NCBI RefSeq assembly: GCF_000981445.1 | Contig: NC_027218.1 | Coordinates: forward strand, 3,410,001-3,474,000 | Direction: 5' to 3' | Origin: Babesia bigemina | Lineage: Eukaryota | Length of the DNA: 64,000 bases | In this document: piece after piece, positions 1-64,000 of the stretch | Position numbering within the stretch: the stretch's first letter is position 1 | How the letters are laid out: every line of letters starts with the position of its first letter | Position numbers and translations under genes: made by a program | The notes under the pieces: generated by a model | The model's database searches: none | What the model was told of the DNA's origin: nothing | The model's input: only the letters and a program-made list of their open reading frames with translations

Positions 1-62
1 CAGTCAGAAGGGAAGGAAAGGGTGACAAGGCACAAGTTATTGTAATGGTTTAGAAAGGTCAT
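1..62 (-). CDS. 5' leader of a further VESA-like gene running off the left edge (MTFLNHYNNLCLVTLSFPS...)
   Basis: ATG at 62 followed by the same leader (ACC..AAC CAT..AAT AAC TTG TGC CTT GTC ACC CTT) seen upstream of every large gene, directly adjoining an A array. Confidence 0.6.
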   Translation of the reverse strand, partial: MTFLNHYNNLCLVTLSFPSD

Positions 63-86
63 AGCGGTATTATGGCGGGGTAATTC

Positions 87-1970
87 AAGCGATGTAGAGT
101 GGATAAAGGGGCGATGTAGAGTGGATAAAGGGGCGATGTAGAGTGGGTTAAGGGGCGATGTAGAGTGGGTTAAGGGGCGATGTAGAGTGGGTTAAGGGGC
201 GATGTAGAGTGGGTAAAGGGGCGATGTAGAGTGGGTAAAGGGGCGATGTAGAGTGGGTTAAGGGGCGATGTAGAGTGGATGAAGTGGCGATGTGGAGTGG
301 ATAAGGGGCGATGTAAGGTGGATAAAGGGGCGATGTAGAGTGGGTTAGGGAGCGATGTGGAGTGGATAAGGGGCGATGTGGAGTGGATAAGGGGCGATGT
401 AGAGTGGGTTAGGGAGCGATGTAGAGTGGGTAAAGGGGCGATGTAGAGTGGGTAAAGGGGCGATGTAGAGTGGGTAAAGGGGCGATGTAGAGTGGGTTAA
501 GGAGCGATGTGGAGTGGACTAAGGGGCGATGTAGAGTGGGTAAGGGGCGATGTAAGGTGGGTTAGGGAGCGATGTAGAGTGGATAGAGGGGCGATGTAGA
601 GTGGGTTAAGGAGCGATGTAGAGTGGGTAAGGAGCGATGTAGAGTGGATAAAGGGGCGATGTGGAGTGGGTTAGTGAGCGATGTAAAGTGGATAAGGGAG
701 CGATGTAGAGTGGGTAAAGGGGCGATGTAGAGTGGGTTAGGGAGCGATGTAGAGTGGATTAAGGAGCGATGTAGAGTGGGTAAAGGGGCGATGTAGAGTG
801 GGTAAAGGGGCGATGTAGAGTGGATAAGGGGCGATGTGGAGTGGGTTAAGGGGCGATGTAGAGTGGGTAAAGGAGCGATGTAGAGTGGGTTAAGGGGCGA
901 TGTAGAGTGGATAAAGGAGCGATGTGGAGTGGGTAAGGGAGCGATGTAGAGTGGGTTAGGGAGCGATGTAGGGTGGATAAAGGGGCGATGTAGAGTGGAT
1001 TAGGGAGCGATGTAGAGTGGGTTAGGGAGCGATGTGGAGTGGATAAAGGGGCGATGTAGAGTGGGTTAAGGGGCGATGTAGAGTGGATAAAGGGGCGATG
1101 TAGAGTGGGTTAGGGAGCGATGTAGAGTGGGTTAGGGAGCGATGTAGAGTGGGTAAAGGGGCGATGTAGAGTGGGTAAAGGGGCGATGTAGAGTGGGTAA
1201 AGGGGCGATGTGGAGTGGGTTAAGGGGCGATGTAGAGTGGATAAAGGAGCGATGTAGAGTGGATAAAGGGGCGATGTATAGTGGATAAAGGAGCGATGTA
1301 AGGTGGGTTAGGGAGCGATGTAGAGTGGGTTAAGGGGCGATGTAGAGTGGATAAAGGAGCGATGTAAGGTGGTAAAGGGGCGATGTAGAGTGGGTTAAGG
1401 GAGCGATGTAGAGTGGGTTAGGGAGCGATGTAGAGTGGATAAAGGAGCGATGAAGAGTGGATTAAGGGGCGATGTAGAGTGGATAAGGGAGCGATGTAGA
1501 GTGGGTTAGGGAGCGATGTGGAGTGGGTTAAGGGGCGATGTAGAGTGGGTTAGGGAGCGATGTAGAGTGGGTAATGGAGCGATGTAGAGTGGATAAGGGA
1601 GCGATGTAGAGTGGGTTAGGGAGCGATGTGGAGTGGGTAAAGGGGCGATGAAGAGTGGGTTAGGGAGCGATGTAGAGTGGGTTAGGGAGCGATGTAGAGT
1701 GGATAAAGGGGCGATGTAGAGTGGATTAAGGGGCGATGTGGAGTGGGTTAGGGAGCGATGAAGAGTGGGTTAAGGGGCGATGTAGAGTGGGTAAAGGGGC
1801 GATGTAGAGTGGGTTAGGGAGCGATGTAGAGTGGGTTAGGGAGCGATGTAGAGTGGGTAAAGGGGCGATGTAGAGTGGGTAAAGGGGCGATGTGGAGTGG
1901 GTTAGGGAGCGATGTAGAGTGGATAAGGGAGCGATGTAGGGTGGGTTAGGGGGCGATGTAGAGTGGATGA
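87..1970. repeat. Repeat A array, 22-bp (some 21-bp) unit gcgatgtagagtgg(g/a)t(t/a)a(a/g)gg(g/a), ~85 copies
   Basis: gcgatg recurs every 22 nt (e.g. 133, 155). Confidence 0.97.
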
Positions 1971-2004
1971 TAATCACCACTTAGGTCATCAACTTGGTCG
2001 GCAC

Positions 2005-2280
2005 TGTCATCGCTACTGTGACCATGTCATCGCTGCCGTGACCATGTCATCGCTGCCGTGACCATGTCATCGCTGCCGTGACCATGTCATCGCTGCCGTG
2101 ACCAGTCATCGCTGCCGTGACCAGTCATCGCTGCCGTGACCAGTCATCGCTGCCGTGACCATGTCATCGCTGCCGTGACCAGTCATCGCTGCCGTAACCA
2201 GTCATCGCTGCCGTGGCCATGTCATCGCTGCCGTAACCATGTCATCGCTACCGTAACCATGTCATCGCTGCCGTGGCCAT
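2005..2280. repeat. Repeat B array, 20-bp unit catgtcatcgctgccgtgac (19-bp variants)
   Basis: Direct tandem copies. Confidence 0.95.
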
Positions 2281-2281
2281 C

Positions 2282-2460
2282 AACTTGGTCAGCACTTTGG
2301 TCAGCACGTTGGTCACCACATTGGTCAGCACTTTGGTCAGGTGCTTGGTCAGCACTTTGGTCATCACTTTGGTCAGCACATTGGTCAACACGTTGGTCAG
2401 CACTTTGGTCATGGCATTGGTCAGGTGCTTGGTCACCTCACTGCTCATGTGATTGGTCAT
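2282..2460. repeat. Repeat C array, 12-bp unit ttggtc+(agcaca/accact/atggca...)
   Basis: ttggtc every 12 nt. Confidence 0.95.
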
Positions 2461-2522
2461 CAGTGCAATCATTACTGTCTACAACATTAGGTGTCAGTTG
2501 TCAGTTAGGTGATCATGGTTAT

Positions 2523-2999
2523 TCAGCTGCGCAGTAGATACCGCACCCTGTGGAACGGCCGGATGCGGAAGTAGATCATGACGCAGATGACGACAATGAC
2601 GAGGGTGACGGGGACGATGATGTAAGGGATGACGGCGGGGGATGATGAATTAGGGGAGCTGGCTGAAAGCTCTCGACCGGAGCTGTGCTGCTCTACACGG
2701 GGAAGAGAGGCGGCATGGGAGGAAGTAGAGGAAAAACCGGCACGCTGTAGACTGTTGGACGAAACAGAACTGGAAGCAGTTGATCCTCTTTTGAGACCAC
2801 AATAACATGAACACGTGCGTTTCTTACACTCTTGACATCCATCGGGATGGCAATTCCCTCCTCCCCCACTGCGCTCTCGATAGAACTTCATACAGAAATA
2901 ACACCTCGTTCTAGTGCATCCTGCACAAGACACGTAACAGCAATAACAGTCACGCTCCGTACAGCTTTTGTTACACTTACAGTCCAACAGTCCACTCAT
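2523..2999 (-). CDS. Small Cys-rich single-pass membrane protein s1 (158 aa; R-type tail YFRIRPFHRVRYLLRS)
   Basis: ATG in GGGGAAG-ATG context, 16 Cys in first ~67 aa, Ser-rich linker, hydrophobic helix, basic tail; four paralogues in window. Confidence 0.85.
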   Translation of the reverse strand: MSGLLDCKCNKSCTERDCYCCYVSCAGCTRTRCYFCMKFYRERSGGGGNCHPDGCQECKKRTCSCYCGLKRGSTASSSVSSNSLQRAGFSSTSSHAASLPRVEQHSSGRELSASSPNSSSPAVIPYIIVPVTLVIVVICVMIYFRIRPFHRVRYLLRS

Positions 3000-3011
3000 C
3001 TTCCCCTGTCC

Positions 3012-4595
3012 CTCCCAGTCCCCTCAGCCTGCAAACATATCAATCACCTAAGCAGCACTCACCAACTGCAACACTACCACTGCCGCTCCCAGTCCCCTCA
3101 ACCTGCAATCATATCAATCACCTAGCAAGCACTCACCAACTGCAACACTACCACTGCCGCTCCCAGTCCCCTCAGCCTGCAAACATATCAATCACCTAAG
3201 CAACGCACTCACCAACAGCAACACTACCACTGCCGCTCCCAGTCCCCTCAACCAGCTAACATCAATCACTCAAGCAGCACTCACCAACTGCAACACGTAC
3301 CACTGCCGCTACCACTCCCCTCAACCTGCAGACATATCAATCACCTTGCAACGCACTCACCAACTGCAACACTACCACTGCCGCGCCCAGTCCCCTCAAC
3401 CTGCTAACATATCAATCACCTAGCAAAGCACTCACCAACTGCAACACTACCACTGCCGCTCCCAGTCCACTCAACCTGCGAACGTATCAATCACCTAGCA
3501 AGCACTCACCAACTGCAACACGTACCACTGCCGCTCCCAGTCCCCTCAGCCTGCAAACATATCAATCACCTAAGCAACGCACTCACCAACAGCAACACTA
3601 CCACTGCCGCTCCCAGTCCCCTCAACCAGCTAACATCAATCACTCAAGCAGCACTCACCAACTGCAACACGTACCACTGCCGCTACCACTCCCCTCAACC
3701 TGCAAGCATATCAATCACCTAGCAACGCACTCACCAACTGCAACACAACCACTGCCGCTCCCAGTCCCCTCAACCTGCGAACATATCAGTCACTCAAGCA
3801 GCACTCACCAACTGCAACACTACCACTGCCGCTCCCAGTCCCCTCAGCCTGCAAGCATATCAATCACCTAAGCAACGCACTCACCAACTGCAACACTACC
3901 ACTGCCGCTCCCTGTCCCCTCAGCCTGCAAGCATATCAATCACCTAAGCAGCACTCACCAACTACTACACGTACCACTGCCGCTCCCAGTCCCCGCAGCC
4001 TGCGAACATGTCAATCACCTAAGCAACGCACTCACCAACTGCAACACTACCACTGCCGCTCCACTCCCCTCAACCTGCAAACATATCAATCACCTAGCAA
4101 GCACTCACCAACTGCAACACTACCACTGCCGCTCCCAGTCCCCTCAGCCTGCGAACTATCAATCACCTAGCAACGCACTCACCAACTACAGCACGCACCA
4201 CTGCCGCTCCCACTCCCCTCAACCTGCAAACATCAATCACCTATGCAAGCACTCACCAACTGCAACACGTACCACTGCCGCGCCCAGTCCCCTCAACCTG
4301 CACGCATATCAATCACCTAAGCAGCACTCACCAACTGCAACGCGTACCACTGCCGCTCCCAGTCACCTCAACCTGCAGACATATCAATCACCTAAGCAGC
4401 ACTCACCAACTACAGCACGCACCACTGCCGCTCCCACTCCCCTCAACCTGCAAACATCAATCACCTATGCAAGCACTCACCAACTGCAACACGTACCACT
4501 GCCGCGCCCAGTCCCCTCAACCTGCACGCATATCAATCACCTAAGCAGCACTCACCAACTGCAACGCGTACCACTGCCGCTCCCAGTCACCTCAT
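3012..4595. repeat. Repeat D array, ~74-76-bp unit, ~21 copies, directly upstream of s1
   Basis: Unit caactgcaacactaccactgccgctcccagtcccctcaacctgcaaacatatcaatcacctagcaacgcactcac; actcac counted 21 times. Confidence 0.95.
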
Positions 4596-4599
4596 CATC

Positions 4600-5105
4600 A
4601 CGTACCCTCACCCCTGTCTCCCCCCAGCCCAGGCTCCGACACCCACGCTGCCCGGGATACCACGGCTGCCCTGACGCGACGCATGTGATCGGCACCAACT
4701 GTCACTTTGAATTATTGAATATTCGCAACGCCATTAAGATTGCAGCGAACCCCGTGCGCTCAGCTCCCACAGTGCAGCAGCACCGTGCTACGAGCCGCAA
4801 TATAGACGCCATGCTGGCGGAGCGTGTCGGCTACGTGCCCAAATATCATATTAACAACCGCTACATCGCTGCCTATAAATGCTACTTAACCGGGCCAACG
4901 CTGATTACGCCACCCTGCCAGTGACTCGCAACACACGACTTAGGTCCCCCGCCGCGGCCCTCACGGCCGCCTACGTAGCAACCAATCACCCAGCCTCACG
5001 TGACACTCACTCAATAGGCAACGCGGACGCCTCTCTCAGTCAATGCACAGCTCAACGCACCAGGCAATCAACGTGCTACAACACCCACCAAATTACGGTT
5101 CATCC
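4600..5105. promoter_or_regulatory. Conserved ~500-bp non-repetitive spacer (candidate promoter region of small gene), copy 1 of 5
   Basis: Highly similar copies at ~13680, 22655, 44670, 60795, always between D and E arrays; function inferred from position only. Confidence 0.4.
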
Positions 5106-5107
5106 GC

Positions 5108-5315
5108 CAGCTCAGCACTTTGCCTGTGTGCCAGCTTACCACTTTGCCTGGGTGCTTGCTTACCACTTTGCCTGTGTGCTAGGTTAGCACATTGCCTGTG
5201 TGCCAGCTTAGCACTTTGCCTGGGTGCTAGGTTAGCACTTAGCCTGAGTGCTAGCTTAGCACTTTGCCTGGGTGCTAGGTTACCACTTTGCCTGAGTGCT
5301 AGGTCAACACGTTGC
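5108..5315. repeat. Repeat E array, 24-bp unit gcttagcactttgcctgggtgcta, ~8 copies
   Basis: Tandem copies; internal inverted repeat tagcac/gtgcta. Confidence 0.93.
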
Positions 5316-5461
5316 TTCGTCGTTCACTCATCACCTAATCTAAGTGCTATTTAGTTCACAAGTTGCCGCTAGAGTAATTCGAGACATTAGACTACGTTTG
5401 TTTGTTAGGTGAGTAGGTGAATTATTACGTGAGTTGCTGTGAGTTACAAATGTGAGTACGA

Positions 5462-8400
5462 TTACGGTTGCAGGTACGATATCTTGGCAAGCCTTCCGAC
5501 TTGCGCCGCCGCCAACAGCGATTGCGCCGTTATCTTGTGCGACGACGGTATCCTCAGATGTGACCGTATGTGGAGCACATCCAGTCTGCCAACCATGACG
5601 CAGATGAGGTAGAAGAGGGACAGTGACCAGAGTGCGACGGTCATCCACAAGAAAGGTCCGCGGATGGTGAAAATGAATTCATCGCACTTTTCGAACAGCG
5701 TTCTGAAGTAGTTGGAATTTAATACATTGTTGAGTTGTTTGTAGAAATTGTGGCAATACCTTTTCCCCTCTGCAGCTGAAAGCGTTGCTGGATTGCCGAA
5801 CGTGAATCCGAAACTATACAACGTGCTTATGACACCGCGGCATTCAACGAGGCCTTTGCACTGGCAATTATAGGCAGCGCCATGCTTACCCCGTTTGCAA
5901 GCTGTGCCATGCGTACAGCGACGACATCCCCAATCCTGGCAGGATATGTTGGTAAACGCCCTGAACAAAGATTCAAGACACTGCCAGAACGACCACGGTA
6001 AGTACACTGCCCATGACAGGTAGAGACCGGCGTGCTTCTCGGCAGCGTAGTGGTATGCATCATTGTGCAACGTGGTCAGGTACGGAGCGCAGTGAACATC
6101 CTTGTTCGGATAGTTGCACGTAGTAGGCATTGAAAGCGTTGACAAGTCGGAGTCTGAAGCTTTGGGATGCTCGCCAACTTCGTGGCTCCGGCCGTTTTTG
6201 TAAGCGTCACTAAGCGCACCTGTGAGTGTGCCTGGATCCGCACACAAGTCGATGGACTGCTTCTTGATTGCCTTCACAAACGCAGCGTGGACAGCATTTG
6301 AGTTGACATCTCTGTTAGCATTAAACGCACCAACCAACGTGAGCACAAACTGGAAGTGCTCCGGCAGCGTGGATGGTGGCTTGGGCAGAAGGCACATCAG
6401 TGAGGATATTAAGCCTGTACCGAGGAAGGTCTTGATTGCGTCACACAACTGTCTGCCCGTTTTCGTGCTGCCCGAGAAGCCCTTGAATCCGAGAGGAAGC
6501 AGGCACGGTTGCCCTGGAGAGCTCTTGGAGCAGGTGCTGCATTTCGCTCTGCATCCCACTGACTGCAGTTGGTGCGGCAGATGGCCAGGGAGGCTGTCAC
6601 TGAGATATAACATTAGCGGGGACGTTGGTTGGCAGTTTACTTGACACCTTGCTTGGCTGTTTGCTTCATCGCCTGAGTGCTCGTTACACTGCGATTTGGT
6701 TGTAGGGATGTCCCTCCCGTAGCGGCAGTGTGACCAGCCGTGGTGTTCGGGCGTGATGTTACACTGCAGTTCCAGGAACCGGAACACGGGCAACAATCGG
6801 CGCAGTAGGTCCAGCAGCATGTCCAGGCAGTCCGACGGATCCGATGGGTAATGGAAATTAAATGAGTTGTTGCAGAAGTCGGAGGCGTAAACGGTCCTGG
6901 AGTCGCCAGTCCCGACGACGGCAGTCAATACGTCATACGACGTCGCACAGATGTGGTCCACGGCTTTACGTACGTAGTTATACGATATGTTCCGGGGGTG
7001 TGCTGTTATGGATTGGGCTGCCATGTCAGTCGATGTGAGCTCAAGTTCGTCGTCGCCGGCCGCCTTCTTATGCGGGTTGTCAAATAAGTCACTGATGGTG
7101 ATATCACGCATTGTAGAATATACGGCAGTGTACGGAAAACCGCTGAGCCAGATCAATATGTCGTATACGGAGCACGGGTGCTGCCTCGCTGAGGCCGTGA
7201 GCAGGTGGCACAGTTCATTGTACTGCTCGAAGTGGCTGAATATGCAGTCAATAGCGTCGAACACGTGGAAGTGATTGTCTTTTCTTTGCTCGTTCGATTT
7301 GCATCCCTTAAGATGTGCGTTGTCATCGGCGCCGCGAATTGGTAGCAGCAGCCGCTTTGCAACGTTCTCCCCCGCAACTGTCGGTCTGTTTTGCAACTCG
7401 CCGTTCTGCAGCGTCGCATCGGAGACCGCGTAGCCGTGGCCGACAAATGATCTTCCCACGTCGGTGGACTTATTAATTTGCTGTCCACGTAGACTCTTGC
7501 AATTGTGCGTCAAGTCGGTCAACGTGGAGTTGAGGGTGCATACCACGGTGAAGCATATTTTGGCGAATTTGGCGCCATACGGCGTTAATTTCTGCTTCTC
7601 AAACATCTCGCCGCCAAACGTCTCACTGTCGTAGGCGGAGATGTACGCCTTCGCTAGCTCATCGTGCATCCCCTGTACGCCCTTTCTTAGACACTCGAGC
7701 AGGAGGTTGCTGTCGTCGGCGTAGGATGCGGGGCGTAGGTTATCAAGTAAAGACTGGAGGGTGTTGAGTTTGGTGCTGAAATTGTGGTCGAAAAGGTGTT
7801 TTCTAGCTGCCGGAATGTCATGAAGGTGTTGCAGTAACGCATCTAATTTGTCCTTGAGATCGCCGACATTTTTGGTATGAGGAATTGGATCACCATCGAC
7901 AACCCGGACTGAAGGATTTCTATTTGACATGGTCTCAGTGTGATGTCTTTTAAGTTCGACGACGAGATACGTGTTGAGTGGATCGTACAATTTCTTGAAC
8001 TCCTGTGACAGCGTCTTGAATTCTTCTTTCTTCGACGCCTGTTTTTTGGTGACAGCTCCTTTAAACTCTTCCAGTTTACTCGACTGATTTCGGGGAGCGT
8101 AAAGATCCCATTGGGGTGGTGGTGCCGGTTTCCCCTCGAACGCCTCCATGAATCCCTTGAAGCCAGTGTGCTTGTCCTTTTCGATCGCCTCGGGCAGTCC
8201 CTTGAGGTGCGCGGTGACCCTGTCGGCGAAGTGAGTAAGCAACAGCTGGGTAGAGGTGACGTGATCTACGCGTGCTTTTTGGGTTATTAATTTTTTGGCA
8301 TCTTCAACTTGATTGTCAACGTGCTGGTTTAGCGACTTTATGTATTTGTCTTGTAAGTTTCGTGCGTCTTTCTGGATGAAGTCATCGGCCAACCCTATGA

Positions 8401-11140
8401 CCTCTGTCACATCTATCTCATGAAGCAAAACAAGCTGCTGTTTTATTTTCTGAATGCTCTCCGTTCCTATCCGCTTAGCCTCATCATACGCCCCGAAGTA
8501 TTTATCCCTCAAATCGGTCAAGTTTCCCCTGGCGAATTGGGCGTCTTCTTCGATAAGCTGGAACAGCTCATGGAGAGCAGTGGTGACTTTTTTCAATTCT
8601 TCTTCTGCATATTGTTTTTCACTGTCGATCTTTCCCAATGCTTGTTCTACCTGGGTCTTAATGTCCCTGATCTTCTTTGGAAGTGCGCCTTCAAACTTTT
8701 CTGGCTCATCACCAATAAGGCTATCTTGTTGTACTTGCTTTTCATAATTTACAAATTTACCTCTCTGCAAATCGGATATTCTATCAACATCGGCTGGTCT
8801 GCCCATTGCATCCCCGCCGATCTCCGTATTAAGTTTGTCAGCGACAGCTTTCTGAAATTTGCCTTCTTCGAGCTCAGCGTTAATACTGTCGTACGTAGTT
8901 TTGAATGTCTTCATGATATGATCAAAATCATAATTCTTTGTACCATCGCCGTAATTCTGAGTATCCTTCTTCTTAAACGTTTGCGGGATGACAGTCGATT
9001 TAAGGTTGTCAAGTTTCTGCTTAATGTTTTTATTGAAATCGTCCACCAACGCCTGAAGGCCTCTAGAGTTTTTATGCTGGCTTCCGTCGCTGTACGTAAC
9101 TGGAACGTCACTTTCGTCACCATTATCTACGCCCTTTATGATAACATCCACCTTAGCATTTATAGCTTGCGCAACAGTTCCTATCTCCGACGCAAGTTGT
9201 ATTTCAATGACTTCAATAACTTGGAGTAACACGTCTTTAAAGTGCTGCGATACACTTTTAGCAATGTTGCCTAGGTCTGTAAGTATAGATTCCACTTCCT
9301 CCCTACTTATTGAGCTACTTCTACCAATTAGTTTTGGTAGTATTTGCTGAATAGCAGACACATGCGGTTTAATAATTTCTCTTATACTATCTACACCTTG
9401 AAAATTCTCCTTACCCATTGTCACTGACTGTAAGTCAGTTATCTGAACAGTGCCGTTTGCAATGCCGTCAAGCGCGCGAAGCTCCTGCGCAGCTTCTTTA
9501 ACAGCACTCTGTACATCATCATATATCGCACCGCTTGCGAATTTTTTCCACACTGCACCCATTTTGTTTATCGCCGCCTGGACTTGGACCATCACATTGG
9601 TGTCGAGCGTCATTATATATTCACTAACGGAGTCAAACGCATCGCCTGCTTTTATAGCCTGTAATAATTTGGTTTCACCATTGATCGCAGCGACATCAAG
9701 AATCTGTAACTTACTAAGCTGGCTTTCCACACCGCTGATAGCCTCCTGAATCGCTCTCTGTGTAGCTTCGATTTTTTCGTAAAATCCGTCCGAATTGGTT
9801 TTGAGGGGAGTGAGGATACGAGTTATTGCATCTTCAATCCTCCACAATCCATCCTTCACATGCCCTTCCAACTTCTCATACGGCGTTCTAATCGACTCTT
9901 CGACATGTTTCCAAATCGCTCCCTTAATGGCTCCTTTAACCTTATACAAATCCTCCTTCAGCGCGTCATTCATATCCTTAACCTGCCCAAGCGCTGCAGT
10001 AACTTTCTCTTTGACCTGCGCTTTAGCCGCCTCTCCGGCGCCGTGAAGTATCAATACAGATGCTGTGATCTCCCTTAGAGCACCCTCAATTTTATACGGC
10101 TTCATACTTGAATCACCTTTATTAACCTCTTTTAATATCGAATCAACTCTACCCAAAGCCGCCGTTATGACTATCGTAACTGAATCAATCCACTTAGTTA
10201 ACTCATCCACATACCCTGTCAGCGTTCTTTTTATGTCCTCCAATTGCAACTTGATTTTCGTTACCCTTTCTTTCATATCGTTAATAAGCTTCGTTACTTG
10301 ACCTCTAATTTCCCTATTCACGCAGGCTCCTGCATCAGTCAACACACGTTCAATCTCTCTTTCCATGTCCTGTAGGTGTTTCTCTTCCTTCCTGGATAGT
10401 TCACGCAGATGCTTTGTCTCAAGCTTAACGGAGTCACACGCTATGTTAACTCTGTCACGCAAATTAGAATTAAGATCATTAATCGAAATTTTTATATCTT
10501 TGTGATTACGATCGATATCTAAAGTTTCAAAAAAATTGGTTGCATTCCGAACAGATTGTTTTACTAGGTTTTCGGCGTCCAATGCAGCTTCCTGTGCAGT
10601 CTGAGGCCTGCGTATGTCTATATTCTTATTTAACTCACTTACCTGTTTTTTGAAGGCATCATTTACCTGTTCTAATAATCTGATTATAGGATCTGAAACC
10701 CTTTTATTAGACTTCATGACACCATCATTATACCCCCCCACCCCTTCGACCACCTTCACAATCGCAACACTAAAACCTTTTTTACCGGCGTGTTTATTGG
10801 TCTCAAGTGACGTAATTGCATTGTTTATTTCTCCTTTATGCTGCCCTAAATGCTTGTGGATGTTACTGAGAACACCACTCAGAAATCCCATCACCCCGTC
10901 ACACAGCCTATCCAAGTCGGAGTACACAATTCCAGTGCCGTCGTAGCCTTTGGAGTCAGAGTTGAAGCCGAGGAATTTTTCGAGGCCAGTACAGAGGTTA
11001 GTAAGGATGTTAGTAGGGTTGTTATTTAAGGTATTTTTGAGGTTCACAATTTTGTCAAATTTCTTGTCAAGCTCCCTAGGCGGCACACGGTCAGGGCAGT
11101 GGCAAGAGGTGGAAGAGGGAAGTGAAGGGTGACAAGGCAC
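5462..11140 (-). CDS. ves: VESA-like variant erythrocyte surface antigen G1 (tail A, short N-terminus); start uncertain (leader ATG 11169 out of frame, first in-frame ATG 10891)
   Basis: 1892-codon ORF, GIVYSDLDRLCDGVMGF motif, Cys-rich C-terminal domain, TM, tail HKITAQSLLAAAQVGRLAKISYLQP; family assignment from recalled Babesia VESA features. Confidence 0.85.
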   Translation of the reverse strand: MPCHPSLPSSTSCHCPDRVPPRELDKKFDKIVNLKNTLNNNPTNILTNLCTGLEKFLGFNSDSKGYDGTGIVYSDLDRLCDGVMGFLSGVLSNIHKHLGQHKGEINNAITSLETNKHAGKKGFSVAIVKVVEGVGGYNDGVMKSNKRVSDPIIRLLEQVNDAFKKQVSELNKNIDIRRPQTAQEAALDAENLVKQSVRNATNFFETLDIDRNHKDIKISINDLNSNLRDRVNIACDSVKLETKHLRELSRKEEKHLQDMEREIERVLTDAGACVNREIRGQVTKLINDMKERVTKIKLQLEDIKRTLTGYVDELTKWIDSVTIVITAALGRVDSILKEVNKGDSSMKPYKIEGALREITASVLILHGAGEAAKAQVKEKVTAALGQVKDMNDALKEDLYKVKGAIKGAIWKHVEESIRTPYEKLEGHVKDGLWRIEDAITRILTPLKTNSDGFYEKIEATQRAIQEAISGVESQLSKLQILDVAAINGETKLLQAIKAGDAFDSVSEYIMTLDTNVMVQVQAAINKMGAVWKKFASGAIYDDVQSAVKEAAQELRALDGIANGTVQITDLQSVTMGKENFQGVDSIREIIKPHVSAIQQILPKLIGRSSSISREEVESILTDLGNIAKSVSQHFKDVLLQVIEVIEIQLASEIGTVAQAINAKVDVIIKGVDNGDESDVPVTYSDGSQHKNSRGLQALVDDFNKNIKQKLDNLKSTVIPQTFKKKDTQNYGDGTKNYDFDHIMKTFKTTYDSINAELEEGKFQKAVADKLNTEIGGDAMGRPADVDRISDLQRGKFVNYEKQVQQDSLIGDEPEKFEGALPKKIRDIKTQVEQALGKIDSEKQYAEEELKKVTTALHELFQLIEEDAQFARGNLTDLRDKYFGAYDEAKRIGTESIQKIKQQLVLLHEIDVTEVIGLADDFIQKDARNLQDKYIKSLNQHVDNQVEDAKKLITQKARVDHVTSTQLLLTHFADRVTAHLKGLPEAIEKDKHTGFKGFMEAFEGKPAPPPQWDLYAPRNQSSKLEEFKGAVTKKQASKKEEFKTLSQEFKKLYDPLNTYLVVELKRHHTETMSNRNPSVRVVDGDPIPHTKNVGDLKDKLDALLQHLHDIPAARKHLFDHNFSTKLNTLQSLLDNLRPASYADDSNLLLECLRKGVQGMHDELAKAYISAYDSETFGGEMFEKQKLTPYGAKFAKICFTVVCTLNSTLTDLTHNCKSLRGQQINKSTDVGRSFVGHGYAVSDATLQNGELQNRPTVAGENVAKRLLLPIRGADDNAHLKGCKSNEQRKDNHFHVFDAIDCIFSHFEQYNELCHLLTASARQHPCSVYDILIWLSGFPYTAVYSTMRDITISDLFDNPHKKAAGDDELELTSTDMAAQSITAHPRNISYNYVRKAVDHICATSYDVLTAVVGTGDSRTVYASDFCNNSFNFHYPSDPSDCLDMLLDLLRRLLPVFRFLELQCNITPEHHGWSHCRYGRDIPTTKSQCNEHSGDEANSQARCQVNCQPTSPLMLYLSDSLPGHLPHQLQSVGCRAKCSTCSKSSPGQPCLLPLGFKGFSGSTKTGRQLCDAIKTFLGTGLISSLMCLLPKPPSTLPEHFQFVLTLVGAFNANRDVNSNAVHAAFVKAIKKQSIDLCADPGTLTGALSDAYKNGRSHEVGEHPKASDSDLSTLSMPTTCNYPNKDVHCAPYLTTLHNDAYHYAAEKHAGLYLSWAVYLPWSFWQCLESLFRAFTNISCQDWGCRRCTHGTACKRGKHGAAYNCQCKGLVECRGVISTLYSFGFTFGNPATLSAAEGKRYCHNFYKQLNNVLNSNYFRTLFEKCDEFIFTIRGPFLWMTVALWSLSLFYLICVMVGRLDVLHIRSHLRIPSSHKITAQSLLAAAQVGRLAKISYLQP

Positions 11141-11194
11141 AAGTTATTGCTATGGGTTATAGAGGTCATAGCGGTATTATGGCGAGGTGATTCG

Positions 11195-11278
11195 AGCGAT
11201 GTGGAGTGGGTTAAGGGGCGATGTGGAGTGGGTTAGGGAGCGATGTAGAGTGGGTAAAGGGGCGATGTGGAGTGGGTG
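11195..11278. repeat. Repeat A array, ~4 copies
   Basis: Same 22-bp unit. Confidence 0.9.
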
Positions 11279-11313
11279 ATAATCATCACTTAGGTCATCA
11301 ACTTGGTCACCAC

Positions 11314-11460
11314 TGTCATCGCTGCCGTGACCCTGTCATCGCTGCCGTGACCATGTCATCGCTGCCTAACCATATCATCGCTGCCGTGACCATGTCATCG
11401 CTGCCGTATACATGTCACCGCTGCCGTGACCATAACCATGTCATCGCTGCCGTAACCATC
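11314..11460. repeat. Repeat B array
   Basis: Same 20-bp unit. Confidence 0.9.
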
Positions 11461-11590
11461 AACTTGGTCACCACTTTGGTCAGCACATTGGTCAGCACAT
11501 TGGTCAGCACATTGGTCAGCACTTTGGTCATCACTTTGGTCATGGCATTGGTCATCACTTTGGTCATCACTTTGGTCACCACTTTAGTTA
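11461..11590. repeat. Repeat C array
   Basis: Same 12-bp unit. Confidence 0.9.
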
Positions 11591-11709
11591 ACTACTACAC
11601 AATCACATACAACGATTAATGAGTGATACAACAGATTAAAGCACAATTCATAAGTTAGGTGAGTAGGTGATATGCTAGGTGAGTGTAGATAGTAGACACG
11701 TGAGTACGA

Positions 11710-11886
11710 TTATGGTTGCAGATAAAACACCCTGTTAAGCTTGTTAACACGTGCGGCAGCGAGTAGTGATTGAGCAGCTATCCTGTGACTCGATGGACTA
11801 TTTAAATGCGATTTGATGTGGAGGAGGTCTAGGCGGATGACCATGATGTGGAGGAGGTACAGGAGAGAGAGGAGCCAGAGGGCTAA
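11710..11886 (-). pseudogene. Remnant 3' end of a tail-B ves gene (LALWLLSLLYLLHIMVIRLDLLHIKSHLNSPSSHRIAAQSLLAAARVNKLNRVFYLQP*)
   Basis: Manual translation; matches tails of G4/G5/G7 and retains the tail-B 3' flank (11590-11710); rest of gene absent. Confidence 0.88.
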
Positions 11887-11993
11887 GTTATAATCGCTGC
11901 TGTAACCATTAACTTGGTCAGGCGATTTATCATCAACGCATTCATTACTCTGTCTACAACATTAGATGTCAGTTGCCGATAAGGTTAACGTGA

Positions 11994-12146
11994 TTAGCTG
12001 CGCAGTAGATACCGCACCCTGTGTAACGGCCGGATGCGGAAGTAGACCATGACGCAGATGACGACGATGATGATGAGCATAGGAGCGATGATGTAAGGGG
12101 CGGGGGAGGAGGGAGTAGTCACCTCACTGCTCATGTCATTGATCAT
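11994..12146 (-). other. Orphan R-type TM+tail cassette, 50-aa ORF MINDMSSEVTTPSSPAPYIIAPMLIIIVVICVMVYFRIRPLHRVRYLLRS
   Basis: Manual translation; homologous to C-terminus of s1/s2/s4/s5, no Cys-rich domain. Confidence 0.75.
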
Positions 12147-12247
12147 CAACGCAATTGCTACTCTGTCTAGAACATTAGATGTCAGTCGCCAGTCAGGTGA
12201 TCTGTGGGATTTCGATTAAGAATGTTAGCGCCAACATATTGCTGAGT

Positions 12248-12435
12248 TTAGCTGTAGAACGCGATGCAGAAGGGTATCTTGCGTACGAGGAAATCGCGGA
12301 TGTTGCGGCCCACCGGAAAGCGGAAGATGCACAGGTCGAGCAGGATGATGGCGACGATGATGCCAACGATGACGGCGGCGATGGCCGAGTAGGGAGAGTG
12401 AAGTAGTCACCTCACTGCTCATGTAATTGGCCATC
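12248..12435 (-). pseudogene. Orphan F-type TM+tail cassette (..PYSAIAAVIVGIIVAIILLDLCIFRFPVGRNIRDFLVRKIPFCIAFYS), out of frame with its MSSEVT leader
   Basis: Manual translation; TM frame has an upstream TGA. Confidence 0.75.
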
Positions 12436-12533
12436 AACGCAATCATTACTGTCTAGAACATTAGATGTCAGTTGCCAGTTAGGTGAGCAGTGGAATATGG
12501 ACGAACGATTTATGCGCTACTAAATTGCATAGT

Positions 12534-12680
12534 TCAGCTGTAGAACGCGATGCAGAAGGGAATCTTGCGTACGAGGAAATCGCGGATGTTGCGGCCCACC
12601 GGGAAGCGGAAGATGCACAGGTCGAGCAGGATGATGGCGACGATGACGGAGTAGGGAGGGAGTGGTCACCTCACTGCTAA
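12534..12680 (-). pseudogene. Orphan F-type tail cassette with shortened TM, out of frame with leader
   Basis: Manual translation PPYSVIVAIILLDLCIFRFPVGRNIRDFLVRKIPFCIAFYS*. Confidence 0.72.
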
Positions 12681-12753
12681 TTTTATTTAGCATCAGTACA
12701 ACCATTACTCTGTCTAGCACATTAGATGTCAGTTGCCAGTTAGGTTATTGTGA

Positions 12754-13215
12754 TCAGCTGCGCAGTAGATACCGCACCCTGTGGAACGGCCGGATGCGGA
12801 AGTAGACCATGACGCAGACGACGACGATGAGGAGGGCGACGGCGGCGATGATGTAAGGGACGGGGGAGGAATTGGATGGAGCGGTGGTATGAACAGCACT
12901 GGGTTCACCGGTGGAACGCTGTACGGTGGTAGAAGAGGAGACACTAGGCGATTGGACTGCGAGGGAGGAAGAAGAGCGAAGCTGTCGACGTTCTTCCAAT
13001 TTTTTTTTCTCACAACAGTCACATGGACACAATTTGGTGTCACATTCATTACATCTCTGAGGTTTGCAGTCCCAGAATCCACTCCTTAGCCGAGTAGACA
13101 GATTGAGACATCGAAGACAACTTGGACTCCTACATCCTGCACAACACAAATGACAACAAAGACACTCATGCTCTGTACATCGTTTTGTACACTTACACAA
13201 TGGAGTATAGCCCAT
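12754..13215 (-). CDS. Small Cys-rich single-pass membrane protein s2 (153 aa; R-type tail)
   Basis: Same Cys spacing, linker, TM and tail as s1; GGGAAG-ATG start. Confidence 0.85.
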   Translation of the reverse strand: MGYTPLCKCTKRCTEHECLCCHLCCAGCRSPSCLRCLNLSTRLRSGFWDCKPQRCNECDTKLCPCDCCEKKKLEERRQLRSSSSLAVQSPSVSSSTTVQRSTGEPSAVHTTAPSNSSPVPYIIAAVALLIVVVCVMVYFRIRPFHRVRYLLRS

Positions 13216-13227
13216 CTTCCCGCTTCC

Positions 13228-13665
13228 CTCCCAGTCCCCTCAGCCTGCAAACATATCAATCACCTAAGCAGCACTCACCAACTGCAACACTACCACTGCC
13301 GCTCCCAGTCCCCTCAACCTGCAAGCATGTCAATCACCTAGCAACGCACTCACCAACTGCAACACGTACCACTGCCGCTCCCACTCCCCTCAACCTGCAA
13401 GTATATCAATCACCTAGCAACGCACTCACCAACTGCAACACTACCACTGCCGCTCCCACTCCCCTCAACCTGCGAACATATCAATCACCTAAGCAACGCA
13501 CTCACCAACTGCAACACGTACCACTGCCGCGCCCAGTCCCCTCAACCTGCAGACATGTCAATCACCTAGCAACGCACTCACCAACTGCAACACTACCACT
13601 GCCACGCCCACTCCCCTCAAGCTGCAAGCATATCAATCACCTACGCAAGCACTCACCAACTGCGA
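13228..13665. repeat. Repeat D array, ~6 copies
   Basis: Same ~75-bp unit. Confidence 0.93.
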
Positions 13666-13679
13666 CATGACTTACATAA

Positions 13680-14180
13680 CCCTCACCCCTGTATGCCACC
13701 AGCCCAGGCCACCGACACCCAAGCTGCCCGGGATACCACAGATGCCCTGACGCGGCGCATGTGACTAGCACCAACTGTCACTATAAATTATTCATTATTC
13801 GCACCGCCATTAAAATTGCAGCGACCCGTGCGCTCAACTCCCACAGTGCAGCAGCACCGTGCTACGAGCCGCGGTATCGGCGCCATACTGGCGGAGCGTG
13901 TCGGCTACGTGCCTAAATGTGATATTAACAATCGCTACATTGACGCCTATAAATGCTGCTTAACGAGACCAACGCAGATTACGCCACCCTGCCAGCGACT
14001 CGCAACACACGACTTAGGCCACCCGCCGCGGCCCTCACGACCGCCTACGTCAGCAACCAATCACCCAGCCTCACGTGACACTGACTCAATGGGCAACGCG
14101 GACACCTCTCACAGTCAACGCACAACTCAACGCACCAGGCAATCAACGTGCTACAACACCTACCAAATTACGTTTCATCC
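13680..14180. promoter_or_regulatory. Conserved ~500-bp spacer, copy 2
   Basis: Similar to 4600-5105. Confidence 0.4.
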
Positions 14181-14182
14181 GC

Positions 14183-14535
14183 CAGCTTAGCACTTTGCCT
14201 GGTTGCTACCTTAGCACTTTGCCTGGTTGTTAAGTTAGCACGTTGCCTGCGTGCTAGCTTAGCACTTAGCCTGTGTGCTAGCTTAGCACTTTGCCTGGGT
14301 GCTAGCTCACCACTTTGCCTGGTTGCTAGCTTAGCACTTTGCCTGGTTGCAAGCTTAGCACTTTGCCTGGGTGCTAGCTTAGCACTTTGCCTGTGTGCTA
14401 GGTCAACACTTTGCCTGGTTGCTAGGTCACCACTTTGCCTGGGTGCCAGCTTAGCACTTTGCCTGGTTGCTAGGTTACCACTTTGCCTGGTTGCCAGCTT
14501 AGCACGTTGCCTGTGTGCTAGGTTGACACGTTGCT
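14183..14535. repeat. Repeat E array, ~14 copies
   Basis: 24-bp period (ctttgcctg at 14289, 14313). Confidence 0.93.
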
Positions 14536-14691
14536 CTGTCGTCCACTCATCACCTCATTAGGTGCTATTTAGTTCACAGGTTGCCGCTAGAGTAATTCGA
14601 GACATTAGACTACGTTTGTTTTTTAGGTGAGTAGGTGATTCTCTAAGTGAGTAGTTACGTGAGTTGATGTGAATTACAGACGTGAGTACGA

Positions 14692-17600
14692 TCACGGCTG
14701 CAGGTACGATATCTTGGCAAGCCTTCCGACTTGCGCCGCCGCCAACAATGATTGAGCAGTAATCTTGTGCGATGATGGTGATCGTAAGTGCGATTTGATA
14801 TGGAGCACATCCAGTCTGCCAACCATTACGCAAACGAGGTAGAAAAGGGAGAGTGACCAGAGCGCGAGGACTAGATAGGTGAACGGTTCTCTGATTGTCC
14901 AAATGAAGTTGTCACATTCTTCAAATAATTTGGTGAAGTGTTGCGATTTCAGCAGATTACTCAGCTGTGTACTGAAACTAAGGCAGAATTTCCTGTTAGT
15001 TCCATACAGCGTTTTTGCGTCGCCAAAAGTGAACCCGTACTGGTAGAACGTAGTCATCACTCCACGACAGCTTATCAGTGCCTTGCACTTGCAGCTGTAT
15101 TCGACACCATGCTTACCCGGCTTGCACGAACATTTCGTACAACCGGAGCCTCCACAATCAATCTGCTGGAACGCATCGAGCAATGATTTCAGGTAACTGT
15201 AGAATGTCCACGGTAGATATACAGCCCATGAGAGGTAAAGATCAGCGTGCTTTTTGGCGAGGTACGTGTACGCATCTGAAGATGTGGAGCAGAGGTAGGG
15301 AGCGCAGTGAATATCCCTCTCATGAGGTAGATTGCACGAATCTTTCGACAGGCTCGACAAGTCAGCCTCCGTAGATTTGGAATGGTCTGAGCTGGTGTGG
15401 CCTGCTTGGTTGCGATATGCATTCTGCAGCGCACCTGTGAGTTTGCTTGTCTCTTTGTATAGATCGATGGACAGCGCTTTCGTTTTCGTTACAAAAGCTA
15501 AGCTGACATCACTAGCGGCGTTAGCATTATCTAACATACTACTTAACGTCAACGCAAATTGGAAGTGTTCGGGCAATGTAGATGGCGGCTTGGGCAGCAG
15601 ACCGAAGAGCGCGTTAATATTCGAATTGTCGAAGAATTTGGTCAGCACGGTACATATGTCCTTACCTGTCTTCGTGCTTCCCGAGAAACCCCTAAAGCCA
15701 AGTGGTGTTATACATGGCGCACCGGGTAGGCTTTTGGGACACGTTTTACACTCGGACTTACACCCCGCTGAAACCAACTGGTGAGGCAGGCACCCGGGTA
15801 GGCTGTCGCGAAGATACGACATCAGCGGTGATCTAGGTAGGCAATCGGTTGACTCGTTGGCGGGGTGTTCACCGCATTGCCAATTGGAGTGTTTGACTCC
15901 TCTGCCGTACTGACAGCCGGACCAGCCGTGGTATGCAGAGCTTAGGCCGCATTGAGTATGCAAAAATTTAAGTGAGGGTAGTAGTCTGCGAAGAATGTCC
16001 AATAGCATCTGAAGGCAATCTTCGCCCTTGGATGGGTAGTGAAAGTTCAGCGAATTGGTCGAGTAGTCAACGGCGTACATGGAGTACGCGTCCCCGGTTC
16101 CAGCGATTGTTGTGAGAATATCGTGGGATCTGGAACACAGGCGTTTCACTGCGCGCTGAGTATCGTCCATCGCTATGTTTTGTGGATACGCTGGCAGGGG
16201 TTCGTCGCTGATGTATGTGACGGGAATACCATCGGCGTCTTCGGGCTGTTTACTTGGATCGACGAATAGTTCACTGATAGCGTCATCCAACATATCTTGA
16301 TACACGTTATTGCACGGTAGCCCGGACACCCAGCACAGCATCTCGAATATGTTACATGGACGTTTCCTCGCAGAGAAGGTGGCGATGTGGCTGACTTGAT
16401 AATATGTTTGGAGACAGTCGTGCAGTGTATCCAGTGCGTTTTGCTTAGATTTATCAATGTAATACAAGTGGTGTTCATCTTTCCCGAACATACGTTTGCA
16501 GATGAATAATCCTGTCATGCCTTTACTGTCCTGCAGCTCCCAGTGCTTCTTCCCGTCCTCGGTAACTTTGTAGCCTTGAGTGGCGAAATATTTTCCGAGC
16601 TCTGTGTTTATGTTTATTTGATCGCTTTTACACCTTGCAACGCAGTACTTCAGTAAAGTCTTGAACTCGGAATACAGGATGGAGAGCAGCGACAGGCACA
16701 CTTTAGCGCACTTGTTGCCATCATCGGTCACTTTATCATTTCTTGCGTCGACCAATACCATGCCATCCGAAGCTCCGTCGTACGCGTTTAAATATGTCTT
16801 ACTAAGCTCAGCCGCAAACTTACCCAGCCCCTTACTTATACCGTCAAGCAGCGGAGTGCTCGGCTCAGAAAATGACTCAGGGTGGAGACCATCGACCTCC
16901 GTGGAGAGGATGTCGAGCATCTCAGGCATCTTATTGTCGTACCTATTATGTTCACGAAGATGGTTTAGCAGAATGTTTAGTTCGTTAGTAACGGAATCAA
17001 TCTTGGAAGTGTACAATTTTTCTACGTCGGTGGGCTCGGGATTGGTTTTCTCGTTATTCGCTGCGTGGGCTCGTTTGATCTCTTTTTTGAGGTACGTGTT
17101 GAGTGGATGCCAGAATGACTGGAACTGCTTGGCCAAATCTGTGAATTGCTTGGGATCGTATTTAGTCGAGGACATAGTTGTTGCAACACTTTTAAGCTTC
17201 TCTATATTGACATCGGAAACTGTTCTGCCATTTTCACCAGCAAACGTTCCCATGAAACCCTTGAAGCCCGTAATCAGGTCGTCGCTAATTTCCTGCCGAA
17301 TGCCAGTGAGTTCCTTAGTGACCCTGTCCTCATAATGCAGGAGTAGCATCTTCATAGTGGAAACGTAATCTATCCGGGCTCGTGTTGTGAGCTCCTTTTT
17401 CGCTTTCGCTACTTCTTCGTCGATTTGCTGTTTAAGTTTTTCGGTGGTTTCGTCGCGCAATTTATCTGCTTCAGGTTTGAGGAACTGCTCGCCAAAAGTC
17501 AAGGCTCGAGTCACCGGACCTGCTCGCAATGTTTCAAGGTCATGCTTGATTTTCTTTATGCTATCTTCTGCATCCTTTTTCTTAATGTCGTAATGCTTAA

Positions 17601-20316
17601 AGTAGGTATTTTTCAACTTTTCCAAGATTGTCTTAGCGTTATCCTTATCATCTCTCGCCGCTTTCATGACGGCTTCACAAAGCTGCTGAAAATCTGATGT
17701 TAATGTATTGAACTGATCCTGAACTTTGCCATTAATTATTCCGATCTCTGATAATGCCGCTTCCACTCCCCTCTGAATCTCACCGATCGCCGCGGGGAGG
17801 GTGCCTGCTTCTTTGATGGTGTTGAAGTCAGGATTGGAGAGGGCGGCAAGTTTGTCCTCTGTTTGGTCGACGAAACTATTGTATTGGGTGAAACTTGGCG
17901 CTCCTTCAAGTTTCACATGGCTGCCTTGCTTGGGAGCACTTTCCTCGGGCATTTGATTTTTTAACACATTCGTTACTTCCGTGATCGCGTTGTCGACGGC
18001 TTTGGCGTGGTTTTGGTCTCGGTCGGATTTATCTCTGAGTGCTACTTTGAGGTTTTCGTAAAGCTCATCAGCTACACGAAGTGCATTGTCCAGGTATGCT
18101 GAGGCGCTAGTTTGAGCCTTCCCTTTAAACCTTGGTTCCAGCAGAAGCGAATTAAGCTCCATTGCAGCTGTGGTGGATCTTAAAGCAAGTTGTTTAAACG
18201 TGGACGTTACAGCGTCTTGTAAGTTGCGTTTAATATGAACCGCAGTATCGGATTTCGCTTCATGTTTCAACTCTTCATCGTCTTCCATTGCCTGAACTAT
18301 TGTTGGAAGTTTGCTATCAACACTTGAAAGTAGACTGCTGCCGAACGCTTTTACGTTCTGCTGAATAACTTTCAAACGAGATTCAACGCTATCATCTGTG
18401 AAACGAGGCTCAGCGAATAGTTTCTTAATCTCTTCAATCAGCATTTTCTGCAGCTTTTCCGTTACCGATTTTGTGGTTGTGGTATTTTTGAAATAATTAT
18501 TATTCCTTCCCGTGTTCTCGTTGACATAAACCTTCAGCTTTCCATTAATAGCATCGCTAATTACAATTTCACCAACCCACGCTGCCACTTTAGCAGCGAA
18601 CTGATCGCCGGTGTAACTTTTTGAAACATACGTCTTTATTATTTGTTTTATGGCCCCGAGACCGGTGTCACCTCGTGTACCTCCGTGAATTCCATTTATT
18701 GTATTCCTAATATGTTCAACAATTCCTTCTATACTATCACCTTTCGTGATGGAAGTAAACTTATTCCCAAGTGCCGTAATCTTCGCATTTATTCCATTGA
18801 CCGCACTTCTTATTGCCGTCTTGACCTTAAACAAATCCTCCTTGAGCTTTCCGTCCATCTCTTTCACCTGCGCAAGCGCTGCTTTTACGTGCTCGTCAGC
18901 TGCTTTGTTGGCCTTGTTCCCAGCATCGAATAACTCGAATGCTCGGTCGTACAGCTCTTGGGCAGCTTTCTTAATCGGCTTGACATTGCTGAAGACAGAG
19001 TCTTCGCTAACTGCAGTAATGATTATATGAACCTTTTCTAACGCCGCTTCCACGGCAGTGTTTGCCTGCTCAATCCATTTAGTCAGATCCTGCACATACT
19101 CGAACAAGTTTTTTTCAATTTTTTTCAGCTCATCCAAAATTGCCCGGACCAACATCCGCAACTTCGTGACAAGTTCAGTCACTTCCTTACATATATGCGC
19201 ATTAACTTTTTTTCCATGATCCGTACAGACACTCTCGATCCTAGACTTCATAGTATCAAAGTCTCTGCTTTCCTTATCTGACAACTTCTTGAATCTCTCA
19301 CTTTCATCTTTGACGAAGCCTACAGCTTTTATTACTTTGAGTGACAGCGGATGATTCAAATCATTAATATCATTTTTCATCTCTGTTTTCGTCTTCAGAT
19401 TGAAAGTCTCATTAAACGTCGCAGCATACTGTTGACAATTTGACGACGCATTTCTGACGGACTTTTCTGCCTTCTCGGCTTCTGAATGAAAACGTATATC
19501 GATATTTTCATTTATGTCATTTATTTTCATTTTTAGCGTGTTAATTTCTCTTTCGAAATTTTCTATTTGTTTCCTTACTTTCAAATTACTTTTTCTAACA
19601 CCATCATTATACCTCCCCACCCCTGCGACCACACTTCCAATCGCAGCATTAAAACCTTTTTTACCGCCGTGTTTATTGGTGTTAAGTATCTTAATTACAG
19701 GTGTAATTGTCTCTTTATGCTGCCCTAAATGCTCTTTGATGTTGCTGAGAACACCACTCAAAAATCCCATCACCCCGTCACACAGCCTGTCAAGGTCGGA
19801 GTACACAATCCCATCACCAGTGTAGCCTTTGGAGGATGGATTGAAGCCAAGAAAAGTCTGAAGACCGTCACATAAATTAACAAGGAGATTTTTAGGCTCA
19901 TTTTGTTTAGTATTAAGATTAGTCAAAAATCCACAAAGCTTCTCCACTTTCTTCAAAGCCTCCAACTTGGACTGCAATTTGGCTAGCTCAGCAGAGGGAG
20001 AGGGGGAAGAAAGAGAGTTATAATGAAGGTTATTAGGCTTACTAAGTAGTCTATTTATGTCATCAATTTCCTGACTAACTTGCTTACTAAGCTTCTCAAT
20101 TTCACCGGTGCCATCAGCCTGGCCAGCAGACTTGACAGACTCAGAAAGGTTAGTAACATAAGAAGAGTAAAGATGTTTAAGCTCTTCATTACTGTTAATT
20201 ACAGCGATAATAGCATTCTTAACGGCTTTCTTAACACTGTCACTTTGACCAACAAATCCTCCAAGTTGACCAGCAAGGTGACCAAGGCTAATGAGCTTGG
20301 AGTCAATGTCATTCAA
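14692..20316 (-). CDS. ves: VESA-like protein G2 (tail A, long N-terminus); ORF-track start is TTG, first in-frame ATG 19770
   Basis: 1874-codon ORF with same conserved motifs; leaders at 20390 and 20526 do not join the ORF. Confidence 0.85.
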   Translation of the reverse strand: MNDIDSKLISLGHLAGQLGGFVGQSDSVKKAVKNAIIAVINSNEELKHLYSSYVTNLSESVKSAGQADGTGEIEKLSKQVSQEIDDINRLLSKPNNLHYNSLSSPSPSAELAKLQSKLEALKKVEKLCGFLTNLNTKQNEPKNLLVNLCDGLQTFLGFNPSSKGYTGDGIVYSDLDRLCDGVMGFLSGVLSNIKEHLGQHKETITPVIKILNTNKHGGKKGFNAAIGSVVAGVGRYNDGVRKSNLKVRKQIENFEREINTLKMKINDINENIDIRFHSEAEKAEKSVRNASSNCQQYAATFNETFNLKTKTEMKNDINDLNHPLSLKVIKAVGFVKDESERFKKLSDKESRDFDTMKSRIESVCTDHGKKVNAHICKEVTELVTKLRMLVRAILDELKKIEKNLFEYVQDLTKWIEQANTAVEAALEKVHIIITAVSEDSVFSNVKPIKKAAQELYDRAFELFDAGNKANKAADEHVKAALAQVKEMDGKLKEDLFKVKTAIRSAVNGINAKITALGNKFTSITKGDSIEGIVEHIRNTINGIHGGTRGDTGLGAIKQIIKTYVSKSYTGDQFAAKVAAWVGEIVISDAINGKLKVYVNENTGRNNNYFKNTTTTKSVTEKLQKMLIEEIKKLFAEPRFTDDSVESRLKVIQQNVKAFGSSLLSSVDSKLPTIVQAMEDDEELKHEAKSDTAVHIKRNLQDAVTSTFKQLALRSTTAAMELNSLLLEPRFKGKAQTSASAYLDNALRVADELYENLKVALRDKSDRDQNHAKAVDNAITEVTNVLKNQMPEESAPKQGSHVKLEGAPSFTQYNSFVDQTEDKLAALSNPDFNTIKEAGTLPAAIGEIQRGVEAALSEIGIINGKVQDQFNTLTSDFQQLCEAVMKAARDDKDNAKTILEKLKNTYFKHYDIKKKDAEDSIKKIKHDLETLRAGPVTRALTFGEQFLKPEADKLRDETTEKLKQQIDEEVAKAKKELTTRARIDYVSTMKMLLLHYEDRVTKELTGIRQEISDDLITGFKGFMGTFAGENGRTVSDVNIEKLKSVATTMSSTKYDPKQFTDLAKQFQSFWHPLNTYLKKEIKRAHAANNEKTNPEPTDVEKLYTSKIDSVTNELNILLNHLREHNRYDNKMPEMLDILSTEVDGLHPESFSEPSTPLLDGISKGLGKFAAELSKTYLNAYDGASDGMVLVDARNDKVTDDGNKCAKVCLSLLSILYSEFKTLLKYCVARCKSDQININTELGKYFATQGYKVTEDGKKHWELQDSKGMTGLFICKRMFGKDEHHLYYIDKSKQNALDTLHDCLQTYYQVSHIATFSARKRPCNIFEMLCWVSGLPCNNVYQDMLDDAISELFVDPSKQPEDADGIPVTYISDEPLPAYPQNIAMDDTQRAVKRLCSRSHDILTTIAGTGDAYSMYAVDYSTNSLNFHYPSKGEDCLQMLLDILRRLLPSLKFLHTQCGLSSAYHGWSGCQYGRGVKHSNWQCGEHPANESTDCLPRSPLMSYLRDSLPGCLPHQLVSAGCKSECKTCPKSLPGAPCITPLGFRGFSGSTKTGKDICTVLTKFFDNSNINALFGLLPKPPSTLPEHFQFALTLSSMLDNANAASDVSLAFVTKTKALSIDLYKETSKLTGALQNAYRNQAGHTSSDHSKSTEADLSSLSKDSCNLPHERDIHCAPYLCSTSSDAYTYLAKKHADLYLSWAVYLPWTFYSYLKSLLDAFQQIDCGGSGCTKCSCKPGKHGVEYSCKCKALISCRGVMTTFYQYGFTFGDAKTLYGTNRKFCLSFSTQLSNLLKSQHFTKLFEECDNFIWTIREPFTYLVLALWSLSLFYLVCVMVGRLDVLHIKSHLRSPSSHKITAQSLLAAAQVGRLAKISYLQP

Positions 20317-20552
20317 GTCTCTTCTCGTAGCATCGTCAGTGAGAGAATGGTCAGTATCAGCAAGTTGTTATAATGCTTAATGGAGGTCATAGCGTTAATA
20401 AGACGAAGTAATTCGAGCGATGTGGAGTTAAGGCGAACATGATGGGACATGGCAGTGGCAAGAGGTGGAAAAGGGGAAGTGAAGGGTGACGAGGCACAAG
20501 TTATTGTGATGGTTAATAGAAGTCATAGCAATGTTATGGCGAGGTAATTCAA

Positions 20553-20985
20553 GGGATGTAGAGTGGGTTAGGGAGCGATGTGGAGTGGATAAAGGAGCGA
20601 TGTAGAGTGGGTTAGGGAGCGATGTAGAGTGGGTTAGGGAGCGATGTAGAGTGGGTTAGGAAGCGATGTAGAGTGGATAAAGGGGCGATGTAGAGTGGAT
20701 TAGGGAGCGATGTAGAGTGGATAAAGGAGCGATGTAGAGTGGGTAAGGGAGCGATGTAGAGTGGTTAAAGGGGCGATGTGGAGTGGATAAAGGGGCGATG
20801 TAGAGTGGGTTAGGGAGCGATGTAGAGTGGGTTAGGGAGCGATGTAGAGTGGTTAAGGGGCGATGTAGAGTGGATAAAGGGGCGATGAAGAGTGGGTAAA
20901 GGGGCGATGTGGAGTGGATAAAGGAGCGATGTGGAGTGGGTTAGGGAGCGATGTGGAGTGGATTAGGGAGCGATGTAGAGTGGAT
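20553..20985. repeat. Repeat A array, ~20 copies
   Basis: Same unit. Confidence 0.95.
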
Positions 20986-21000
20986 AATAATCACCACTTG

Positions 21001-21167
21001 TGACCATGTCATCGCTGCCGTAGCCATGACATCGCTGCCGTGACCATGTCATCGCTGCCGTAGCCATGACATCGCTGCCGTGACCATGTCATCGCTGCCG
21101 TGACCATGTCATCGCTGCTGTGACCATGTCATCGCTGCCGTGACCATGTCATCGCTGCCGTGACCAG
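21001..21167. repeat. Repeat B array
   Basis: Same unit. Confidence 0.93.
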
Positions 21168-21430
21168 TAACTTGGTCACCACTTTGGTCACCACTTTGGT
21201 CAACACGTTGGTCAGCACCTTGGTCAACACCTTGGTCAGCACATAGGTCAGCACTTTGGTCATGGCATTGGTCAGCACGTTGGTCAACACTTTGGTCATG
21301 TGCTTGGTCACCACGTTGGTCAGCACATTGGTCAACACATTGGTCAGCACGTTGGTCAACACGTTGGTCATGGCATTGGTCAGCACATTGGTCAGCACCT
21401 TGATAAGGTGCTAGGTCAGGTGGTAGGTCA
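21168..21430. repeat. Repeat C array
   Basis: Same unit. Confidence 0.93.
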
Positions 21431-21555
21431 ACTCACTGCTTATGCGATCGATCATCAACGCAACCATTACTCTGTCTACAACATTAGATGTCAGTTGCCA
21501 GTTAGGTTATCAGTGGAATTTAGATTAATGATTTATGCGCTAACAATTCCTTAGA

Positions 21556-21742
21556 TCAGCTGTAAAACGCGATGCAGAAGGGTATCTTGCGTACGAGGAA
21601 ATCGCGGATGTTGCGGCCCACAGGGAAGCGGAAGATGCACAGGTCGAGCAGGATGATGGCGACGAAGATGGCAACGATGACGGCGGCGATGGCGGAGTAC
21701 GGAGGGGGGGAAGGTCACCTCACTGCTCATGCGATTCGTCAT
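21556..21742 (-). pseudogene. Orphan F-type TM+tail cassette, out of frame with its MSSEVT leader (a G homopolymer lies at the junction)
   Basis: Near-copy of the s3 3' end and its 3' flank; TGA at 21715-21717 in TM frame. Confidence 0.75.
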
Positions 21743-21840
21743 CAACGCAGTCATTACTGTCTACAACATTAGGTGTCAGTTGGCAGTCGGGTGGTTAGTG
21801 GAATTTAGATTAATGATTTATGCGCTAACAATTCCTTAGA

Positions 21841-22401
21841 TCAGCTGTAGAACGCGATGCAGAAGGGTATCTTGCGGACGAGGAAATCGCGGATGTTGCG
21901 GCCCACAGGAAAGCGGAAGATGCACAGGTCGAGCAGGATGATGGCGACGATGATGGCAACGATGACGGCGGCGATGGTGGAGTAGGGAGGGGGGGAAGGC
22001 GGAGAATCATCGTCTTTCTTGACAGCTTGGGGAGGGGACAAATGATCTTGACTGGCTTCGGAGCTTTTTGGACCTGGGAGAGAGGGGGAACCAGGGGGAG
22101 GCTGTGGAACGGGGAGAGGAGATTGGCAGGAGTCAGGCTCCTCTCTACATTTCCGTTGACAACAGTCACATTTACAGTCTTTCTCCTTGCCTGTACATTG
22201 TTTCTTACATCTCAAAGTTTCGCATTCGTATTTTTTACCTCTGTTTTGGCTGCGCATAAAGTAATCATACCAACATTCATCGCATCTTCCAGCCTTACAC
22301 TCTGTACAACACCAGGGACAACAATTACACACTACATTTTTTCGACATCCATTATGACACTGCGTGCACAGAGCATATGGCATGTACACTCGCCCCGTCA
22401 T
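21841..22401 (-). CDS. Small Cys-rich single-pass membrane protein s3 (186 aa from ATG 22401; F-type tail ..RKIPFCIAFYS)
   Basis: GGGGAAG-ATG start as in paralogues; Cys-rich domain, Pro-rich linker, TM. Confidence 0.85.
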   Translation of the reverse strand: MTGRVYMPYALCTQCHNGCRKNVVCNCCPWCCTECKAGRCDECWYDYFMRSQNRGKKYECETLRCKKQCTGKEKDCKCDCCQRKCREEPDSCQSPLPVPQPPPGSPSLPGPKSSEASQDHLSPPQAVKKDDDSPPSPPPYSTIAAVIVAIIVAIILLDLCIFRFPVGRNIRDFLVRKIPFCIAFYS

Positions 22402-22409
22402 CTTCCCCT

Positions 22410-22645
22410 CCCAGTCACTCAATCTGCGAACATATCAATCACTCAAGCAGCACTCACCAACTGCAACACGTACCACTGCCCCTCCCAGTCCCCTTAACCT
22501 GCAGACATATCAATCACCTAGCAACGCACTCACCAACTGCAACACTACCACTGCCGCTCCAGTCCCCTCAACCTGCAGACATATCAATCACTCAAGCAGC
22601 ACTCACCAACTGCAACACGTACCACTGCCGCTCCCAGTCCCCTCA
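22410..22645. repeat. Repeat D array, ~3 copies
   Basis: Same unit. Confidence 0.9.
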
Positions 22646-22654
22646 TCAACACTC

Positions 22655-23158
22655 ACCCTCACCGCTGTATCCCCCCAGCCCGGGCCACCGACACCCACGC
22701 TGCCCGGGATACCACAGCTGCCCTGACGCGACGCATGTGATCAGCACCAACTGTCACTCTAAATTATTCACTATTCGCATCGCCATGAAAATTGCAGCGA
22801 ACCCCGTGCGCTCAACTCCCACAGTGCAGCAGCACCGTGATACGAGCCGCGGTATCGGCGCCATGCTGGCGGAGCGTGTCGGCTAGGTCCCTAAATATCA
22901 TATTAACGATCGCTACATTGCCGCCTATAAACGCCATTTAACCAGGCCAACGCGGATTACGCCACCCTGCCAGTGACTCGCAACACACGACTTAGGTCAC
23001 CCGCCGCGGCCCTCACGACCGCCTACCTTAGCGACCAATCACCCAGCCTCACGTGACACTCACTCAATGGGCAACGCGGACACCTCTCACAGTCAACGCG
23101 TAACTCAACGCACCAGGCAATCAACGTGCTACAACACTCACTAAATTACGGTTCATCC
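22655..23158. promoter_or_regulatory. Conserved ~500-bp spacer, copy 3
   Basis: Similar to 4600-5105. Confidence 0.4.
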
Positions 23159-23159
23159 G

Positions 23160-23243
23160 CCAGCTTAGCACTTTGCCTGGGTGCTAGCTTAGCACGTAGC
23201 CTGGGTGCTAGGTCAACACTTTGCCTGGATGCCAGCTTAGCAC
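23160..23243. repeat. Repeat E array, ~3 copies
   Basis: Same unit. Confidence 0.88.
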
Positions 23244-23370
23244 TTAATCTCAACGCTATCTAGTTCACAGGTTGCCGCTAGAGTAATTCGAGACATTAGA
23301 CTACGTTTGTTTGTTAGGTGAGTAGGTGAGTTGTTACGTGAGTTGTTGTGAATTACAAGTGTGAATACAA

Positions 23371-26300
23371 TTACGGTTGTAGATACGATATCTTCGCAAG
23401 CCTTCCGACTTGCGCCGCCGCCAACAGTGATTGCGCCGTTATCTTGTGCGACGACGGTATCCTCAGGTGTGAGCGTATGTGGAGCACATCCAGTCTGCCA
23501 ACCATCACGCAGATGAGGTAGAAGAGGGACAGTGACCAAAGAGGGAGGACCAAGTAGAAGAATGGTAGGCGGATTTGCCAAAGGAAGTCGTCGCATTTGG
23601 TCAAGAGGTTTCCGAAACATTTGGAAGTCAACACGTTCTGCAGCTGCTTTGTAAAGTCGTGGCAATATCGTCGATGATGCTGTTCTAGCAATTTCATTGA
23701 ATCTCCGAAGGTGAAACCATATCCGTAGAATGCGCCCAGCACGCCGCGACAACGTACGAGTGCGTTGCATTTGCAGTTGTAGTCGACACCGTGTTTTCCC
23801 GGTTTACATGTATCGCCTATCAGGCAACTACGGCATCCCCAGTATTGGCAGGAGATAGCACAGAATGCGTCAAGTAACGATTTCAGATATTGATAAAACG
23901 TCCAAGGAAGGTAAAGTGCCCATGATAGATAGAGCCCAGAATGTTTGATGGCGAGACAACTATACGCATCAGAGGACAACGAATATAGGTATGGGCCACA
24001 GTAAACATTCCGATTAGGATAGACACAAGATTTGTCTGTACAGAGAGTGTAGAGATCGGCATTTGTTGCATCGGGGTGCGGGTTAGCATTATGGTTCTTG
24101 TTGCTGTTATATGCATCACGCAAGGCACTTGTGAAGCTGGACGCATTCTCATACAGCTTGATAGACTGCTTATCAATGGATTCTTCAAACGATTCACGTA
24201 ATGTTTTCACGTCACTCTTTCTCTTGGTTGTAGTAGCGTTAATACCGGCAGCCAGCGTTAACACAAAACTAAAGTGCTCTGATAGCGTCGACGGTGGTTT
24301 AGGATCGAGGGCAAATAGACATGAGAGCCCATCGAAATTGAGGAATATATCAATAATTCGACAGAGATCAGCACCCGTTTTCGTTGACCCGGAGAATCCC
24401 CTGAACCCAAGCGGTGTCAAACAAGGCATGCCAGGTGAGCTCTTTGGACACGTGTTACACGTTGACTTACAGCCTATGGAGGAGAGGTCATGTGGCAAGT
24501 GACCAGTCAGAGAGTCGTATAGATATGACATTAATGGCGACGTAGGTTGGCAATTTGGTTGACAATTTACCTTGCATTTTGGTTGGCACTCAGCTTTGTC
24601 GGTTGAATGCTTTTCACATGGCGAGTTGGATGCCTTCACACTTTTGCCGTACAGGCACTCGCTCCAACCGTGATATTTAGCACCGAGTCTGCATTTTTGT
24701 TGCAAAAATCGTAGACATTGGAGTACTCTACGCAGCAAATCGACGATCATCTGCAAGCAATCGTCCCCCGTTTTGGGGTATTTGAATTTAAATGAGTTGT
24801 TGCAAAACTCGCTGCCATAGATGGTTTGGGCGTCACCGTGGCCGGCGATAGCTGTAACGATATCGTAAGACATTGAGCAGATATGGGCAAGAGCCTTGTC
24901 GACACGTTCGTATGTTATGTCGCTTGGGTAAGCCGGTATTGATAGCGATCCTTCATCAACCGCTGTGAACTCAAGACCGTCGAGCACCTGCGCCTTATGC
25001 TTATCTTTGTCGGTCAGCACGTCAGTGATGCTGTCACGCAAGAGGGTCGAATACACTCCGCTATATGGAAGCCCGGAGAACCATACGAGGGCATCATATA
25101 CGCTGCTTGGCACTTTGGTTGATGACGCAGTGGGTATGTGACACACCTCATTGTACTTATCTGTGTGATAGAGAATGCATTCGAGTAGGTCGAAGAGATT
25201 GAATTGACTGGGTTTCTTGGTTTTATTAGATTTGCAGGTTTTGAGATGTTTGGCTATTTCAGTATCGATGTAGTCTGTTTCGAGTAGTTTATCATGAATG
25301 GTCTTACCGCTGAGCTTGTCAGATGGGTGCTTCAATTCGCCGTCTTTCGATACCTCATCAGTGGCGACTTGAAATCCGCAGCGGACCAAAAATGTGCCGA
25401 GTGAATTTTCGCCGCGTTTGTCATTCTTACACCATTGTCTACTATTCCAGCCGCCGCCGGCCATGCACCCTTTATTCAAGCTGTTAAGACTGTCATGAAG
25501 AGTATATAAAATGGTGGCAAAGACTTTGACATATTTGGACGCGTGGCTTTCGTCGTATATTTGGCCAGAGTACCTGCTGACGTAGGCCTTTTGGAACTCA
25601 GTGACAATAGTAGTGAAGCCACTTCGCACGGCCACGAGGATGAAAGGGTTCTTCCCTTCACCATACGTCGACGGTTTGAATTCACTAACCTTAGTTTCAA
25701 GTGGATCCAGGTTTGTCAAGAATTCATGGTCGAAGTGTCCACGTTCTGCGAGCATAGCGAGCACCTTGCGGAGGGCTTCCTTGGCAGGCGTAATGATTTT
25801 GTAATCGGACGTGAAATCTTTCTGCTTCTCTAAGCTGCCAAAAAAGGCCTTCACAGCAGTATTGAATTTTTCAGCGCCCTGACTGAGCGGAGATTTTTGT
25901 TTAGGGGAGTGCGTCTCCGAAATCTTATCAATGCCCTGAATCACTTGTTCGCCTGTCAGAAAGTGCGTTTCCAACCTCAACATAAACCCATTCAGCCCGG
26001 TGTTCAGATCATTGTGTATCTTGGCCGACAATCCATTTAATTCGCCGTTAACTTTTCCTGTAAACTTCTCGAGCAGGGACTTGGTTGAGCAGACGAACCG
26101 TTTCTGAATTAGGGTGGTGAGTTTCACGGTGGCTGCTTCCACTTCTTGTCTGACGTTGTTCTCGAGTTTTTCGATGGTTTCTTGGCATGCTCGGGTGGCA
26201 AAAGCATCCAAGCCATGAACGAATGTAATGGTACTTTTCAAATCCTTGCTCCGCAATTCGCTAAGTTGGCGGTGGATGTGTTGAAGAGTGTCTTTGGCTG

Positions 26301-28359
26301 GCGTACCGCGTTCCGTTTTGCCAATATCCCTCTTGAGCTTTTGCAAATTCTGCTTGATAGCATTACCGCTAGCGCTTAAGGCGTCTAGTAACTCAGAAAG
26401 GTACTTCGGAAGCTCAGTAGAGAGAGTATGAAGCGAGCTCTTGACATAGTCCACGTTTATGTCAGTAGCATGGGTTTTTATTTCATTAACTGTACTTTTT
26501 AAAGATTCGTTTGCTAAACTAAACAGATTCATCATACTCTTAACGTTGATTTGTTGTGGATCGCTAACTGTATCCATCTCGAATTTTCCTAGCACTTCGT
26601 TAATTGCAGCGCTGGCTCCATCTGTTATCTGCTTTTTAGCAGCAAAGTCGAACGTTTCAACAGCTTTCTTAAGTCCCCCAACTCCGCCACTTCCATCAAC
26701 TGCCTTAGTCAGCTCTTCGATGAGTTTGGCAAGAGAACCCTCATCAGGATTTTCCACACCTCCAGTCTGACCGTATACTGTCGTTTTCAGCTCTATTAGA
26801 GCATTATATTTTGCAACGGCAGTAGTCAAGCTAGGATCGTCTCTTATTTTAGCAATCTCTTCTTTTGCCGGATGAAACTCTGTTTTGAGTTTTTCGCCCA
26901 GCGCATTTATTGCGCCAGCTGCCTTGTCGACAGCCTCTTTTAGATTTTTCACAGTAGATGGCGTTCCAGATGTTACTTCGTCATAGTGTTCCGTTATAGC
27001 ACGCATTCCACTATTCAACTCTTCTACAAGCTCCATTATACTTCCGGCTGTCGACGGTTGAACATTTAACATACTACTGATACGTTGTAAAATACCGACA
27101 TAGCTCTCAAGTTTTCTTGATTTTGGTGATAAAGCATTTTGGAATTTTTGTAGATTTGCTTTTTCAAGCGCTTCCGCAAAATCATAAAATTTTTGTTTAA
27201 ACGCTTTAATGTACAAAGAACCAAGGCTCGCAGAATTTTCTGTGATTCGGCCGATTACTGCTGTGAGCTCATTTTTAGACTCAGTTAAAGACTGGAACTG
27301 CTTACCTACCAGACCTTTGACTACGCCATTCACCGCACTGCTGCTTCTCACATCATTTAACATCTTACTAATATCATCCCTCAACGCCTGCAACCCAATA
27401 CGTACATTGACCTCAAGGCTGTCTGCTTGCTCAGTAACTTGCTGCGCCAGACTTTCAAGTTTTCTTTTTACACCATTAATATTTGTTTCGAGATCCTTTC
27501 TCCGCCTTTCCAACTGCTCTCCAACTCGTTTGATAGAATTTTGTTGATTCTTTCCAATTCCTTTTTGTACAATTCCTTCAGCCTCGTATATCGTTGTATC
27601 AACAATTTTGTCGGACGCATCTATCCATTTCTTCAACTCCTCCACATACTCTTCCAGCTTAGTGTCGATAGCGTTAAGTTGTTTCCAAATATCTTTCGCC
27701 AGTCTTTTGAATTGCTCTACAAGATATTTTACTTCCCTATTAATATGCTTGTTCATTTGTGTGTGAAGCGATTGGAGAGTTTCGGTGATGATTCTGTTTG
27801 TTACTTCGAAGTCCTCACTTTCCTTATTCGACAGCTCATTGAGCCGCTGACTCTCATGGCTCACAGCCTTCAAAGCGTTCCTCACGCATTCCTGTAATCT
27901 GGGATTTAAGTCGTCGATTGCTTTTCTTATTTCTTCTTTTTTACCGGTATTTAGAGCTTCATTGAACTCTGTTGCAAATTGTTTACATTCAAGCAGTTTA
28001 CTTTTAATTAACTCTACAGCCTGCATCAAGGCATCATTAGTGACTGCATTTTCGTTCGGCAAAATGCTTTTTACTGCGTTTACAATGTTTTTATCAATTT
28101 GCTTTTGAAGATTTTTAATGGGTTTTTTAATTTCATCATTCGACCTCTTCACCCTCTCATTATACCTCCCCACCCCTTCGACCACACTTCCAATCGCAAC
28201 ACTAAAACCTTTTTTACCGGCGTGTTTATTGGTGTTAAGAGTGTTAATTGCATCTGTAATTGTCTCTTTATGCTGCCCTAAATGCTCTTTGATGTTGCTG
28301 AGAACACCACACAAAAACGCCATCACCCCGTCACTCAGCCTATCCAGGTCAGAGTACAC
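23371..28359 (-). CDS. ves: VESA-like protein G3 (tail A, short N-terminus); leader ATG 28602 is in frame but interrupted by TAA 28477-28479; first downstream ATG 28323
   Basis: 1662-codon ORF with family motifs; stop read manually. Confidence 0.8.
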   Translation of the reverse strand: MYSDLDRLSDGVMAFLCGVLSNIKEHLGQHKETITDAINTLNTNKHAGKKGFSVAIGSVVEGVGRYNERVKRSNDEIKKPIKNLQKQIDKNIVNAVKSILPNENAVTNDALMQAVELIKSKLLECKQFATEFNEALNTGKKEEIRKAIDDLNPRLQECVRNALKAVSHESQRLNELSNKESEDFEVTNRIITETLQSLHTQMNKHINREVKYLVEQFKRLAKDIWKQLNAIDTKLEEYVEELKKWIDASDKIVDTTIYEAEGIVQKGIGKNQQNSIKRVGEQLERRRKDLETNINGVKRKLESLAQQVTEQADSLEVNVRIGLQALRDDISKMLNDVRSSSAVNGVVKGLVGKQFQSLTESKNELTAVIGRITENSASLGSLYIKAFKQKFYDFAEALEKANLQKFQNALSPKSRKLESYVGILQRISSMLNVQPSTAGSIMELVEELNSGMRAITEHYDEVTSGTPSTVKNLKEAVDKAAGAINALGEKLKTEFHPAKEEIAKIRDDPSLTTAVAKYNALIELKTTVYGQTGGVENPDEGSLAKLIEELTKAVDGSGGVGGLKKAVETFDFAAKKQITDGASAAINEVLGKFEMDTVSDPQQINVKSMMNLFSLANESLKSTVNEIKTHATDINVDYVKSSLHTLSTELPKYLSELLDALSASGNAIKQNLQKLKRDIGKTERGTPAKDTLQHIHRQLSELRSKDLKSTITFVHGLDAFATRACQETIEKLENNVRQEVEAATVKLTTLIQKRFVCSTKSLLEKFTGKVNGELNGLSAKIHNDLNTGLNGFMLRLETHFLTGEQVIQGIDKISETHSPKQKSPLSQGAEKFNTAVKAFFGSLEKQKDFTSDYKIITPAKEALRKVLAMLAERGHFDHEFLTNLDPLETKVSEFKPSTYGEGKNPFILVAVRSGFTTIVTEFQKAYVSRYSGQIYDESHASKYVKVFATILYTLHDSLNSLNKGCMAGGGWNSRQWCKNDKRGENSLGTFLVRCGFQVATDEVSKDGELKHPSDKLSGKTIHDKLLETDYIDTEIAKHLKTCKSNKTKKPSQFNLFDLLECILYHTDKYNEVCHIPTASSTKVPSSVYDALVWFSGLPYSGVYSTLLRDSITDVLTDKDKHKAQVLDGLEFTAVDEGSLSIPAYPSDITYERVDKALAHICSMSYDIVTAIAGHGDAQTIYGSEFCNNSFKFKYPKTGDDCLQMIVDLLRRVLQCLRFLQQKCRLGAKYHGWSECLYGKSVKASNSPCEKHSTDKAECQPKCKVNCQPNCQPTSPLMSYLYDSLTGHLPHDLSSIGCKSTCNTCPKSSPGMPCLTPLGFRGFSGSTKTGADLCRIIDIFLNFDGLSCLFALDPKPPSTLSEHFSFVLTLAAGINATTTKRKSDVKTLRESFEESIDKQSIKLYENASSFTSALRDAYNSNKNHNANPHPDATNADLYTLCTDKSCVYPNRNVYCGPYLYSLSSDAYSCLAIKHSGLYLSWALYLPWTFYQYLKSLLDAFCAISCQYWGCRSCLIGDTCKPGKHGVDYNCKCNALVRCRGVLGAFYGYGFTFGDSMKLLEQHHRRYCHDFTKQLQNVLTSKCFGNLLTKCDDFLWQIRLPFFYLVLPLWSLSLFYLICVMVGRLDVLHIRSHLRIPSSHKITAQSLLAAAQVGRLAKISYLQP

Positions 28360-28626
28360 AATGCCCTGGCCAGTGTAGCCTTTGGAGGATGGATTGAAGC
28401 CGAGGAAAGTTTCGAGGCCGGTGCAGACGTTAGTAAGGATGTTAGTAGAGTTATTATTTAAGGTATTTTTAGGGTTTTAAATTTTGTCAAATTTCTTGCC
28501 AAGCTCCCTAGGCGGCACATGGTCAGGGCAGTGGCAAGAGGTGGAAGAAGGGAGGGGAAGGGTGACAGGGCACAAGTTATTGTCATGGTTTATAGAGGTC
28601 ATAGCGGTATTATGGCGAGGTGAACG

Positions 28627-28905
28627 GGCGATGTAGAGTGGATTAGGGAGCGATGTAGAGTGGGTTAAGGGGCGATGTGGAGTGGATAAAGGAGCGATGT
28701 AGAGTGGGTAAAGGAGCGATGTAGAGTGGGTTAGGGAGCGATGTAGAGTGGATAAGGAGCGATGTGGAGTGGGTTAGGGAGCGATGTGGAGTGGATAAAG
28801 GAGCGATGTAGAGTGGGTTAGGGAGCGATGTAGAGTGGATAAGGAGCGATGTGGAGTGGGTTAAGGAGCGATGTAGAGTGGATAAGGGAGCGATGTAGAG
28901 TGGAT
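28627..28905. repeat. Repeat A array, ~13 copies
   Basis: Same unit. Confidence 0.95.
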
Positions 28906-28929
28906 GATAAATACCACTTAGCTCACCAC

Positions 28930-29010
28930 TGTCATCGCTGCCGTGTCCATAACCATGTCACCGCTGCCGTGACCATGTCATCGCTGCCGTGACCATGTCA
29001 TCGCTGCCGT
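28930..29010. repeat. Repeat B array (short)
   Basis: Same unit. Confidence 0.88.
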
Positions 29011-29017
29011 GATTATT

Positions 29018-29407
29018 AACTTGGTCAGCACATTGGTCACCACTTTGGTCAGCACATTGGTCAGCACCTTGGTCACCACTTTGGTCAGCACATTGGTCAG
29101 CACCTTGGTCACCACTTTGGTCAGCACCTTGGTCAGCACGTTGGTCAGCACATAGGTCACCACTCTGGTCATGGCATTGGTCACCACTTTGGTCACCACT
29201 TTGGTCAGCACTCTGGTCATCACGTTGGTCACCACATTGGTCAGCACATTGGTCAACATGTTGGTCATGGCATTGGTCACCACGTTGGTCAGCACATTGG
29301 TCAACACGTTGGTCAGCACATTGGTCAGCACCTTGGTCAGCACTTTGGTCATGGCATTGGTCATGGCATTGGTCAGCACCTTGGTCAGCATCTTGGTCAT
29401 CACTTTA
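29018..29407. repeat. Repeat C array, ~32 copies
   Basis: Same unit. Confidence 0.93.
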
Positions 29408-29528
29408 GTTAACTACTACACAACCACATACAACGATTAATGAGTGATACAACAGATTAAAGCACAATTCATAAGTTAGGTGAGTAGGTGATGCTAGGTG
29501 AGTGTAGGATGTAACAACGTGAGTACGA

Positions 29529-32500
29529 TTATGGTTGCAGGTAAAACACTCTGTTAAGCTTGTTAACACGTCCAGCAGCAAGTAGTGATTGAGCAGCGAT
29601 ACGATGCGATGAGGGACTATGTAGATGCGATTTGATGTGGAGGAGGTCGAGGCGGATGACCATGATGTGGATGAGGTAGAGGAGAGAGAGGAGCCAGAGG
29701 GCGACGTTGAGCCAGATGAAGGGGGCGCGAATTTTGAAGAGGAATTCGTCGCACTTGTTGAAAAGTTCAGTGAAGTTTCTCGAATTGAGTACGTTGCGTA
29801 GTTGAGTGTAGAAGTGACCACAATATCTTATTCCATCCGTGTCGAGCAAAATGCTTGATTCACCAAATGTAAATCCGTATGCGTAGAAGGTGCTCGAGAC
29901 TCCGCGACAGTTTACAATACTTCCGCATTTGCAATTGTAGTTTGCTCCGTGCTGTCCTCTCTTACAGTCGTCACCACGCAAACAACCCTGGCATCCCCAG
30001 TCTTGACAAGCGATGGAACAGAATCCAATGTATAGATTGTTTAGTGAATTCCAAAAAACCCATGGAAGGTATAAGGCCCAAGAGAGGTACGTAGCAGAAT
30101 GTTTCTTGGCAAGATAATAATACGAATCGCGGCATAATGACTGAAGGTAGGGAGCGCAGTATATGTTGTCTTTTGGAGCAAATAGGCACGGTTTAGTCAT
30201 TGATAGGCTCGACACATCGGGAGAAGTAGCGGTGCTGTGGTCATGCGTATTCCGACTGCTACCATAAGCTTTACGAAGCGCATCAGTGAATTCCGTAGGC
30301 ACGTCGTGCAGTTTAACCGATTGTTTAGTAACGGCGTCTGTCAACCACGTGAGATGCCTGGGAGCTATTTTTTCATTCCAACTTCTTACAAGGGCCGACG
30401 CAAACTCAAAGTGTTCGGGCAATGTAGACGGCGGCTTGGGCATTAAACCGAACAGCGATATGATGTTCGAGTTGTCGAAGAATTTGGTCAGCACTTCACC
30501 CAGCTCCTTGCCTGTCTTCGTACTTCCGGAGAAACCTCTAAAGCCAAGGGGTGTCAGACACGGCTGTCCGGGCACGCCTTTGGGGCAGTTGCTGCATACG
30601 GATTTGCATCCCATGGCAGTCAGGTTGTGAGGAAGATGGCCGGGGAGCGTGTCGGACAGATATGATTGGAGCGGTGATCTAGGCAGGCAGTCGGTTTGCT
30701 TGTCATCTGGATGCTTATCACAATGCGATTTACCGGTCGAGATATCTCTGCCATAGAGGCAATTCGACCAACCAATATGGTGAGTTTCCAGCTTGCACTG
30801 GCTATGCAAGAATCTGAACACGGGGAACAATCTGCGTAGGATGTCCATCAATAGTTCGAGGCAACTGGCAGCATCAGTTGGATAATGTAGATTAAGCGAG
30901 TTATTGCAGAAGTCAACGGCATAAATTGTGTATGCGTCGCCGTAGCCGATGATCTCACTCAGCACGTCATATGCTCTGGAACACAGGCGCTTCACTGCTC
31001 TCTGTGCTTCGTTACACTCAATTGGGTGTGGATACGCCTGTAGTGGTTGCTCGCTGACAACGGTCACGGGGATGTCACCGTTCTCAGTTGGCTGGTTCTT
31101 AGGATCGACGAATAGCTCGCTGACAGCGTCACGCCATAGATCCTCATAGACGTCATTGCAAGGCAGACCAGACAGCCAACAGAGCATCTCGTATATAGAA
31201 CACGGGCGTCTCTTTGACGATGAAGTAGCTATGTGACCGATTTTGTAATAATCGTTAAGGTAAATGTACATATTTTCGAGTGGACGTCTGACATTGTTGT
31301 CTGTATGATACACATGTTCATAATCATTGCCTGCAAGGGACATTTGTATTCCTTTACCAGTCAAGTGTCTTTTTACTTCTCCATTTTGTTCAGTTGTGGA
31401 GTCGCAAACATCGTAACCTTGATCGGCGACGAGTCTTCCGAGGTCACTAAAAGCGGTTGTTTGTTGTCCGCTAAGATTTCTGGAACCTCGTCTCAGAGAA
31501 GCCAACGAAGACCTTAAGGTCGAAACTACGGTCAGAAAAAGCTTACTTAACTTAGTTCCGTAAGCTGTTAATTTCCCTTTTTCTTCAAGGTTAGCACCAA
31601 AAGTCTCCCCCGAGTACCTGCTGACGTACTGCTTCGCAAGCTCCCCGTGGAACGCGGTGACGCCGGCCCTGACGCCGTTGAGCAGCGGGGAGGCCTCGGC
31701 GAATTGGGTAGGGGTGAGGGCGGTGAGCTGCGTTTGGAGTTCGGCGAGATTGGAGGAGACGGCGGCGGAGAAGTGTTTTGCGTCGAAAATGGTATCAAGC
31801 AAATTATCAAGGGATGAGGTAACCGGCTCCATGGTTGTCGAGTAGGGAGAGACGTCATCTTGTTCCGACAATTCATGGAAAAAATTATGACAAAAGTTCT
31901 TTACGTGACTGGTATATATATAAAAATCAATGCTTGATGGACTGATGGGATGTATCTCAAATGTGTCACTCAACTTGTTCATCAGGCCTTTGAGGCCGGT
32001 CGAAAAATCATGCTCGATTATCTGTTGGATTTTGGGGAGCTGATCTGTTATACATTCCCGTAGTGAAAGAAAATTTGTTTTTCTCTGATCGCTGAACATT
32101 TTCTGCACGTGTTCTTCTAACACGTTGAATGCGTCATTCACCTGCTTCTGCAAGTCAACCTTCAAGTCTTGCAGTTTCCTATTCGAAGTATCCCGAGCGG
32201 CTTGTAGAGCTCTCTCAATTGATTCAACGGTTTTGGTTAAGGTCTTTTCGGCCGCTCCGATAAGCGATGTAATGGGATCGATTGTGTCTTTTATTGCTGT
32301 AATTTTATTTTTCAGCTCTTCCATCAATCCATCAGCATGGGCCTCCGCTTGTCTGATGACCTCGGGTACATTTTTTAATTTTTCAAGTTCTTCCTGAATT
32401 TTGTCAACTGCGCTCGTTAGAGACTTTTGGGTCGATTCAAATTGGTGCATCAATGATGATACCTTTATATCACCAGTACCAAATACATTAACTGCCTGAT

Positions 32501-34697
32501 CAATAGCGGTATCAGCTGCATCCTGGATCTTTTCTCGGGCTTCCGTGTCGAAATCGTCAACGGCTGCACCAAGCTTGTTAGTGACGTTGGCCTTAAACGT
32601 GCCGAGCAGTCCGTCAACCTCCTTCTTCACGTGATCGATAGCGTTGTCTAAGTCTCTGACGGGAATTACGCCATTGCTGCCTGGAGTCTTAGCGGCCTTA
32701 GTAAGATGACCGTGAAGTGTACCAATTTTCGGTGTGGCCTCTTTTAACGCCTTGGTGATCCCATCGCCTGGTTGCTTTCCTGCTCCTTCTTTGTCGCCAA
32801 GTTTTGTTATTATCGATGCAGCCTTTTGTGTAGCATCATCCACGTTTGATATTTTGGCATCACTGTTTGCCAATGATTCAAAAACTGTCGCAAGATTTCG
32901 AGCCGCACCGGAAACATATTGCAACACAGTTTTTACAGCAGCTTTAAAAGCATGTACATAGATATTATCTGTTGAATCGGCTGACTGCAACTTGGCTTCA
33001 CGCTTAATTTCGGTGATAAATGTATCAATATTTGCAGAATTAGCTTTATCACCAACTGCATCAGCAACTTTCTTCAGATATTCATACACACCTCGAAGGA
33101 TTGCCTGGACAGTGTCCCCGGATCTGGGTTTGTTGCCATTAACCTTCTTAACAACCTCCTTGATTTGCTTCATTATTGCGTTTACCATCGTCGTAACCGT
33201 GTTGTTCATAGTTCTATCTTTCACATAATAACTAATATCCCTTTTTACTCCTTCATTGTCCAAAATCTCTTTCGCCCATTTTTCCACTGTGCTGTGCCCC
33301 TCTTCTGCCTTATCCATATTAGTGCCTATCTTTGTGGCATAGGTTCCAAGAGTTTCTATAATTTCACCCAGTTTTCCTGACCTCGTCCTTCCATCTATCT
33401 TATATATACTCTCAACAAGACTCTCAATCTGCATTTTTAGCCTTTTCCAATTGTAATATATGCTGTCTGATGCCGGATAACCCGGTGGCTGCGTATCTCC
33501 AACCTTAGCTTTAATCCCTGCAACTCTTTCTTCAAGACAATTAAATATATCTTCAAGTCGTTTGCTGCTTCCAGCATTGCCGAAATCTTTGCCTACCTCT
33601 CCGATTTTTGTACGAACTGCGCTGATCAAAGTACTAAGACGCTCCTGAATATGTGTTACAAATAATCTATCAATGTTTCCATTTTGTGATGAACCTGAGT
33701 CATTAGTGATTCTTTCAAGTTTTTGTTTCTCTGCTGCAAGTTCGGCCAATTCAGTTTGAACAAAAGTGCTAACGTCTCTTCTAAGTCCTTCGATTCTTTG
33801 TCTCAACAGTAGCAAATCTTTCTGCACATCTTTTTCGAGAGTGCTTACATTGGATTGAGCCACTTCGAATTGCTGCAAAAGCGCAGTCTTAGGACCATCA
33901 TTTTTTGCAAACTCCTCCACTTTACTTTTAAGCTCACCAATTTTAATAGTGATGTTATTTTTATATCTGTTTGTATAGTTAAGCCCTTTATCACCAAGCA
34001 AATCCTGAATTAACTTTTGTGCGTCTTTCACAGCCTTTCTGATGATCTCAATTTGACTTTGCGTCGTTCTCTTATGATTATTAATTCTGCTCTCAATGCT
34101 CCCATGATGCTGATGTAGCGTTTGTTTCGCAGCCTGTATTTCGGTTTCGATATGTTTGTTAAGCTTTTGCGGAATGACCGTGAAGTTATTATCAAGAGCC
34201 TCTACGGAACTTATGACGCCGGCATCATTGACAGAATTCCAAAAATGCTGCACTACTTGCTTTATCAAATCTAATTTGGGCGACAGTTCTTTTTTAAGCT
34301 TGTCATCAATTCCGTTTAAGGCTTCATATGAATCCATAGCCTCCTGGAGGTACAGAGCAGTAAATCCACGCCATGTGGAGAGCTGATCTATAATCAATTC
34401 GCCACTCATATCAACTGAAGCATGGCCTTCTAACGTTTTTTCAAGATTTTCCAACGGTGTCATTACCGCTTTATTTTTTTCCTCCACCCCCCTCACCCAC
34501 GCCTGAATCCCCTGACTGACAAAGGCAATACTACTATCAAAATTTTTTCTATTATATTTAGCGTGTTTAATGCTATTTAATATGGTTTCTAAATTGTTAT
34601 TATAAATAGTTAAATTTGTATTCTTTTTTACTTCAGTGATTATACTAGACAAAAATCCCATCACCCCGTCACACAGCCTGTCCAGGTCAGAGTACAC
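29529..34697 (-). CDS. ves: VESA-like protein G4 (tail B, short N-terminus); leader ATG 34940 in frame but interrupted by TAA 34815-34817; first downstream ATG 34661
   Basis: 1722-codon ORF, tail HRIAAQSLLAAGRVNKLNRVFYLQP. Confidence 0.8.
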   Translation of the reverse strand: MYSDLDRLCDGVMGFLSSIITEVKKNTNLTIYNNNLETILNSIKHAKYNRKNFDSSIAFVSQGIQAWVRGVEEKNKAVMTPLENLEKTLEGHASVDMSGELIIDQLSTWRGFTALYLQEAMDSYEALNGIDDKLKKELSPKLDLIKQVVQHFWNSVNDAGVISSVEALDNNFTVIPQKLNKHIETEIQAAKQTLHQHHGSIESRINNHKRTTQSQIEIIRKAVKDAQKLIQDLLGDKGLNYTNRYKNNITIKIGELKSKVEEFAKNDGPKTALLQQFEVAQSNVSTLEKDVQKDLLLLRQRIEGLRRDVSTFVQTELAELAAEKQKLERITNDSGSSQNGNIDRLFVTHIQERLSTLISAVRTKIGEVGKDFGNAGSSKRLEDIFNCLEERVAGIKAKVGDTQPPGYPASDSIYYNWKRLKMQIESLVESIYKIDGRTRSGKLGEIIETLGTYATKIGTNMDKAEEGHSTVEKWAKEILDNEGVKRDISYYVKDRTMNNTVTTMVNAIMKQIKEVVKKVNGNKPRSGDTVQAILRGVYEYLKKVADAVGDKANSANIDTFITEIKREAKLQSADSTDNIYVHAFKAAVKTVLQYVSGAARNLATVFESLANSDAKISNVDDATQKAASIITKLGDKEGAGKQPGDGITKALKEATPKIGTLHGHLTKAAKTPGSNGVIPVRDLDNAIDHVKKEVDGLLGTFKANVTNKLGAAVDDFDTEAREKIQDAADTAIDQAVNVFGTGDIKVSSLMHQFESTQKSLTSAVDKIQEELEKLKNVPEVIRQAEAHADGLMEELKNKITAIKDTIDPITSLIGAAEKTLTKTVESIERALQAARDTSNRKLQDLKVDLQKQVNDAFNVLEEHVQKMFSDQRKTNFLSLRECITDQLPKIQQIIEHDFSTGLKGLMNKLSDTFEIHPISPSSIDFYIYTSHVKNFCHNFFHELSEQDDVSPYSTTMEPVTSSLDNLLDTIFDAKHFSAAVSSNLAELQTQLTALTPTQFAEASPLLNGVRAGVTAFHGELAKQYVSRYSGETFGANLEEKGKLTAYGTKLSKLFLTVVSTLRSSLASLRRGSRNLSGQQTTAFSDLGRLVADQGYDVCDSTTEQNGEVKRHLTGKGIQMSLAGNDYEHVYHTDNNVRRPLENMYIYLNDYYKIGHIATSSSKRRPCSIYEMLCWLSGLPCNDVYEDLWRDAVSELFVDPKNQPTENGDIPVTVVSEQPLQAYPHPIECNEAQRAVKRLCSRAYDVLSEIIGYGDAYTIYAVDFCNNSLNLHYPTDAASCLELLMDILRRLFPVFRFLHSQCKLETHHIGWSNCLYGRDISTGKSHCDKHPDDKQTDCLPRSPLQSYLSDTLPGHLPHNLTAMGCKSVCSNCPKGVPGQPCLTPLGFRGFSGSTKTGKELGEVLTKFFDNSNIISLFGLMPKPPSTLPEHFEFASALVRSWNEKIAPRHLTWLTDAVTKQSVKLHDVPTEFTDALRKAYGSSRNTHDHSTATSPDVSSLSMTKPCLFAPKDNIYCAPYLQSLCRDSYYYLAKKHSATYLSWALYLPWVFWNSLNNLYIGFCSIACQDWGCQGCLRGDDCKRGQHGANYNCKCGSIVNCRGVSSTFYAYGFTFGESSILLDTDGIRYCGHFYTQLRNVLNSRNFTELFNKCDEFLFKIRAPFIWLNVALWLLSLLYLIHIMVIRLDLLHIKSHLHSPSSHRIAAQSLLAAGRVNKLNRVFYLQP

Positions 34698-34964
34698 GAT
34701 CCCCTGGCCAGTGTAGCCTTTGGACTCAGAGTTGAAGCCGAGGAATTTTTCGAGGCCGGTGCAGAGGTTATTAAGGATGTTAGTAGGGTTGTTATTTGAG
34801 GTGTTTTTAAGGTTTTAAATTTTGTCAAATTTCTTGTCAAGCTCCCTAGGCGGCACATGGTCAGGGCAGTGGCAAGAGGTGGAAAAAGGGAAGTGAAGGG
34901 TGACAAGGCAGAAGTTATTATTGTGGTCTAAAGAGGTCATAGCGGTATTAAGGCGAGGTGATTC

Positions 34965-35482
34965 GAGCGATGTAGAGTGGATAAGGGGCGATGTAGAGTG
35001 GATAAGGGAGCGATGTAGAGTGGGTAAAGGGGCGATGTAAGGTGGATTAGGGAGCGATGTGGAGTGCATAAAGGAGCGATGTAGAGTGGGTTAAGGGGCG
35101 ATGTAGAGTGGATAAGGAGCGATGTAGAGTGGATAAAGGGGCGATGTAGAGTGGGTTAGGGAGCGATGTAGAGTAGATAAGGGCGATGTGGAGTGGGTTA
35201 AGGGGCGATGTAGAGTGGATAAGGGGCGATGTAGGGTGGGTTAGGGAGCGATGTAGGGTGGGTTAAGGGGCGATGTAGAGTGGGTTAAGGGGCGATGTGG
35301 AGTGGGTTAGGGAGCGATGTAAGGTGGGTTAGGGAGCGATGTGGAGTGGGTTAGGGAGCGATGTAAGGTGGGTTAGGGAGCGATGTAGAGTGGATTAAGG
35401 GGCGATGTAGACTGGATAAAGGGGCGATGAAGAGTGGGTTAGGGAGCGATGTAGAATGGGTTAAGGAGCGATGTGGAGTGGA
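34965..35482. repeat. Repeat A array, ~24 copies
   Basis: Same unit. Confidence 0.95.
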
Positions 35483-35498
35483 TATAAATCACCACTTA

Positions 35499-35997
35499 TG
35501 TCATCGCTGCCGTGTCCATGTCGTCGCTGCCGTGTCCATATCATCGCTGCCGTGACCATGTCATCGCTGCCGTGACCATGACATCGCTGCCGTGTCCATA
35601 TCATCGCTGCCGTGACCATGTCATCGCTGCTGTGTCCATGTCATCGCTGCCGTGACCATGTCATCGCTGCTGTGTCCATGTCATCGCTGCCGTGACCATA
35701 TAATCGCTGCCGTGACCATGTCATCGCTGCCGTGACCATGACATCGCTGCCGTGTCCATATCATCGCTGCCGTGACCATGTCATCGCTGCTGTGTCCATG
35801 TCATCGCTGCCGTGACCATGTCATCGCTGCCGTGACCATTTCATCGCTGCCGTGACCATGTCACCGCTGCCGTGACCATGTCATCGCCGCCGTGACCATG
35901 TCATCGCTGCCGTAACCATGTCATCGCTGCCGTAACCAGGTCATCGCTGCCGTGTCCATGTCATCGCTGCCGTGTCCATGTCATCGCTGCCGTGACT
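35499..35997. repeat. Repeat B array, ~25 copies
   Basis: Same unit. Confidence 0.95.
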
Positions 35998-36000
35998 ATC

Positions 36001-36296
36001 AACTTGGTCACCACGTTGGTCATGGCATTGGTCAGCACTCTGGTCAGCACATTGGTCAGCACTTTGGTCACCACTTTGGTCATGGCATTGGTCAGCATCT
36101 TGGTCACCACATTGGTCAGCACCTTGGTCACCACGTTGGTCAGCACCTTGGTCAGCACATTGGTCACCACGTTGGTCGTCGCATTGGTCAGCATTTTGGT
36201 CACCACTTTGGTCAGCACGTTGGTCAACACTTTGGTCAGCACATTGGTCAGCACTTTAGTCAACACGTTGGTCAGCATCTTGGTCACCACTTTAGT
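36001..36296. repeat. Repeat C array
   Basis: Same unit. Confidence 0.93.
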
Positions 36297-36417
36297 TAAC
36301 TATTACACAATCACGTACAACGATTAATGAGTGATTCAAAACATTAGACAAGAATTAGTTGTATAGGTGAGTAGGTGAGATGCTAGGTGAGTGTAGATAG
36401 TAAACACGTGAGTACGA

Positions 36418-39400
36418 TTACGGCTGCAGATAAAACACTCTGTTAAGCTTGTTAACACGTGCAGCGGCGAGTAGTGATTGAGCAGCTATCCTATGACTCG
36501 AGGGACTATGCAAATGCGATTTAATGTGCAGCAGGTCGAGGCGGATGACCATGATGTGGAGCAGGTACAGGAAAGAGAGGAGCCAGAGGGCGACGTTGAG
36601 CCAGATGAAGGGGGCGCGAATTTTGAAGAGGAATTCAGGGATAGTTTTGTGCACAAGGTTGTAGAGCACGCTTCCTGGTTTTACAACATTCCCTAATGTC
36701 TTGCAAAATTCGACGCACGTCCTTTTGGTGTTGATACGCTTGGCTCCATTTAGCGATTCTGCGTCTCGGAAAGTAAATCCATACTTGTATAATATGGGTA
36801 GCGTCGACTGGCAGCTAACAACAGAAATGCAGGCGTGATCGTGACTCGGGTCAGCACTTCTTTTGGTCTGTTGCCTTTCACAGCCCTTTGCGCAGCTCTG
36901 CGTACTGCATCTAGTCCCCGGTTTGCCACACTTGCTATTGCACTCCTCAAACAATTGCTGAAGCACATAATAGAATGATTCCGTCAAATAGAGGACGGAT
37001 GACAGATACCGATCGGCGTGCTTGACGGTGAACGTTGTGCTGACTTCGGAGCATATAGGTTTCATGTAAGGACCACAGGCGTGAGATGAGTTGGAACTCG
37101 GATTACAGCTTAACAGGGAGTAGAGAGCACCATCAGCATGCTTACCGAATTTGTGGCTTGTAGTTCCAAGCATCGGCGTGATTTCCAGCTGGGTACTGGA
37201 ATTTTCAAAATTTGCAGCAATGACGGCACTGTTGAACGCCTCTTCTCTGTGCGTTATAAGTGATTTAAATCTCTGATCATTCCAGTCGACAAGCAAACAT
37301 TGGAAGAATGCGAACATCTGATCAAATGTTTTGGGAGCACTGGGCAGCACACAACGGAGCATAGAGCACATGGCAGTGAGGGGAGATGACGCAGTGCCGC
37401 AGAACTCAGCAAGCACATATCTAATATGCCTGCCAGTGTACCTGTGCGATGCCATGATGGAAATATCCTTGAAGCCCATGGGCGTTTTGCATGGCCCGTT
37501 GGTATGGCTTTTGACCGGGCAGTTGAGTTTGCCGGAGTTCCCATCTAGGTTATGCGGTAGGAAGCCCCGTAACCCGTCCTCTAGGTAAGATTGTAGAGGT
37601 GATTTTACGCCGCACCTTGGATGCCTTTTGCATTTCTCGGCACTGTTGCAATCGCCGCAGCTGAGGTCATTGCACCGCCAACCCGAGCCACCGACGCCTT
37701 GACCGTATTCGCACTCACGCCAGCCACTCATCGAAGTTGAACGTTTGCACTGATCTAACAAGAAATACAGTTGGTTGTACAGGCGGTTTACGATTTCGCA
37801 TAGCATACATACTAAGGTGTCCATGTTGGTGGGATACTGGAAGCCTTGCGGGTTGGTGTTGAAGTCGCAGGCGTAGATGCCGTCACCGTGGCCGTGACCC
37901 AAGAGAACAATAAGAGTCTCTTCGGCTTGGTGGCATACGGCTGTGAGGGTATCCGAGAGGCAAGTAGCTGTGATCTTCTTCGGGTAAGCCTCCAACGCAT
38001 TGTCATCTTCCGTCTTGAGAGTGATCTCGCTGTCATCCGTGTCGTCATCCTCCCTAACGACAGGGTCAGCGTTTTGATCACTCGCTTCCGATGCCGTTTC
38101 CTGTGGTTTTTCAAACAGGTTAGCGAAACCGTTGAGTGTCAACTCGTGATGGACGCGATTGTGAGAGAGACCGGTCAGCCAGCATAGCATATCGAATATT
38201 GAAGACGGGTGTTTTTTGGAGGTGGCAGTAAAGTGACAGATTTGGTAGTAAAAGTGGAGGTAGTCAAATAGATCCTTAAGTAATCCGGAGTGATCCTGCG
38301 ACGATCGCTTATCAAATACCGCAGATGGAGCAACGAGCAGCTCCAAAATGTTATGGCTCCTACACTCCCCATGGTTACGCAATTCACCGTCCTGCTTCGA
38401 AGAGTCAGTGGCAACGTGGTAGCCATTCGACCGGAAGAAATCACCGAGCGGATTCTTTTTGTCGCTGGTTGACGCATAGATTCTCTTGACATTCCCAACC
38501 TGACCGCATACTCTCCTCATCTCGACCAGAGCGTTGAAGAGAATCGAAAACACGGTGAGACACACCTTCGAACACTTCTTGCCGTACGCTGTCAAATCAT
38601 ACGTATTCTCAGATTTTTCGGTTGTGACTTTAATCCGATGGTTAGTCGTCAAATCATCGGTAAGCAACGCACGATCATACTTCGATATGTAGACGCTTCT
38701 CATCTCACTAACAAATTTGGTGAGCCCAGCGGCAATGCTGTCGAGTATGGCAGTGTTCGGCTTGGCGAAGGTTTCTGGTTTTAGTCCGGCGATCTCAGCG
38801 TCGAGCTTGTCAAGCTTTCCGTGCGTCTCATGGTCATACCCATTCTTGCTGGTGAAGTGCATGAGCACCTCATCGAGTGCGCCGAAAACAGATTTAAGCT
38901 TTTTAGTGTACGTAACCTCAGAAACTGTCGGCGCGCGATTCTTTCTTTTCCTTTCCTCCATATCCACTCTGTCGATCTCACGTTCCAGCAGCATTTGCCA
39001 TGGCCCGAAACAGAGCTTAAAGGCGTATGATAACTTATGAACAGTATAATCACCGTTGCGTAAATCATTAGTAAGAGGAACGTGGAAGTCTTTCATGAAC
39101 CCCTTAAATCCAATCTTCAAGTCCGCATCAATTTTCCTGGGCAGATCCCTCAACTCAGTCCTCACCTTGCCGGCAAACTCCGTGAGCAGGAACTTGATGG
39201 CCTCGACGTACGTTTTGCGGGCGTGGGTGGTGAGCTTGTCGGTGGCTTTTTGGATGTCCTTTTTGACGTGGTCTGAAATTAGTTGAGTGTAATGCTTATC
39301 GGCTCCGGCTAGGTACGAGTCAAGTAGATCGGTGGCGTCTTTGAGGGCCGTAGACACGGGGCCAGTTTGCAGCTCGTGAAGTTTTTCATGAATTTCCTGA

Positions 39401-41865
39401 AGAGTATCTTCTGCTACGGTACCGCTTTTTGCAGCGTTGCCGATGCGCTCATTCTGCAACTCAGTCAATTTCCGTCGAACTGCATTTGTGCTTGTAGAAA
39501 CGGCGTCGGACAGAGTGGCGAGATGTTCGTTGATATTGTTTGACAAGGTAACTAAATTGCTCTTAATGTGTTCAATGTCAATACTATCGGCGTATGTATC
39601 GATGGCCGTGATATTCCTGTCAACATAGGATGCGAGTGTGTCTGTGTCACCTCCTGTGGAGCTGGTTGCAAGTGTCATCCCAAGCTGTCCATGGAGGTTC
39701 TTAATTTTAGTATGAAGTTCTTGTAAAGCCACATCGATTTTGCCGCCGTAGTCCACGCCTGGTGAGGCGTTGTTTACATTGTCGTCAACTTGATTATTAA
39801 TTTCGGTCACTTTTTTCGAAATGTGCGTCAAGTTGGCGCCTACTTTAATCTCTCCACCGTCAGTGAATGATGCAATTTGTTCAGCAACACGCTTTGCTAA
39901 TACTGCCAACACTCCCACAGTGGCTTTGACGGCGAGTGTGAGATGCGTGTTGTTAGGACGACCCGTGCTGCCAAACTGTACCAACTTGCGATCGTATCGT
40001 ACCTGGCCGTCGATAGTGTTAGTGATATCGTCCCCCTTTTTTATCACTTCAGCAGAAAACTTATTCAGATAATTTTTAACATATGACAAATAGTCATCGA
40101 CTGTATTATTATGGGCAAATGTTTTTTGGGGTCCAATTTGATTGATACCATCCTTTATTTGCTCAATAATTTTCTTCGTAACATATGGACGTACGCTTGC
40201 ACGTCCCCTAGCACTCAGCTCTCCATTAAAATAACTGTTCCAAGTATTATCTTCAATATACTTCTCAATCCAACCTTTAACTGCTTCATTACTAACTATT
40301 TCCGGTATCCATTCCTTTAATACTTTCCCAAAACCAACGTCATCTCCATTCGACTCTTTAAACAACGCGGCATACTTGATTACGCCTTGTCTAATCTGTG
40401 TAATACCGTTATCATTACGAACTTTACTTCTACCACTCCGCCCCTCAATTAGATCAACATGGTCTCTAATTTCCTCTTTAAGAACACACCAGTTATGATA
40501 AATACTTGCATCACGGTGGTCGGCTGGCAATCCCGCATCTTTTTTATCTCCCACATGCCCCTCAATGATTTCTATTTTACCCTTTATATGCTGCATTATT
40601 TTCTCAATACTATCTGGCACCTCGCTGATACCGTCATTAAACTTCCTGCCAATCACGCCAATCGCACTCTTTACTTCTCTCACCTTGTCTTGCAGCGTAC
40701 TTTTGATGTTGTCAATGTGAAAATGAAGGGTATCTTTCCACTTTAACAACTCCTTTGCATCTTGCTCGATCGGATATTTTTTACTGGTAAGGCTGTCGTT
40801 CGCCTCATTTACAATGGCATCCAAACTCTTTTCCCTTACGCCGTGAATGAAACTTTGCGTTTTTTCTATCCACTGCTCCAACTCTAGAACATATTGTGAA
40901 AGATCCGTTGCAATCTTCTCCAAATTCTTCTTGATAGGCGTAACTCTCTTCCTCAGTTCATCCACAAACTTTTTCACGTCCTCACCGATTTTACAATCCA
41001 CATCCACTTTCAAAGTGCTCATCACTTCACCAATCTTCTCAATAGTCTTTTTCAACTCCTTGCTTTCCTGCTCCTTCACCCTCCCCAGCCGCTCGCTCTC
41101 ATACTCAACTGTCCTACGCACGTTCTCAAGCTTATGTTTCAAATCGCTATTTAAGTCATTAATTGATGTTTTAAGTACGCTACGTTCAGTGTCTAAGTTA
41201 TTAATGAATGTCTGAGCATTTTGTTTGCACTCTTCCAACTTGGCGTCAATCTGTCCGACGGCCTGCTTCACTTGCTTATCTTGGTACGGTATGAGATTAC
41301 CACGCTTATCTCTCACGTCTGCTAAAACATTATCTACGTCTTTCAAAAATGCATTACTTACCTTATCATTGAGTTTTTTTACTTCTTGTTTGACGAGGTT
41401 ATTAGACACTGAGACGGCATCATTATACCCCCGCACCCCTTCGACCACCTGTCCAATCGCAATATTAAAACCTATTTTACCGCCGTGTTTATTGGTGTTA
41501 AGTGATGTAATTGCTTCATTTAAAGTATTTTTATGCTGCCCTAAATGCTCTTTGATGTTACTGAGAACACCACTCAAAAATCCCATCACCCCGTCACACA
41601 GCCTATCCAGGTCAGAGTACACAATGCCACTGCCATCGTAGCCTTTGGAAGTAGAGTCGAAGCCGAGGAATTTCTCGAGGCCGGAACAAAAGTTATTAAG
41701 GATGTTAGTAGGGTTGTTATTTGAGGTATTTTTGAGGTTCAAAATTTTACAAAATTTCTTGCCAAGCTCCCTAGGCGGCACATGGTCAGGGCAGTGGCAA
41801 GAGGTGGAAGGAGGGAAGTGAAGGGTGACAAGGCACAAGTTATTAGGATGGTTTAAGAAGGTCAT
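36418..41865 (-). CDS. ves: VESA-like protein G5 (tail B, short N-terminus, leader in frame), 1815 aa
   Basis: Uninterrupted ORF from leader ATG to YLQP stop. Confidence 0.9.
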   Translation of the reverse strand: MTFLNHPNNLCLVTLHFPPSTSCHCPDHVPPRELGKKFCKILNLKNTSNNNPTNILNNFCSGLEKFLGFDSTSKGYDGSGIVYSDLDRLCDGVMGFLSGVLSNIKEHLGQHKNTLNEAITSLNTNKHGGKIGFNIAIGQVVEGVRGYNDAVSVSNNLVKQEVKKLNDKVSNAFLKDVDNVLADVRDKRGNLIPYQDKQVKQAVGQIDAKLEECKQNAQTFINNLDTERSVLKTSINDLNSDLKHKLENVRRTVEYESERLGRVKEQESKELKKTIEKIGEVMSTLKVDVDCKIGEDVKKFVDELRKRVTPIKKNLEKIATDLSQYVLELEQWIEKTQSFIHGVREKSLDAIVNEANDSLTSKKYPIEQDAKELLKWKDTLHFHIDNIKSTLQDKVREVKSAIGVIGRKFNDGISEVPDSIEKIMQHIKGKIEIIEGHVGDKKDAGLPADHRDASIYHNWCVLKEEIRDHVDLIEGRSGRSKVRNDNGITQIRQGVIKYAALFKESNGDDVGFGKVLKEWIPEIVSNEAVKGWIEKYIEDNTWNSYFNGELSARGRASVRPYVTKKIIEQIKDGINQIGPQKTFAHNNTVDDYLSYVKNYLNKFSAEVIKKGDDITNTIDGQVRYDRKLVQFGSTGRPNNTHLTLAVKATVGVLAVLAKRVAEQIASFTDGGEIKVGANLTHISKKVTEINNQVDDNVNNASPGVDYGGKIDVALQELHTKIKNLHGQLGMTLATSSTGGDTDTLASYVDRNITAIDTYADSIDIEHIKSNLVTLSNNINEHLATLSDAVSTSTNAVRRKLTELQNERIGNAAKSGTVAEDTLQEIHEKLHELQTGPVSTALKDATDLLDSYLAGADKHYTQLISDHVKKDIQKATDKLTTHARKTYVEAIKFLLTEFAGKVRTELRDLPRKIDADLKIGFKGFMKDFHVPLTNDLRNGDYTVHKLSYAFKLCFGPWQMLLEREIDRVDMEERKRKNRAPTVSEVTYTKKLKSVFGALDEVLMHFTSKNGYDHETHGKLDKLDAEIAGLKPETFAKPNTAILDSIAAGLTKFVSEMRSVYISKYDRALLTDDLTTNHRIKVTTEKSENTYDLTAYGKKCSKVCLTVFSILFNALVEMRRVCGQVGNVKRIYASTSDKKNPLGDFFRSNGYHVATDSSKQDGELRNHGECRSHNILELLVAPSAVFDKRSSQDHSGLLKDLFDYLHFYYQICHFTATSKKHPSSIFDMLCWLTGLSHNRVHHELTLNGFANLFEKPQETASEASDQNADPVVREDDDTDDSEITLKTEDDNALEAYPKKITATCLSDTLTAVCHQAEETLIVLLGHGHGDGIYACDFNTNPQGFQYPTNMDTLVCMLCEIVNRLYNQLYFLLDQCKRSTSMSGWRECEYGQGVGGSGWRCNDLSCGDCNSAEKCKRHPRCGVKSPLQSYLEDGLRGFLPHNLDGNSGKLNCPVKSHTNGPCKTPMGFKDISIMASHRYTGRHIRYVLAEFCGTASSPLTAMCSMLRCVLPSAPKTFDQMFAFFQCLLVDWNDQRFKSLITHREEAFNSAVIAANFENSSTQLEITPMLGTTSHKFGKHADGALYSLLSCNPSSNSSHACGPYMKPICSEVSTTFTVKHADRYLSSVLYLTESFYYVLQQLFEECNSKCGKPGTRCSTQSCAKGCERQQTKRSADPSHDHACISVVSCQSTLPILYKYGFTFRDAESLNGAKRINTKRTCVEFCKTLGNVVKPGSVLYNLVHKTIPEFLFKIRAPFIWLNVALWLLSFLYLLHIMVIRLDLLHIKSHLHSPSSHRIAAQSLLAAARVNKLNRVFYLQP

Positions 41866-41891
41866 AGCGGTATTATGGCGAGGTAATTCGA

Positions 41892-43155
41892 GGGATGTAG
41901 AGTGGGTAAAGGGGCGATGTAGAGTGGGTTAAGGAGCGATGTAGAGTGGGTTAGGGAGCGATGTAAGGTGGGTTAGGGAGCGATGTGGAGTGGGTTAAGG
42001 GGCGATGTAGGATGGATAAGGAGCGATGTAGAGTGGATAAGGGGCGATGTGGAGTGGAGTAAGGGACGATGTAGAGTGGGTTAGGGAGCGATGTAGAGTG
42101 GTTAAAGGGGCGATGTAGAGTGGTTAAAGGGGCGATGTAGAGTGGTTAAAGGGGCGATGTAGAGTGGATAAGGAGCGATGTAGAGTGGATAAGGGGCGAT
42201 GTGGAGTGGATAAAGGGGCGATGTGGAGTGGGTAAAGGAGCGATGAAGAGTGGGTTAGGGAGCGATGAAGAGTGGGTAAAGGGGCGATGTAGAGTGGGTT
42301 AGGGAGCGATGTAGAGTGGGTTAGGGGGCGGTGTAAAGTGGATTAGGGAGCGATGTAGAGTGGATAAAGGGGCGATGTGGAGTGGGTAAAGGAGCGATGA
42401 AGAGTGGGTTAGGGAGCGATGAAGAGTGGGTTAAGGGGCGATGTAGAGTGGGTAAAGGGGCGATGTAGAGTGGATAAAAAGGCGATGTAGACTGGATAAA
42501 GGGGCGATGTAGAGTGGGTTAAGGGGCGATGTGGAGTGGGTAAAGGGGCGATGTAGAGTGGATAAAGGGGCGATGTAGAGTGGGTTAAGGGGCGATGTAG
42601 AGTGGATTAGGGAGCGATGTAGAGTGGATAAGGGGCGATGTGGAGTGGATAAAGGGGCGATGTGGAGTGGGTAAAGGAGCGATGAAGAGTGGGTTAGGGA
42701 GCGATGAAGAGTGGGTAAAGGGGCGATGTAGAGTGGGTTAGGGAGCGATGTAGAGTGGGTTAGGGGGCGGTGTAAAGTGGATTAGGGAGCGATGTAGAGT
42801 GGACAAAGGGGCGATGTAGAGTGGGTTAAGGAGCGATGTAGGGTGGGTTAAGGGGCGATGTAGAGTGGATAAAGGGGCAATGTAGAGTGGATAAAGGGGC
42901 GATGTAGAGTGGGTTAAAGAGCGATGTAGAGTGGGTTAAGGGGCGATGTGGAGTGGGTAAAGGGGCGATGTAGAGTGGGTAAAGCGGCGATGTAGAGTGG
43001 ATAAAGGAGCGATGTAGAGTGGGTTAAGGAGCGATGTAGAGTGGGTTAAGGGCGATGTAGAGTGGATAAAGGGGCGATGTAGAGTGGGTTAGGGAACGAT
43101 GTAGAGTGGGTTAAGGGGCGATGTGGAGTGGGTAAAGGGGCGATGTAGAGTGGAT
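41892..43155. repeat. Repeat A array, ~57 copies
   Basis: Same unit. Confidence 0.97.
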
Positions 43156-43169
43156 AATAATCACCACTT

Positions 43170-43352
43170 GTAACCATGTAATCGCTGCCGTGTCCATGTC
43201 ATCGCTGCCGTGACCATGTCATCGCTGACGTGACCATGTCATCGCTGCCTCAACCAAGTCATCGCTGCCGTCACCATGTCATCGCTGCCGGAACCATGAC
43301 ATCGCTGCCGTGACTGTTAACTTGGTCAGGTGCTTGGTGACCTCGTTGGTCA
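43170..43352. repeat. Repeat B array (43170-43315) plus very short C array (43319-43352)
   Basis: Same units. Confidence 0.9.
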
Positions 43353-43463
43353 TGTTATTACTCATCAACGCAATCACTTCTGTCTATAACATTAGATGCC
43401 AGTTGGCAGTTAGGTTATCAGTGGGATATGGATGACGATGTTCGCGCTACTAAATTGCTTAGT

Positions 43464-43655
43464 TTAGCTGTAAAACGCGATGCAGAAGGGTATCTTGCGT
43501 ACGAGGAAATCGCGGATGTTGCGGCCGACCGGAAAGCGGAAGATGCACAGGTCGAGCAGGATGATGGCGACGATGATGGCAACGACGACGGCGGCGATGG
43601 CTTGGGGGGAAGTAGTCACATCACTGCTCATGTGATTTTTCATCAACGTAATCAT
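43464..43655 (-). other. Orphan F-type TM+tail cassette, in frame with leader (63-aa ORF)
   Basis: ORF track MITLMKNHMSSDVTTSPQAIAAVVVAIIVAIILLDLCIF...CIAFYS. Confidence 0.7.
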
Positions 43656-43701
43656 TAGTGTCTAGCACATTAGATGTCAGTTGCCAGTTTGGTGATTGTA
43701 G

Positions 43702-44151
43702 TTAGCTGCGCAGTAGATACCGCACCCTGTGGAAGGGCCGGATGCGGAAGTAGATCATGACGCAGATGACGACGATGATGAGGGCGACGGGGACGATGAT
43801 GTAAGGGGCGGGGTTAGAAGATGATGAACTAGTAGGGCCGGTGTGATGCAGTTGACCGGTGTGCTGCTCTACACGGGTGGGAGAGGAGGAACCGGAAGAA
43901 AAAGTGTATCCACGCTCCGCATACTGGGCACGTACAGATTCTACATTGCGTGCATTTATACGACAAAAACACGTACAGCCGGTGCCACAGTTTTTACATC
44001 CCAAATCATGGCATAAACCTTCACTTCGGCGCCTATAAGAGGTATCGCGACATACAGAACATATACCTCTACACCGTACACAAGACACGTAGCAGCATCT
44101 ACATTCACCCTGCGTACATCCAGTACCACAGGTACAATTGTCCCTTCCCAT
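43702..44151 (-). CDS. Small Cys-rich single-pass membrane protein s4 (149 aa; R-type tail)
   Basis: Same architecture and start context as paralogues. Confidence 0.85.
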   Translation of the reverse strand: MGRDNCTCGTGCTQGECRCCYVSCVRCRGICSVCRDTSYRRRSEGLCHDLGCKNCGTGCTCFCRINARNVESVRAQYAERGYTFSSGSSSPTRVEQHTGQLHHTGPTSSSSSNPAPYIIVPVALIIVVICVMIYFRIRPFHRVRYLLRS

Positions 44152-44164
44152 CTTCCCCTCTCCC

Positions 44165-44660
44165 TCCCACTCCCCTCAACCTGCAAACATATCAATCACC
44201 TAGCAACGCACTCACCAACTGCAATGTACCACTGCCGCTCCAGTCCCCTCAACCTGCGAACATGTCAATCACCTATGCAAGCACTCACCAACCGCAACAC
44301 GTACCACTGCCGCTCCCAGTCCCCTCAGCCTGCAGACATATCAGTCACCTAGCAACGCACTCACCAACTGCAACACTACCACTGCCGCTCCCAGTCCCCT
44401 CAGCCTGCGATCATATCAATCACTCAAGCAGCACTCACCAACTGCAACACTACCACTGCCTCTACCAGTCCCCTCAACCTGCAAACATCAATCACTTAAG
44501 CAGCACTCACCAACTGCAACACGTACCACTGCCGCTCCCACTCCCCTCAGCCTGCAGACATATCAATCACCTAGCGACGCACTCACCAACTGCAACACGT
44601 ACCACTGCCGCTTCCAGTCCCCTCATCAACACGTACCAGTGCCGTTCCAGTCCTTTCATC
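44165..44660. repeat. Repeat D array, ~6 copies
   Basis: Same unit. Confidence 0.92.
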
Positions 44661-44669
44661 ACCACGTAC

Positions 44670-45168
44670 CCTCACCGCTGTATCCCCCCAGTCCAGGCCA
44701 CCGACACCCACGCTGCCCAGGATACCACGGCTGCCCTGACGCGACGCATGTGATCAGCACCAACTGTCACTCTGAATTATTCACTATTCACAACGCCATC
44801 AAAATTGCAGCGACCCGTGCGCTCAACTCCCACAGTGCAGCAGGACCGTGCTACGAGCCGCGTTATCGGCGCCATACTGGCCGAGCGTGTTGGCTACGTG
44901 CCTAAATGTGATATTAACTATCGCTACATCGCCGCCTATAAAGGCTACTTAACCGGGCCAACACCGATTACGCCGCCCTGCCAGCGACTCGCAACGCACG
45001 ACTTAGGTCACCCGCCGCGGCCCTCACGACCGCCTACGTTAGCAACCAATCACCCAGCCTCACGTGACACTGACTCAATGGGCAACGCGGACGCCTCTCA
45101 CAGTCAACGCGTAACTCAACGCAACAACCAACCGAAGTCCCAACGCACCTACCAAATTACGGTTCATG
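44670..45168. promoter_or_regulatory. Conserved ~500-bp spacer, copy 4
   Basis: Similar to 4600-5105. Confidence 0.4.
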
Positions 45169-45169
45169 T

Positions 45170-45690
45170 GCCAGCTTAGCACTTTGCCTGGGTGCTAGCT
45201 CATCACGTTGCCTGGTTGCTAGCTTACCACTTAGCCTGGTTGCCAGCTTAGCACTTTGACTGGATGCCAGCTTAGCACTCTGCCTGGATGCTAGGTCAAC
45301 ACGTTGCCTGGTTGCTAGCTTACCACTTTGCCTGGTTGCTAGCTTACCACTTTGCCTGGGTGCTAGCTCAGCACGTTGCCTGGGTGCTTGCTTACCACGT
45401 TGCCTGGGTGCTTGCTTACCACTTTGCCTGGGTGCCAACTTAGCACTTTGCCTGGGTGCTTGCTTAGCACTTTGCCTGGGTGATAGGTTAGCACGTTGCC
45501 TGGGTGCTAGGTTAGCATCTCGCCTGAGTGCTAGGTTACCACTTTGCCTGGTTGCTAGCTTAGCACTTTGCCTGGGTGCTAGGTTAGCACTTTGCCTGGT
45601 TGCTAGCTTAGCACTTTGCCTGTGTGCCAGCTTACCACTTTGCCTGAGTGCTAGCTTACCACTTTGCCTGGGTGCTAGGTCAACACGTTG
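45170..45690. repeat. Repeat E array, ~21 copies
   Basis: Same unit. Confidence 0.94.
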
Positions 45691-45849
45691 CATTGTCCTT
45701 CAGTCATCACCTAATCTAGGTGCTATTTAGTTCACAGGTGGCCGCTAGAGTAATTCGAGACATTAGACAACGTTTGTTATTTAGGTGAGTAGGTGATATG
45801 CTAGGTGAGATGTTACGTGAGTTGCTGTGAATTACAAACGTGAATACAA

Positions 45850-48800
45850 TTATGGTTGTAGATACGATATCTTGGCAAGCCTTCCGACTTGCGCTGCAGC
45901 CAACAATGACTGCGCCGTTATCTTGTGCGATGACGGTATTCGCAAGTGTGAGCGTATGTGGAGCACATCCAGTCTGCCAACCATGACGCAGATGAGGTAG
46001 AAGAGGGATAGTGACCAAAGTGCGAGGACCAAGTAGGTGAACGGTTCTCTGATGGTCCAAATAAAGTTGTCACATTCCTCAAATAATTTGGTGAAGTGTT
46101 GCGATTTTAGTACGTTTTGCAATTGCGCGTAAAGGTTACGGCAGTATCTTCTTTCAGTATCAGATAGCAATTTTTTGGCGTCGCCAAATGTGAAGCCGTA
46201 GTTGTATAAAGTGCTCAGCACACCACGGCATCTCACCAGCGATCGGCACCGACAGCTGTATCCATCGCCGTGTTTGCCCGGTCTACAAGAAATGCCGTCG
46301 ACACATCTGCTGCATCCCCAATCTTGGCAAGAGATACTGCTATACGAATCGAACAATGATTTCAGATAGCTATACAGTGACCACGGTAAATCCACGGCCC
46401 ATGAGAGATATAAGTCGGAATGCTTTTTAGCGAGATAACAATACGAATCGCTGCATAGGATCTGCAGGTAGGGTCCGCAGTGGACGTTGTCTTCGTTAGC
46501 AAGCATACATGACTGATCCATTGATAGAGTTGACAGATCCGCTGGCTCAGCAACCCTATGAGAATGGTCATTGCGTTTCTGTGATATGCCATATATCTTA
46601 CTTAGTGCATCTGTAAGCTCGTTAGGTTTACTGTACAGGCTAATGGACACCTTATCAATTGATGATTCGATATGCGATTGCATCCCTTTCTTATCTGCTG
46701 AGACACCAAGCTTCCAACCCTTTACAACGGACAGCGCAAAACCGAAGTGTTCTGCCAAGGTGGATGGTGGTCTGGGTAGTAGGCAAGACAATAATGAAGC
46801 TACGTTGTTCTTTAACAGATCTTCAAGTATGTCGCATATAGCTTTACCAGTTTTCGTGCTACCGGAAAAGGCCCTGAATCCAAGTGGTGTGACGCAGGGC
46901 ATCCCTGGTTTACCAGCAGGGCACGTAGTACATTTGGACTTGCATCCAATATCGGCTAATTGATGAGGTAAATGACCGGGTAAACAATCGTTTAAGTAGG
47001 ACTGAAGGGGTGATGTTGGTTGGCAATTTGCTTTGGTGTTTGCTTTGCACTTTGGTTGGCACGTTGCTTCGTCACTCGAATGGTCCTTGCATCGCGATTT
47101 GCCTGACGGTACAACTTTACCGTATTCGCATTGTTGCCAACCACCGTGCTCAGCATCGAGACTACATTGGGTGGACAGGAACCTGAGCGCTGGTAACAGT
47201 CGGCGGAGAATGTCGAGCAACATGTCAAGGCACGAGGCTGGATCGGAAGGGTAGCGTAGATTGAACGAGTTGTCGCAATATTGACACGCATAATACGTAG
47301 CAGCGTCTCCAGTTCCAACTATGCACGCAAGAACGTCATATGATTTTGAACACATTTCATGTAGCGATGTGACTAGGCCATCATATGTGATGTCATGTGG
47401 ATATGCCGTGACTGGCTCGATGCCAGAGTCGACCAATGGGATCTCCAGACCGTCATCGTCCTTCGCCTGTTTGTCCGGATTTTCGAGCAGTGATGGTAAC
47501 ACGTCGTGAAGCATTGCGTCATACACAGGCCTGTATGGCAGCCCTGTTAGCCATATGCACATCTCGTAGGCATTGCACGGTGACCTAGGTTTAGGTTGCA
47601 ATACCATGTGAGAGACTGCATTGTACGTTTCTAAGTGTTCGAAAATCTGCGTTAGAAGTCCTCCATGATTCTTGGCGAAGCCCATTGATGCGTCTAATGA
47701 CTTAAACTCTGTTGGATATTTATTGAATTCGTTATGCCTAACGAAGCCTTTAGCAAGTCTGACGGCGACATTCCAGCCGGTGCCGTCTTTAGTGATCAGG
47801 TTGCTGACGTCGTAGCCCACTCTGCGCAAATGACGTTCTAATTCTATCCGATCCGCTTCGCCCTGGATTTTGTGGTCCTTCCATTTCTTACCTCCGAAAT
47901 AATATAGCTCATGAAGTTGTTGGTATATCATGTACATGATGGTCACGCATATTCTTGCACCGTTCCTTCCGTCTTTCGTCAAAATCATATTCTCCGCAGC
48001 ATCTTTATTTGCCTCCTTTTTCTTCTTCTTCGGATCTTCAGTCTCCCACTTATCGATCGGCGTTGCACCGTCGTACATGTTGATGTACACCTTCCTCATC
48101 TCATTGACAAAACCAACCAGGCCCACACGGATGCCATCTAGGATGGCAGTGTTCGGATCGGCAAAATCCTGCGGCGTGAGCCTATTGACAGCATTCATCA
48201 GCTCATCGAGCAGGCGGGGAAACAAATAGTCATAGCCTTTTTTGGTGGTGATGTGATTAAGCAAGTCTCTTAGTACTCTATAAACTTGGTTAAGTTCGTC
48301 AGCATATTTTGCGTTATGGTGTTTAACAGGATTGCTTTTGTCGTTGCTTTCCTTGTTAAGCCGCTTGACCTCAATGTCGACGTGGTCCTTGAGTGGTCCG
48401 ATTACGGTCTGAAATGCCGATGATAATGCTTCGACGCTTACATCATTAGCGACGATTCGTTCACAATTCGTATGGAGCTTTCGGAGTAAACCCTTTACTC
48501 CGCTCTCCAGGTCGTCGTTTATGACGATTCTAATTTTGTCAAATTGAGCGTCTACATCGCTTTTTAACTCCTCGAGTTTAGTTTCCATTGTGCGCTGGTA
48601 TACATTCTGGACTTTCTGTATCACAGCATGGAGATCGTCGGTAATCTTATTTTTCATTTCGTTGGCTACTTTGTTAATGGCGTGGTTGGCCTTTAGTTTG
48701 GCTGATGAAAGTTGTTCTGCAGCTTTCGAAGTCCACTGGGTTAATGTCTCATCAACTGCTCTACATTTCTTTTTCACGTCATTAAACTTTCTGCCGAGTT

Positions 48801-51249
48801 CCTTGACATGTGTCAGTAGATCGTTTAGTTCCCTGTATAGAGTGCCGCTTTTTGCTTCGGTGTCGCGATCGGTTTTCCCGACCGTGTCGCTCAAGAACAT
48901 TGCAATTTTCTCGCAAAGTTGCTCAGCGTCACCTTTTAATTTTGACATACCCTTAAATGCGCCTAACGACGTTATTGTGCTCTCACTCTCATCGAGGAGC
49001 TCAGCGAAAACTTTTCTTATAGGTTCAAAACGCTCACTCACCATGGAGGAGACTTTTGATTGAGCCTTACCGAGACCTTTGATGCATGCCTCGTGAAGAA
49101 CAGTGGCTAGCTTTTTATTAAATTCGCCAAATGTTGCTTTTTCCTTGATCGCCGTGACCTGGGCTAAAATCGTATTGCCATGGTCCTCTTCTTGTATGCC
49201 TTGAGCTTTTTTGATTGCTTTTTCAAGATCATCGTCAAGTGCCGTGGCCATCACCCATGCATTCTTCGCGTTAGTCGCAAAGTTTAACTTAGAACTTCCC
49301 GTCTGTAGAGCAAAATTGTAGAGTTCCTTTGCCGCTTTCGACGCAGCAGATACAAGACCGGTCAAGATGAATTGGATTGCAACGGTGAGGGGACTTCTGA
49401 GAGGAGGCCCTCTCAATGGATTCACCGCCTCGAATTCGATTGCTTCAGCTATGCTGGATATGAAAGCATTAGACGTATCATCAAAATTCTCAGTTTCAAT
49501 TCTCTCATTAAGCCTTTCAGCAAATGTGTTGATACAACTGTGGACCTTACTAACATTCCCCACGATGTCAGCTTGATCAACTATTTTCACAGGTTGAAAT
49601 GCGTTGCCAATTAGGTTTTGTAGCCTCTTCGTGATTGCAATGGCAATTTTATTACATTGTCCTTTCAAAATAGCCTTAGTGCTTGTATCTATAATCCCGG
49701 GCTTAAAATAATCCATCGAATACGTCCCAATCCATTTTGCAATTTTTTTCTTGACGACCTCATTATTCTCCAATGTATGTTCTATCCAACTCTGCACCAC
49801 AATTTGAAATCCATTTTCGTCAAACTTCTGAACATACCCATGCACCTTCCGTTTCATCCCCTCCAGACCATCCTCTTCATTATCATCTTCTGCATCGCCA
49901 TTTAGGATGCTTTTTACATCACTGCTAATATCTCCTAGCATCTCCCTTATATGAGTTTTAACGTTTGTTTCAATTTGCTGTATTAATGCGTCGATCTCAT
50001 GACTCTGATTTACACCCCAATCACCGCCTCTGCTGTTATAAGCATCAAAATCTTTCGGCACTTCTGCCGTAATGTCTCTGTAGATATTTTGAAGCGCCGC
50101 CATTTGTTCACTTAAAGCTTTTACCTGCAACGCAAACTTCTCTTTCTCTCCAATAATAGTCTCCTTAAGTTCCCGCGCCTGCCCCAAAATCCCTTCCACT
50201 CCTGGAACAATCACTTTCCCATAATTCTCTTCCAGTTTATCTATACCCTTACGCACATCCACAAAAGCTTCAAAAAGATCTTTCTCCACAGACACTTTTA
50301 ATGCCTCAAACTCCCCGCGTTTCATAGTCGCGATCTCTCCATGCAGTGCCTCCATCGTGCTCTTAAACTCCTCCACAGCATTGTGCCCCTGAGTTTTAAT
50401 CTGCGTTTCGACGTGTCCTGGCAACTGTTTCAGCGCCTCATCAAGCTTTGACAACACGTCAAGCAGATCATTGTTCTGAGCAGACGCAGCAAACACTCTG
50501 ACGAACATCTCAACCTTGTCGAAATGCTCTTGGAGTCTTTTCTTAAGGTCGCGGTCAACAACTTTCACGGATTGTATTGTGTTTTCGAGTGTTGTTGATT
50601 CTAATTTTTTGGCCTGCTTAATGCACTTATGCAGTGCAGCTGACACTTCATTGGCCGTAGTGTTGTTAGCATTCTTTAAAGATTCAAGAGCTTTTTTAAA
50701 GCCCTTCTGCGGATTTGTTAGGTGTTCTGTATATATTGTAGTGAGTCTATCAGTAACATAATTAGTTTTCATGTCAACATTATTTTGGTAAGTACCGTAC
50801 CAGTTGACCACCTCGGCTACCGCCGTCTGGAGACCCTTCTGGCCTTTACCTATACATGTATATATAGTGCCTATTAGTGCATGAATATCGTTAGATCTAT
50901 TATTTGTGTCATAATGGTGAACATTATTGTCATCCTTCACCCCTTCAAGCACACCACTCAAAAATCCCATCACCCCGTCACACAGTCTGTCAAGGTCAGA
51001 GTAGACAATGCCTTTGCCAGTGTAGCCTTTGGAAGTAGAGTCGAAGCCGAGGAATGTCTCGAGGCCAGTGCAGAGGTTATTAAGGATGTTAGTAGGGTTG
51101 TTATTTGAGGTGTTTTTAAGGTTTTGAATTTTGTCAAATTTCTTGTCAAGCTCCCTAGGCGGCACATGGTCAGGGCAGTGGCAGGAGGTGGAAGAGGGGA
51201 AGGGAAGGGTGACAAGGCACAAGTTATTAGGATGGTTTATAGAGGTCAT
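45850..51249 (-). CDS. ves: VESA-like protein G6 (tail A, short N-terminus, leader in frame), 1799 aa
   Basis: Uninterrupted ORF from leader ATG to YLQP stop. Confidence 0.9.
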   Translation of the reverse strand: MTSINHPNNLCLVTLPFPSSTSCHCPDHVPPRELDKKFDKIQNLKNTSNNNPTNILNNLCTGLETFLGFDSTSKGYTGKGIVYSDLDRLCDGVMGFLSGVLEGVKDDNNVHHYDTNNRSNDIHALIGTIYTCIGKGQKGLQTAVAEVVNWYGTYQNNVDMKTNYVTDRLTTIYTEHLTNPQKGFKKALESLKNANNTTANEVSAALHKCIKQAKKLESTTLENTIQSVKVVDRDLKKRLQEHFDKVEMFVRVFAASAQNNDLLDVLSKLDEALKQLPGHVETQIKTQGHNAVEEFKSTMEALHGEIATMKRGEFEALKVSVEKDLFEAFVDVRKGIDKLEENYGKVIVPGVEGILGQARELKETIIGEKEKFALQVKALSEQMAALQNIYRDITAEVPKDFDAYNSRGGDWGVNQSHEIDALIQQIETNVKTHIREMLGDISSDVKSILNGDAEDDNEEDGLEGMKRKVHGYVQKFDENGFQIVVQSWIEHTLENNEVVKKKIAKWIGTYSMDYFKPGIIDTSTKAILKGQCNKIAIAITKRLQNLIGNAFQPVKIVDQADIVGNVSKVHSCINTFAERLNERIETENFDDTSNAFISSIAEAIEFEAVNPLRGPPLRSPLTVAIQFILTGLVSAASKAAKELYNFALQTGSSKLNFATNAKNAWVMATALDDDLEKAIKKAQGIQEEDHGNTILAQVTAIKEKATFGEFNKKLATVLHEACIKGLGKAQSKVSSMVSERFEPIRKVFAELLDESESTITSLGAFKGMSKLKGDAEQLCEKIAMFLSDTVGKTDRDTEAKSGTLYRELNDLLTHVKELGRKFNDVKKKCRAVDETLTQWTSKAAEQLSSAKLKANHAINKVANEMKNKITDDLHAVIQKVQNVYQRTMETKLEELKSDVDAQFDKIRIVINDDLESGVKGLLRKLHTNCERIVANDVSVEALSSAFQTVIGPLKDHVDIEVKRLNKESNDKSNPVKHHNAKYADELNQVYRVLRDLLNHITTKKGYDYLFPRLLDELMNAVNRLTPQDFADPNTAILDGIRVGLVGFVNEMRKVYINMYDGATPIDKWETEDPKKKKKEANKDAAENMILTKDGRNGARICVTIMYMIYQQLHELYYFGGKKWKDHKIQGEADRIELERHLRRVGYDVSNLITKDGTGWNVAVRLAKGFVRHNEFNKYPTEFKSLDASMGFAKNHGGLLTQIFEHLETYNAVSHMVLQPKPRSPCNAYEMCIWLTGLPYRPVYDAMLHDVLPSLLENPDKQAKDDDGLEIPLVDSGIEPVTAYPHDITYDGLVTSLHEMCSKSYDVLACIVGTGDAATYYACQYCDNSFNLRYPSDPASCLDMLLDILRRLLPALRFLSTQCSLDAEHGGWQQCEYGKVVPSGKSRCKDHSSDEATCQPKCKANTKANCQPTSPLQSYLNDCLPGHLPHQLADIGCKSKCTTCPAGKPGMPCVTPLGFRAFSGSTKTGKAICDILEDLLKNNVASLLSCLLPRPPSTLAEHFGFALSVVKGWKLGVSADKKGMQSHIESSIDKVSISLYSKPNELTDALSKIYGISQKRNDHSHRVAEPADLSTLSMDQSCMLANEDNVHCGPYLQILCSDSYCYLAKKHSDLYLSWAVDLPWSLYSYLKSLFDSYSSISCQDWGCSRCVDGISCRPGKHGDGYSCRCRSLVRCRGVLSTLYNYGFTFGDAKKLLSDTERRYCRNLYAQLQNVLKSQHFTKLFEECDNFIWTIREPFTYLVLALWSLSLFYLICVMVGRLDVLHIRSHLRIPSSHKITAQSLLAAAQVGRLAKISYLQP

Positions 51250-51279
51250 AGCGGAATAATGGCGATGTGATTCAAGGGA

Positions 51280-51705
51280 GGTAGAGTGGATAAAGGGGCG
51301 ATGTAGAGTGGGTTAAGGGGCGATGTAGAGTGGGTTAGGGAGCGATGTAGAGTGGGTTAGGGAGCGATGTAGAGTGGATAAGGAGCGATGTGGAGTGGAT
51401 AAAGGGGCGATGTGGAGTGGATAAGGAGCGATGTAGAGTGGGTTAAGGGGCGATGTAGAGTGGATAAGGAGCGATGTAGAGTGGATAAAGGGGCGATGTA
51501 GAGTGGGTTAGGGAGCGATGTAGAGTGGGTTAGGGAGCGATGTAGAGTGGATAAAGGGGCTATGTAGAGTGGGTTAAGGGGCGATGTAGAGTGGGTTAAG
51601 GGGCGATGTAGAGTGGATAAAGGGCGATGTGGAGTGGATAAAGAAGCGATGTAGAGTGGAGAAAAGGGCGATGTAGAGTGGATAAGGGAGCGATGTGGAG
51701 TGGAT
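51280..51705. repeat. Repeat A array, ~19 copies
   Basis: Same unit. Confidence 0.95.
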
Positions 51706-51729
51706 GATAATCACCACTTAGGTCACCAC

Positions 51730-52163
51730 TGTCATCGCTGCCGTGACCATGCCGTCGCTGCCGTGACCATGCCGTCGCTGCCGTGACCATGTCATCGCTG
51801 CCGTGACCATGCGATCGCTGCCGTGAACATGTCATCGCTGCCTTGACCATGTCATCGCTGCCGTAACCATGTCATCGCTGCCGTGACCATGTCATCGCTG
51901 CCGTGACCATCAACTTGGTAACCATGTCATCGCTGCCGTGACCATGTCGTCGCTGCCGTAACTATCTCATCGCTGCCGTGACCATGCCGTCGCTGCCGTG
52001 ACCATGTCATCGCTGCCGTGACCATGCGATCGCTGCCGTGAACATGTCATCGCTGCCTTGACCATGTCATCGCTGCCGTAACCATGTCATCGCTGCCTTG
52101 ACCATGTCATCGCTGCCGTAACCATGTCATCGCTGCCGTAACCATGTCATCGCTGCCGTAACC
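51730..52163. repeat. Repeat B array
   Basis: Same unit. Confidence 0.94.
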
Positions 52164-52166
52164 ACT

Positions 52167-52408
52167 AACTTGGTCAACACGTTGGTCAGCACTTTGGTCA
52201 GCACGTTGGTCAGGTGTTTGATCACCACGTTGGTCAGCACTTTGGTCAGCACATTGGTCAGCACGTTGGTCAACACGTTGGTCAGCACGTTGGTCAGCAC
52301 CTTGGTCAGCACATTGGTCAGCACGTTGGTCATGGCATTGGTCACCACCTTGGTCAACACTTTGGGCAGCACTTTGGTAAGGTGCTAGGTCAGCTATTAG
52401 GTCACCAC
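52167..52408. repeat. Repeat C array
   Basis: Same unit. Confidence 0.93.
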
Positions 52409-52533
52409 ATCAGTTATGTACTACACAATCACATACAACGATTAATGAGTGATACAACAAATTAAAGCACAATTCATAAGTTAGGTGAGTAGGTGATGCT
52501 AGGTGAGTGTAGACAGTGAACACGTGAGTACGA

Positions 52534-55500
52534 TTATGGTTGCAGATAAAACACCCTGTTAAGCTTGTTAACGCGTCCAGCAGCAAGTAGTGATTGAGCG
52601 GCGATGCGATGTGACGATGGTGAGTGTAAGTGAGATTTGATGTGGAGCAGGTCGAGGCGGATGACCATGATGTGGATGAGGTACAACAGAGAGAGGAGCC
52701 AGAGAGCTAAGACAAGGTAGGAGAAGGGTGTTCTGATTGTCCAGAGGAAGTTGTCGCACTCGGTAAAGAGGTCTGTGAAATATTGCGAATTAAGAATTTT
52801 ATTTAGCTTCATCTGGAAGTCGAAACATGTTTGAACACTGTCTTTAGTGTTCAATGTGGACGCATCGGCAAACATAAATCCGCATCGGTACAACGTTGGT
52901 GAGACACCTTTACACAAAACTATGGATTTGCAGTGACATGAGTATTTTTCACTGCCGTGTTTTCCTCGCTTGCACGCATCGCCAGCCATACATTGTCGAC
53001 ATCCCCAATCCTGACAAACTACGTTGCAGAACTCATTGTATAGATTGTTGAGATAATTCCAAAATGTCCACGGCGAATAAACGACCCAAGAGAGGTATGC
53101 TTTAGAATGTTTATTGGCTAATATATCGTAAGAATCGCTGCAGAGGGGTGATAGGAAAGAGGCGCTACCAATTCTATTGGCTTTGTGTTTACACAAACTG
53201 TCTGATGTAAGATTTCTAAGGTGGTAATATTCACATTCGCCATGCTTCACGGAATCCGAACCGTATGCATTAATGATGGGTTTAGTGAGCGCGAATGGAT
53301 CTTCGTAGAGATTGATGGACTGCGTTTTTATAGATGATTCAAAAGCGCCCGCAAATGTCTTAATCTTGCTATATACGGTTGTTGCAGGATTGACATTCTG
53401 CGCAATAGATAAAGCAAATCCGAAATGTTCTGGTAAAGTGGCTGGCGGTGTCGGCGCGAGACAGAACAGCGATGTACAATATTCATTATCCAAGAACTTG
53501 GCAATCATATCGCATAACTCTGCACCCGTACGGGTACTGCCGGAAAATGCCCTAAATCCAAATGGCGTTATACACGGCATTCCCTTCTTATTACTAGGAC
53601 ATGTTAAACATTTGGATTTGCAACCAATGGTCTCCAGCGTATGCGGTAAGTGACCAGGCAAGCAGTCGTTTAAGTAGGACATTAGCGGAGAGGTTGTTCG
53701 GCAATTTGGTTGGCAATTTGCCTGGCACTTTGGTTGGCACGTTGCTTTATCCCTTGAGTGGTCGTTGCACGGCCAGTTGGTGGTGGCGATACCTTTGCCG
53801 TATGTACAGTCATTCCAACCATTATGTTTAGCGCTTAGGCCGCACTGGGTCATCAGAAATTTGAGTGGAGTGAACAAGCGACGGAGAATATCAAGCAGCA
53901 TGTCAAAACACTCTTCACCTGATGTGGGATATTTTAATTTATGAGAGTTACTGCCGAAGTCGCAAGCGTATATTGTATTTGCGTCGCCAGTGCCAAGTAT
54001 ACCTGCCAACAGTAGGTATGCGTGCTCTGATAAGTGTTCAATAGCATCACTAATATGCGCGGGTAAGACCGATTTTGTATGAGCGTTAATGGGTTGAAGT
54101 ACTTTCCTTGATGGGTTCAGCTCATCTGGAACCATGAACAATTCCGGAACGTGATTTAACAATCGACCGAACGCGGTGTTGAACTGCAGTCCTGAGAGCC
54201 ATATCAACTGCTCGTATACGCTGCAAGGTGTTTTAGTTGCGAAGGATGTGGAAAGATGAGATATCTGGTTATATGGTTTAATCACAGCGTAAAGTTTCGG
54301 AATTACGCCTTCCTCATGAACGACGTCGAACGTTGGCTCCGACTCATTTTCCAAAGATCCTTCAGCCCCGTCGAGCTGAGTAAAGGCGGGACTAAATAAA
54401 ACATGGTCTCCCGTTGCTAGGTGCCGAAGGATAATATTGCTGTTCATCGTTGCTTTATTATTCAGCTCACCACGATCTATGTTTCGATCGCGGCCAACGT
54501 CGTAACCGTTATGCCTAAAGAACACGCCGTAGAGACCAGCGCGTGGTTGACTGGAGTTATACATCGAATAGAACCTCCAGTTTTCACCTGTCCTTTCGAT
54601 TCCTTCCTTTAGCTGCGTTAGTTCTGTATATAGCACGGGAAGTGTAGTCAGGCATACTTTCGCGTATTTGGATGGATCATCATCGAACAGTGTTCTGTCT
54701 GAGTACGTACTGACATAGGCGTAATTAAGCTCCTTGTCGAAGTGCGTCATCGCATCCTTGAGGAGGTTAAGCAAATTGGGATGCCTTCCCTCGCCAAAGG
54801 TATCGGCTGTCAAGGAGCCTACAGCATTGATCAATTCACGTAAATAAGCGCAAAAGATGGTATCATAATTATAGATTTTGTTGTCATGATTAATTAAGTG
54901 GCCCAGCAATTGGTCAATTTTGCTCTTAATGTTTGCGACTTGCTTCGATTGCTTATTACGTTCTAACAATGTACCTTGACCTGGCGTGTCAAACTTTTTT
55001 GGCGTTTTTACTTGCCATTCAATATACGTAAAAATATCATCAGCATACGTTTTGAATACCGATGCCAATGGTGCAAATCTTCCAAGCGTCTCCTTAGGTG
55101 TTTGATTTGCCCGACCTACAACAGTTATCATAGCATCAAGCTTATTAGGTGAAACTGCACTTCCACTTGCGTCCACATCCCCCTTAAGTCTGCTCAAGAA
55201 ACCCTTCACCCCGCTCTCCCTATCTGCCTGGATAACCCTCTCAATCTCCTGCAACTGCGCCGTGACAACGCTCTCCAGCGCGGCGAACTCGGCCTGCTTC
55301 TGCTTCGCGAAGAGGGATTGGACTTGGTGGGTGAGGGTGGAGAAGGCGGAGGAGACGGTCGCGAGGAGGGTGGATTGGAGTTGCGAAACGGCTGTTTTAA
55401 ATTTCTTGCTGGCGTTAGACAGAGCTTCATGAATGTCATCTATGGCGGAATGTAATCGTTCGGCAGCGGATCTTAACACAGATTCGATGAATTTCAAACT

Positions 55501-57705
55501 TTTCATCACTAGGTTCAACTGCTGTTCTAACAGCTGGATTTTACTGTCTGCCTCAAGCTGGGCATCATCAACAGCGCTGGGAATTTTTTCAAGCATTGGA
55601 ATAATGGAGTTCATTGCTATTTTTGCAGCATCATATAGCGATTTGTTTGTTTCATACTCTCCAAGAAGTTTCGTGTTTACTTTTTTTCCATCAACATGCG
55701 TAAAAGTGTAGTTGACGTGCTCTTTTATCCCATTGATCATATTCCTAAAGGCACCGTTCTCTTTTTGAGTCAGGGCTTTTTTCGTCAGTTGATAATATTC
55801 CGACATGATTTTGCTGAAGGTAGTTTCGATATCCCCTATTGCCTTGTCTACTTCTTTCACGATGTCTTCTCCAATAACGGTGAATAATGATTTCTCTGAG
55901 CCTCCATTTTTATGTCTAGCCGTTTTAAGATTTTCTAGCGAATATAATAATGTTCTTCGTCCGTATTGGTTTGGTTCTGATGCATCTTGCCCCGATAAGC
56001 TTTTTACATTTTGTAGGCCATCGGCGGTTTTCGTAAGCCACTGTCTAATTTCAGTACCATCCAGTGTTCCGAGATTTGAGATACTAACAGCAACACCTCT
56101 GATACCTTTAGCAGCGTCTTCATACTTTGCTTCATTTAACTGTAGAACAAATCCTTCAATGGCATTCTTAACAGTTTTGGTTTTCAAACCTATCAAGTCG
56201 CTTTTAATAGATTGGTCAACGTTGTTAATGAACTCCACTGCCCTACGGACAGCCGCCTCAACTAATCCATTAACCGACAACAACTTCGCTGTATAATCGT
56301 TCTCTATACCCGTGCCTGCCCCTGCCATCTGGTCAAACTGAAGTCTGAGATTAGATTTATCCCCACGTGTAGGATTAATCTCCGTCGTCTCATTGCGTAG
56401 TCTGACAAACAATTCTTTCGTATCATTTCTACATTCCGTAAACGCATCCAGCAAATCTTCGACGTTATACACAGCTGAGTCAATCGCTTCCGTCACCAAC
56501 TTTAACTGCGCATCTTTTTGTTGACCCATAATTTTAATCCTATCTCCAACTTTTCCTATTTCAACATCTAATGTCTTCTGTAAATTCGTGATGCCAATGT
56601 TAACAGTTCCATTGAGTTTTTGTTTCTGACTCACAAGCGCGGTGTCCATGGCCCGAGCAAAGTGCTTCACCTCAACGTCTTCCGTCACCCTATGAAAACC
56701 CTCCACTGCCTGCAAGAGCAATTTAACGTTATATGTTAACATACCTTTTAGATGTTCATCGAGCTTTTTAACGGCTTCGTCGACATTATTCGCTCTAGCA
56801 GTAATGAATTTCCCCCCCGTGGAAGCGTCTGACAATTGTTGAGTAAGAGGCTTCGAGATTGGCTTATTAAATTCTGATTTGGCAGTTTTAATGCTTTCCG
56901 TAAGTTGCTTAAATGCGTTTTTAACTACTTCAATTTCTGCATCTAATCCACTCTCATACCCCTGCAGCCCGCTCCTAACCTTCCCAATGGCATAGGCAAA
57001 TCCCGAAACGCCAAGTCCCTTGCCTATCGTGGATTTTAAAGTGTTAATTGTATCTGTTATTTCAGGATTGTAATGTTTTAATAGGTCCATACTTCCCTCC
57101 AGACATTTAAGCAAAAATCCCATCACTGCATCACACAGCCTGTCAAGGTCGGAGTACACAATCCCACTGCCAGTGTAGCCTTTGGTGGCAGAGTCGAAGC
57201 CGAGGAAAGTTTCGAGGCCGTCACATAAATTAGTAAGAAGATTTTTAGGATCATTTGGTGACTTACTAACATTATCATAATTTTCACAAAGCTTCTTCAC
57301 TTTCTCCAAAGCCTCCAACTTGGAGTGCAATTTGTCTGAGTCAGCAGAGGGAGAGGGGGAAGAAGGAAGAGGATTAGGATGGTTATTAGGCTGTTGAAGT
57401 TGATCATTAAGACGATTAATTTCTGCAGTAACTAACTTACTAAGCTCACTAATTTTCTCGGTGTCAACAGCCTGGCCAGCAGACTTGACAGACACAGAAA
57501 GGGTAGTAACAAGAGAAGAGTAAAGCTTTTTAAGCTCTTCATGACTGTTTATTTTAGCGATAATAGCATTCTTAACGGCTTTCTTAACACTCTCACTTTG
57601 ACCAACAAATCCTCCAAGCTTACCAGCCAATTCACCAAGCTGGACAATCTTCTCTTCAACAGACTTAAGAGCCTGGGACTTGGGAGAGGGGTCGAAGGGT
57701 GACAA
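52534..57705 (-). CDS. ves: VESA-like protein G7 (tail B, long N-terminus); ORF-track start is TTG, leader ATG 57739 out of frame, first in-frame ATG 57123
   Basis: 1723-codon ORF with family motifs. Confidence 0.85.
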   Translation of the reverse strand: MSPFDPSPKSQALKSVEEKIVQLGELAGKLGGFVGQSESVKKAVKNAIIAKINSHEELKKLYSSLVTTLSVSVKSAGQAVDTEKISELSKLVTAEINRLNDQLQQPNNHPNPLPSSPSPSADSDKLHSKLEALEKVKKLCENYDNVSKSPNDPKNLLTNLCDGLETFLGFDSATKGYTGSGIVYSDLDRLCDAVMGFLLKCLEGSMDLLKHYNPEITDTINTLKSTIGKGLGVSGFAYAIGKVRSGLQGYESGLDAEIEVVKNAFKQLTESIKTAKSEFNKPISKPLTQQLSDASTGGKFITARANNVDEAVKKLDEHLKGMLTYNVKLLLQAVEGFHRVTEDVEVKHFARAMDTALVSQKQKLNGTVNIGITNLQKTLDVEIGKVGDRIKIMGQQKDAQLKLVTEAIDSAVYNVEDLLDAFTECRNDTKELFVRLRNETTEINPTRGDKSNLRLQFDQMAGAGTGIENDYTAKLLSVNGLVEAAVRRAVEFINNVDQSIKSDLIGLKTKTVKNAIEGFVLQLNEAKYEDAAKGIRGVAVSISNLGTLDGTEIRQWLTKTADGLQNVKSLSGQDASEPNQYGRRTLLYSLENLKTARHKNGGSEKSLFTVIGEDIVKEVDKAIGDIETTFSKIMSEYYQLTKKALTQKENGAFRNMINGIKEHVNYTFTHVDGKKVNTKLLGEYETNKSLYDAAKIAMNSIIPMLEKIPSAVDDAQLEADSKIQLLEQQLNLVMKSLKFIESVLRSAAERLHSAIDDIHEALSNASKKFKTAVSQLQSTLLATVSSAFSTLTHQVQSLFAKQKQAEFAALESVVTAQLQEIERVIQADRESGVKGFLSRLKGDVDASGSAVSPNKLDAMITVVGRANQTPKETLGRFAPLASVFKTYADDIFTYIEWQVKTPKKFDTPGQGTLLERNKQSKQVANIKSKIDQLLGHLINHDNKIYNYDTIFCAYLRELINAVGSLTADTFGEGRHPNLLNLLKDAMTHFDKELNYAYVSTYSDRTLFDDDPSKYAKVCLTTLPVLYTELTQLKEGIERTGENWRFYSMYNSSQPRAGLYGVFFRHNGYDVGRDRNIDRGELNNKATMNSNIILRHLATGDHVLFSPAFTQLDGAEGSLENESEPTFDVVHEEGVIPKLYAVIKPYNQISHLSTSFATKTPCSVYEQLIWLSGLQFNTAFGRLLNHVPELFMVPDELNPSRKVLQPINAHTKSVLPAHISDAIEHLSEHAYLLLAGILGTGDANTIYACDFGSNSHKLKYPTSGEECFDMLLDILRRLFTPLKFLMTQCGLSAKHNGWNDCTYGKGIATTNWPCNDHSRDKATCQPKCQANCQPNCRTTSPLMSYLNDCLPGHLPHTLETIGCKSKCLTCPSNKKGMPCITPFGFRAFSGSTRTGAELCDMIAKFLDNEYCTSLFCLAPTPPATLPEHFGFALSIAQNVNPATTVYSKIKTFAGAFESSIKTQSINLYEDPFALTKPIINAYGSDSVKHGECEYYHLRNLTSDSLCKHKANRIGSASFLSPLCSDSYDILANKHSKAYLSWVVYSPWTFWNYLNNLYNEFCNVVCQDWGCRQCMAGDACKRGKHGSEKYSCHCKSIVLCKGVSPTLYRCGFMFADASTLNTKDSVQTCFDFQMKLNKILNSQYFTDLFTECDNFLWTIRTPFSYLVLALWLLSLLYLIHIMVIRLDLLHIKSHLHSPSSHRIAAQSLLAAGRVNKLNRVFYLQP

Positions 57706-57766
57706 GGCACAAGTTATTGCTATGGTTTATAGAAGTCATAGCGGTATTATGGCGAGGTGATTCAAA

Positions 57767-58630
57767 GGATGTAGAGTGGGTTAAGGGAGCGATGTAGAGT
57801 GGATAAAGGGGCGATGTAGAGTGGGTTAAGGGGCGATGTAGAGTGGATGAAGGGGCGATGTAGAGTGGGTTAAGGGGCGATGTGGAGTGGATGAAGGAGC
57901 GATGTAGAGTGGGTAGAGGAGCGATGTAGAGTGGGTAGAGGAGCGATGTAGAGTGGATTAAGGGGCGATGTAGAGTGGGTTAGGGAGCGATGTAGAGTGG
58001 ATAAGGGGCGATGTGGAGTGGGTTAAGGAGCGATGTAGAGTGGGTTAGGGAGCGATGTAGAGTGGATAAGGGGCGATGTAGAGTGGGTTAGGGAGCGATG
58101 TAGAGTGGATTAAGGAGCGATGTAGAGTGGGTTAGGGAGCGATGTAGAGTGGATAAGGGGCGATGTAGAGTGGGTTAGGGAGCGATGTAGAGTGGATTAA
58201 GGGGCGATGAAGGGTGGATAAGGGGCGATGTGGAGTGGATAAGGGGCGATGTGGAGTGGGTTAGGGAGCGATGTAGAGTGGATAAGGGGCGATGTAGAGT
58301 GGGTTAGGGAGCGATGTAGAGTGGATTAAGGGGCGATGAAGGGTGGATAAGGGGCGATGTGGAGTGGATAAGGGGCGATGTGGAGTGGATAAGGGGCGAT
58401 GTGGAGTGGGTTATGGAGCGATGTAGAGTGGGTTAAGGGGCGATGTAGAGTGGGTAGAGGAGCGATGTAGAGTGGGTAGAGGAGCGATGTAGAGTGGGTA
58501 GAGGAGCGATGTAGAGTGGATTAAGGGGCGATGTAGAGTGGGTTAGGGAGCGATGTAGAGTGGATAAGGGGCGATGTGGAGTGGGTTAAGGAGCGATGTA
58601 GAGTGGGTTAGGGAGCGATGTAGAGTGGAT
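57767..58630. repeat. Repeat A array, ~39 copies
   Basis: Same unit. Confidence 0.96.
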
Positions 58631-58654
58631 AATAATCACCACTTAGGTCACCAC

Positions 58655-59288
58655 TGTCATCGCTGCCGTGACCATGTCATCGCTGCCGTGACCAGTCATC
58701 GCTGCCGTGTCCAGTCATCGCTGCCGTGTCCATGTCATCGCTGCCGTGACCAGTCATCGCTGCCGTGTCCATGTCATCGCTGCCGTGTCCAGTCATCGCT
58801 GCCGTGTCCATGTCATCGCTGCCGTGACCAGTCATCGCTGCCGTGTCCATGTCATCGCTGCCGTGTCCATGTCATCGCTGCCGTGTCCATGTCATCGCTG
58901 CCGTGTCCATGTCATCGCTGCCGTGTCCATGTCATCGCTGCCGTGACCATGTCATCGCTGCCGTGACCATGTCATCGCTGCCGTGACCATGTCATCGCTG
59001 CCGTGACCATGTCATCGCTGCCGTAACCATGTCATCGCTGCCGTAACCATGTCATCGCTGCCGTGACCATGTCATCGCTGCCGTGACCATGTCATCGCTG
59101 CCGTGACCATGTCATCGCTGCCGTGACCATGTCATCGCTGCCGTGACCATGTCATCGCTGCCGTGACCATGTCATCGCTGCCGTGACCATGTCATCGCTG
59201 CCGTGACCATGTCATCGCTGTTGTGACCATGCGATCGCTGCCGTAACCTTGTCATCGCTGCCGTGACCTTGTCATCGCTGCCGTGACC
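58655..59288. repeat. Repeat B array, ~32 copies
   Basis: Same unit. Confidence 0.95.
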
Positions 59289-59291
59289 ACT

Positions 59292-59806
59292 AACTTGGTC
59301 AGGTGGTTGGTCATCGCATTGGTCACCACTCTGGTCATGGCATTGGTCAGCACGTTGGTCAGCACTTTGGTCAGCACTTTGGTCAGCACGTTGGTCACGG
59401 CGTTGGTCAGCCACTAGGTCACCACGTTGGTCACGGCGTTGGTCAGCCACTAGGTCACCACGTTGGTCATGGCATTGGTCAGCACTTTGGTCACCACTTT
59501 GGTCATGGCATTGGTCACCACTCTGGTCATGGCATTGGTCATCACGTTGGTCACCACTCTGGTCATGGCATTGGTCAACACGTTGGTCATGGCATTGGTC
59601 AGCACCTTGGTCACCACCTTGGTCAGCACATTGGTCAGCACCTTGGTCAGCACATTGGTCACCACTCTGGTCATGGCATTGGTCAACACTTTGGGCAGCA
59701 TCTTGGTCACCACGTTGGTCATGACATTGGTCAACACGTTGGTCACCACTTTGGGCAGCATCTTGGTCATGGCATTGGTCAGCACTTTGGTCATGTGATT
59801 GGTCAT
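59292..59806. repeat. Repeat C array, ~43 copies
   Basis: Same unit. Confidence 0.94.
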
Positions 59807-59904
59807 CAACGCAATCACTTCTGTCTATAACATTAGATGCCAGTTGGCAGTTAGGTTATCAGTGGGATATGGATGACGATGTTCGCGCTACTAAATTGCT
59901 TAGT

Positions 59905-60099
59905 TTAGCTGTAGAATGCGATGCAGAAGGGTATCTTGCGTACGAGGAAATCGCGGATGTTGCGGCCCACCGGGAAGCGGAAGATGCACAGGTCGAGCAG
60001 GATGATGGCGACGATGATGGCAACGATGACGGCGGCGATGGCGGAGTAGGGAGGGGGGGATAGTGGAGTAGTCACCTCACTGCTCATGTAATTTGCCAT
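59905..60099 (-). other. Orphan F-type TM+tail cassette, in frame with leader (64-aa ORF)
   Basis: ORF track MANYMSSEVTTPLSPPPYSAIAAVIVAIIVAIILLDLCIF...CIAFYS. Confidence 0.7.
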
Positions 60100-60158
60100 A
60101 AAGCAATCATTACTCTGTCTAGAACATTAGATGTCAGTCGCCAGTTATGTAATTGTGA

Positions 60159-60611
60159 TTAGCTGCGCAGTAGATACCGCACCCTGTGGAACGGCCGGAT
60201 GCGGAAGTAGATCATGACGCAGATGACGAGGATGATGAGGGCGACGGGGACGAGGATGTAAGGGGTGGGAGAAGATGGTGAGTCGGAGGTATTACTCTGC
60301 TCTGCGATGATATACTGTACATCATGGGAAGATGTGGATACCGATGGAGCGGATGTAGAGCGTCTCTGTTCGCAACATGGACATTCACAGCCGGATTTAT
60401 CACACTCACTGCATTTCTTTGTACATTTCGGTGGTTTGCATTCGTCTTTTAATGTGCCTACTTGGCGTTGGTAGAAAAAGTTATAACAGTATATGCATCC
60501 TCTATTTTGACATTTTACACAACACCAATAACAGCAATTACACTTCACGAGCAATATACACCCATTATTACAATCGTTACAAGGTAGACCACCATACGTC
60601 CCTTTAGACAT
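60159..60611 (-). CDS. Small Cys-rich single-pass membrane protein s5 (150 aa; R-type tail)
   Basis: Same architecture and start context as paralogues. Confidence 0.85.
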   Translation of the reverse strand: MSKGTYGGLPCNDCNNGCILLVKCNCCYWCCVKCQNRGCIYCYNFFYQRQVGTLKDECKPPKCTKKCSECDKSGCECPCCEQRRSTSAPSVSTSSHDVQYIIAEQSNTSDSPSSPTPYILVPVALIILVICVMIYFRIRPFHRVRYLLRS

Positions 60612-60617
60612 CTTCCC

Positions 60618-60785
60618 CTGCCGCTCCCGGTCCCCTCAACCTGCAAACATCAATCACCTAGCAAGCACTCACCAACTGCAACACTACCACTGCCGCTACC
60701 ACTCCCCTCAACCTGCAAACATATCAATCACTCAAGCAGCACTCACCAACTGCAACACTACCACTGCCGCTCCCAGTCCCCTCAT
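60618..60785. repeat. Repeat D array, ~2 copies
   Basis: Same unit. Confidence 0.88.
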
Positions 60786-60794
60786 CAACACTTA

Positions 60795-61293
60795 CCCTCA
60801 CCCCTGTGTCCCCCCAGCCCAGGCCACCGACACCCACGCTGCCCGGGATACCACAGATGCCCTGACGCGGCGCATGTGATTAGCACGAACCGTTACTTTA
60901 AATTATTCACTATTCGCAACGCCATAAAAATTGCAGCGACCCGTGAGCTCAACTCCCACAGTGCAGCAGCACCGTGCTACGAGCCGAGATATCGGCGCCG
61001 TGCTGGCGGAGCGTGTCGGCTACGTGCCTAAATGTGATATCAACAATCGCTACATTGCCGCCTATAAATGCTACTCAACCAGGCCAACGCAGATAACGCC
61101 ACCCTGCCAGTGACTCGCAACACACGACTTAGGCCACCCGCCGCGGCCCTCACGACCGCCTACGTTAGCGACCAATCACCCAGCCTCACGTGACACTGAC
61201 TCAATAGGCAACGCGGACACCTCGCACAGTCAACGCGTGACTCAACGCACCAGGCAATCAACGTGCTACTACACCCACCAAATTACTATTCAT
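60795..61293. promoter_or_regulatory. Conserved ~500-bp spacer, copy 5
   Basis: Similar to 4600-5105. Confidence 0.4.
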
Positions 61294-61295
61294 CC

Positions 61296-61577
61296 GCTAG
61301 CTTAGCACTTTGCCTGGGTGCTAGTTTACCACTTTGCCTGGGTGCTAGCTTACCACTTTGCCTGGTTGCTAGCTTAGCACTTTGCCTGCGTGCCAGCTTA
61401 GCACTTTGCCTGGGTGCTTGCTTACCACTTTGCCTGGTTGCTAAGTTAGCACTTTGCCTGGGTGCCAGCTTAGCACTTTGCCTGGTTGCTAGGTTAGCAC
61501 ATTGCCTGGTTGCTAGCTTAACACTTTGCCTGGATGCTAGCTTAGCACATTGCCTGGGTACTGGGTTAGCACGTTGC
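61296..61577. repeat. Repeat E array, ~11 copies
   Basis: Same unit. Confidence 0.93.
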
Positions 61578-61723
61578 ATTGTCTTTCCGTCATCACCTAA
61601 TCTAGGTACTTTTTAGTTCACAGGTTGCCGCTAGAGTAATTCGAGACATTAGACTACGTTTGTCGGTTAGGTGAGTAGGTGAATTATTACGTGAGTTGCT
61701 GTGAATTGCAAGTGTGAATACAA

Positions 61724-64000
61724 TTACGGTTGTAGATACGATATCTTGGCAAGCCTTCCGACTTGCGCCGCCGCCAACAATGACTGCGCTGTAATCTTGT
61801 GCGATGACGGTATCCTCAGGTGTGAGCGTATGTGGAGCACATCCAGTCTGCCAACCATTACGCAGATGAGGTAGAAGAAGGATAGTGACCAAAGTGCGAC
61901 GGTCATCCACAAGAAAGGTGCGCGGATGGTGAACATGAAATTGTCAATGGCTTTGAAAAACTGCACAAGATGTGAGTCTTTGTCAAATGCCTCCGCAAAT
62001 ACATCGCAGAAATCTCTGCACGTGCGTTTTGTATGCGATTGTCCATCCCTGTTCAGCCTCTCTGGATCGCCGAGAACGAAGCCGTATTTTGCCAATGTCG
62101 GCAGCGTTGAATTGCACTTTACAATGGATTTGCATTTGGGATCGTGATATCGTGGCGGTTTGTACGTAGTTGATGTAGTTGTACATTCCTTGATGCACGC
62201 CTTTTCATGGCAATTCGACCCCTTGAAACCGCATTTGGAATTGCACTCATCGTACAACTTTTTAAGCAGATCGTAAAACGTCGCCGTCAGGTAAACGATC
62301 CACGACAAATATTTATCGGCATGCTTCGATGAAAACATACCGTAGATGGATTTATTGATCGGACGCAAATATGGACCACATACGACGGCGTCATTCGACG
62401 TGCATACGAGACTTCCCAGGCTACCAGCGGAATGCCCCGTCCACGCTTCTGAGTGACTAAAGGAAAATATGTAGTAAACCTTTAGCTCTTCATAATTAAC
62501 GCCAAAGTTTGCATTGTTCACCGCAGTGTTGAATGCTGCTTCCCTATGCTCGCTATTACCCATGCTCCAGCGATTGGTGAAATTGTAGTAAAAGGCGAAC
62601 ATATCGCCGAGAGTCTGCGGAGGCGTTTGTAACAGACAGTTGAAGTAACCACAAAGTTTCGTAAGTGGACTACCCTGTTTTCCACAAAATTCTGCAAGCA
62701 CCTTCCTAAGATGTTCACCTATCTGAGTATGCGATGCCATAGTGCTTATATCTGTAAAGCCCATTGGCGTCTTACACGGTATGCCGCGATGGTTGGACAC
62801 AGTGCATTCTAGTTTACAACCTGGTTTCTTAAATGAGTGTGGTAGAAAACCCGGCAAACCATCCTCTAAGTATGACTGTAACGGAGATTTTACACCGCAC
62901 TTAGGGTGTAACTCACACGTTTGGTTGACCTTTTGGTTACACTTTTGGTCAGCGCATTGCTTTGAGTTGCACTTCCAATCTGACCCACCGATTGCATTGC
63001 CATACAAACAACCCCGCCACCCGGAACAGCTTTCGTCGTTGCAGCATTGGCAGCATACGAAGTAGAGCTGTTGGTAAAGACGATTCAAGATGTCTACCAG
63101 CATATCAATGCATTGGCCGTAGCGAGAGGGATACGAGAACCCTTGAGAATTGGTGTTGAAGTCCACCGCGTATATTCCGTCCGCGTGTCCATGACCAAGT
63201 ATAGATGTAAGTACGTCGTGAGCCTGATGGCATACTTCCGTCAGCATGCCTGATATTCCTCCAACTGTGATGTTCTCCGGGTGAGCAGGCAGAGTGTCGG
63301 CGTCGTCGGTTTCAAGCAAGATGTCGTCCCCCTCACTGTTAGCAGCGTTGTTCTCCTCCTTCTCAAACAGCTCACTGAATCCGTTAAATGACAACGGTTG
63401 GTAGACAGGATTGTATGGAAAACCGGACAACCATAGCAGCATTTGGTATACGCTCGACGGTTGCTTGGTGGCGAACATGGTACCGTAATGGCAGACTTCG
63501 TAGTAATGATGTAAGTGGGTGAACAGTTGAGCTAATATGCCCCCTTTTTCTTTGAAATACTCAAAGCACTCACCAACGGAATTTAGTTCACTGGGATCCT
63601 TGTTGAACGTCTTGTGACGCGTGAAGCCTCTGCTCAATCTGAAGGCAACTTCTTTACCGGTGTACGTTTTCTTTAGGCTCTCAATCCCGTAGCCATGGAT
63701 CGTCAGGTAATCCCTCAACATATTTGTATTTTGGTTCCCGGTGTCAGTGCCGGCAACGAAGTGCTCCTTCCACGTTTTACCGCCGTGGTAGAACAAATGA
63801 TGCAACTCATCGACGTAACTGGTCACGCAGGTCAAAAACACCTTCGCGCAATTATTTCCATTTGTCGTCAAAATCATATTCTGATCGGAGTCCTGCACTT
63901 TTTGAGCGCTTTGCTGCTTAGGGTCTTTTAACAACCAATCGGTGATTGCCGGCGAGCCATCGTACCTACTGACATACGCCCTCCCAAGTTCACCTACAAG
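61724..64000 (-). CDS. ves: VESA-like protein G8, 3' part only (tail A); frame open to the window edge
   Basis: 759 open codons, Cys-rich C-terminal domain, TM, AKISYLQP tail. Confidence 0.88.
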   Translation of the reverse strand, partial: LVGELGRAYVSRYDGSPAITDWLLKDPKQQSAQKVQDSDQNMILTTNGNNCAKVFLTCVTSYVDELHHLFYHGGKTWKEHFVAGTDTGNQNTNMLRDYLTIHGYGIESLKKTYTGKEVAFRLSRGFTRHKTFNKDPSELNSVGECFEYFKEKGGILAQLFTHLHHYYEVCHYGTMFATKQPSSVYQMLLWLSGFPYNPVYQPLSFNGFSELFEKEENNAANSEGDDILLETDDADTLPAHPENITVGGISGMLTEVCHQAHDVLTSILGHGHADGIYAVDFNTNSQGFSYPSRYGQCIDMLVDILNRLYQQLYFVCCQCCNDESCSGWRGCLYGNAIGGSDWKCNSKQCADQKCNQKVNQTCELHPKCGVKSPLQSYLEDGLPGFLPHSFKKPGCKLECTVSNHRGIPCKTPMGFTDISTMASHTQIGEHLRKVLAEFCGKQGSPLTKLCGYFNCLLQTPPQTLGDMFAFYYNFTNRWSMGNSEHREAAFNTAVNNANFGVNYEELKVYYIFSFSHSEAWTGHSAGSLGSLVCTSNDAVVCGPYLRPINKSIYGMFSSKHADKYLSWIVYLTATFYDLLKKLYDECNSKCGFKGSNCHEKACIKECTTTSTTYKPPRYHDPKCKSIVKCNSTLPTLAKYGFVLGDPERLNRDGQSHTKRTCRDFCDVFAEAFDKDSHLVQFFKAIDNFMFTIRAPFLWMTVALWSLSFFYLICVMVGRLDVLHIRSHLRIPSSHKITAQSLLAAAQVGRLAKISYLQP

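What the first reader, a model, noticed from the sequence alone, without database searches (positions are those of the whole stretch)
1..64000. Strict modular grammar: co-oriented ves-like genes and small Cys-rich genes joined by five ordered repeat families
Seen: every ves 5' end (8 of 8) is preceded in transcription order by C, B, then A arrays. Every small gene is preceded by E array, spacer, then D array. Order right-to-left: G8(A)-s5-G7(B)-G6(A)-s4-G5(B)-G4(B)-G3(A)-s3-G2(A)-s2-[B remnant]-G1(A)-s1-G0. Flanks are near-identical while coding middles are highly divergent. Known: the B. bovis active ves1alpha/ves1beta pair is head-to-head and diversifies by segmental gene conversion; trypanosome VSG conversion uses upstream 70-bp repeats and a conserved 3' end. 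Inference: a head-to-tail antigen-variation array in which repeats and conserved tails act as homology anchors and/or regulatory modules.
Basis: partly seen in the sequence, partly recalled or inferred. Interest (0 to 1): 0.8.

Follow-up and report, generated by a model that had tools for sequence, protein, structure and literature searches.

The report
Headless antigen gene library in Babesia
Near a chromosome end of the cattle parasite Babesia bigemina, surface-antigen (ves1b) genes that lack their front end lie head-to-tail with small cysteine-rich membrane-protein genes between five fixed repeat types, and they likely form a silent library that is copied into complete genes to vary the parasite's surface.

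Summary
The repeat grammar is real: 33 arrays of five minisatellites (22, 20, 12, 75, 24 bp; 23% of the window), one orientation, order exactly as written, except that array C is vestigial before G5 (7 of 8) and flanks are about 90%, not near-100%, alike. The large genes are known B. bigemina ves1b. A fixed junction replaces it, open in only 2 of 7, with under 200 non-repeat bases upstream, while 11,895 body codons are unbroken. G3's body recurs elsewhere (1,581 identical residues) behind native upstream coding, switching inside a conserved coding block. Every exchange boundary found lies in coding sequence, so repeats as conversion anchors is unsupported. Best reading (0.55): a silent donor archive, like Pneumocystis msg-I or B. 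bovis functional pseudogenes; silence and direction of transfer are inferred. The small genes form an unnamed family of about 38 with a conserved promoter-like spacer. New variant of a known kind.

The parts
1..64 (-). G0: fixed junction at the head of a further ves copy running out of the window
   Evidence: junction probes at 64 and 41
89..1966 (.). array A (22 bp), 85 copies
2005..2461 (.). arrays B (2005-2280) and C (2285-2461)
2523..2999 (-). s1, small Cys-rich single-pass membrane protein gene, 158 aa, tail type T1
3012..4594 (.). array D (75 bp), with 18 GTGAGT..GCAG mini-intron-like segments of 33-36 nt
4615..5105 (-). conserved non-repeat spacer, candidate promoter of the small gene (inferred)
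5109..5315 (.). array E (24 bp)
5462..11143 (-). G1, ves1b body, A tail; junction ATG out of frame
11196..11585 (.). arrays A (11196-11277), B (11309-11459), C (11464-11585)
11710..11883 (-). remnant of a B-type ves tail, open frame
11994..12682 (-). three spare small-gene tails (T2, T2, T1) each with 3' flank
12754..13215 (-). s2, 153 aa, T1
13228..14521 (.). array D (13228-13667), spacer (13690-14180), array E (14184-14521)
14692..20367 (-). G2, ves1b body, A tail; doubled junction, not open; keeps about 130 more N-terminal codons than G1,G3-G6
20555..21402 (.). arrays A (20555-20987), B (21000-21166), C (21172-21402)
21556..21731 (-). spare T2 tail
21841..22401 (-). s3, 186 aa, T2
22408..23245 (.). 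array D (22408-22645), spacer (22666-23158), array E (23162-23245)
23371..28476 (-). G3, ves1b body, A tail; stop in the junction frame; body shared with P0137 from about 28365 on
28619..29403 (.). arrays A (28619-28905), B (28925-29012), C (29021-29403)
29529..34814 (-). G4, ves1b body, B tail; stop in the junction frame
34965..36290 (.). arrays A (34965-35484), B (35498-35996), C (36004-36290)
36418..41865 (-). G5, ves1b body, B tail; junction ATG in frame
41890..43352 (.). arrays A (41890-43157), B (43173-43314) and vestigial C
43464..43632 (-). spare T2 tail
43702..44151 (-). s4, 149 aa, T1
44164..45691 (.). array D (44164-44670), spacer (44679-45164), array E (45168-45691)
45850..51249 (-). 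G6, ves1b body, A tail; junction ATG in frame
51275..52408 (.). arrays A (51275-51705), B (51725-52164), C (52170-52408)
52534..57726 (-). G7, ves1b body, B tail; short junction out of frame; keeps about 130 more N-terminal codons
57768..59808 (.). arrays A (57768-58632), B (58650-59289), C (59294-59808)
59905..60088 (-). spare T2 tail
60159..60611 (-). s5, 150 aa, T1
60612..61577 (.). array D (60612-60784), spacer (60805-61292), array E (61296-61577)
61724..64000 (-). G8, 3' part of a ves1b gene, A tail; 5' end outside the window

Best explanation
The window is part of a chromosome-end tandem array of Babesia bigemina ves1b copies that have intact bodies but lack the N-terminus of complete ves1b genes, and it likely works as a silent archive whose sequence is copied by recombination into complete, expressed ves1b loci. 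Shown: truncation, fixed junction, intact bodies, sequence exchange among copies and with complete genes, with boundaries inside coding sequence (one in the conserved 5' YSDLD block, many at the start of the Cys-rich half). Inferred: that the copies are silent, that transfer runs archive to expression locus, and that the array is built from two kinds of 3' block (A tail + E + spacer + D + small gene; B tail alone) each ending in C-B-A-junction, reshuffled by unequal or ectopic recombination. The repeats would then serve array turnover and possibly silencing or clustering, as proposed for Plasmodium TAREs, not conversion into the expressed gene. The small genes are likely transcribed on their own from the spacer, with D as an amplified 5'-leader intron unit (untested).
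For: First 110 residues of 7 complete ves1b find no real match in the window (best E 0.008); G2 and G7 align to complete P0085 from residues 129 and 124, the other five from 223-267. Junction ATG open in 2 of 7; frameshift in G1, G7, stop in G3, G4, doubled and closed in G2, against 11,895 unbroken body codons. Junction codons 1-42 pN 0.091, pS 0.131; next 53 codons pN 0.07-0.10, pS 0.24-0.28 (G3-G6). Only 127-196 non-repeat bases between each junction ATG and the upstream stop (8 of 8). Complete BBBOND_0305020 spans 5,226 bp for 1,741 codons, so no intron holds the arrays there. P0137 equals G3 at residues 38-1618 but has native coding upstream. G2 and P0001 (another chromosome) are 100% alike over 1190-1891, 21-55% before. 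Complete P0061 and P0069, both in the published proteome, share 90-97% tracts with P0043/P0070 and P0059, which lack the N-terminal motif. Complete genes are scattered on a 98-row tree (6 changes; shuffles 6.8). None of 18 VESA1b proteome rows carries a tag of this array; the 3 I could check are complete.
Against: No RNA test of silence succeeded. In one RNA-seq table (other strain) G5 and G8 show 1-2 CPM, complete 0305020 3-9 CPM, and three complete loci are not listed: inconclusive. 15 of 18 proteome rows were not checked for their N-terminus, and that strain differs too. Direction of transfer is not shown. P0137 lies on a 6.2-kb unplaced contig, also lacks the N-terminal motif in its annotated form, and could be a mis-join, an allele or a less truncated copy. 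'Lacks the motif' in database proteins may be annotation error. Against P0058 the G2 and G7 alignments extend to residues 13-20 at 34-37% identity, so these two may lack less. Fully intact bodies and tails under purifying selection fit expression in place as well. Two complete genes (P0058, P0065) share little or no recent tract with the other hits. Tail type mostly follows the body (11 changes vs 33 shuffled).
Confidence: 0.55

Rival explanations
1. The copies are expressed in place as N-terminally shortened antigens, from the junction ATG or the Met after the YSDLD block, by in situ switching, with the repeats acting as promoter or leader intron.
For: Bodies unbroken; that Met is present in 7 of 7; array A is nearly free of AG on the sense strand (4 in 5.8 kb) and holds 63 CTAAC branch-like words; low reads on G5, G8; in situ switching is reported for B. 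bovis (PMC7485966).
Against: No unique upstream sequence; junction closed in 5 of 7; codons upstream of that Met still show protein-level constraint, which a leader would not need; AG-poverty follows from 5% G.
Confidence: 0.17
2. One reading: arrays C-B-A upstream and the tail downstream are the homology anchors, as with trypanosome 70-bp repeats, and also stand at the expression site.
For: Fixed position before every junction (8 of 8 B-A); a G-rich template strand with 29 four-tract G motifs in A against 11 in the other 49 kb; G4 near ves proposed in B. bovis (PMC9047050).
Against: Located boundaries are all in coding sequence; complete genes have coding sequence where the cassettes have the array; G motifs are fewer than in shuffles (38) and absent from 3 of 8 arrays. 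DNA of expression loci was not available, so this is not excluded.
Confidence: 0.11
3. A by-product: subtelomeric segmental duplication of one truncated unit, with neutral minisatellites; exchanges are ordinary ectopic recombination with no donor role.
For: Two duplicated blocks explain the whole grammar; array lengths vary up to about 20-fold; spare tails look like recombination debris, 3 of 6 out of frame with the nearby ATG.
Against: No stop in 11,895 codons despite 15-19% identity between neighbours; spacer more conserved (9% divergence) than synonymous tail sites (34%).
Confidence: 0.14
4. The periodicity is an assembly artefact.
For: No laid contig spans a whole unit; many relatives lie on small unplaced contigs.
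Against: No exact duplicate of 120 bp outside arrays; each body is unique; all five repeats occur in runs of other studies, and contigs cross spacer-E (X1, X4) and A-B (X1) boundaries.
Confidence: 0.03

Closest known systems
BbigVes1b family of Babesia bigemina (PMC4066756)
   Same: These are its members; mosaicism, turnover at fixed loci and tandem chromosome-end copies are described there.
   Different: In the parts read, that paper does not describe the intergenic repeats, the fixed junction, the 5' truncation or the small membrane-protein family.
B. bovis non-paired ves1 'functional pseudogenes' (PMC2034396)
   Same: Truncated ves1 copies proposed as donors for segmental gene conversion; short gene portions repeated downstream of ves1.
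   Different: B. bovis has head-to-head alpha/beta pairs with a short bidirectional promoter; here copies are head-to-tail, uniformly headless, with bodies intact and five ordered minisatellites.
Pneumocystis msg-I with CRJE and UCS (PMC5676039)
   Same: Subtelomeric, co-oriented, intact genes lacking promoter and N-terminus, starting at a conserved block, among smaller genes with their own promoters.
   Different: The block here is 75-89% alike, not an identical 33 bp; several complete genes exist, no single expression site is shown; genes point away from the contig end; no homology.
Plasmodium falciparum TARE1-6 and SPE2 (PMC2829057)
   Same: [quoted passage not shown]
   Different: TAREs occur once per chromosome end; here the ordered set recurs before every gene. 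No binding protein is known; no sequence homology was tested.
Trypanosoma brucei VSG with 70-bp repeats (PMC6152948; role as conversion boundary recalled)
   Same: Repeat upstream and conserved 3' end around a variable antigen.
   Different: The 70-bp repeat stands at donors and expression sites; here complete genes carry coding sequence at that position and located boundaries are in coding DNA.
BbigVes2 and B. bovis smORF
   Same: Short multicopy genes beside ves1.
   Different: Those have a signal peptide and no membrane anchor; s1-s5 have a C-terminal membrane helix, no signal, 17-22 Cys and no detectable likeness to ves1b.

Membership tests
BbigVes1b | Assigned to ves1b in the published annotation | tested here: met
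   G2, G5, G8 accessions are labelled ves1b; five more ves1b accessions fall in the same run and fit G1, G3, G4, G6, G7 by order
BbigVes1b | Conserved C-terminal domain with one membrane helix and short tail | tested here: met
   8 of 8; same two tails in the homologues
BbigVes1b | Complete N-terminal region | tested here: not met
   absent in 7 of 7 with visible 5' end; so truncated members
B. bovis LAT | Divergent ves pair with short bidirectional promoter | tested here: not met
   all genes on one strand
Silent donor archive (msg-I / functional pseudogene type) | Copies lack promoter and N-terminus yet keep an intact body | tested here: met
   promoter absence inferred from 127-196 non-repeat bases
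Silent donor archive (msg-I / functional pseudogene type) | Conserved junction block shared with complete genes and used as an exchange point | tested here: inconclusive
   block shared; one switch there (G3/P0137) on an unplaced contig
Silent donor archive (msg-I / functional pseudogene type) | Not transcribed in place | tested here: inconclusive
   proteome and RNA tables are from other strains
Silent donor archive (msg-I / functional pseudogene type) | Directional transfer into an expression locus | not testable with these tools
   needs clone pedigrees
VSG 70-bp-repeat type anchor | Same repeat upstream of donor and expression site, boundaries in the repeat | not testable with these tools
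   no DNA of expression loci; located boundaries are in coding sequence
BbigVes2 / smORF (for s1-s5) | Signal peptide, no membrane anchor, likeness to ves1 5' end (ves2) | tested here: not met
   C-terminal helix, hydropathy 2.9-3.3; N-terminal maximum 1.1 or less; profile finds no ves hit under E 5
TARE-type subtelomeric repeats | Heterochromatin and a sequence-specific binding protein | not testable with these tools
   needs ChIP

The most novel reading that the evidence does not exclude
B. bigemina runs a two-part antigen system: a few complete loci supply promoter and N-terminal domain, whole 5-kb ves1b bodies are swapped in from repeat-insulated headless cassettes at the conserved YSDLD block, and the unnamed small Cys-rich membrane proteins are a separately promoted, co-varying second antigen family, perhaps the partner of VESA1b in place of VESA1a, which the published proteome did not detect.
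Probability: 0.22. Interest if true: 0.8.

Novelty: new variant of a known kind. Interest (0 to 1): 0.57.

Why it matters
How B. bigemina varies its surface is open: PMC4066756 found ves1b but no ves1a protein and no clear expression locus. If many ves1b copies are headless cassettes, the candidate expression loci shrink to the few complete genes (7 of 95 B. bigemina hits carry the N-terminal motif), and switching becomes testable with defined primers. The small family (about 38 genes, unnamed, some copies apparently unannotated) is a new candidate red-cell surface antigen set. The repeats help explain why 37-44% of ves1b loci failed to assemble in other strains (PMC4066756 Table 2; link inferred).

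Tried and rejected
No whole genome was held, so genome-wide co-location of repeats and genes was not tested on DNA; indirect only: 22 of 38 small-family gene models carry text translated from array D at their start (one, P0145, is probably s4 itself), and 8 of 95 B. bigemina ves hits start in the junction. No RNA holder was listed. Most of the G3 body had no cover in the four runs laid; run X2 is identical over 607 bases, may be source data and was not counted. Pfam: no family above its cut-off for small proteins or complete ves1b; one coiled-coil family passed by score for G5 and was set aside. Longer relatives of the small proteins: none among 7,993 candidates, weak evidence. Atlas: best score 0.85, generic single-pass proteins. 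Fold of s3: pLDDT 58.5, only the membrane helix confident, not searched further. The 3 weakest of 40 profile hits looked unrelated and were dropped. G-quadruplex role: not above shuffles. A as telomere repeat: no TTTAGGG in it. Arrays inside an intron of complete genes: rejected for 0305020. Spare tails as small genes: 3 of 6 in frame. Using locus-tag adjacency to extend the grammar: dropped, since G2 and G3 have consecutive accessions although s3 lies between. Breakpoint clustering at the start of the Cys-rich half (41 of 86 pair tracts) counts related pairs many times and was not taken as a hotspot test. Supplement of PMC10975891: no rows. Earlier scan notes: none.
Full report
Observation. 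Tandem Repeats Finder and probe mapping give five minisatellite families: A 22 bp (8 arrays), B 20 bp (8), C 12 bp (7), D 75 bp (5), E 24 bp (5), together 14,497 bp. All lie in one orientation, with one stray unit outside the arrays, and all 110 masked self-matches are direct. A-type tails are followed by E-spacer-D-small gene (5 of 5), B-type tails by C-B-A (4 of 4 with the remnant). Shuffled module order never came near this, but two duplicated blocks explain it equally. C is vestigial before G5. Flanks average 89-91% identity; body middles 15-19% amino-acid identity. No exact duplicate of 120 bp exists outside arrays; all five repeats occur in runs of other studies, with contigs crossing spacer-E (X1, X4) and A-B (X1), though none spans a unit. 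An artefact is unlikely.

Identity. The best 120 of 243 homologues are 95 B. bigemina and 25 B. ovata proteins. Gene coordinates place the window 45-109 kb from the end of a 3,518,759-bp chromosome III contig, genes pointing inward. G2, G5 and G8 are labelled ves1b, and five further ves1b accessions fit the other genes by order.

Seven of the 95 B. bigemina hits begin with an N-terminal motif (L-R-E-A/S-I-D-W; first recalled, then seen). Their first 110 residues have no real match in the window; G2 and G7 align to complete P0085 from residues 129 and 124, the other five from 223-267 (against P0058 the G2 and G7 alignments extend weakly to residues 13-20). Instead, each copy starts with the same junction directly after array A (8 of 8). 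Its ATG reads openly into the gene in G5 and G6 only; G1 and G7 are out of frame, G3 and G4 have a stop, G2 has a doubled, closed junction. Junction codons 1-42 show little protein constraint (pN 0.091, pS 0.131) while the following block and the tails do. From the YSDLD block to the stop, 11,895 codons in 7 genes have no break. Only 127-196 non-repeat bases lie between each junction and the upstream stop. One complete gene is intronless, so the arrays are not its intron. Eight other database proteins start in the same junction; 48 start at the Met after the block and cannot be judged.

Exchange. P0137 equals G3 at residues 38-1618 but carries native coding sequence upstream; the switch is inside the YSDLD block. 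It sits on a small unplaced contig, so a mis-join or allele is possible. G2 and P0001, on different chromosomes, are identical over 1190-1891 and 21-55% alike before; P0003 and P0027 are patchworks with G2 and G1. Complete P0061 and P0069 share 90-97% tracts with copies lacking the motif; P0058 and P0065 share little. On a FastTree of 98 C-terminal segments (P0008, the window's duplicates and B. ovata left out) complete genes do not cluster (6 changes, shuffles 6.8) and tail type changes 11 times against 33. Every boundary located is in coding sequence; boundaries in repeats could not have been seen with proteins alone.

Expression. None of the 18 VESA1b rows of the published proteome has a tag from this array; the three among my tagged hits are complete; 15 were not checked. 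An RNA table from another strain gives 1-2 CPM for G5 and G8, 3-9 for one complete gene, and omits three others. Silence is therefore inferred, not shown.

Small genes. s1-s5 encode 149-186 aa with 17-22 Cys, an S/P-rich stalk, one C-terminal membrane helix, no signal peptide and one of two tails; outer parts are 28-42% alike. Searches gave 38 distinct family proteins; all 25 named are B. bigemina hypothetical proteins. They are not ves2 or smORF by definition and show no likeness to ves1b. Their 490-bp upstream spacer diverges 9%, less than synonymous tail sites (34%), which suggests a promoter or frequent homogenisation. Array D holds 34 intron-like segments of 32-36 nt. Function is unknown; a variant red-cell surface or export protein is the likeliest guess.

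Mechanism. Best (0.55): a silent archive of headless, intact ves1b cassettes feeding complete loci by recombination in coding blocks; repeats serve turnover and perhaps silencing. Rivals: expression in place (0.17), neutral duplication (0.14), repeats as anchors (0.11), artefact (0.03).

Comparison and novelty. Truncated donors are proposed for B. bovis (PMC2034396); headless intact subtelomeric genes with a junction block are the Pneumocystis msg-I plan (PMC5676039); ordered repeat arrays recall TAREs (PMC2829057). It works like these; it is a member only of ves1b. Five literature searches and term look-ups in PMC4066756, PMC5660447, PMC10463595 and PMC6630957 showed no description of these repeats, the junction or the small family; subscription papers, figures and the Sanger gene-model files were not visible. 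Seen: PMC4066756 parts 3-7 of 10, passages, supplement 2 whole, rows of supplement 3; PMC5660447 and PMC9806345 passages and supplement rows; PMC10975891 supplement search only; passages only for PMC10463595, PMC6630957, PMC9047050, PMC2034396, PMC7485966, PMC5676039, PMC2829057, PMC6152948, PMC7909277, PMC12025327. The role of 70-bp repeats as conversion boundary is recalled.

Verdict. Real feature, known gene family, apparently undescribed architecture: new variant of a known kind, interest 0.57.

Noticed in passing
window 10973, 34743 (BiIB); 10920, 41615, 57152 (BiIBN): Two primers of the widely used SpeI-AvaI diagnostic PCR for B. bigemina (sequences from PMC7909277, PMC12025327) match the conserved ves1b 5' block with 2 mismatches; the two partner primers were not found in the window. 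The target is thus likely a ves1b 5' segment, which would fit the assay's sensitivity and its reported cross-reaction with B. ovata.
   Followed up: partly
window 60088, 43632, 21731, 12682, 12423, 12135: All six spare small-gene tails begin at the same point, where array C would otherwise start; T1 and T2 types are mixed, so they are not simple copies of the neighbour. P0159 shows the same join elsewhere.
   Followed up: partly
D arrays: 34 segments of 32-36 nt run from GTGAGT to GCAG; the spacer ends in a donor-like GAGG/GT in 5 of 5 and the last acceptor lies just before the small-gene ATG. Possibly an amplified intron-exon unit.
   Followed up: partly
arrays C and E: Both follow a 3' flank and share GTGCT and CAAA words on the sense strand; E may derive from a C dimer.
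   Followed up: no
window 12754-13215 and 21841-22401: s2 and s3 seem absent from the public annotation: flanking ves accessions are consecutive (inferred).
   Followed up: no
P0006, P0010, P0011, P0014, P0017 (B. ovata): Gene models of about 3,000-3,300 aa join two ves copies, suggesting head-to-tail arrays in B. ovata too.
   Followed up: no
ves 5' ends, codons before YSDLD: Third positions are strongly C/T-rich and G-poor (up to 57% C) compared with the body, continuing the skew of array A into coding sequence.
   Followed up: no
BBBOND_0305020/0305030 and 0312140/0312160: Small-family genes also lie next to complete ves1b genes by locus tag.
   Followed up: no

What the first reader, a model, noticed from the sequence alone, without database searches (positions are those of the whole stretch)
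2523..2999. Family of small hypervariable Cys-rich, C-terminally anchored proteins paired with ves genes (s1-s5)
Seen: five 149-186-aa proteins (2523, 12754, 21841, 43702, 60159) with ~16-19 Cys in a conserved spacing (C..C..C..CxCC..C..C..CxxC..C..C..C..CxCxC) but very variable intervening residues, a Ser/Pro linker, one TM helix and a near-invariant basic tail. No N-terminal signal peptide. All start in GGGAAG-ATG. Known: B. bovis SmORFs lie beside ves genes but carry signal peptides, so these look different. Inference: a second variant surface family (disulfide scaffold or metallothionein-like metal cluster), possibly a small VESA partner subunit.
Basis: partly seen in the sequence, partly recalled or inferred. 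Interest (0 to 1): 0.8.

Follow-up and report, generated by a model that had tools for sequence, protein, structure and literature searches.

The report
Overlooked cysteine-rich Babesia variant protein family
The cattle parasite Babesia bigemina carries a family of about 60 small, cysteine-rich membrane-protein genes with highly variable heads and constant tails, sitting behind one class of its known surface-antigen genes; they likely form a second set of variant surface antigens, though expression and location are untested.

Summary
The five minus-strand ORFs are real and intact. They belong to a family found only in B. bigemina: 55 public 'hypothetical' models, many mis-spliced, with no Pfam, PDB or other-species match. 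Each protein has no signal peptide, a head of about 70 aa with 16-20 Cys, a Ser/Pro linker, one TM helix and a basic tail. Non-Cys identity in the head averages 18%. There are two constant tails, not one. Cysteines come and go in pairs (even count in 19 of 22), which favours disulfides over a metallothionein cluster. In the window the gene follows 5 of 5 ves1b-like genes with one C-terminal class and 0 of 3 with the other. It sits in a fixed module: 24-bp array, conserved 410-bp segment, intron-like 75-bp array, ORF, orphan TM-tail copies. Best reading: a small variant surface antigen family built like Plasmodium PIR proteins but unrelated to them, reshuffled by recombination between constant flanks. 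No expression data were obtained. The VESA-partner idea rests on gene linkage only, and the neighbouring ves copies lack the canonical N-terminus.

The parts
2523..2999 (-). s1, 158 aa, 16 head Cys, tail A
   Evidence: overlapped by mis-spliced public model BBBOND_0313750 (P0028)
12754..13215 (-). s2, 153 aa, 18 head Cys, tail A
   Evidence: no matching model among the 48 hits
21841..22401 (-). s3, 186 aa, 20 head Cys, tail B
   Evidence: no matching model among the 48 hits
43702..44151 (-). s4, 149 aa, 16 head Cys, tail A
   Evidence: overlapped by mis-spliced public model BBBOND_0313960 (P0011)
60159..60611 (-). s5, 150 aa, 19 head Cys, tail A
   Evidence: no matching model among the 48 hits
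3012..4594 (-). 75-bp array upstream of s1 (21 units; each a 32-36 nt GT..AG intron-like piece plus a 38-41 nt spacer)
13228..13667 (-). 75-bp array upstream of s2 (6 units)
22408..22645 (-). 75-bp array upstream of s3 (3 units)
44164..44625 (-). 75-bp array upstream of s4 (6 units)
60618..60784 (-). 75-bp array upstream of s5 (2 units)
4687..5096 (-). conserved non-repetitive 408-410 bp segment, candidate promoter (also 13763-14171, 22739-23149, 44752-45160, 60878-61286)
   Evidence: 89-92% pairwise identity over this segment plus the next 90 bp, five copies; promoter role inferred
5109..5315 (.). 24-bp array between X-tail ves and small gene (also 14184-14521, 23162-23245, 45168-45691, 61296-61577)
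   Evidence: absent after Y-tail ves
12534..12669 (-). orphan TM + tail B copy with an 8-codon deletion
12248..12410 (-). orphan TM + tail B copy
11994..12122 (-). orphan TM + tail A copy
21556..21718 (-). orphan TM + tail B copy
43464..43619 (-). orphan TM + tail B copy
59905..60075 (-). orphan TM + tail B copy
11710..11892 (-). orphan ves Y-type TM + tail fragment
5462..10891 (-). ves1b-like gene, X tail, followed by s1 (likewise 14692-19770 with s2, 23371-28323 with s3, 45850-51249 with s4, 61724-63877 with s5)
36418..41865 (-). ves1b-like gene, Y tail, no small gene downstream (likewise 29529-34661 and 52534-57123)

Best explanation
These genes encode small single-pass membrane proteins of B. 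bigemina with a highly variable cysteine-rich head and one of two constant tails, and they likely act as a second family of variant antigens on the infected red cell surface. Shown: intact frames, fixed Cys spacing, variable residues between the cysteines, a 27-79 aa linker, one TM helix, a basic tail, and a fixed position behind X-tail ves1b-like genes. Inferred: (1) the head faces outward and is held by 8-10 disulfides, and the basic tail faces the cytoplasm; (2) the TM serves as the only secretion signal, as in VESA1, which also lacks a signal peptide; (3) the constant tail binds trafficking or membrane-skeleton machinery; (4) heads, linkers and tails are reshuffled by recombination using the upstream 75-bp array and the constant TM/tail DNA as homology, which leaves orphan tails behind; (5) the diversity is driven by host antibodies.
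For: Family size: 55 public models, all B. bigemina, two of them over this window's own loci, plus three window genes with no matching model among the 48. Variable head, constant tail: mean non-Cys head identity 18% over 22 full-length heads, while 27 of 34 B tails are identical. Tail B is conserved as protein: past the TM, the six window copies differ only at silent sites. Disulfide signature: even head Cys count in 19 of 22 (binomial p=0.0009); the optional pair at s3 C85/C92 is both present in 23, both absent in 22 and single in 3 of the 48 sequences with that cluster (12 of 60 lacked it); C31/C81 are lost together in 2 of 22. The C85/C92 label changes 7 times on the head tree, 2 of them forced by strong branches. 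Mosaicism: tail type changes 5 times on that tree, none forced beyond 1, and hybrid A/B tails occur (P0174, P0179, P0046). Linkage: 5 of 5 X against 0 of 3 Y, Fisher p=0.018. The X tail is in 41 of 87 B. bigemina and 0 of 33 B. ovata ves hits, matching the family's range. Precedent: VESA1 has one TM, no signal peptide and a short cytoplasmic tail (PMC9477259); PIRs have a disulfide head starting at the N-terminus, a disordered linker, a TM and a small inner peptide (PMC7749308).
Against: No transcript or peptide evidence was found. Six IDs are absent from the published proteome table, which found 366 proteins in another strain. Family IDs are absent from a blood/tick RNA-seq table, though neighbouring ves1b IDs are absent too. 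Positive selection is not shown: non-Cys pN and pS among the five are both near saturation (0.50-0.67 and 0.51-0.88). C85 and C92 are 5-8 residues apart and could travel together by gene conversion; the two C31/C81 losses are sister sequences, so one event. Three of 22 heads have an odd Cys count. CxxC and CxC spacings are also typical of zinc sites (recalled). A machine-learning exportome gave six members export scores of 0.06-0.14, although its training set was signal-peptide, non-TM proteins. The head tree is poorly resolved (1 of 19 branches strong). Outside the window the linkage is imperfect at contig level: 4 short contigs with a small gene carry an X-tail ves, but two (47.8 and 20.7 kb) showed only a Y-tail hit.
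Confidence: 0.5

Rival explanations
1. A variant, disulfide-bonded protein on the parasite's own surface or in a tick stage, not on the red cell.
For: The same architecture data show an oxidising location, not which membrane. No blood-stage peptide for six IDs tested.
Against: Tight linkage to ves1b, a family detected as protein in cultured parasites, and the same signal-less, C-terminally anchored layout as VESA1.
Confidence: 0.18
2. A tail-anchored protein with a cytosol-facing metal-binding (zinc-cluster or metallothionein-like) or acylated head.
For: No signal peptide, TM near the C-terminus, about 25% Cys in CxxC, CxC and CC motifs, and three heads with odd Cys counts.
Against: Cys change in pairs, not fours. 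Conserved Trp and 3-11 aromatics. Extreme diversity across about 60 copies is hard to explain for an internal metal buffer (inference).
Confidence: 0.15
3. The copies in this array are silent donors: heads are expressed only after being copied into one or a few expression sites, together with or apart from ves1b.
For: 7 of 7 ves copies with their 5' end in the window lack the first 32 or more residues of the canonical ves1b N-terminus, and 4 of the 6 printed have a stop or frameshift near the 5' end. Repeat arrays precede both gene types. Orphan tails show past recombination.
Against: Each small gene keeps its own conserved upstream segment, start context and intact frame. A missing ves first exon could lie outside the window. 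This rival concerns expression and is compatible with the surface-antigen reading.
Confidence: 0.12
4. Non-functional passengers or mis-read fragments of ves genes, spread by duplication of the ves module.
For: They lie in a repeat-rich, recombining module; public models are inconsistent.
Against: 5 of 5 frames are open despite about 50% divergence. Cys columns are fixed, 5 of 14 with both codons in use. Profile comparison with the VESA1b C-terminus gives probability under 9% in all 7 tests.
Confidence: 0.05

Closest known systems
Plasmodium PIR/CIR small variant antigens (PMC7749308, passages)
   Same: Domain starts at the N-terminus, conserved Cys and aromatic residues with a variable surface, disordered linker of variable length, one C-terminal TM, small inner peptide, multigene family.
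   Different: No sequence match (no PIR family among Pfam hits). The head is about 70 aa with 16-20 Cys against about 240 aa with five disulfides. Linked to ves genes.
VESA1 / BbigVes1b (PMC4066756 sections; PMC9477259 passages)
   Same: No signal peptide, one C-terminal TM, constant basic tail in two classes, same loci.
   Different: About one tenth the size; no detectable homology in head or tail.
B. bovis SmORF and BbigVes2
   Same: Small multicopy genes next to ves1.
   Different: Those have signal peptides and no TM. The paper found no smORF homologue in B. bigemina. No SmORF or ves2 appeared among the hits.
Giardia VSP (PMC3656445, abstract)
   Same: CXXC-rich variable part, conserved hydrophobic C-terminal anchor and short constant tail.
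   Different: No CRGKA tail (0 of 22), no VSP Pfam hit, much shorter, with a Ser/Pro linker between Cys domain and TM.
Trypanosoma VSG cassettes with 70-bp repeats (recalled, no call)
   Same: Variable coding part flanked by an upstream short-unit array and conserved 3' DNA.
   Different: Here the units carry splice-like ends and every copy has its own conserved upstream segment; conversion into an expression site is not shown.

Membership tests
SmORF | N-terminal signal peptide | tested here: not met
   SignalP 0.004-0.15 for six relatives; no in-frame upstream exon common to the five
SmORF | No TM domain | tested here: not met
   One TM in 5 of 5 and in six relatives
SmORF | Sequence homology to B. 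bovis smorf | tested here: not met
   All 55 hits are B. bigemina hypothetical proteins
VESA1/VESA2 | Conserved VESA1 C-terminal domain | tested here: not met
   hhalign probability 0.2-8.8% in 7 comparisons
VESA1/VESA2 | Homology to ves1b 5' region plus signal peptide (ves2) | tested here: not met
   No VESA Pfam hit in 20 members; no significant tblastn match to the window's ves 5' regions
PIR superfamily | PIR helical domain of about 240 aa | tested here: not met
   Head is about 70 aa; no Pfam or PDB sequence match
PIR superfamily | Disulfide head, disordered linker, TM, short tail | tested here: inconclusive
   Layout met; disulfides inferred from Cys pairing only
Small variant surface antigen (functional class) | Multicopy, variable outer part, constant inner part | tested here: met
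   topology inferred from tail charge
Small variant surface antigen (functional class) | Surface exposure and clonal switching | not testable with these tools
   No usable RNA run; no protein data
Metallothionein | Soluble, nearly free of aromatic residues (feature recalled) | tested here: not met
   TM anchor; Trp in 19 of 22; 3-11 aromatics per head; no metallothionein Pfam hit
Metallothionein | Binds metal clusters | not testable with these tools
   Needs ICP-MS on purified protein
Giardia VSP | VSP motifs 1 and 2 and CRGKA tail | tested here: not met
   0 of 22 with CRGKA; no VSP Pfam hit; motif 1 not scanned separately

The most novel reading that the evidence does not exclude
B. bigemina builds its variant surface complex from an X-class VESA1b plus one of these small disulfide-knot proteins in place of a large partner. 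That would explain why VESA1a was not detected in the published proteome (PMC4066756). The small subunit's head would be swapped by gene conversion between an upstream intron-repeat array and a constant tail, with two interchangeable tails.
Probability: 0.15. Interest if true: 0.87.

Novelty: new variant of a known kind. Interest (0 to 1): 0.7.

Why it matters
Antigenic variation in B. bigemina is described through ves1a, ves1b and ves2 in the papers read here, and the main genome paper calls the lack of VESA1a expression puzzling. A further family of about 60 variable membrane proteins, mostly mis-modelled or unmodelled in public annotation, would be invisible to existing proteomics and RNA-seq counts. 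It gives a testable candidate for a second surface antigen or a VESA1b partner. It also offers an unclassified 70-residue, 16-20-Cys domain, and two constant tails that can serve as pan-family handles for detection and trafficking studies.

Tried and rejected
Whole genome: none held, so genome-wide linkage rests on locus numbers and contig lengths. RNA: no RNA holder listed. Six raw-read runs laid nothing. One coded metagenome run (X1; RNA status a guess) gave 14 and 15 short contigs on the repeats and upstream segment only, no joints, and some pieces read through an intron-like unit unspliced. This is no test of expression and does not support splicing. Structure: AlphaFold2 gave pLDDT 63.5 (full s3) and 55.9 (head); Foldseek and VIA-align found no match, which means little at this confidence. 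PDB sequence search: 0. ESM Atlas: only generic small-TM clusters at 0.85 or less for the whole protein and no usable hit for the head. Longer fused forms: none among 7,982 candidates, weak evidence. Complex prediction of the ves X C-terminal 250 aa with s1: no answer, score 0.00, alignments not used. Hidden signal-peptide exon: a 25-28 codon upstream ORF exists in all five but ends in a stop, and removing the intron-like pieces gives no open frame into the ORF in any copy; rejected. Orphan tails as alternative last exons: in frame with the preceding flank in 3 of 6, as chance would give; some public models splice this way; not supported, not excluded. Derivation from the VESA1b C-terminus: rejected for now. 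Literature: searches listed no paper on this family, and six locus IDs occur in no full text. Supplement searches for six IDs or ID prefixes each found nothing in PMC9531838 or PMC5660447; those files may use other identifiers. One search gave 0 under word-start matching and was repeated with prefixes. Earlier scan notes: nothing.

Full report
Observation. The five ORFs are at the stated places on the minus strand and translate without stops. They align with 14 invariant Cys columns in the head. Identity to s1 is 23-51%. Each has a Ser/Pro/Thr-rich linker (36-51%), one strong hydrophobic segment and a tail with net charge +4 or +5. GGGAAG-ATG occurs five times on the minus strand, exactly at these starts. 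Total Cys counts are 17, 19, 22, 17 and 20. Four proteins share tail A; s3 has the longer tail B. A neutral null leaves 0.5-2% of such frames open at 30-40% divergence, so 5 of 5 open frames indicate selection on protein.

Family. A profile of the five found 48 proteins, all B. bigemina hypothetical proteins. A full HMMER scan of 1.84 billion representatives found 37, of which 7 were new and again B. bigemina. Two of the 48 are mis-spliced models over s1 and s4 and are not independent; s2, s3 and s5 have no matching model among those 48. Many models start in the upstream repeats and lose part of the head. Of 60 sequences, 22 have a complete head. No Pfam family reaches its cut-off for the five, and the 20-member scan gave only weak TM/linker matches. 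PDB sequence search, fold searches on low-confidence models and the ESM Atlas gave nothing useful. Only annotated proteins of other species could be searched, not their DNA, so 'B. bigemina only' is provisional.

Protein anatomy. In the 22 heads Cys make up 24-27%, a Trp in the CCxW motif is kept in 19, and an Arg after the second CxxC in 21; linkers are 27-79 aa. Mean identity is 37% with Cys and 18% without, while 27 of 34 B tails are identical. Past the TM, the six tail-B copies in the window differ only at silent sites. The last codons of tail A are invariant even at silent sites, which could reflect recent homogenisation or a constraint on the DNA or RNA. Cys number is even in 19 of 22. 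One optional pair is present or absent together in 45 of 48 scorable sequences, and a second, distant pair is lost together in s1 and s4. The first pair switches about seven times on a weakly resolved tree. Close neighbours can be co-inherited and the second case is one event, so this favours disulfides without proving them. Six relatives have no signal peptide and one TM in a published table (PMC8226867 supplement rows). Basic residues after the TM suggest the tail is cytoplasmic and the head outside (inference from the positive-inside rule, recalled).

Locus anatomy. The window holds eight ves1b-like genes on the same strand. One hit, BBBOND_0305380, is labelled BbigVes1b in the proteome table. 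They end in one of two tails, X or Y. All five X genes are followed by a 24-bp array, a 408-410 bp segment conserved at about 90%, a 75-bp array of 2-21 units and a small gene. All three Y genes run straight into the 12-, 20- and 22-bp arrays (Fisher p=0.018). The X tail is in 41 of 87 B. bigemina hits and 0 of 33 B. ovata hits. By locus number, family members lie one or two genes from VESA1B loci named in the proteome work, including both dominant ones (0303890 with 0303910; 0305310 with 0305330); strand and order were not seen. At contig level four short contigs pair a small gene with an X-tail ves, one larger contig has two X and one Y, and two show only a Y-tail hit. The simplest cause of the linkage is duplication of one DNA module.

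The 75-bp unit has GTGAGT in 38 of 38 copies and a downstream GCAG in 36 of 38, enclosing 32-36 nt. The spacers are 38-41 nt and do not keep a frame, so if they are spliced they are 5' untranslated exons. Splicing is not shown; the only contigs laid here read through such units. Four of five small genes are followed by one to three orphan TM-tail copies (six in all), and s2 also by an orphan ves Y tail. Tail type is scattered over the head tree and hybrid tails exist, as expected from recombination. The seven ves copies whose 5' end is in the window lack the N-terminus seen in 15 of 120 homologues, and several are interrupted near the 5' end. The array may therefore be partly a silent archive.

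Mechanism. Most likely (0.5) these are small variant antigens that enter the secretory route by their TM, display a disulfide-knotted head on a flexible stalk at the infected red cell, and diversify by recombination between constant flanks. Gene structure, variability, Cys pairing and linkage are shown. Topology, disulfides, export, surface location and immune selection are inferred. Rivals: parasite or tick-stage surface (0.18), cytosolic metal-binding tail-anchored protein (0.15), silent donors only (0.12), non-functional (0.05). Binding to VESA1b is possible but rests on linkage alone.

Expression. None shown. Six IDs are missing from the proteome table of another strain. IDs in six neighbourhoods are missing from an RNA-seq table of about 3,700 genes, as are adjacent ves1b IDs. 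These blanks are uninformative for variable, mis-modelled genes.

Literature seen. PMC4066756: abstract, sections 20, 22 (first of two parts) and 23, passages, two supplements searched. It names ves1a, ves1b, ves1ba and ves2, reports no smORF homologue, and says only that remaining species-specific genes are often predicted to be surface proteins with a conserved C-terminus and TM; that remark may cover this family without naming it. PMC10463595, PMC5660447, PMC10975891, PMC9477259, PMC7749308: passages. PMC3656445: abstract. PMC9806345, PMC9531838, PMC8226867, PMC5660447: supplement searches or rows. Searches found no description of the family. Subscription journals, theses, figures and bioRxiv supplements were not visible, so prior mention cannot be excluded.

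Verdict. A real, apparently undescribed gene family with an unclassified Cys domain. It likely works like known small variant antigens but is a member of none tested. Novelty: new variant of a known kind. Interest 0.7.

Noticed in passing
window, 5' ends of ves genes near 11185, 20542, 28618, 34940, 41881, 51265, 57755: All seven lack the canonical ves1b N-terminus and join a shared upstream sequence at different points; several have a stop or frameshift there. This suggests an archive of 5'-truncated donors behind 22-bp arrays, or a missing distant first exon.
   Followed up: partly
window 89-1966, 2005-2280, 2285-2411 and six similar blocks: A fixed order of 12-, 20- and 22-bp tandem arrays precedes every ves gene, with copy number varying widely (22-bp unit: 4 to 86 copies).
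   Followed up: no
ves C-termini, e.g. 5462-5650 and 36418-36600: B. bigemina ves1b-like proteins fall into two tail classes (41 X, 32 Y, 14 other of 87 hits); B. ovata hits have neither. I did not see this split described in the passages read.
   Followed up: partly
window 5400-5460, 14600-14690 and after other ves stops: Clusters of GTGAG/TAGGTGA motifs on the plus strand just downstream of ves stops resemble motifs in the 75-bp unit; they could be antisense splice signals or a shared protein-binding motif.
   Followed up: no
window about 4600-4690 and the four equivalent leaders: A 25-28 codon upstream ORF in all five leaders, out of frame with the main ORF; possibly translational control.
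   Followed up: partly
window 11710-11892: Isolated ves Y-type TM and tail fragment with its own 3' flank, joined inside the start of a 20-bp repeat.
   Followed up: partly
window 28978-29400, 35961-36278, 45157-45693, 59450-59806: ORFs of 105-178 aa made only of the 12- and 24-bp repeats; probably spurious.
   Followed up: no

What the first reader, a model, noticed from the sequence alone, without database searches (positions are those of the whole stretch)
3012..4595. Repeat D unit = micro-intron plus ~40-nt ATG-free exon, with a 4-codon uORF across the acceptor, tandemly arrayed in front of every small gene
Seen: on the coding (minus) strand each ~75-bp unit reads GTGAGT gc..(c/t)taggtgattgat ATG NNN GCAG | G(T/C)TGAggggactgggagcggcagtggta(c)gtgttgcagttg. 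GTGAGT is present in all 38 units counted (21, 6, 3, 6, 2 before s1-s5) and GCAG in nearly all, delimiting 32-36-nt segments (e.g. 60641-60672 and 60713-60746, separated by a 40-nt exon). The last GCAG lies about 20-35 nt before the small-gene ATG. The same sequence encodes ATG-NNN-GCA-GGN-TGA (M-x-A-G-stop). The variable part is almost always exactly one codon (TTT, TCT, CTT, TTC, ATT, TTA, CGT), one unit swaps TGA for TAA (~22494) and two swap GCA for GCT (~3253, ~3627), keeping the uORF. Known: GTGAGT and YAG are canonical spliceosomal signals and Babesia introns are typically very short. Inference: a 5' leader with 2-21 uORFs that are removed only if every micro-intron is spliced, i.e. a copy-number-tunable, splicing-coupled translational switch. 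I know of no description of this for Babesia.
Basis: partly seen in the sequence, partly recalled or inferred. Interest (0 to 1): 0.92.

Follow-up and report, generated by a model that had tools for sequence, protein, structure and literature searches.

The report
Babesia repeat built of tiny introns
In the cattle parasite Babesia bigemina, a 75-base repeat lies in 2-21 copies just before each of five small cysteine-rich membrane-protein genes; each copy likely holds a tiny intron, so repeat number would set intron number, but the proposed translation switch finds no support in sequence conservation.

Summary
The window is a Babesia bigemina ves1b-like cluster. It holds 38 D units (21, 6, 3, 6, 2), each with GTGAGT, ending 22-29 nt before the ATG of five small Cys-rich membrane-protein genes. 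These belong to an unnamed family of 57 B. bigemina gene models. Units are diverged (87% alike, 33 distinct intron sequences), yet the 12-nt donor block is invariant in 38 of 38 (P about 0.005). A branch-like YTRAY lies 10-12 nt before the acceptor in 38 of 38, and the only AG loss occurs where a spare TAG exists. This favours a spliced 5' leader amplified as a minisatellite. The uORF is intact in 34 of 38 units, but its ATG and stop vary at background rate, 33% of shuffled units give such a uORF, and other upstream ATGs survive splicing. No parasite RNA reads were available, so transcription and splicing are untested. Verdict: likely an intron-number VNTR (0.5). A selected copy-number translational rheostat is unlikely (0.12). 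A DNA-level repeat remains the main rival (0.3).

The parts
3012..4594 (-). D array before s1: 21 units of about 75 bp, each a predicted 32-36-nt intron plus a 39-41-nt ATG-free non-coding spacer (first predicted intron 4555-4522, last 3062-3029)
2523..2999 (-). s1: 158-aa Cys-rich protein, Ser/Pro linker, one predicted C-terminal membrane helix, short tail
4595..5108 (-). About 500-bp block conserved before all five arrays (89% mean column identity); likely promoter and 5' leader; holds upstream ATGs (4684, 4598, 4595) and a leading donor-like site at 4605
   Evidence: function inferred
5109..5315 (.). 24-bp repeat between the ves1b-like 3' end and the conserved block; present before all five arrays
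5465..11143 (-). ves1b-like large ORF (1893 codons stop to stop) upstream of the s1 cassette
   Evidence: family assignment from the paralog 45853-51312
13228..13667 (-). D array before s2: 6 units
12754..13215 (-). s2: 153-aa family member
22408..22645 (-). D array before s3: 3 units
21841..22401 (-). s3: 186-aa family member with the alternative membrane helix and tail
44164..44625 (-). D array before s4: 6 units
43702..44151 (-). s4: 149-aa family member
60618..60784 (-). D array before s5: 2 units (predicted introns 60746-60713 and 60672-60641)
60159..60611 (-). s5: 150-aa family member

Best explanation
Repeat D is a 72-77-bp minisatellite lying directly before the start codon of five small Cys-rich membrane-protein genes; it is likely transcribed as their 5' leader, each unit likely being one spliced 32-36-nt intron plus a 38-41-nt non-coding exon, probably multiplied from a single ancestral leader intron by unequal crossing-over. 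Shown: unit anatomy, copy numbers, position, non-coding spacer lengths, donor invariance. Inferred: transcription through the array and splicing of each unit by intron definition (GTGAGT donor, YTRAY branch at -10 to -12, pyrimidine triplet, GCAG acceptor). The same exon-start sequence flanks both ends of each array, which would allow expansion. The intronic ATG is likely a passenger: an unspliced unit would leave a 4-codon uORF and so would probably cost expression. That may be why donors are kept, but the uORF itself shows no sign of being selected. Copy number would then change intron number and mature leader length (about 40 nt per unit, up to about 880 nt for s1) and may dampen output as a side effect.
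For: Donor -3..+6 carries 0 variant alleles against 6.3 expected from the unit's own rate (Poisson P 0.002); longest invariant run is 12 columns and spans the donor (permutation P 0.0046), although units are only 87% alike within and between arrays and 33 of 38 intron sequences are distinct. YTRAY at -10 to -12 in 38 of 38; its variants (CTGAT, TTGAC) stay within the consensus. The AG is lost only in 2 of the 3 units that have TTA before it, giving a spare TAG; 0 of the other 35 lose it (one event, since the two units are identical). Indels leave introns at 32-36 nt; no ATG in 33 of 33 internal spacers or at any junction. Signals are on the sense strand only (GTRAGT 21 versus 0 in the s1 array) and absent from the four neighbouring repeats. 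The ORFs are real genes by conservation: 16 invariant Cys in 7 sequences, all starting at the ATG after the array; one member, BBBOND_0111400, is listed as differentially expressed in blood-stage RNA-seq (PMC10975891 Table S1 row). A 5' UTR intron is RACE-proven for B. bigemina ef-1alpha (PMC5106780 passages). Piroplasm introns are short: B. microti 20-25 bp, B. bovis mean 60 bp (PMC3467087 passages).
Against: No transcript evidence for the array. A second invariant block of 9 nt (GGCAGTGGT) lies in the spacer, so invariance is not unique to the donor, and columns are not independent, so the P values are optimistic. The AG, YAG and branch columns are not significantly more conserved than background by allele count (P 0.4-0.7). 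The unit is GT-rich: donor plus YAG arises in 14% of shuffles. With the spare TAG the branch A would sit only 7 nt upstream, which is tight. No ATGGGG/CCCCAT motif, and an initiator match in only 3 of 5 upstream blocks (motifs from PMC4148916), so the start site is unplaced. B. bovis 5' UTRs have a median of 152 nt, far below the predicted s1 leader. Competing signals exist (spacer TTGCAG 3 nt before each donor, leading donor-like sites), so the array could be skipped as one long intron.
Confidence: 0.5

Rival explanations
1. D is a DNA-level minisatellite (recombination boundary or chromatin/protein-binding array) like the 22-, 20-, 12- and 24-bp repeats that flank every gene in this cluster. 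It lies upstream of the start site or inside one long leader intron, and at most the last acceptor is used; the invariant block is a protein site or a product of gene conversion.
For: The cluster is built of several repeat arrays at fixed gene boundaries. Units are as alike between arrays as within (0.869 both), showing exchange between loci. AGTGC also occurs in the 12- and 24-bp repeats on the same strand. A non-splice 9-nt block is invariant too. Leading donor-like sites 24-83 nt before the first unit (GTACGT twice, GTGAGT, GTAAGT, GTTATG) could open one long intron.
Against: The longest invariant run sits exactly on a canonical donor; branch-like pentamer and acceptor follow at intron-like spacing (1.4% of shuffles). 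AGTGC is not invariant in the other repeats. The array ends 22-29 nt before the ATG, closer than a typical leader length.
Confidence: 0.3
2. One reading: a selected, splicing-coupled translational switch in which 2-21 uORFs repress the gene unless every micro-intron is removed, tuned by copy number.
For: The uORF is intact in 34 of 38 units and in all 5 last units; all 4 losses fall in the two arrays s1 and s2 where copies are redundant (4 of 27 versus 0 of 11, Fisher P 0.30). TGA>TAA and GCA>GCT keep it. The ATG is intronic in every case, so retention would expose it.
Against: ATG and stop vary at background rate (5 alleles against 4.2 expected), with four independent losses; 33% of shuffles give such a uORF; other upstream ATGs remain after all D introns are removed in 5 of 5 genes; GCA>GCT is equally explained by the spare TAG; nothing shows regulated retention.
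Confidence: 0.12
3. The spacers are coding exons giving variable Gly/Ser-rich N-termini, as in the public ab initio gene models.
For: 30 of 57 family models carry D-spacer-like peptides, 12 of them with joints matching exact intron removal (sequences).
Against: Spacers are 38-41 nt with mixed lengths, so no frame is kept; upstream ATGs end in stops in every spliced leader; models use all three frames and often drop the conserved Cys domain; the annotation was a consensus of ab initio predictors, improved manually (PMC4066756 section 8).
Confidence: 0.03

Closest known systems
Minisatellite-driven intron formation in duplicated human genes (De Grassi and Ciccarelli 2009, PMC2812944; passages read)
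   Same: Variable tandem repeats at exon-intron boundaries of recently duplicated paralogs create new introns; 8 of their 27 intron modifications lie in UTRs.
   Different: There, units average 30 bp in about 4 copies and activate cryptic sites. Here every unit carries a full predicted donor-branch-acceptor set plus an exon, in up to 21 copies, before each member seen of a parasite multigene family.
5' UTR intron of B. bigemina and B. bovis ef-1alpha (PMC5106780; passages)
   Same: Leader intron in the same species, shown by RACE.
   Different: One intron, not repeated, housekeeping gene.
B. bovis ves1beta genes with 2-11 variable introns (PMC2034396, PMC4066756; passages)
   Same: Intron number varies among paralogs at Babesia variant-antigen loci.
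   Different: Those are described as inconsistent in length and position within the gene; D is a uniform tandem array before the start codon of a different, small-gene family.
B. bovis smORF and B. bigemina ves2 (PMC4066756 section 22 part 1; PMC6630957 passages)
   Same: Small multicopy genes interspersed with ves1.
   Different: smORF and ves2 have signal peptides, and ves2 lacks a membrane anchor. These proteins start with a 16-Cys domain and end in a membrane helix; that paper found no smORF homologs in B. bigemina.
Plasmodium var2csa uORF repression; trypanosome 70-bp repeats; Plasmodium rep20/SPE2 arrays (all recalled, not read here)
   Same: uORF control of a variant surface antigen; repeat arrays upstream of variant-antigen genes.
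   Different: var2csa has one long uORF and no repeated introns; the DNA arrays are not known to me to be spliced unit by unit.

Membership tests
Spliceosomal (U2-type) intron | GT donor with extended consensus | tested here: met
   GTGAGT in 38 of 38; 0 variant alleles against 4.2 expected over 6 columns
Spliceosomal (U2-type) intron | YAG acceptor | tested here: met
   GCAG in 36 of 38; the other 2 have a TAG 3 nt upstream
Spliceosomal (U2-type) intron | Branch point near the acceptor | tested here: inconclusive
   YTRAY at -10 to -12 in 38 of 38, but not more conserved than background; the consensus is recalled general knowledge, not measured for B. bigemina
Spliceosomal (U2-type) intron | Removed from a transcript (junction reads) | not testable with these tools
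   No RNA holder listed; 0 reads in 8 of 24 listed runs laid, which is no test
Regulatory uORF system | ATG and stop conserved above background | tested here: not met
   5 alleles against 4.2 expected; 4 independent losses in 38
Regulatory uORF system | uORF lies in the mRNA and is translated | not testable with these tools
   No start-site or ribosome data
Minisatellite / VNTR | Head-to-tail units with varying copy number | tested here: met
   Period 74-75, 2 to 21 copies across five paralogous loci
Minisatellite / VNTR | Allelic variation at one locus between genomes | tested here: inconclusive
   Model BBBOND_0313750 matches s1 exactly in three pieces but its spacer series could not be threaded through this array; may be an allele, a paralog or a limit of my script
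ves2 / smORF (small genes s1-s5) | Secreted, no membrane anchor (ves2); N-terminal signal peptide (both) | tested here: not met
   C-terminal hydrophobic helix (residues 128-149) and Cys-rich N-terminus; no Pfam family at cut-off
BbigVes1b (large neighbouring ORFs) | Sequence similarity to named VESA1B | tested here: met
   Residues 1350-1820 of ORF 45853-51312 hit BBBOND_0303890 at 55%, E 3e-168, named VESA1B in PMC4066756 section 23; only this one of the large ORFs was searched

The most novel reading that the evidence does not exclude
B. bigemina controls an unrecognised family of about 57 small variant membrane proteins, paired with ves1b, through a heritable rheostat: a minisatellite whose every unit is a micro-intron hiding a uORF start. 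Only transcripts spliced at all n units are translated, so recombination that changes n, or stage-specific splicing efficiency, switches individual genes up or down.
Probability: 0.12. Interest if true: 0.88.

Novelty: new variant of a known kind. Interest (0 to 1): 0.55.

Why it matters
If spliced, this is intron multiplication caught in the act: up to 21 near-identical 32-36-nt introns in one leader, with intron number varying like a VNTR. It is a natural test of how small-intron recognition copes with dense competing splice sites and of whether intron number sets expression. Independently of splicing, the work exposes a B. bigemina family of 57 gene models of small 16-Cys membrane proteins beside ves1b, left as hypothetical proteins; 30 of the 57 models carry peptides read from this repeat and are probably mis-built. 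Correcting them bears on B. bigemina surface-antigen biology and on reading its RNA-seq and proteomics.

Tried and rejected
RNA test: no RNA holder listed; 8 of the 24 added runs were laid at 88% likeness on 59830-61290 and 21830-23800 and gave 0 reads; nothing shows the parasite is in those runs, so this is no evidence either way. No whole genome is held for this window. A spacer-motif scan of metagenome contigs found 0 loci, so statistics rest on the 38 units of the window. Threading model BBBOND_0313750 through the s1 array failed (54 and 43 residues reached). Pfam gave nothing at cut-off for 8 proteins. AlphaFold2 on a 7-sequence alignment gave mean pLDDT 46, only the membrane helix confident; no fold search was run. 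Family gene ids in supplements: 1 of 18 found in PMC10975891 (a differential list); 0 of 10 in PMC9806345 (file may be cut); 0 of 6 in PMC9531838; 0 of 6 in PMC4066756 with file 1 not searched; 0 of 6 in PMC5660447, where two large-gene ids were also absent, so uninformative. The ves promoter paper PMC3294438 is not held. G-quadruplex: G4Hunter window maxima 1.6-2.1 and mean near 1.0 for spliced leaders; noted, not pursued. Coding-exon reading rejected (frames not kept). Assembly collapse rejected (33 distinct intron sequences in 38 units). Earlier scan findings: none in 3 look-ups.

Full report
Setting. The five small ORFs hit only Babesia bigemina hypothetical proteins: 13 with s1 alone, 51 with a 7-sequence profile, and 6 more in the 50%-cluster search, 57 models in all, some of them fragments. 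One further weak hit (E 1.5e-4, unnamed) is probably unrelated. The one large ORF searched (45853-51312, residues 1350-1820) hit 346 proteins, the 120 listed being B. bigemina and B. ovata or unlabelled. They include BBBOND_0303890, which Jackson et al. name VESA1B (PMC4066756 section 23). The window is therefore a tandem ves1b-like cluster on the minus strand. Five times the order is: large gene, 24-bp repeat, a 500-bp block conserved at 89%, D array, small gene. Large and small genes also carry neighbouring locus numbers elsewhere, for example 0111390/0111400 and 0305020/0305030.

Observation. There are 38 units; the GT..AG segments are 32-36 nt; the 33 internal spacers are 38-41 nt and ATG-free; the last acceptor is 22-29 nt from the ATG. 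The small ORFs (149-186 aa) share 16 invariant cysteines and a C-terminal membrane helix, and each starts at the ATG just after the array, so D is upstream of the coding sequence.

Is the unit an intron? The units are diverged and shuffled: identity is 0.869 both within and between arrays, and 33 of 38 intron sequences are distinct. Against that background the block around the donor is invariant: 0 alleles in positions -3 to +6 against 6.3 expected, and a 12-column invariant run with permutation P 0.0046. A YTRAY pentamer has its A at -10 to -12 in 38 of 38 units. The triplet before GCAG is the most variable part but is T or C in 107 of 114 letters, as suits an acceptor. The AG is lost only in two identical units, both among the three that have a TAG 3 nt upstream. 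The signals are on the sense strand only and absent from the four other repeats. Against this: a 9-nt spacer block is also invariant; acceptor and branch columns are not significantly conserved; columns share history, so the P values flatter; donor plus YAG arises in 14% of shuffles, falling to 1.4% with the pentamer. The branch consensus is recalled, not measured in this species. Leader introns exist in B. bigemina (PMC5106780 passages) and piroplasm introns are short (PMC3467087 passages; T. parva modes 55 and 80 bp, PMC2612703 passages).

Is the uORF a device? The four-codon uORF is intact in 34 of 38 units. Its ATG and stop hold 5 variant alleles against 4.2 expected, and a uORF of up to four codons appears in 33% of shuffled units. 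Losses are confined to s1 and s2 (4 of 27 versus 0 of 11, P 0.30), which leaves room for redundancy but is not significant. After removing all D introns in silico, every leader still has ATGs upstream of the array: one 104-163 nt before the first donor opening 25-28 codons, and one or two in the leading part-unit. A leading donor-like site could remove the latter, but 'clean only if all D introns are spliced' needs extra assumptions. That may explain donor invariance without the uORF being selected.

Expression. No RNA holder was listed, and 8 of 24 added runs laid gave no reads, which is no test. One family member, BBBOND_0111400, is in the differential list of attenuated versus virulent blood-stage parasites (logFC -9.16, logCPM 8.28, FDR 2e-7; PMC10975891 Table S1 row); 17 other ids were not in that list. 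This shows transcription of one coding region, not of the array, and may reflect gene presence rather than regulation. Public models already cut introns out of D: 30 of 57 carry spacer-like peptides (87 pattern hits in 9,602 residues against 6 in 203,729 residues of large-gene controls). They come from ab initio predictors trained on B. bovis (PMC4066756 section 8), so they show that D occurs genome-wide and looks intron-like to such programs, not that it is spliced.

Mechanism. Most likely (0.5) an ancestral leader intron flanked by similar exon-start sequence was amplified by unequal crossing-over and spread with the cassette; each unit is likely spliced by intron definition, leaving a G-rich non-coding leader of about 40 nt per unit. 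Rivals: a DNA-level repeat, or one long intron (0.3); a selected uORF rheostat (0.12); coding exons (0.03).

Novelty. Tandem repeats creating introns, also in UTRs, are known in human paralogs (PMC2812944 passages). I found no description of repeat D or of this small-gene family in ten full-text searches (listings and abstract starts only) or in what I read of PMC4066756 (abstract, sections 8, 22 part 1, 23, passages), PMC5660447 (section 28, passages), PMC10463595, PMC10975891, PMC6630957, PMC6381282, PMC2034396 and PMC4148916 (passages). PMC9806345 and PMC9531838 were seen only as listings and supplement searches. Subscription papers, theses, PiroplasmaDB curation and supplement file 1 of PMC4066756 were not visible and may bear on this. 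Verdict: new variant of a known kind, interest 0.55; one re-mapping of existing RNA-seq would decide the splicing question.

Noticed in passing
large ORFs ending at 5465, 14695, 23374, 45853, 61727 versus 29532, 36421, 52537: The 3'-end type of the large gene predicts what follows: five ORFs with one C-terminal tail are each followed by the 24-bp repeat, conserved block, D array and small gene; three with the other tail go straight to the 12/20/22-bp repeats. The small-gene cassette seems to travel with one ves1b 3' end.
   Followed up: partly
12114-12646, 21425-21999, about 43320-43700, about 59830-60160: 285-bp modules downstream of s2-s5 carry extra copies of the alternative membrane helix and tail used by s3 and many database members; two interchangeable tails may be swapped onto the Cys domain by recombination.
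   Followed up: partly
89-1966 and seven similar arrays (for example 41894-43157, 57768-58628): The 22-bp repeat directly upstream of each large ORF contains telomere-like GGGTTA/TTAGGG words with extreme GC skew; resembles subtelomeric arrays before variant-antigen genes in other parasites (recalled).
   Followed up: no
5' ends of large ORFs near 11140, 20500, 28480, 34820, 57720: A conserved ATG just after the 22-bp repeat is not in one open frame with the main ORF in five of eight large genes (frame breaks or stops before a later Met). Either the later Met is the start or these are silent cassettes. A pyrimidine tract with CTGAC and TAG there looks like a splice acceptor.
   Followed up: no
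4684-4598 and equivalents before s2-s5: An upstream ATG opens a 25-codon ORF in 4 of 5 cassettes (28 in s1) that ends beside the leading donor-like site; several public models start here.
   Followed up: partly
public models BBBOND_0313750 (s1-like) and P0018/BBBOND_0313960 (s4-like): Both splice out the conserved Cys domain and read parts in other frames, so the annotation of this family is probably wrong in many members.
   Followed up: partly

What the first reader, a model, noticed from the sequence alone, without database searches (positions are those of the whole stretch)
11710..12745. Train of four orphan TM+cytoplasmic-tail cassettes of three different types behind s2
Seen: downstream of s2 come F-tail (12534), F-tail (12248), R-tail (11994) and ves tail-B (11710) fragments. 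Each begins just before the TM helix, and each is preceded by the same linker (minus strand ctgacatctaatg(t/g)...tagacag). In the three small-gene cassettes this leads into an (M)SSEVT segment that elsewhere runs straight into the C array (2430-2472). Single orphan F tails also follow s3, s4 and s5. Only the anchor module is ever duplicated, never the Cys domain. Inference: a reservoir for swapping membrane anchors by recombination, alternative last exons, or independent microproteins.
Basis: partly seen in the sequence, partly recalled or inferred. Interest (0 to 1): 0.75.

Follow-up and report, generated by a model that had tools for sequence, protein, structure and literature searches.

The report
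Stranded membrane-anchor tails in Babesia array
Behind a small surface-type gene of a cattle blood parasite lie four headless copies of gene ends coding only a membrane anchor and tail; they are likely scars of the recombination that swaps tails between these variant genes, and most cannot be read into protein on their own.

Summary
The window is a ves1 array of Babesia (named homologues: B. bigemina). Behind s2 lie F, F, R and ves-B tails at the stated coordinates, and no orphan Cys domain was found. The 'linker' is the ordinary 3' flank of every small gene, also of s1, which has no orphan. Its ATG is the first codon of the 12-mer satellite. Only 3 of 6 small-gene orphans here, and 4 of 10 junctions from other samples, are in frame with it (7 of 16, p=0.26 against 1/3). 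c1, c2 and the s3 orphan have no start codon or AG acceptor in their open frame. Tails stay intact and show four-gamete recombination, and adjacent units have unrelated flanks, so conversion probably collects and refreshes them. Tail swapping itself is real: ves tail type does not follow body type, it switches where the orphan ves tail begins, and chimeric tails are annotated. Best reading: scars of one-ended tail replacement, spread by unequal exchange, passive donors at most. No RNA run was offered, so splicing and microproteins stay open. The parent family (55 hypothetical proteins) is not described in the papers I searched.

The parts
12754..13215 (-). s2: 153-aa Cys-rich domain, Ser/Pro stalk, TM and R-type tail; member of a B. 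bigemina hypothetical-protein family
12665..12753 (-). 3' flank (linker) of s2, ending in the first 1.5 units of the 12-mer satellite; ATG lost
12534..12664 (-). c1: orphan F tail, TM shortened by 8 codons, no start codon or AG in its open frame
12406..12533 (-). F-type 3' flank and linker belonging to c1
12248..12405 (-). c2: orphan F tail with full TM, out of frame with the linker ATG, no AG in its open frame
12118..12247 (-). F-type 3' flank and linker belonging to c2 (F-specific flank 63% identical to that of c1)
11994..12117 (-). c3: orphan R tail, in frame with linker ATGs at 12134 and 12146 (46 or 50 aa ORF); carries changes not seen in the four R genes of the window
11922..11993 (-). 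R-type 3' flank and linker belonging to c3
11893..11921 (-). Satellite remnant: one 12-mer unit and the start of the 20-mer array
11710..11892 (-). c4: orphan ves tail B, beginning where tail types A and B diverge in intact ves genes; no ATG upstream in frame
11464..11709 (-). Normal ves-B 3' flank and 12-mer satellite array
14692..19770 (-). Upstream ves1 ORF with tail A and a short B-like patch in the tail; inferred former owner of c4 under the insertion model
   Evidence: ownership inferred
21556..21713 (-). Orphan F tail behind s3, out of frame; flank 98% identical to that of s3 (local duplication)
43464..43614 (-). Orphan F tail behind s4, in frame with the linker ATG
59905..60070 (-). 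Orphan F tail behind s5, in frame; F-specific flank identical to that of the s4 orphan 16 kb away

Best explanation
The four units are headless copies of gene 3' ends (membrane anchor, tail, stop codon, 3' flank), likely left by tail-replacement events in which copying began in the conserved anchor region and rejoined imprecisely, pushing the old tail downstream. Shown: the unit structure, the junction positions, the frames, mosaic tails, discordance of tail and body. Inferred: a few founding joins (F, R, ves-B and a third small-gene type), with the left end in the first satellite units and the right end at the TM start, the only place where the variable paralogues become alike. Also inferred: later spread by unequal exchange or conversion through the repeated linker and tail, which gathers units from different loci into trains and keeps their coding sequence fresh. 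For c4, the block [tail A, satellites, s2, linker] would have entered a B-tailed ves gene at the A/B switch point and stranded tail B with its own flank. The units are probably not expressed as a class, and could serve as passive donors for further swaps.
For: The linker is the 3' flank of 11 of 11 small-gene tails, and its ATG is in register with the 12-mer satellite. The frame is not significantly enriched: 3 of 6 in the window, 4 of 10 in other samples, p=0.26. F tails are 96-98% identical in all 15 pairs while flanks range from 63 to 100%, and 3 of 3 pairs of informative sites fail the four-gamete test. Two of the 7 synonymous variants stand at about half the depth among tail contigs of run X1, so they are family-wide alleles. 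c1 and c2 flanks are 63% alike, those of the s4 and s5 orphans 100%. Among 8 ves genes, one B-tailed and one A-tailed gene are each other's closest body (43% against 29-34%), and the tail types diverge right after the ALW motif, where c4 begins. 5 of 5 A tails are followed by the 24-mer array and a small gene; 3 of 3 B tails and c4 directly by the 12-mer array. Linker-to-tail junction contigs stand in 6 of 7 runs laid, with different junction lengths. B. bovis lacks c-NHEJ genes and its conversion breakpoints need little homology (PMC7485966, passages).
Against: No orphan has a stop or frameshift inside the tail, and all 7 variable F-tail sites are synonymous (P 3.7e-5 if independent and neutral), which selection on protein would also give. 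7 of 16 in frame is above 1/3, and the test has little power. A possible donor in the R tail joins a linker AG in frame for 3 of 4 R-to-orphan pairs in the window. Insertion and deletion give the same sequence at c4, so I cannot tell them apart. The tree of small-gene Cys domains is mostly unresolved (2 of 19 branches starred), and the tail label is clustered on it (4 changes, shuffled mean 6.7), so tail swapping among small genes rests on chimeric TM sequences, not on the tree. No parent-and-product pair was observed.
Confidence: 0.65

Rival explanations
1. Alternative 3' splicing: an intron of 64-68 bases from a donor in the R tail to an AG in the linker would remove the stop codon and append the next cassette, giving a two-TM isoform with a different tail.
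For: The linker core has branch-point-like and AG motifs; in-frame products result for s4, s5 and c3-to-c4 (3 of 4 window pairs; 1/27 for the three linkers with an open frame, post hoc). Database gene models P0015, P0017, P0026, P0046 and P0053 read this way.
Against: No product for s2-to-c1, nor, by my hand reading of gap counts, for X3 records 18 and 19: 3 of 6 in all. c1, c2 and the s3 orphan have no AG in their open frame. The database models are of unknown basis, many have visibly wrong 5' parts, and only in-frame cases can be annotated.
Confidence: 0.12
2. In-frame orphans are independent 46-68 aa membrane microproteins started at the linker ATG, for example decoys or partners for the tail's binding machinery; out-of-frame ones are their pseudogenes.
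For: 6 stand-alone ORFs of this form are annotated elsewhere in B. bigemina (P0009-P0012, P0014, P0070); junctions of several different lengths keep the frame; F tails vary only synonymously.
Against: The ATG is part of the satellite unit and is also present in terminal linkers without a tail, as at s1. No enrichment of in-frame junctions (7 of 16). The ATG lies only about 70-120 bases behind the previous stop codon, leaving little room for a promoter. Annotated cases are ascertained for being in frame.
Confidence: 0.1
3. A selected reservoir for programmed anchor switching: short pop-outs between a gene's pre-TM stretch and a downstream orphan change the tail type as an adaptive switch.
For: R genes s2, s4 and s5 are each followed by an F orphan; R and F share Pro-rich pre-TM sequence; hybrids of the two TM types exist (P0012, P0005; X2 record 16).
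Against: Orphans add no new tail sequence; s1 has none, s3 has its own type, and c1, the nearest to s2, is damaged. Known reservoirs store the variable part, not the constant part (recalled).
Confidence: 0.07
4. Plain deletion scars: whole intervening blocks (satellites, ves body, Cys domain) were deleted, leaving only the last 130-180 coding bases of the next gene, with no link to tail replacement. This is the main alternative for c4 alone (about 0.35 for that unit).
For: c4 reads as linker, shortened satellite, then tail B with its normal flank, which a deletion would also give.
Against: Breakpoints would have to fall at the TM start in genes of 0.5 and 5 kb; no longer remnant with stalk or Cys domain is seen; the s3 orphan is a local duplicate (flank 98%).
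Confidence: 0.05

Closest known systems
BbigVes1ba, recombinant ves1b genes with ves1a-type 3' ends (Jackson et al. 2014, PMC4066756, section 22 part 1 read)
   Same: Exchange of the conserved C-terminal end between ves subfamilies in B. bigemina; here tail type is discordant with body type.
   Different: The passages I read do not mention stranded tails, the switch point at the TM start, or that tail A travels with a downstream small gene. That tail A is the ves1a-type end is my inference, not tested.
Segmental gene conversion of B. bovis ves genes (PMC7485966, passages)
   Same: Patchwork sequence, breakpoints needing little homology, no c-NHEJ.
   Different: That process replaces patches without changing length, mainly in the active locus; here whole 3' modules are added and left behind.
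Solitary var exon-2 pseudogenes of Plasmodium falciparum; 3'-donor pseudogenes of Trypanosoma brucei VSG (both recalled, no call)
   Same: Headless conserved 3' ends of variant surface antigen genes within the family's clusters.
   Different: var exon 2 is bounded by a real intron, and VSG 3' donation is shown to rescue incomplete genes. Neither is shown here, and there is no sequence homology.
BbigVes2 and B. bovis smORF (PMC4066756)
   Same: Small multigene families lying among ves1 genes.
   Different: Both are described as secreted, without the membrane anchor; the s family is Cys-rich with a C-terminal TM and no N-terminal hydrophobic peak.

Membership tests
ves1 array of B. bigemina | Large ORFs with the conserved C-terminal TM and tail | tested here: met
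   8 ORFs share an aligned TM and tail. Pfam gave no VESA family for the 3 scanned, so the name ves1 rests on recalled tail motifs and on B. bigemina homologues of the neighbouring genes.
ves1ba (tail-swapped ves1b) | ves1b body with a ves1a-type 3' end | tested here: inconclusive
   Two tail types on intermixed bodies; no reference ves1a or ves1b sequence was compared.
ves2 / smORF (for the s genes) | Secreted, no C-terminal membrane anchor | tested here: not met
   s2 and s3 have a C-terminal hydrophobic segment, KD 3.0-3.25 over 19 residues.
Alternative last exon | AG acceptor within the open frame of the tail | tested here: not met
   None for c1, c2 and the s3 orphan.
Alternative last exon | AG acceptor and open frame for c3, c4 and the s4 and s5 orphans | tested here: met
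   AGs listed; frames.
Alternative last exon | Spliced transcripts | not testable with these tools
   No RNA holder listed.
Microprotein family | Start codon kept in frame more often than chance | tested here: inconclusive
   7 of 16, p=0.26; low power, junctions not independent.
Microprotein family | Own transcript and translation | not testable with these tools
   No RNA or peptide data.
Silent donor-cassette reservoir (vls or msp2 type, recalled) | Cassettes hold variant sequence absent from expressed genes | tested here: not met
   The last 33 codons of 5 orphan F tails encode the same protein as gene s3.
Silent donor-cassette reservoir (vls or msp2 type, recalled) | Directional transfer into an expressed locus | not testable with these tools
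   Needs clonal lineages.

The most novel reading that the evidence does not exclude
B. bigemina has a species-specific family of small Cys-rich membrane proteins riding on tail-swapped ves genes, whose cytoplasmic tail is chosen from a downstream train of anchor cassettes, by a stop-removing intron (two-TM isoforms, even one ending in a VESA tail) or by pop-out recombination, while in-frame cassettes double as membrane microproteins.
Probability: 0.15. Interest if true: 0.8.

Novelty: new variant of a known kind. Interest (0 to 1): 0.45.

Why it matters
The stranded ves-B tail marks the exact point where tail types A and B are exchanged, and suggests how the published ves1ba recombinants arise: as a mobile block of tail A plus a small gene. 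It shows that the constant anchor of Babesia variant antigens is itself modular. The parent family of at least 55 small Cys-rich TM proteins, all named hits from B. bigemina, is annotated as hypothetical, and I found no description of it. If the in-frame cassettes are spliced or translated, this would be an unusual way to vary the intracellular end of surface proteins. If not, the units are informative scars.

Tried and rejected
No whole genome was held, so there is no direct genome-wide count; annotated proteins show only in-frame cassettes. No RNA holder was listed; this says nothing on expression. Assembly artefact rejected: junction contigs stand in 6 of 7 runs laid. Stop-codon readthrough from s2 rejected: a second stop follows two codons later. 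c1 and c2 as a recent tandem duplicate of each other rejected: flanks 63% alike. Pfam and the ESM Atlas (best score 0.79) gave nothing for s2. The HMMER library search gave 42 hits: 36 already named B. bigemina, 4 more so named, and 2 unnamed weak hits (E 3e-5, 2e-4) that look compositional. The Cys-domain tree did not resolve tail swapping (22 of the family members used, those with a complete Cys domain). I first took P0023 for an R/F frameshift chimera; P0070 and P0066 show it is a third tail type. The c4 junction in another sample: X4 record 25 runs across it without gaps but has only 27 letters on the ves side, short of the tool's 31, so it is a hint only. G4-like runs lie at the TM start of 3 of 5 small genes at high stringency, and s3 has one in its stalk; no control was run, so I do not use them. 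Supplement searches for family gene ids found nothing: file 1 of PMC4066756 was not searchable and may hold the proteomics table, searches had no positive control, and PMC5660447 does not use these ids. Earlier-findings look-ups were empty.

Full report
Context. The window is a head-to-tail array of large ORFs of 1500-1800 aa on the minus strand, separated by satellite arrays of 22, 20, 12, 75 and 24 bases. The small genes s1-s5 match hypothetical proteins of Babesia bigemina, and the large ORFs have the C-terminal TM and tail of ves1 genes (tail motif recalled; Pfam gave no VESA family). No whole genome was held.

Observation. All four tails are present with the stated stops. The linker core occurs 11 times against 1.95 expected. 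Every copy follows a small-gene tail, including that of s1, which has no orphan. So the repeated unit is tail, stop, flank and linker, 259-289 bases for F units, and the linker in front of a cassette belongs to the unit before it. The linker ends in the first units of the 12-mer satellite, and the ATG of MSSEVT is the first codon of the first unit. c1 has lost this ATG and 8 codons of its TM; c4 begins inside the ves TM, after 29 bases of satellite. A Cys-domain HMM found only the five intact genes among 2358 segments.

Can the cassettes be read? In the window 3 of 6 small-gene orphans are in frame with the linker ATG (c3, s4, s5). c1, c2 and the s3 orphan are closed by a stop 30-57 bases before the anchor motif, with no ATG or AG in between. 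For a sample not biased by annotation I laid contigs of 7 of the 17 listed runs (all contigs, tables cut, 1079 and 25 pieces not shown). Six of the 7 show a linker-to-tail junction. From net gap counts and hand reading of joints and loose ends, 4 junctions are in frame (X1 record 4, X1 record 7, X2 record 11, X3 record 19). Six are not (X5 record 9, X7 record 13, X3 record 18, X2 record 16, an R-type loose end in X5, and an ATG-less variant seen in X1 and X5, counted once). I dropped two as undecidable (X4 record 26; an X1 R-type junction with a stop and a second ATG). Not all gap places are shown for X1 record 4 and X3 record 18. Together 7 of 16, p=0.26 against 1/3; the junctions share ancestry and the test is weak. 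Six stand-alone in-frame ORFs are annotated elsewhere in the species, two of them as neighbours on one contig, so trains recur; annotation cannot show out-of-frame ones.

Splicing. A possible donor in the R tail and AGs in the linker define an intron of 64-68 bases that removes the stop. The downstream frame runs into the next tail for s4, s5 and c3-to-c4, not for s2-to-c1 nor, by hand reading, for two R-to-F contigs of X3. Five database models read this way, but their basis is unknown. No RNA run was offered, so this stays open.

Why are the tails intact? The six F tails differ at 7 of 99 sites, all synonymous, even in out-of-frame orphans. Selection is one reading. Homogenisation fits at least as well: tails are 96-98% alike in all 15 pairs whatever their flanks (63-100%), 3 of 3 informative site pairs show all four gametes, and two of the variants stand at about half the depth of X1 tail contigs. 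Some orphans carry changes not seen in the window's genes: I to F in the s3 orphan, F to L in c3, H to N in c4, the last absent from all 22 and 24 contigs of X1 and X4 at that place. c4 differs from intact B tails by 13-16 synonymous and 3-4 non-synonymous codons, like intact tails among themselves (15-21 and 1-4).

Tail swapping. Among the 8 ves genes, body similarity does not follow tail type: the genes ending at 36418 (B) and 61724 (A) are closest to each other (43% against 29-34%), and 29529 (B) is 53% alike to three A genes. The two tail types diverge right after the ALW motif, and the same pre-ALW sequence occurs with either tail; c4 starts a few bases before that motif. Tail A always carries the small-gene block and tail B never does. 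The s2 locus therefore reads as ves body, A block, then B tail with its own flank: what an incomplete replacement of B by A would leave. A deletion of a whole B gene gives the same sequence and is not excluded. In the small family, P0012 has an R-type TM start on an F tail and P0005 an F-type start on an R tail. The Cys-domain tree is too weak to add to this.

Mechanism. I propose a few founding joins made when copying that began at the conserved TM start ended in the donor's satellite and rejoined by little or no homology; for s3, where the parent is known, the overlap is 2 bases (read by eye). The near-constant left end at the second satellite unit points to shared ancestry, followed by spread through homologous exchange in the linker and tail. 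That explains unrelated neighbours (c1, c2) and identical distant flanks (s4 and s5 orphans). B. bovis lacks c-NHEJ genes and converts with microhomology (PMC7485966; PMC9047050; passages only). These steps are inferred, not observed.

Literature. PMC4066756 (passages and section 22 part 1) reports 16 ves1ba genes with swapped 3' ends, and secreted ves2. PMC5660447 (passages, section 28), PMC10463595 (passages) and PMC6630957 (passages) did not mention this small family or orphan tails in what I saw. Of PMC9531838 I searched supplements only. Searches listed no paper whose title or abstract start describes them; the library lacks most subscription papers.

Verdict. Real and widespread in the species' samples, most likely recombination scars that expose how anchors are exchanged. 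A dedicated reservoir is unlikely; splicing or microproteins for the in-frame subset remain possible and are easy to test. Interest 0.45; new variant of a known kind.

Noticed in passing
window 13228-13667, also 3012-4594, 22408-22645, 44164-44625, 60618-60784 (minus strand): The 75-mer arrays upstream of each small gene read as repeated units of about 35 bases from GTGAGT to CAG, alternating with about 40-base spacers, like a train of micro-introns. A TGA closes the gene's frame just before the ATG, so they would lie in the 5' UTR. Checked by eye for the s2 array only.
   Followed up: partly
window s1-s5; P0001-P0070: Family of small Cys-rich TM proteins: 55 hits, all named B. bigemina hypothetical proteins, with at least three tail types (F, R and the P0023/P0070 type). 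Many database models have wrong 5' ends spliced from the 75-mer array.
   Followed up: partly
whole window: Strict linkage: 5 of 5 tail-A ves genes are followed by the 24-mer array, 75-mer array and a small gene; 3 of 3 tail-B genes directly by the 12-mer array.
   Followed up: yes
window 14692-14800: The A tail of this ves gene has a short B-like patch (IKSHL..SPSSH), not closest to c4; patchy conversion between tail types.
   Followed up: partly
window 60095-60120: The s5 linker has both the 2-base longer acceptor region and a 1-base shorter stretch, which together bring the second AG into the frame of the orphan; a single post hoc case.
   Followed up: partly
window 2285-2444, 28978-29400, 35961-36278, 59450-59806: The 12-mer satellite is open in one frame and gives (VLTN)-repeat ORFs of 100-140 aa, in register with the linker ATG; expected from the unit sequence, coding status unknown.
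   Followed up: no
run X7 record 13: An F orphan is followed by a linker and a satellite remnant resembling the one in front of c4; what follows was not shown.
   Followed up: no
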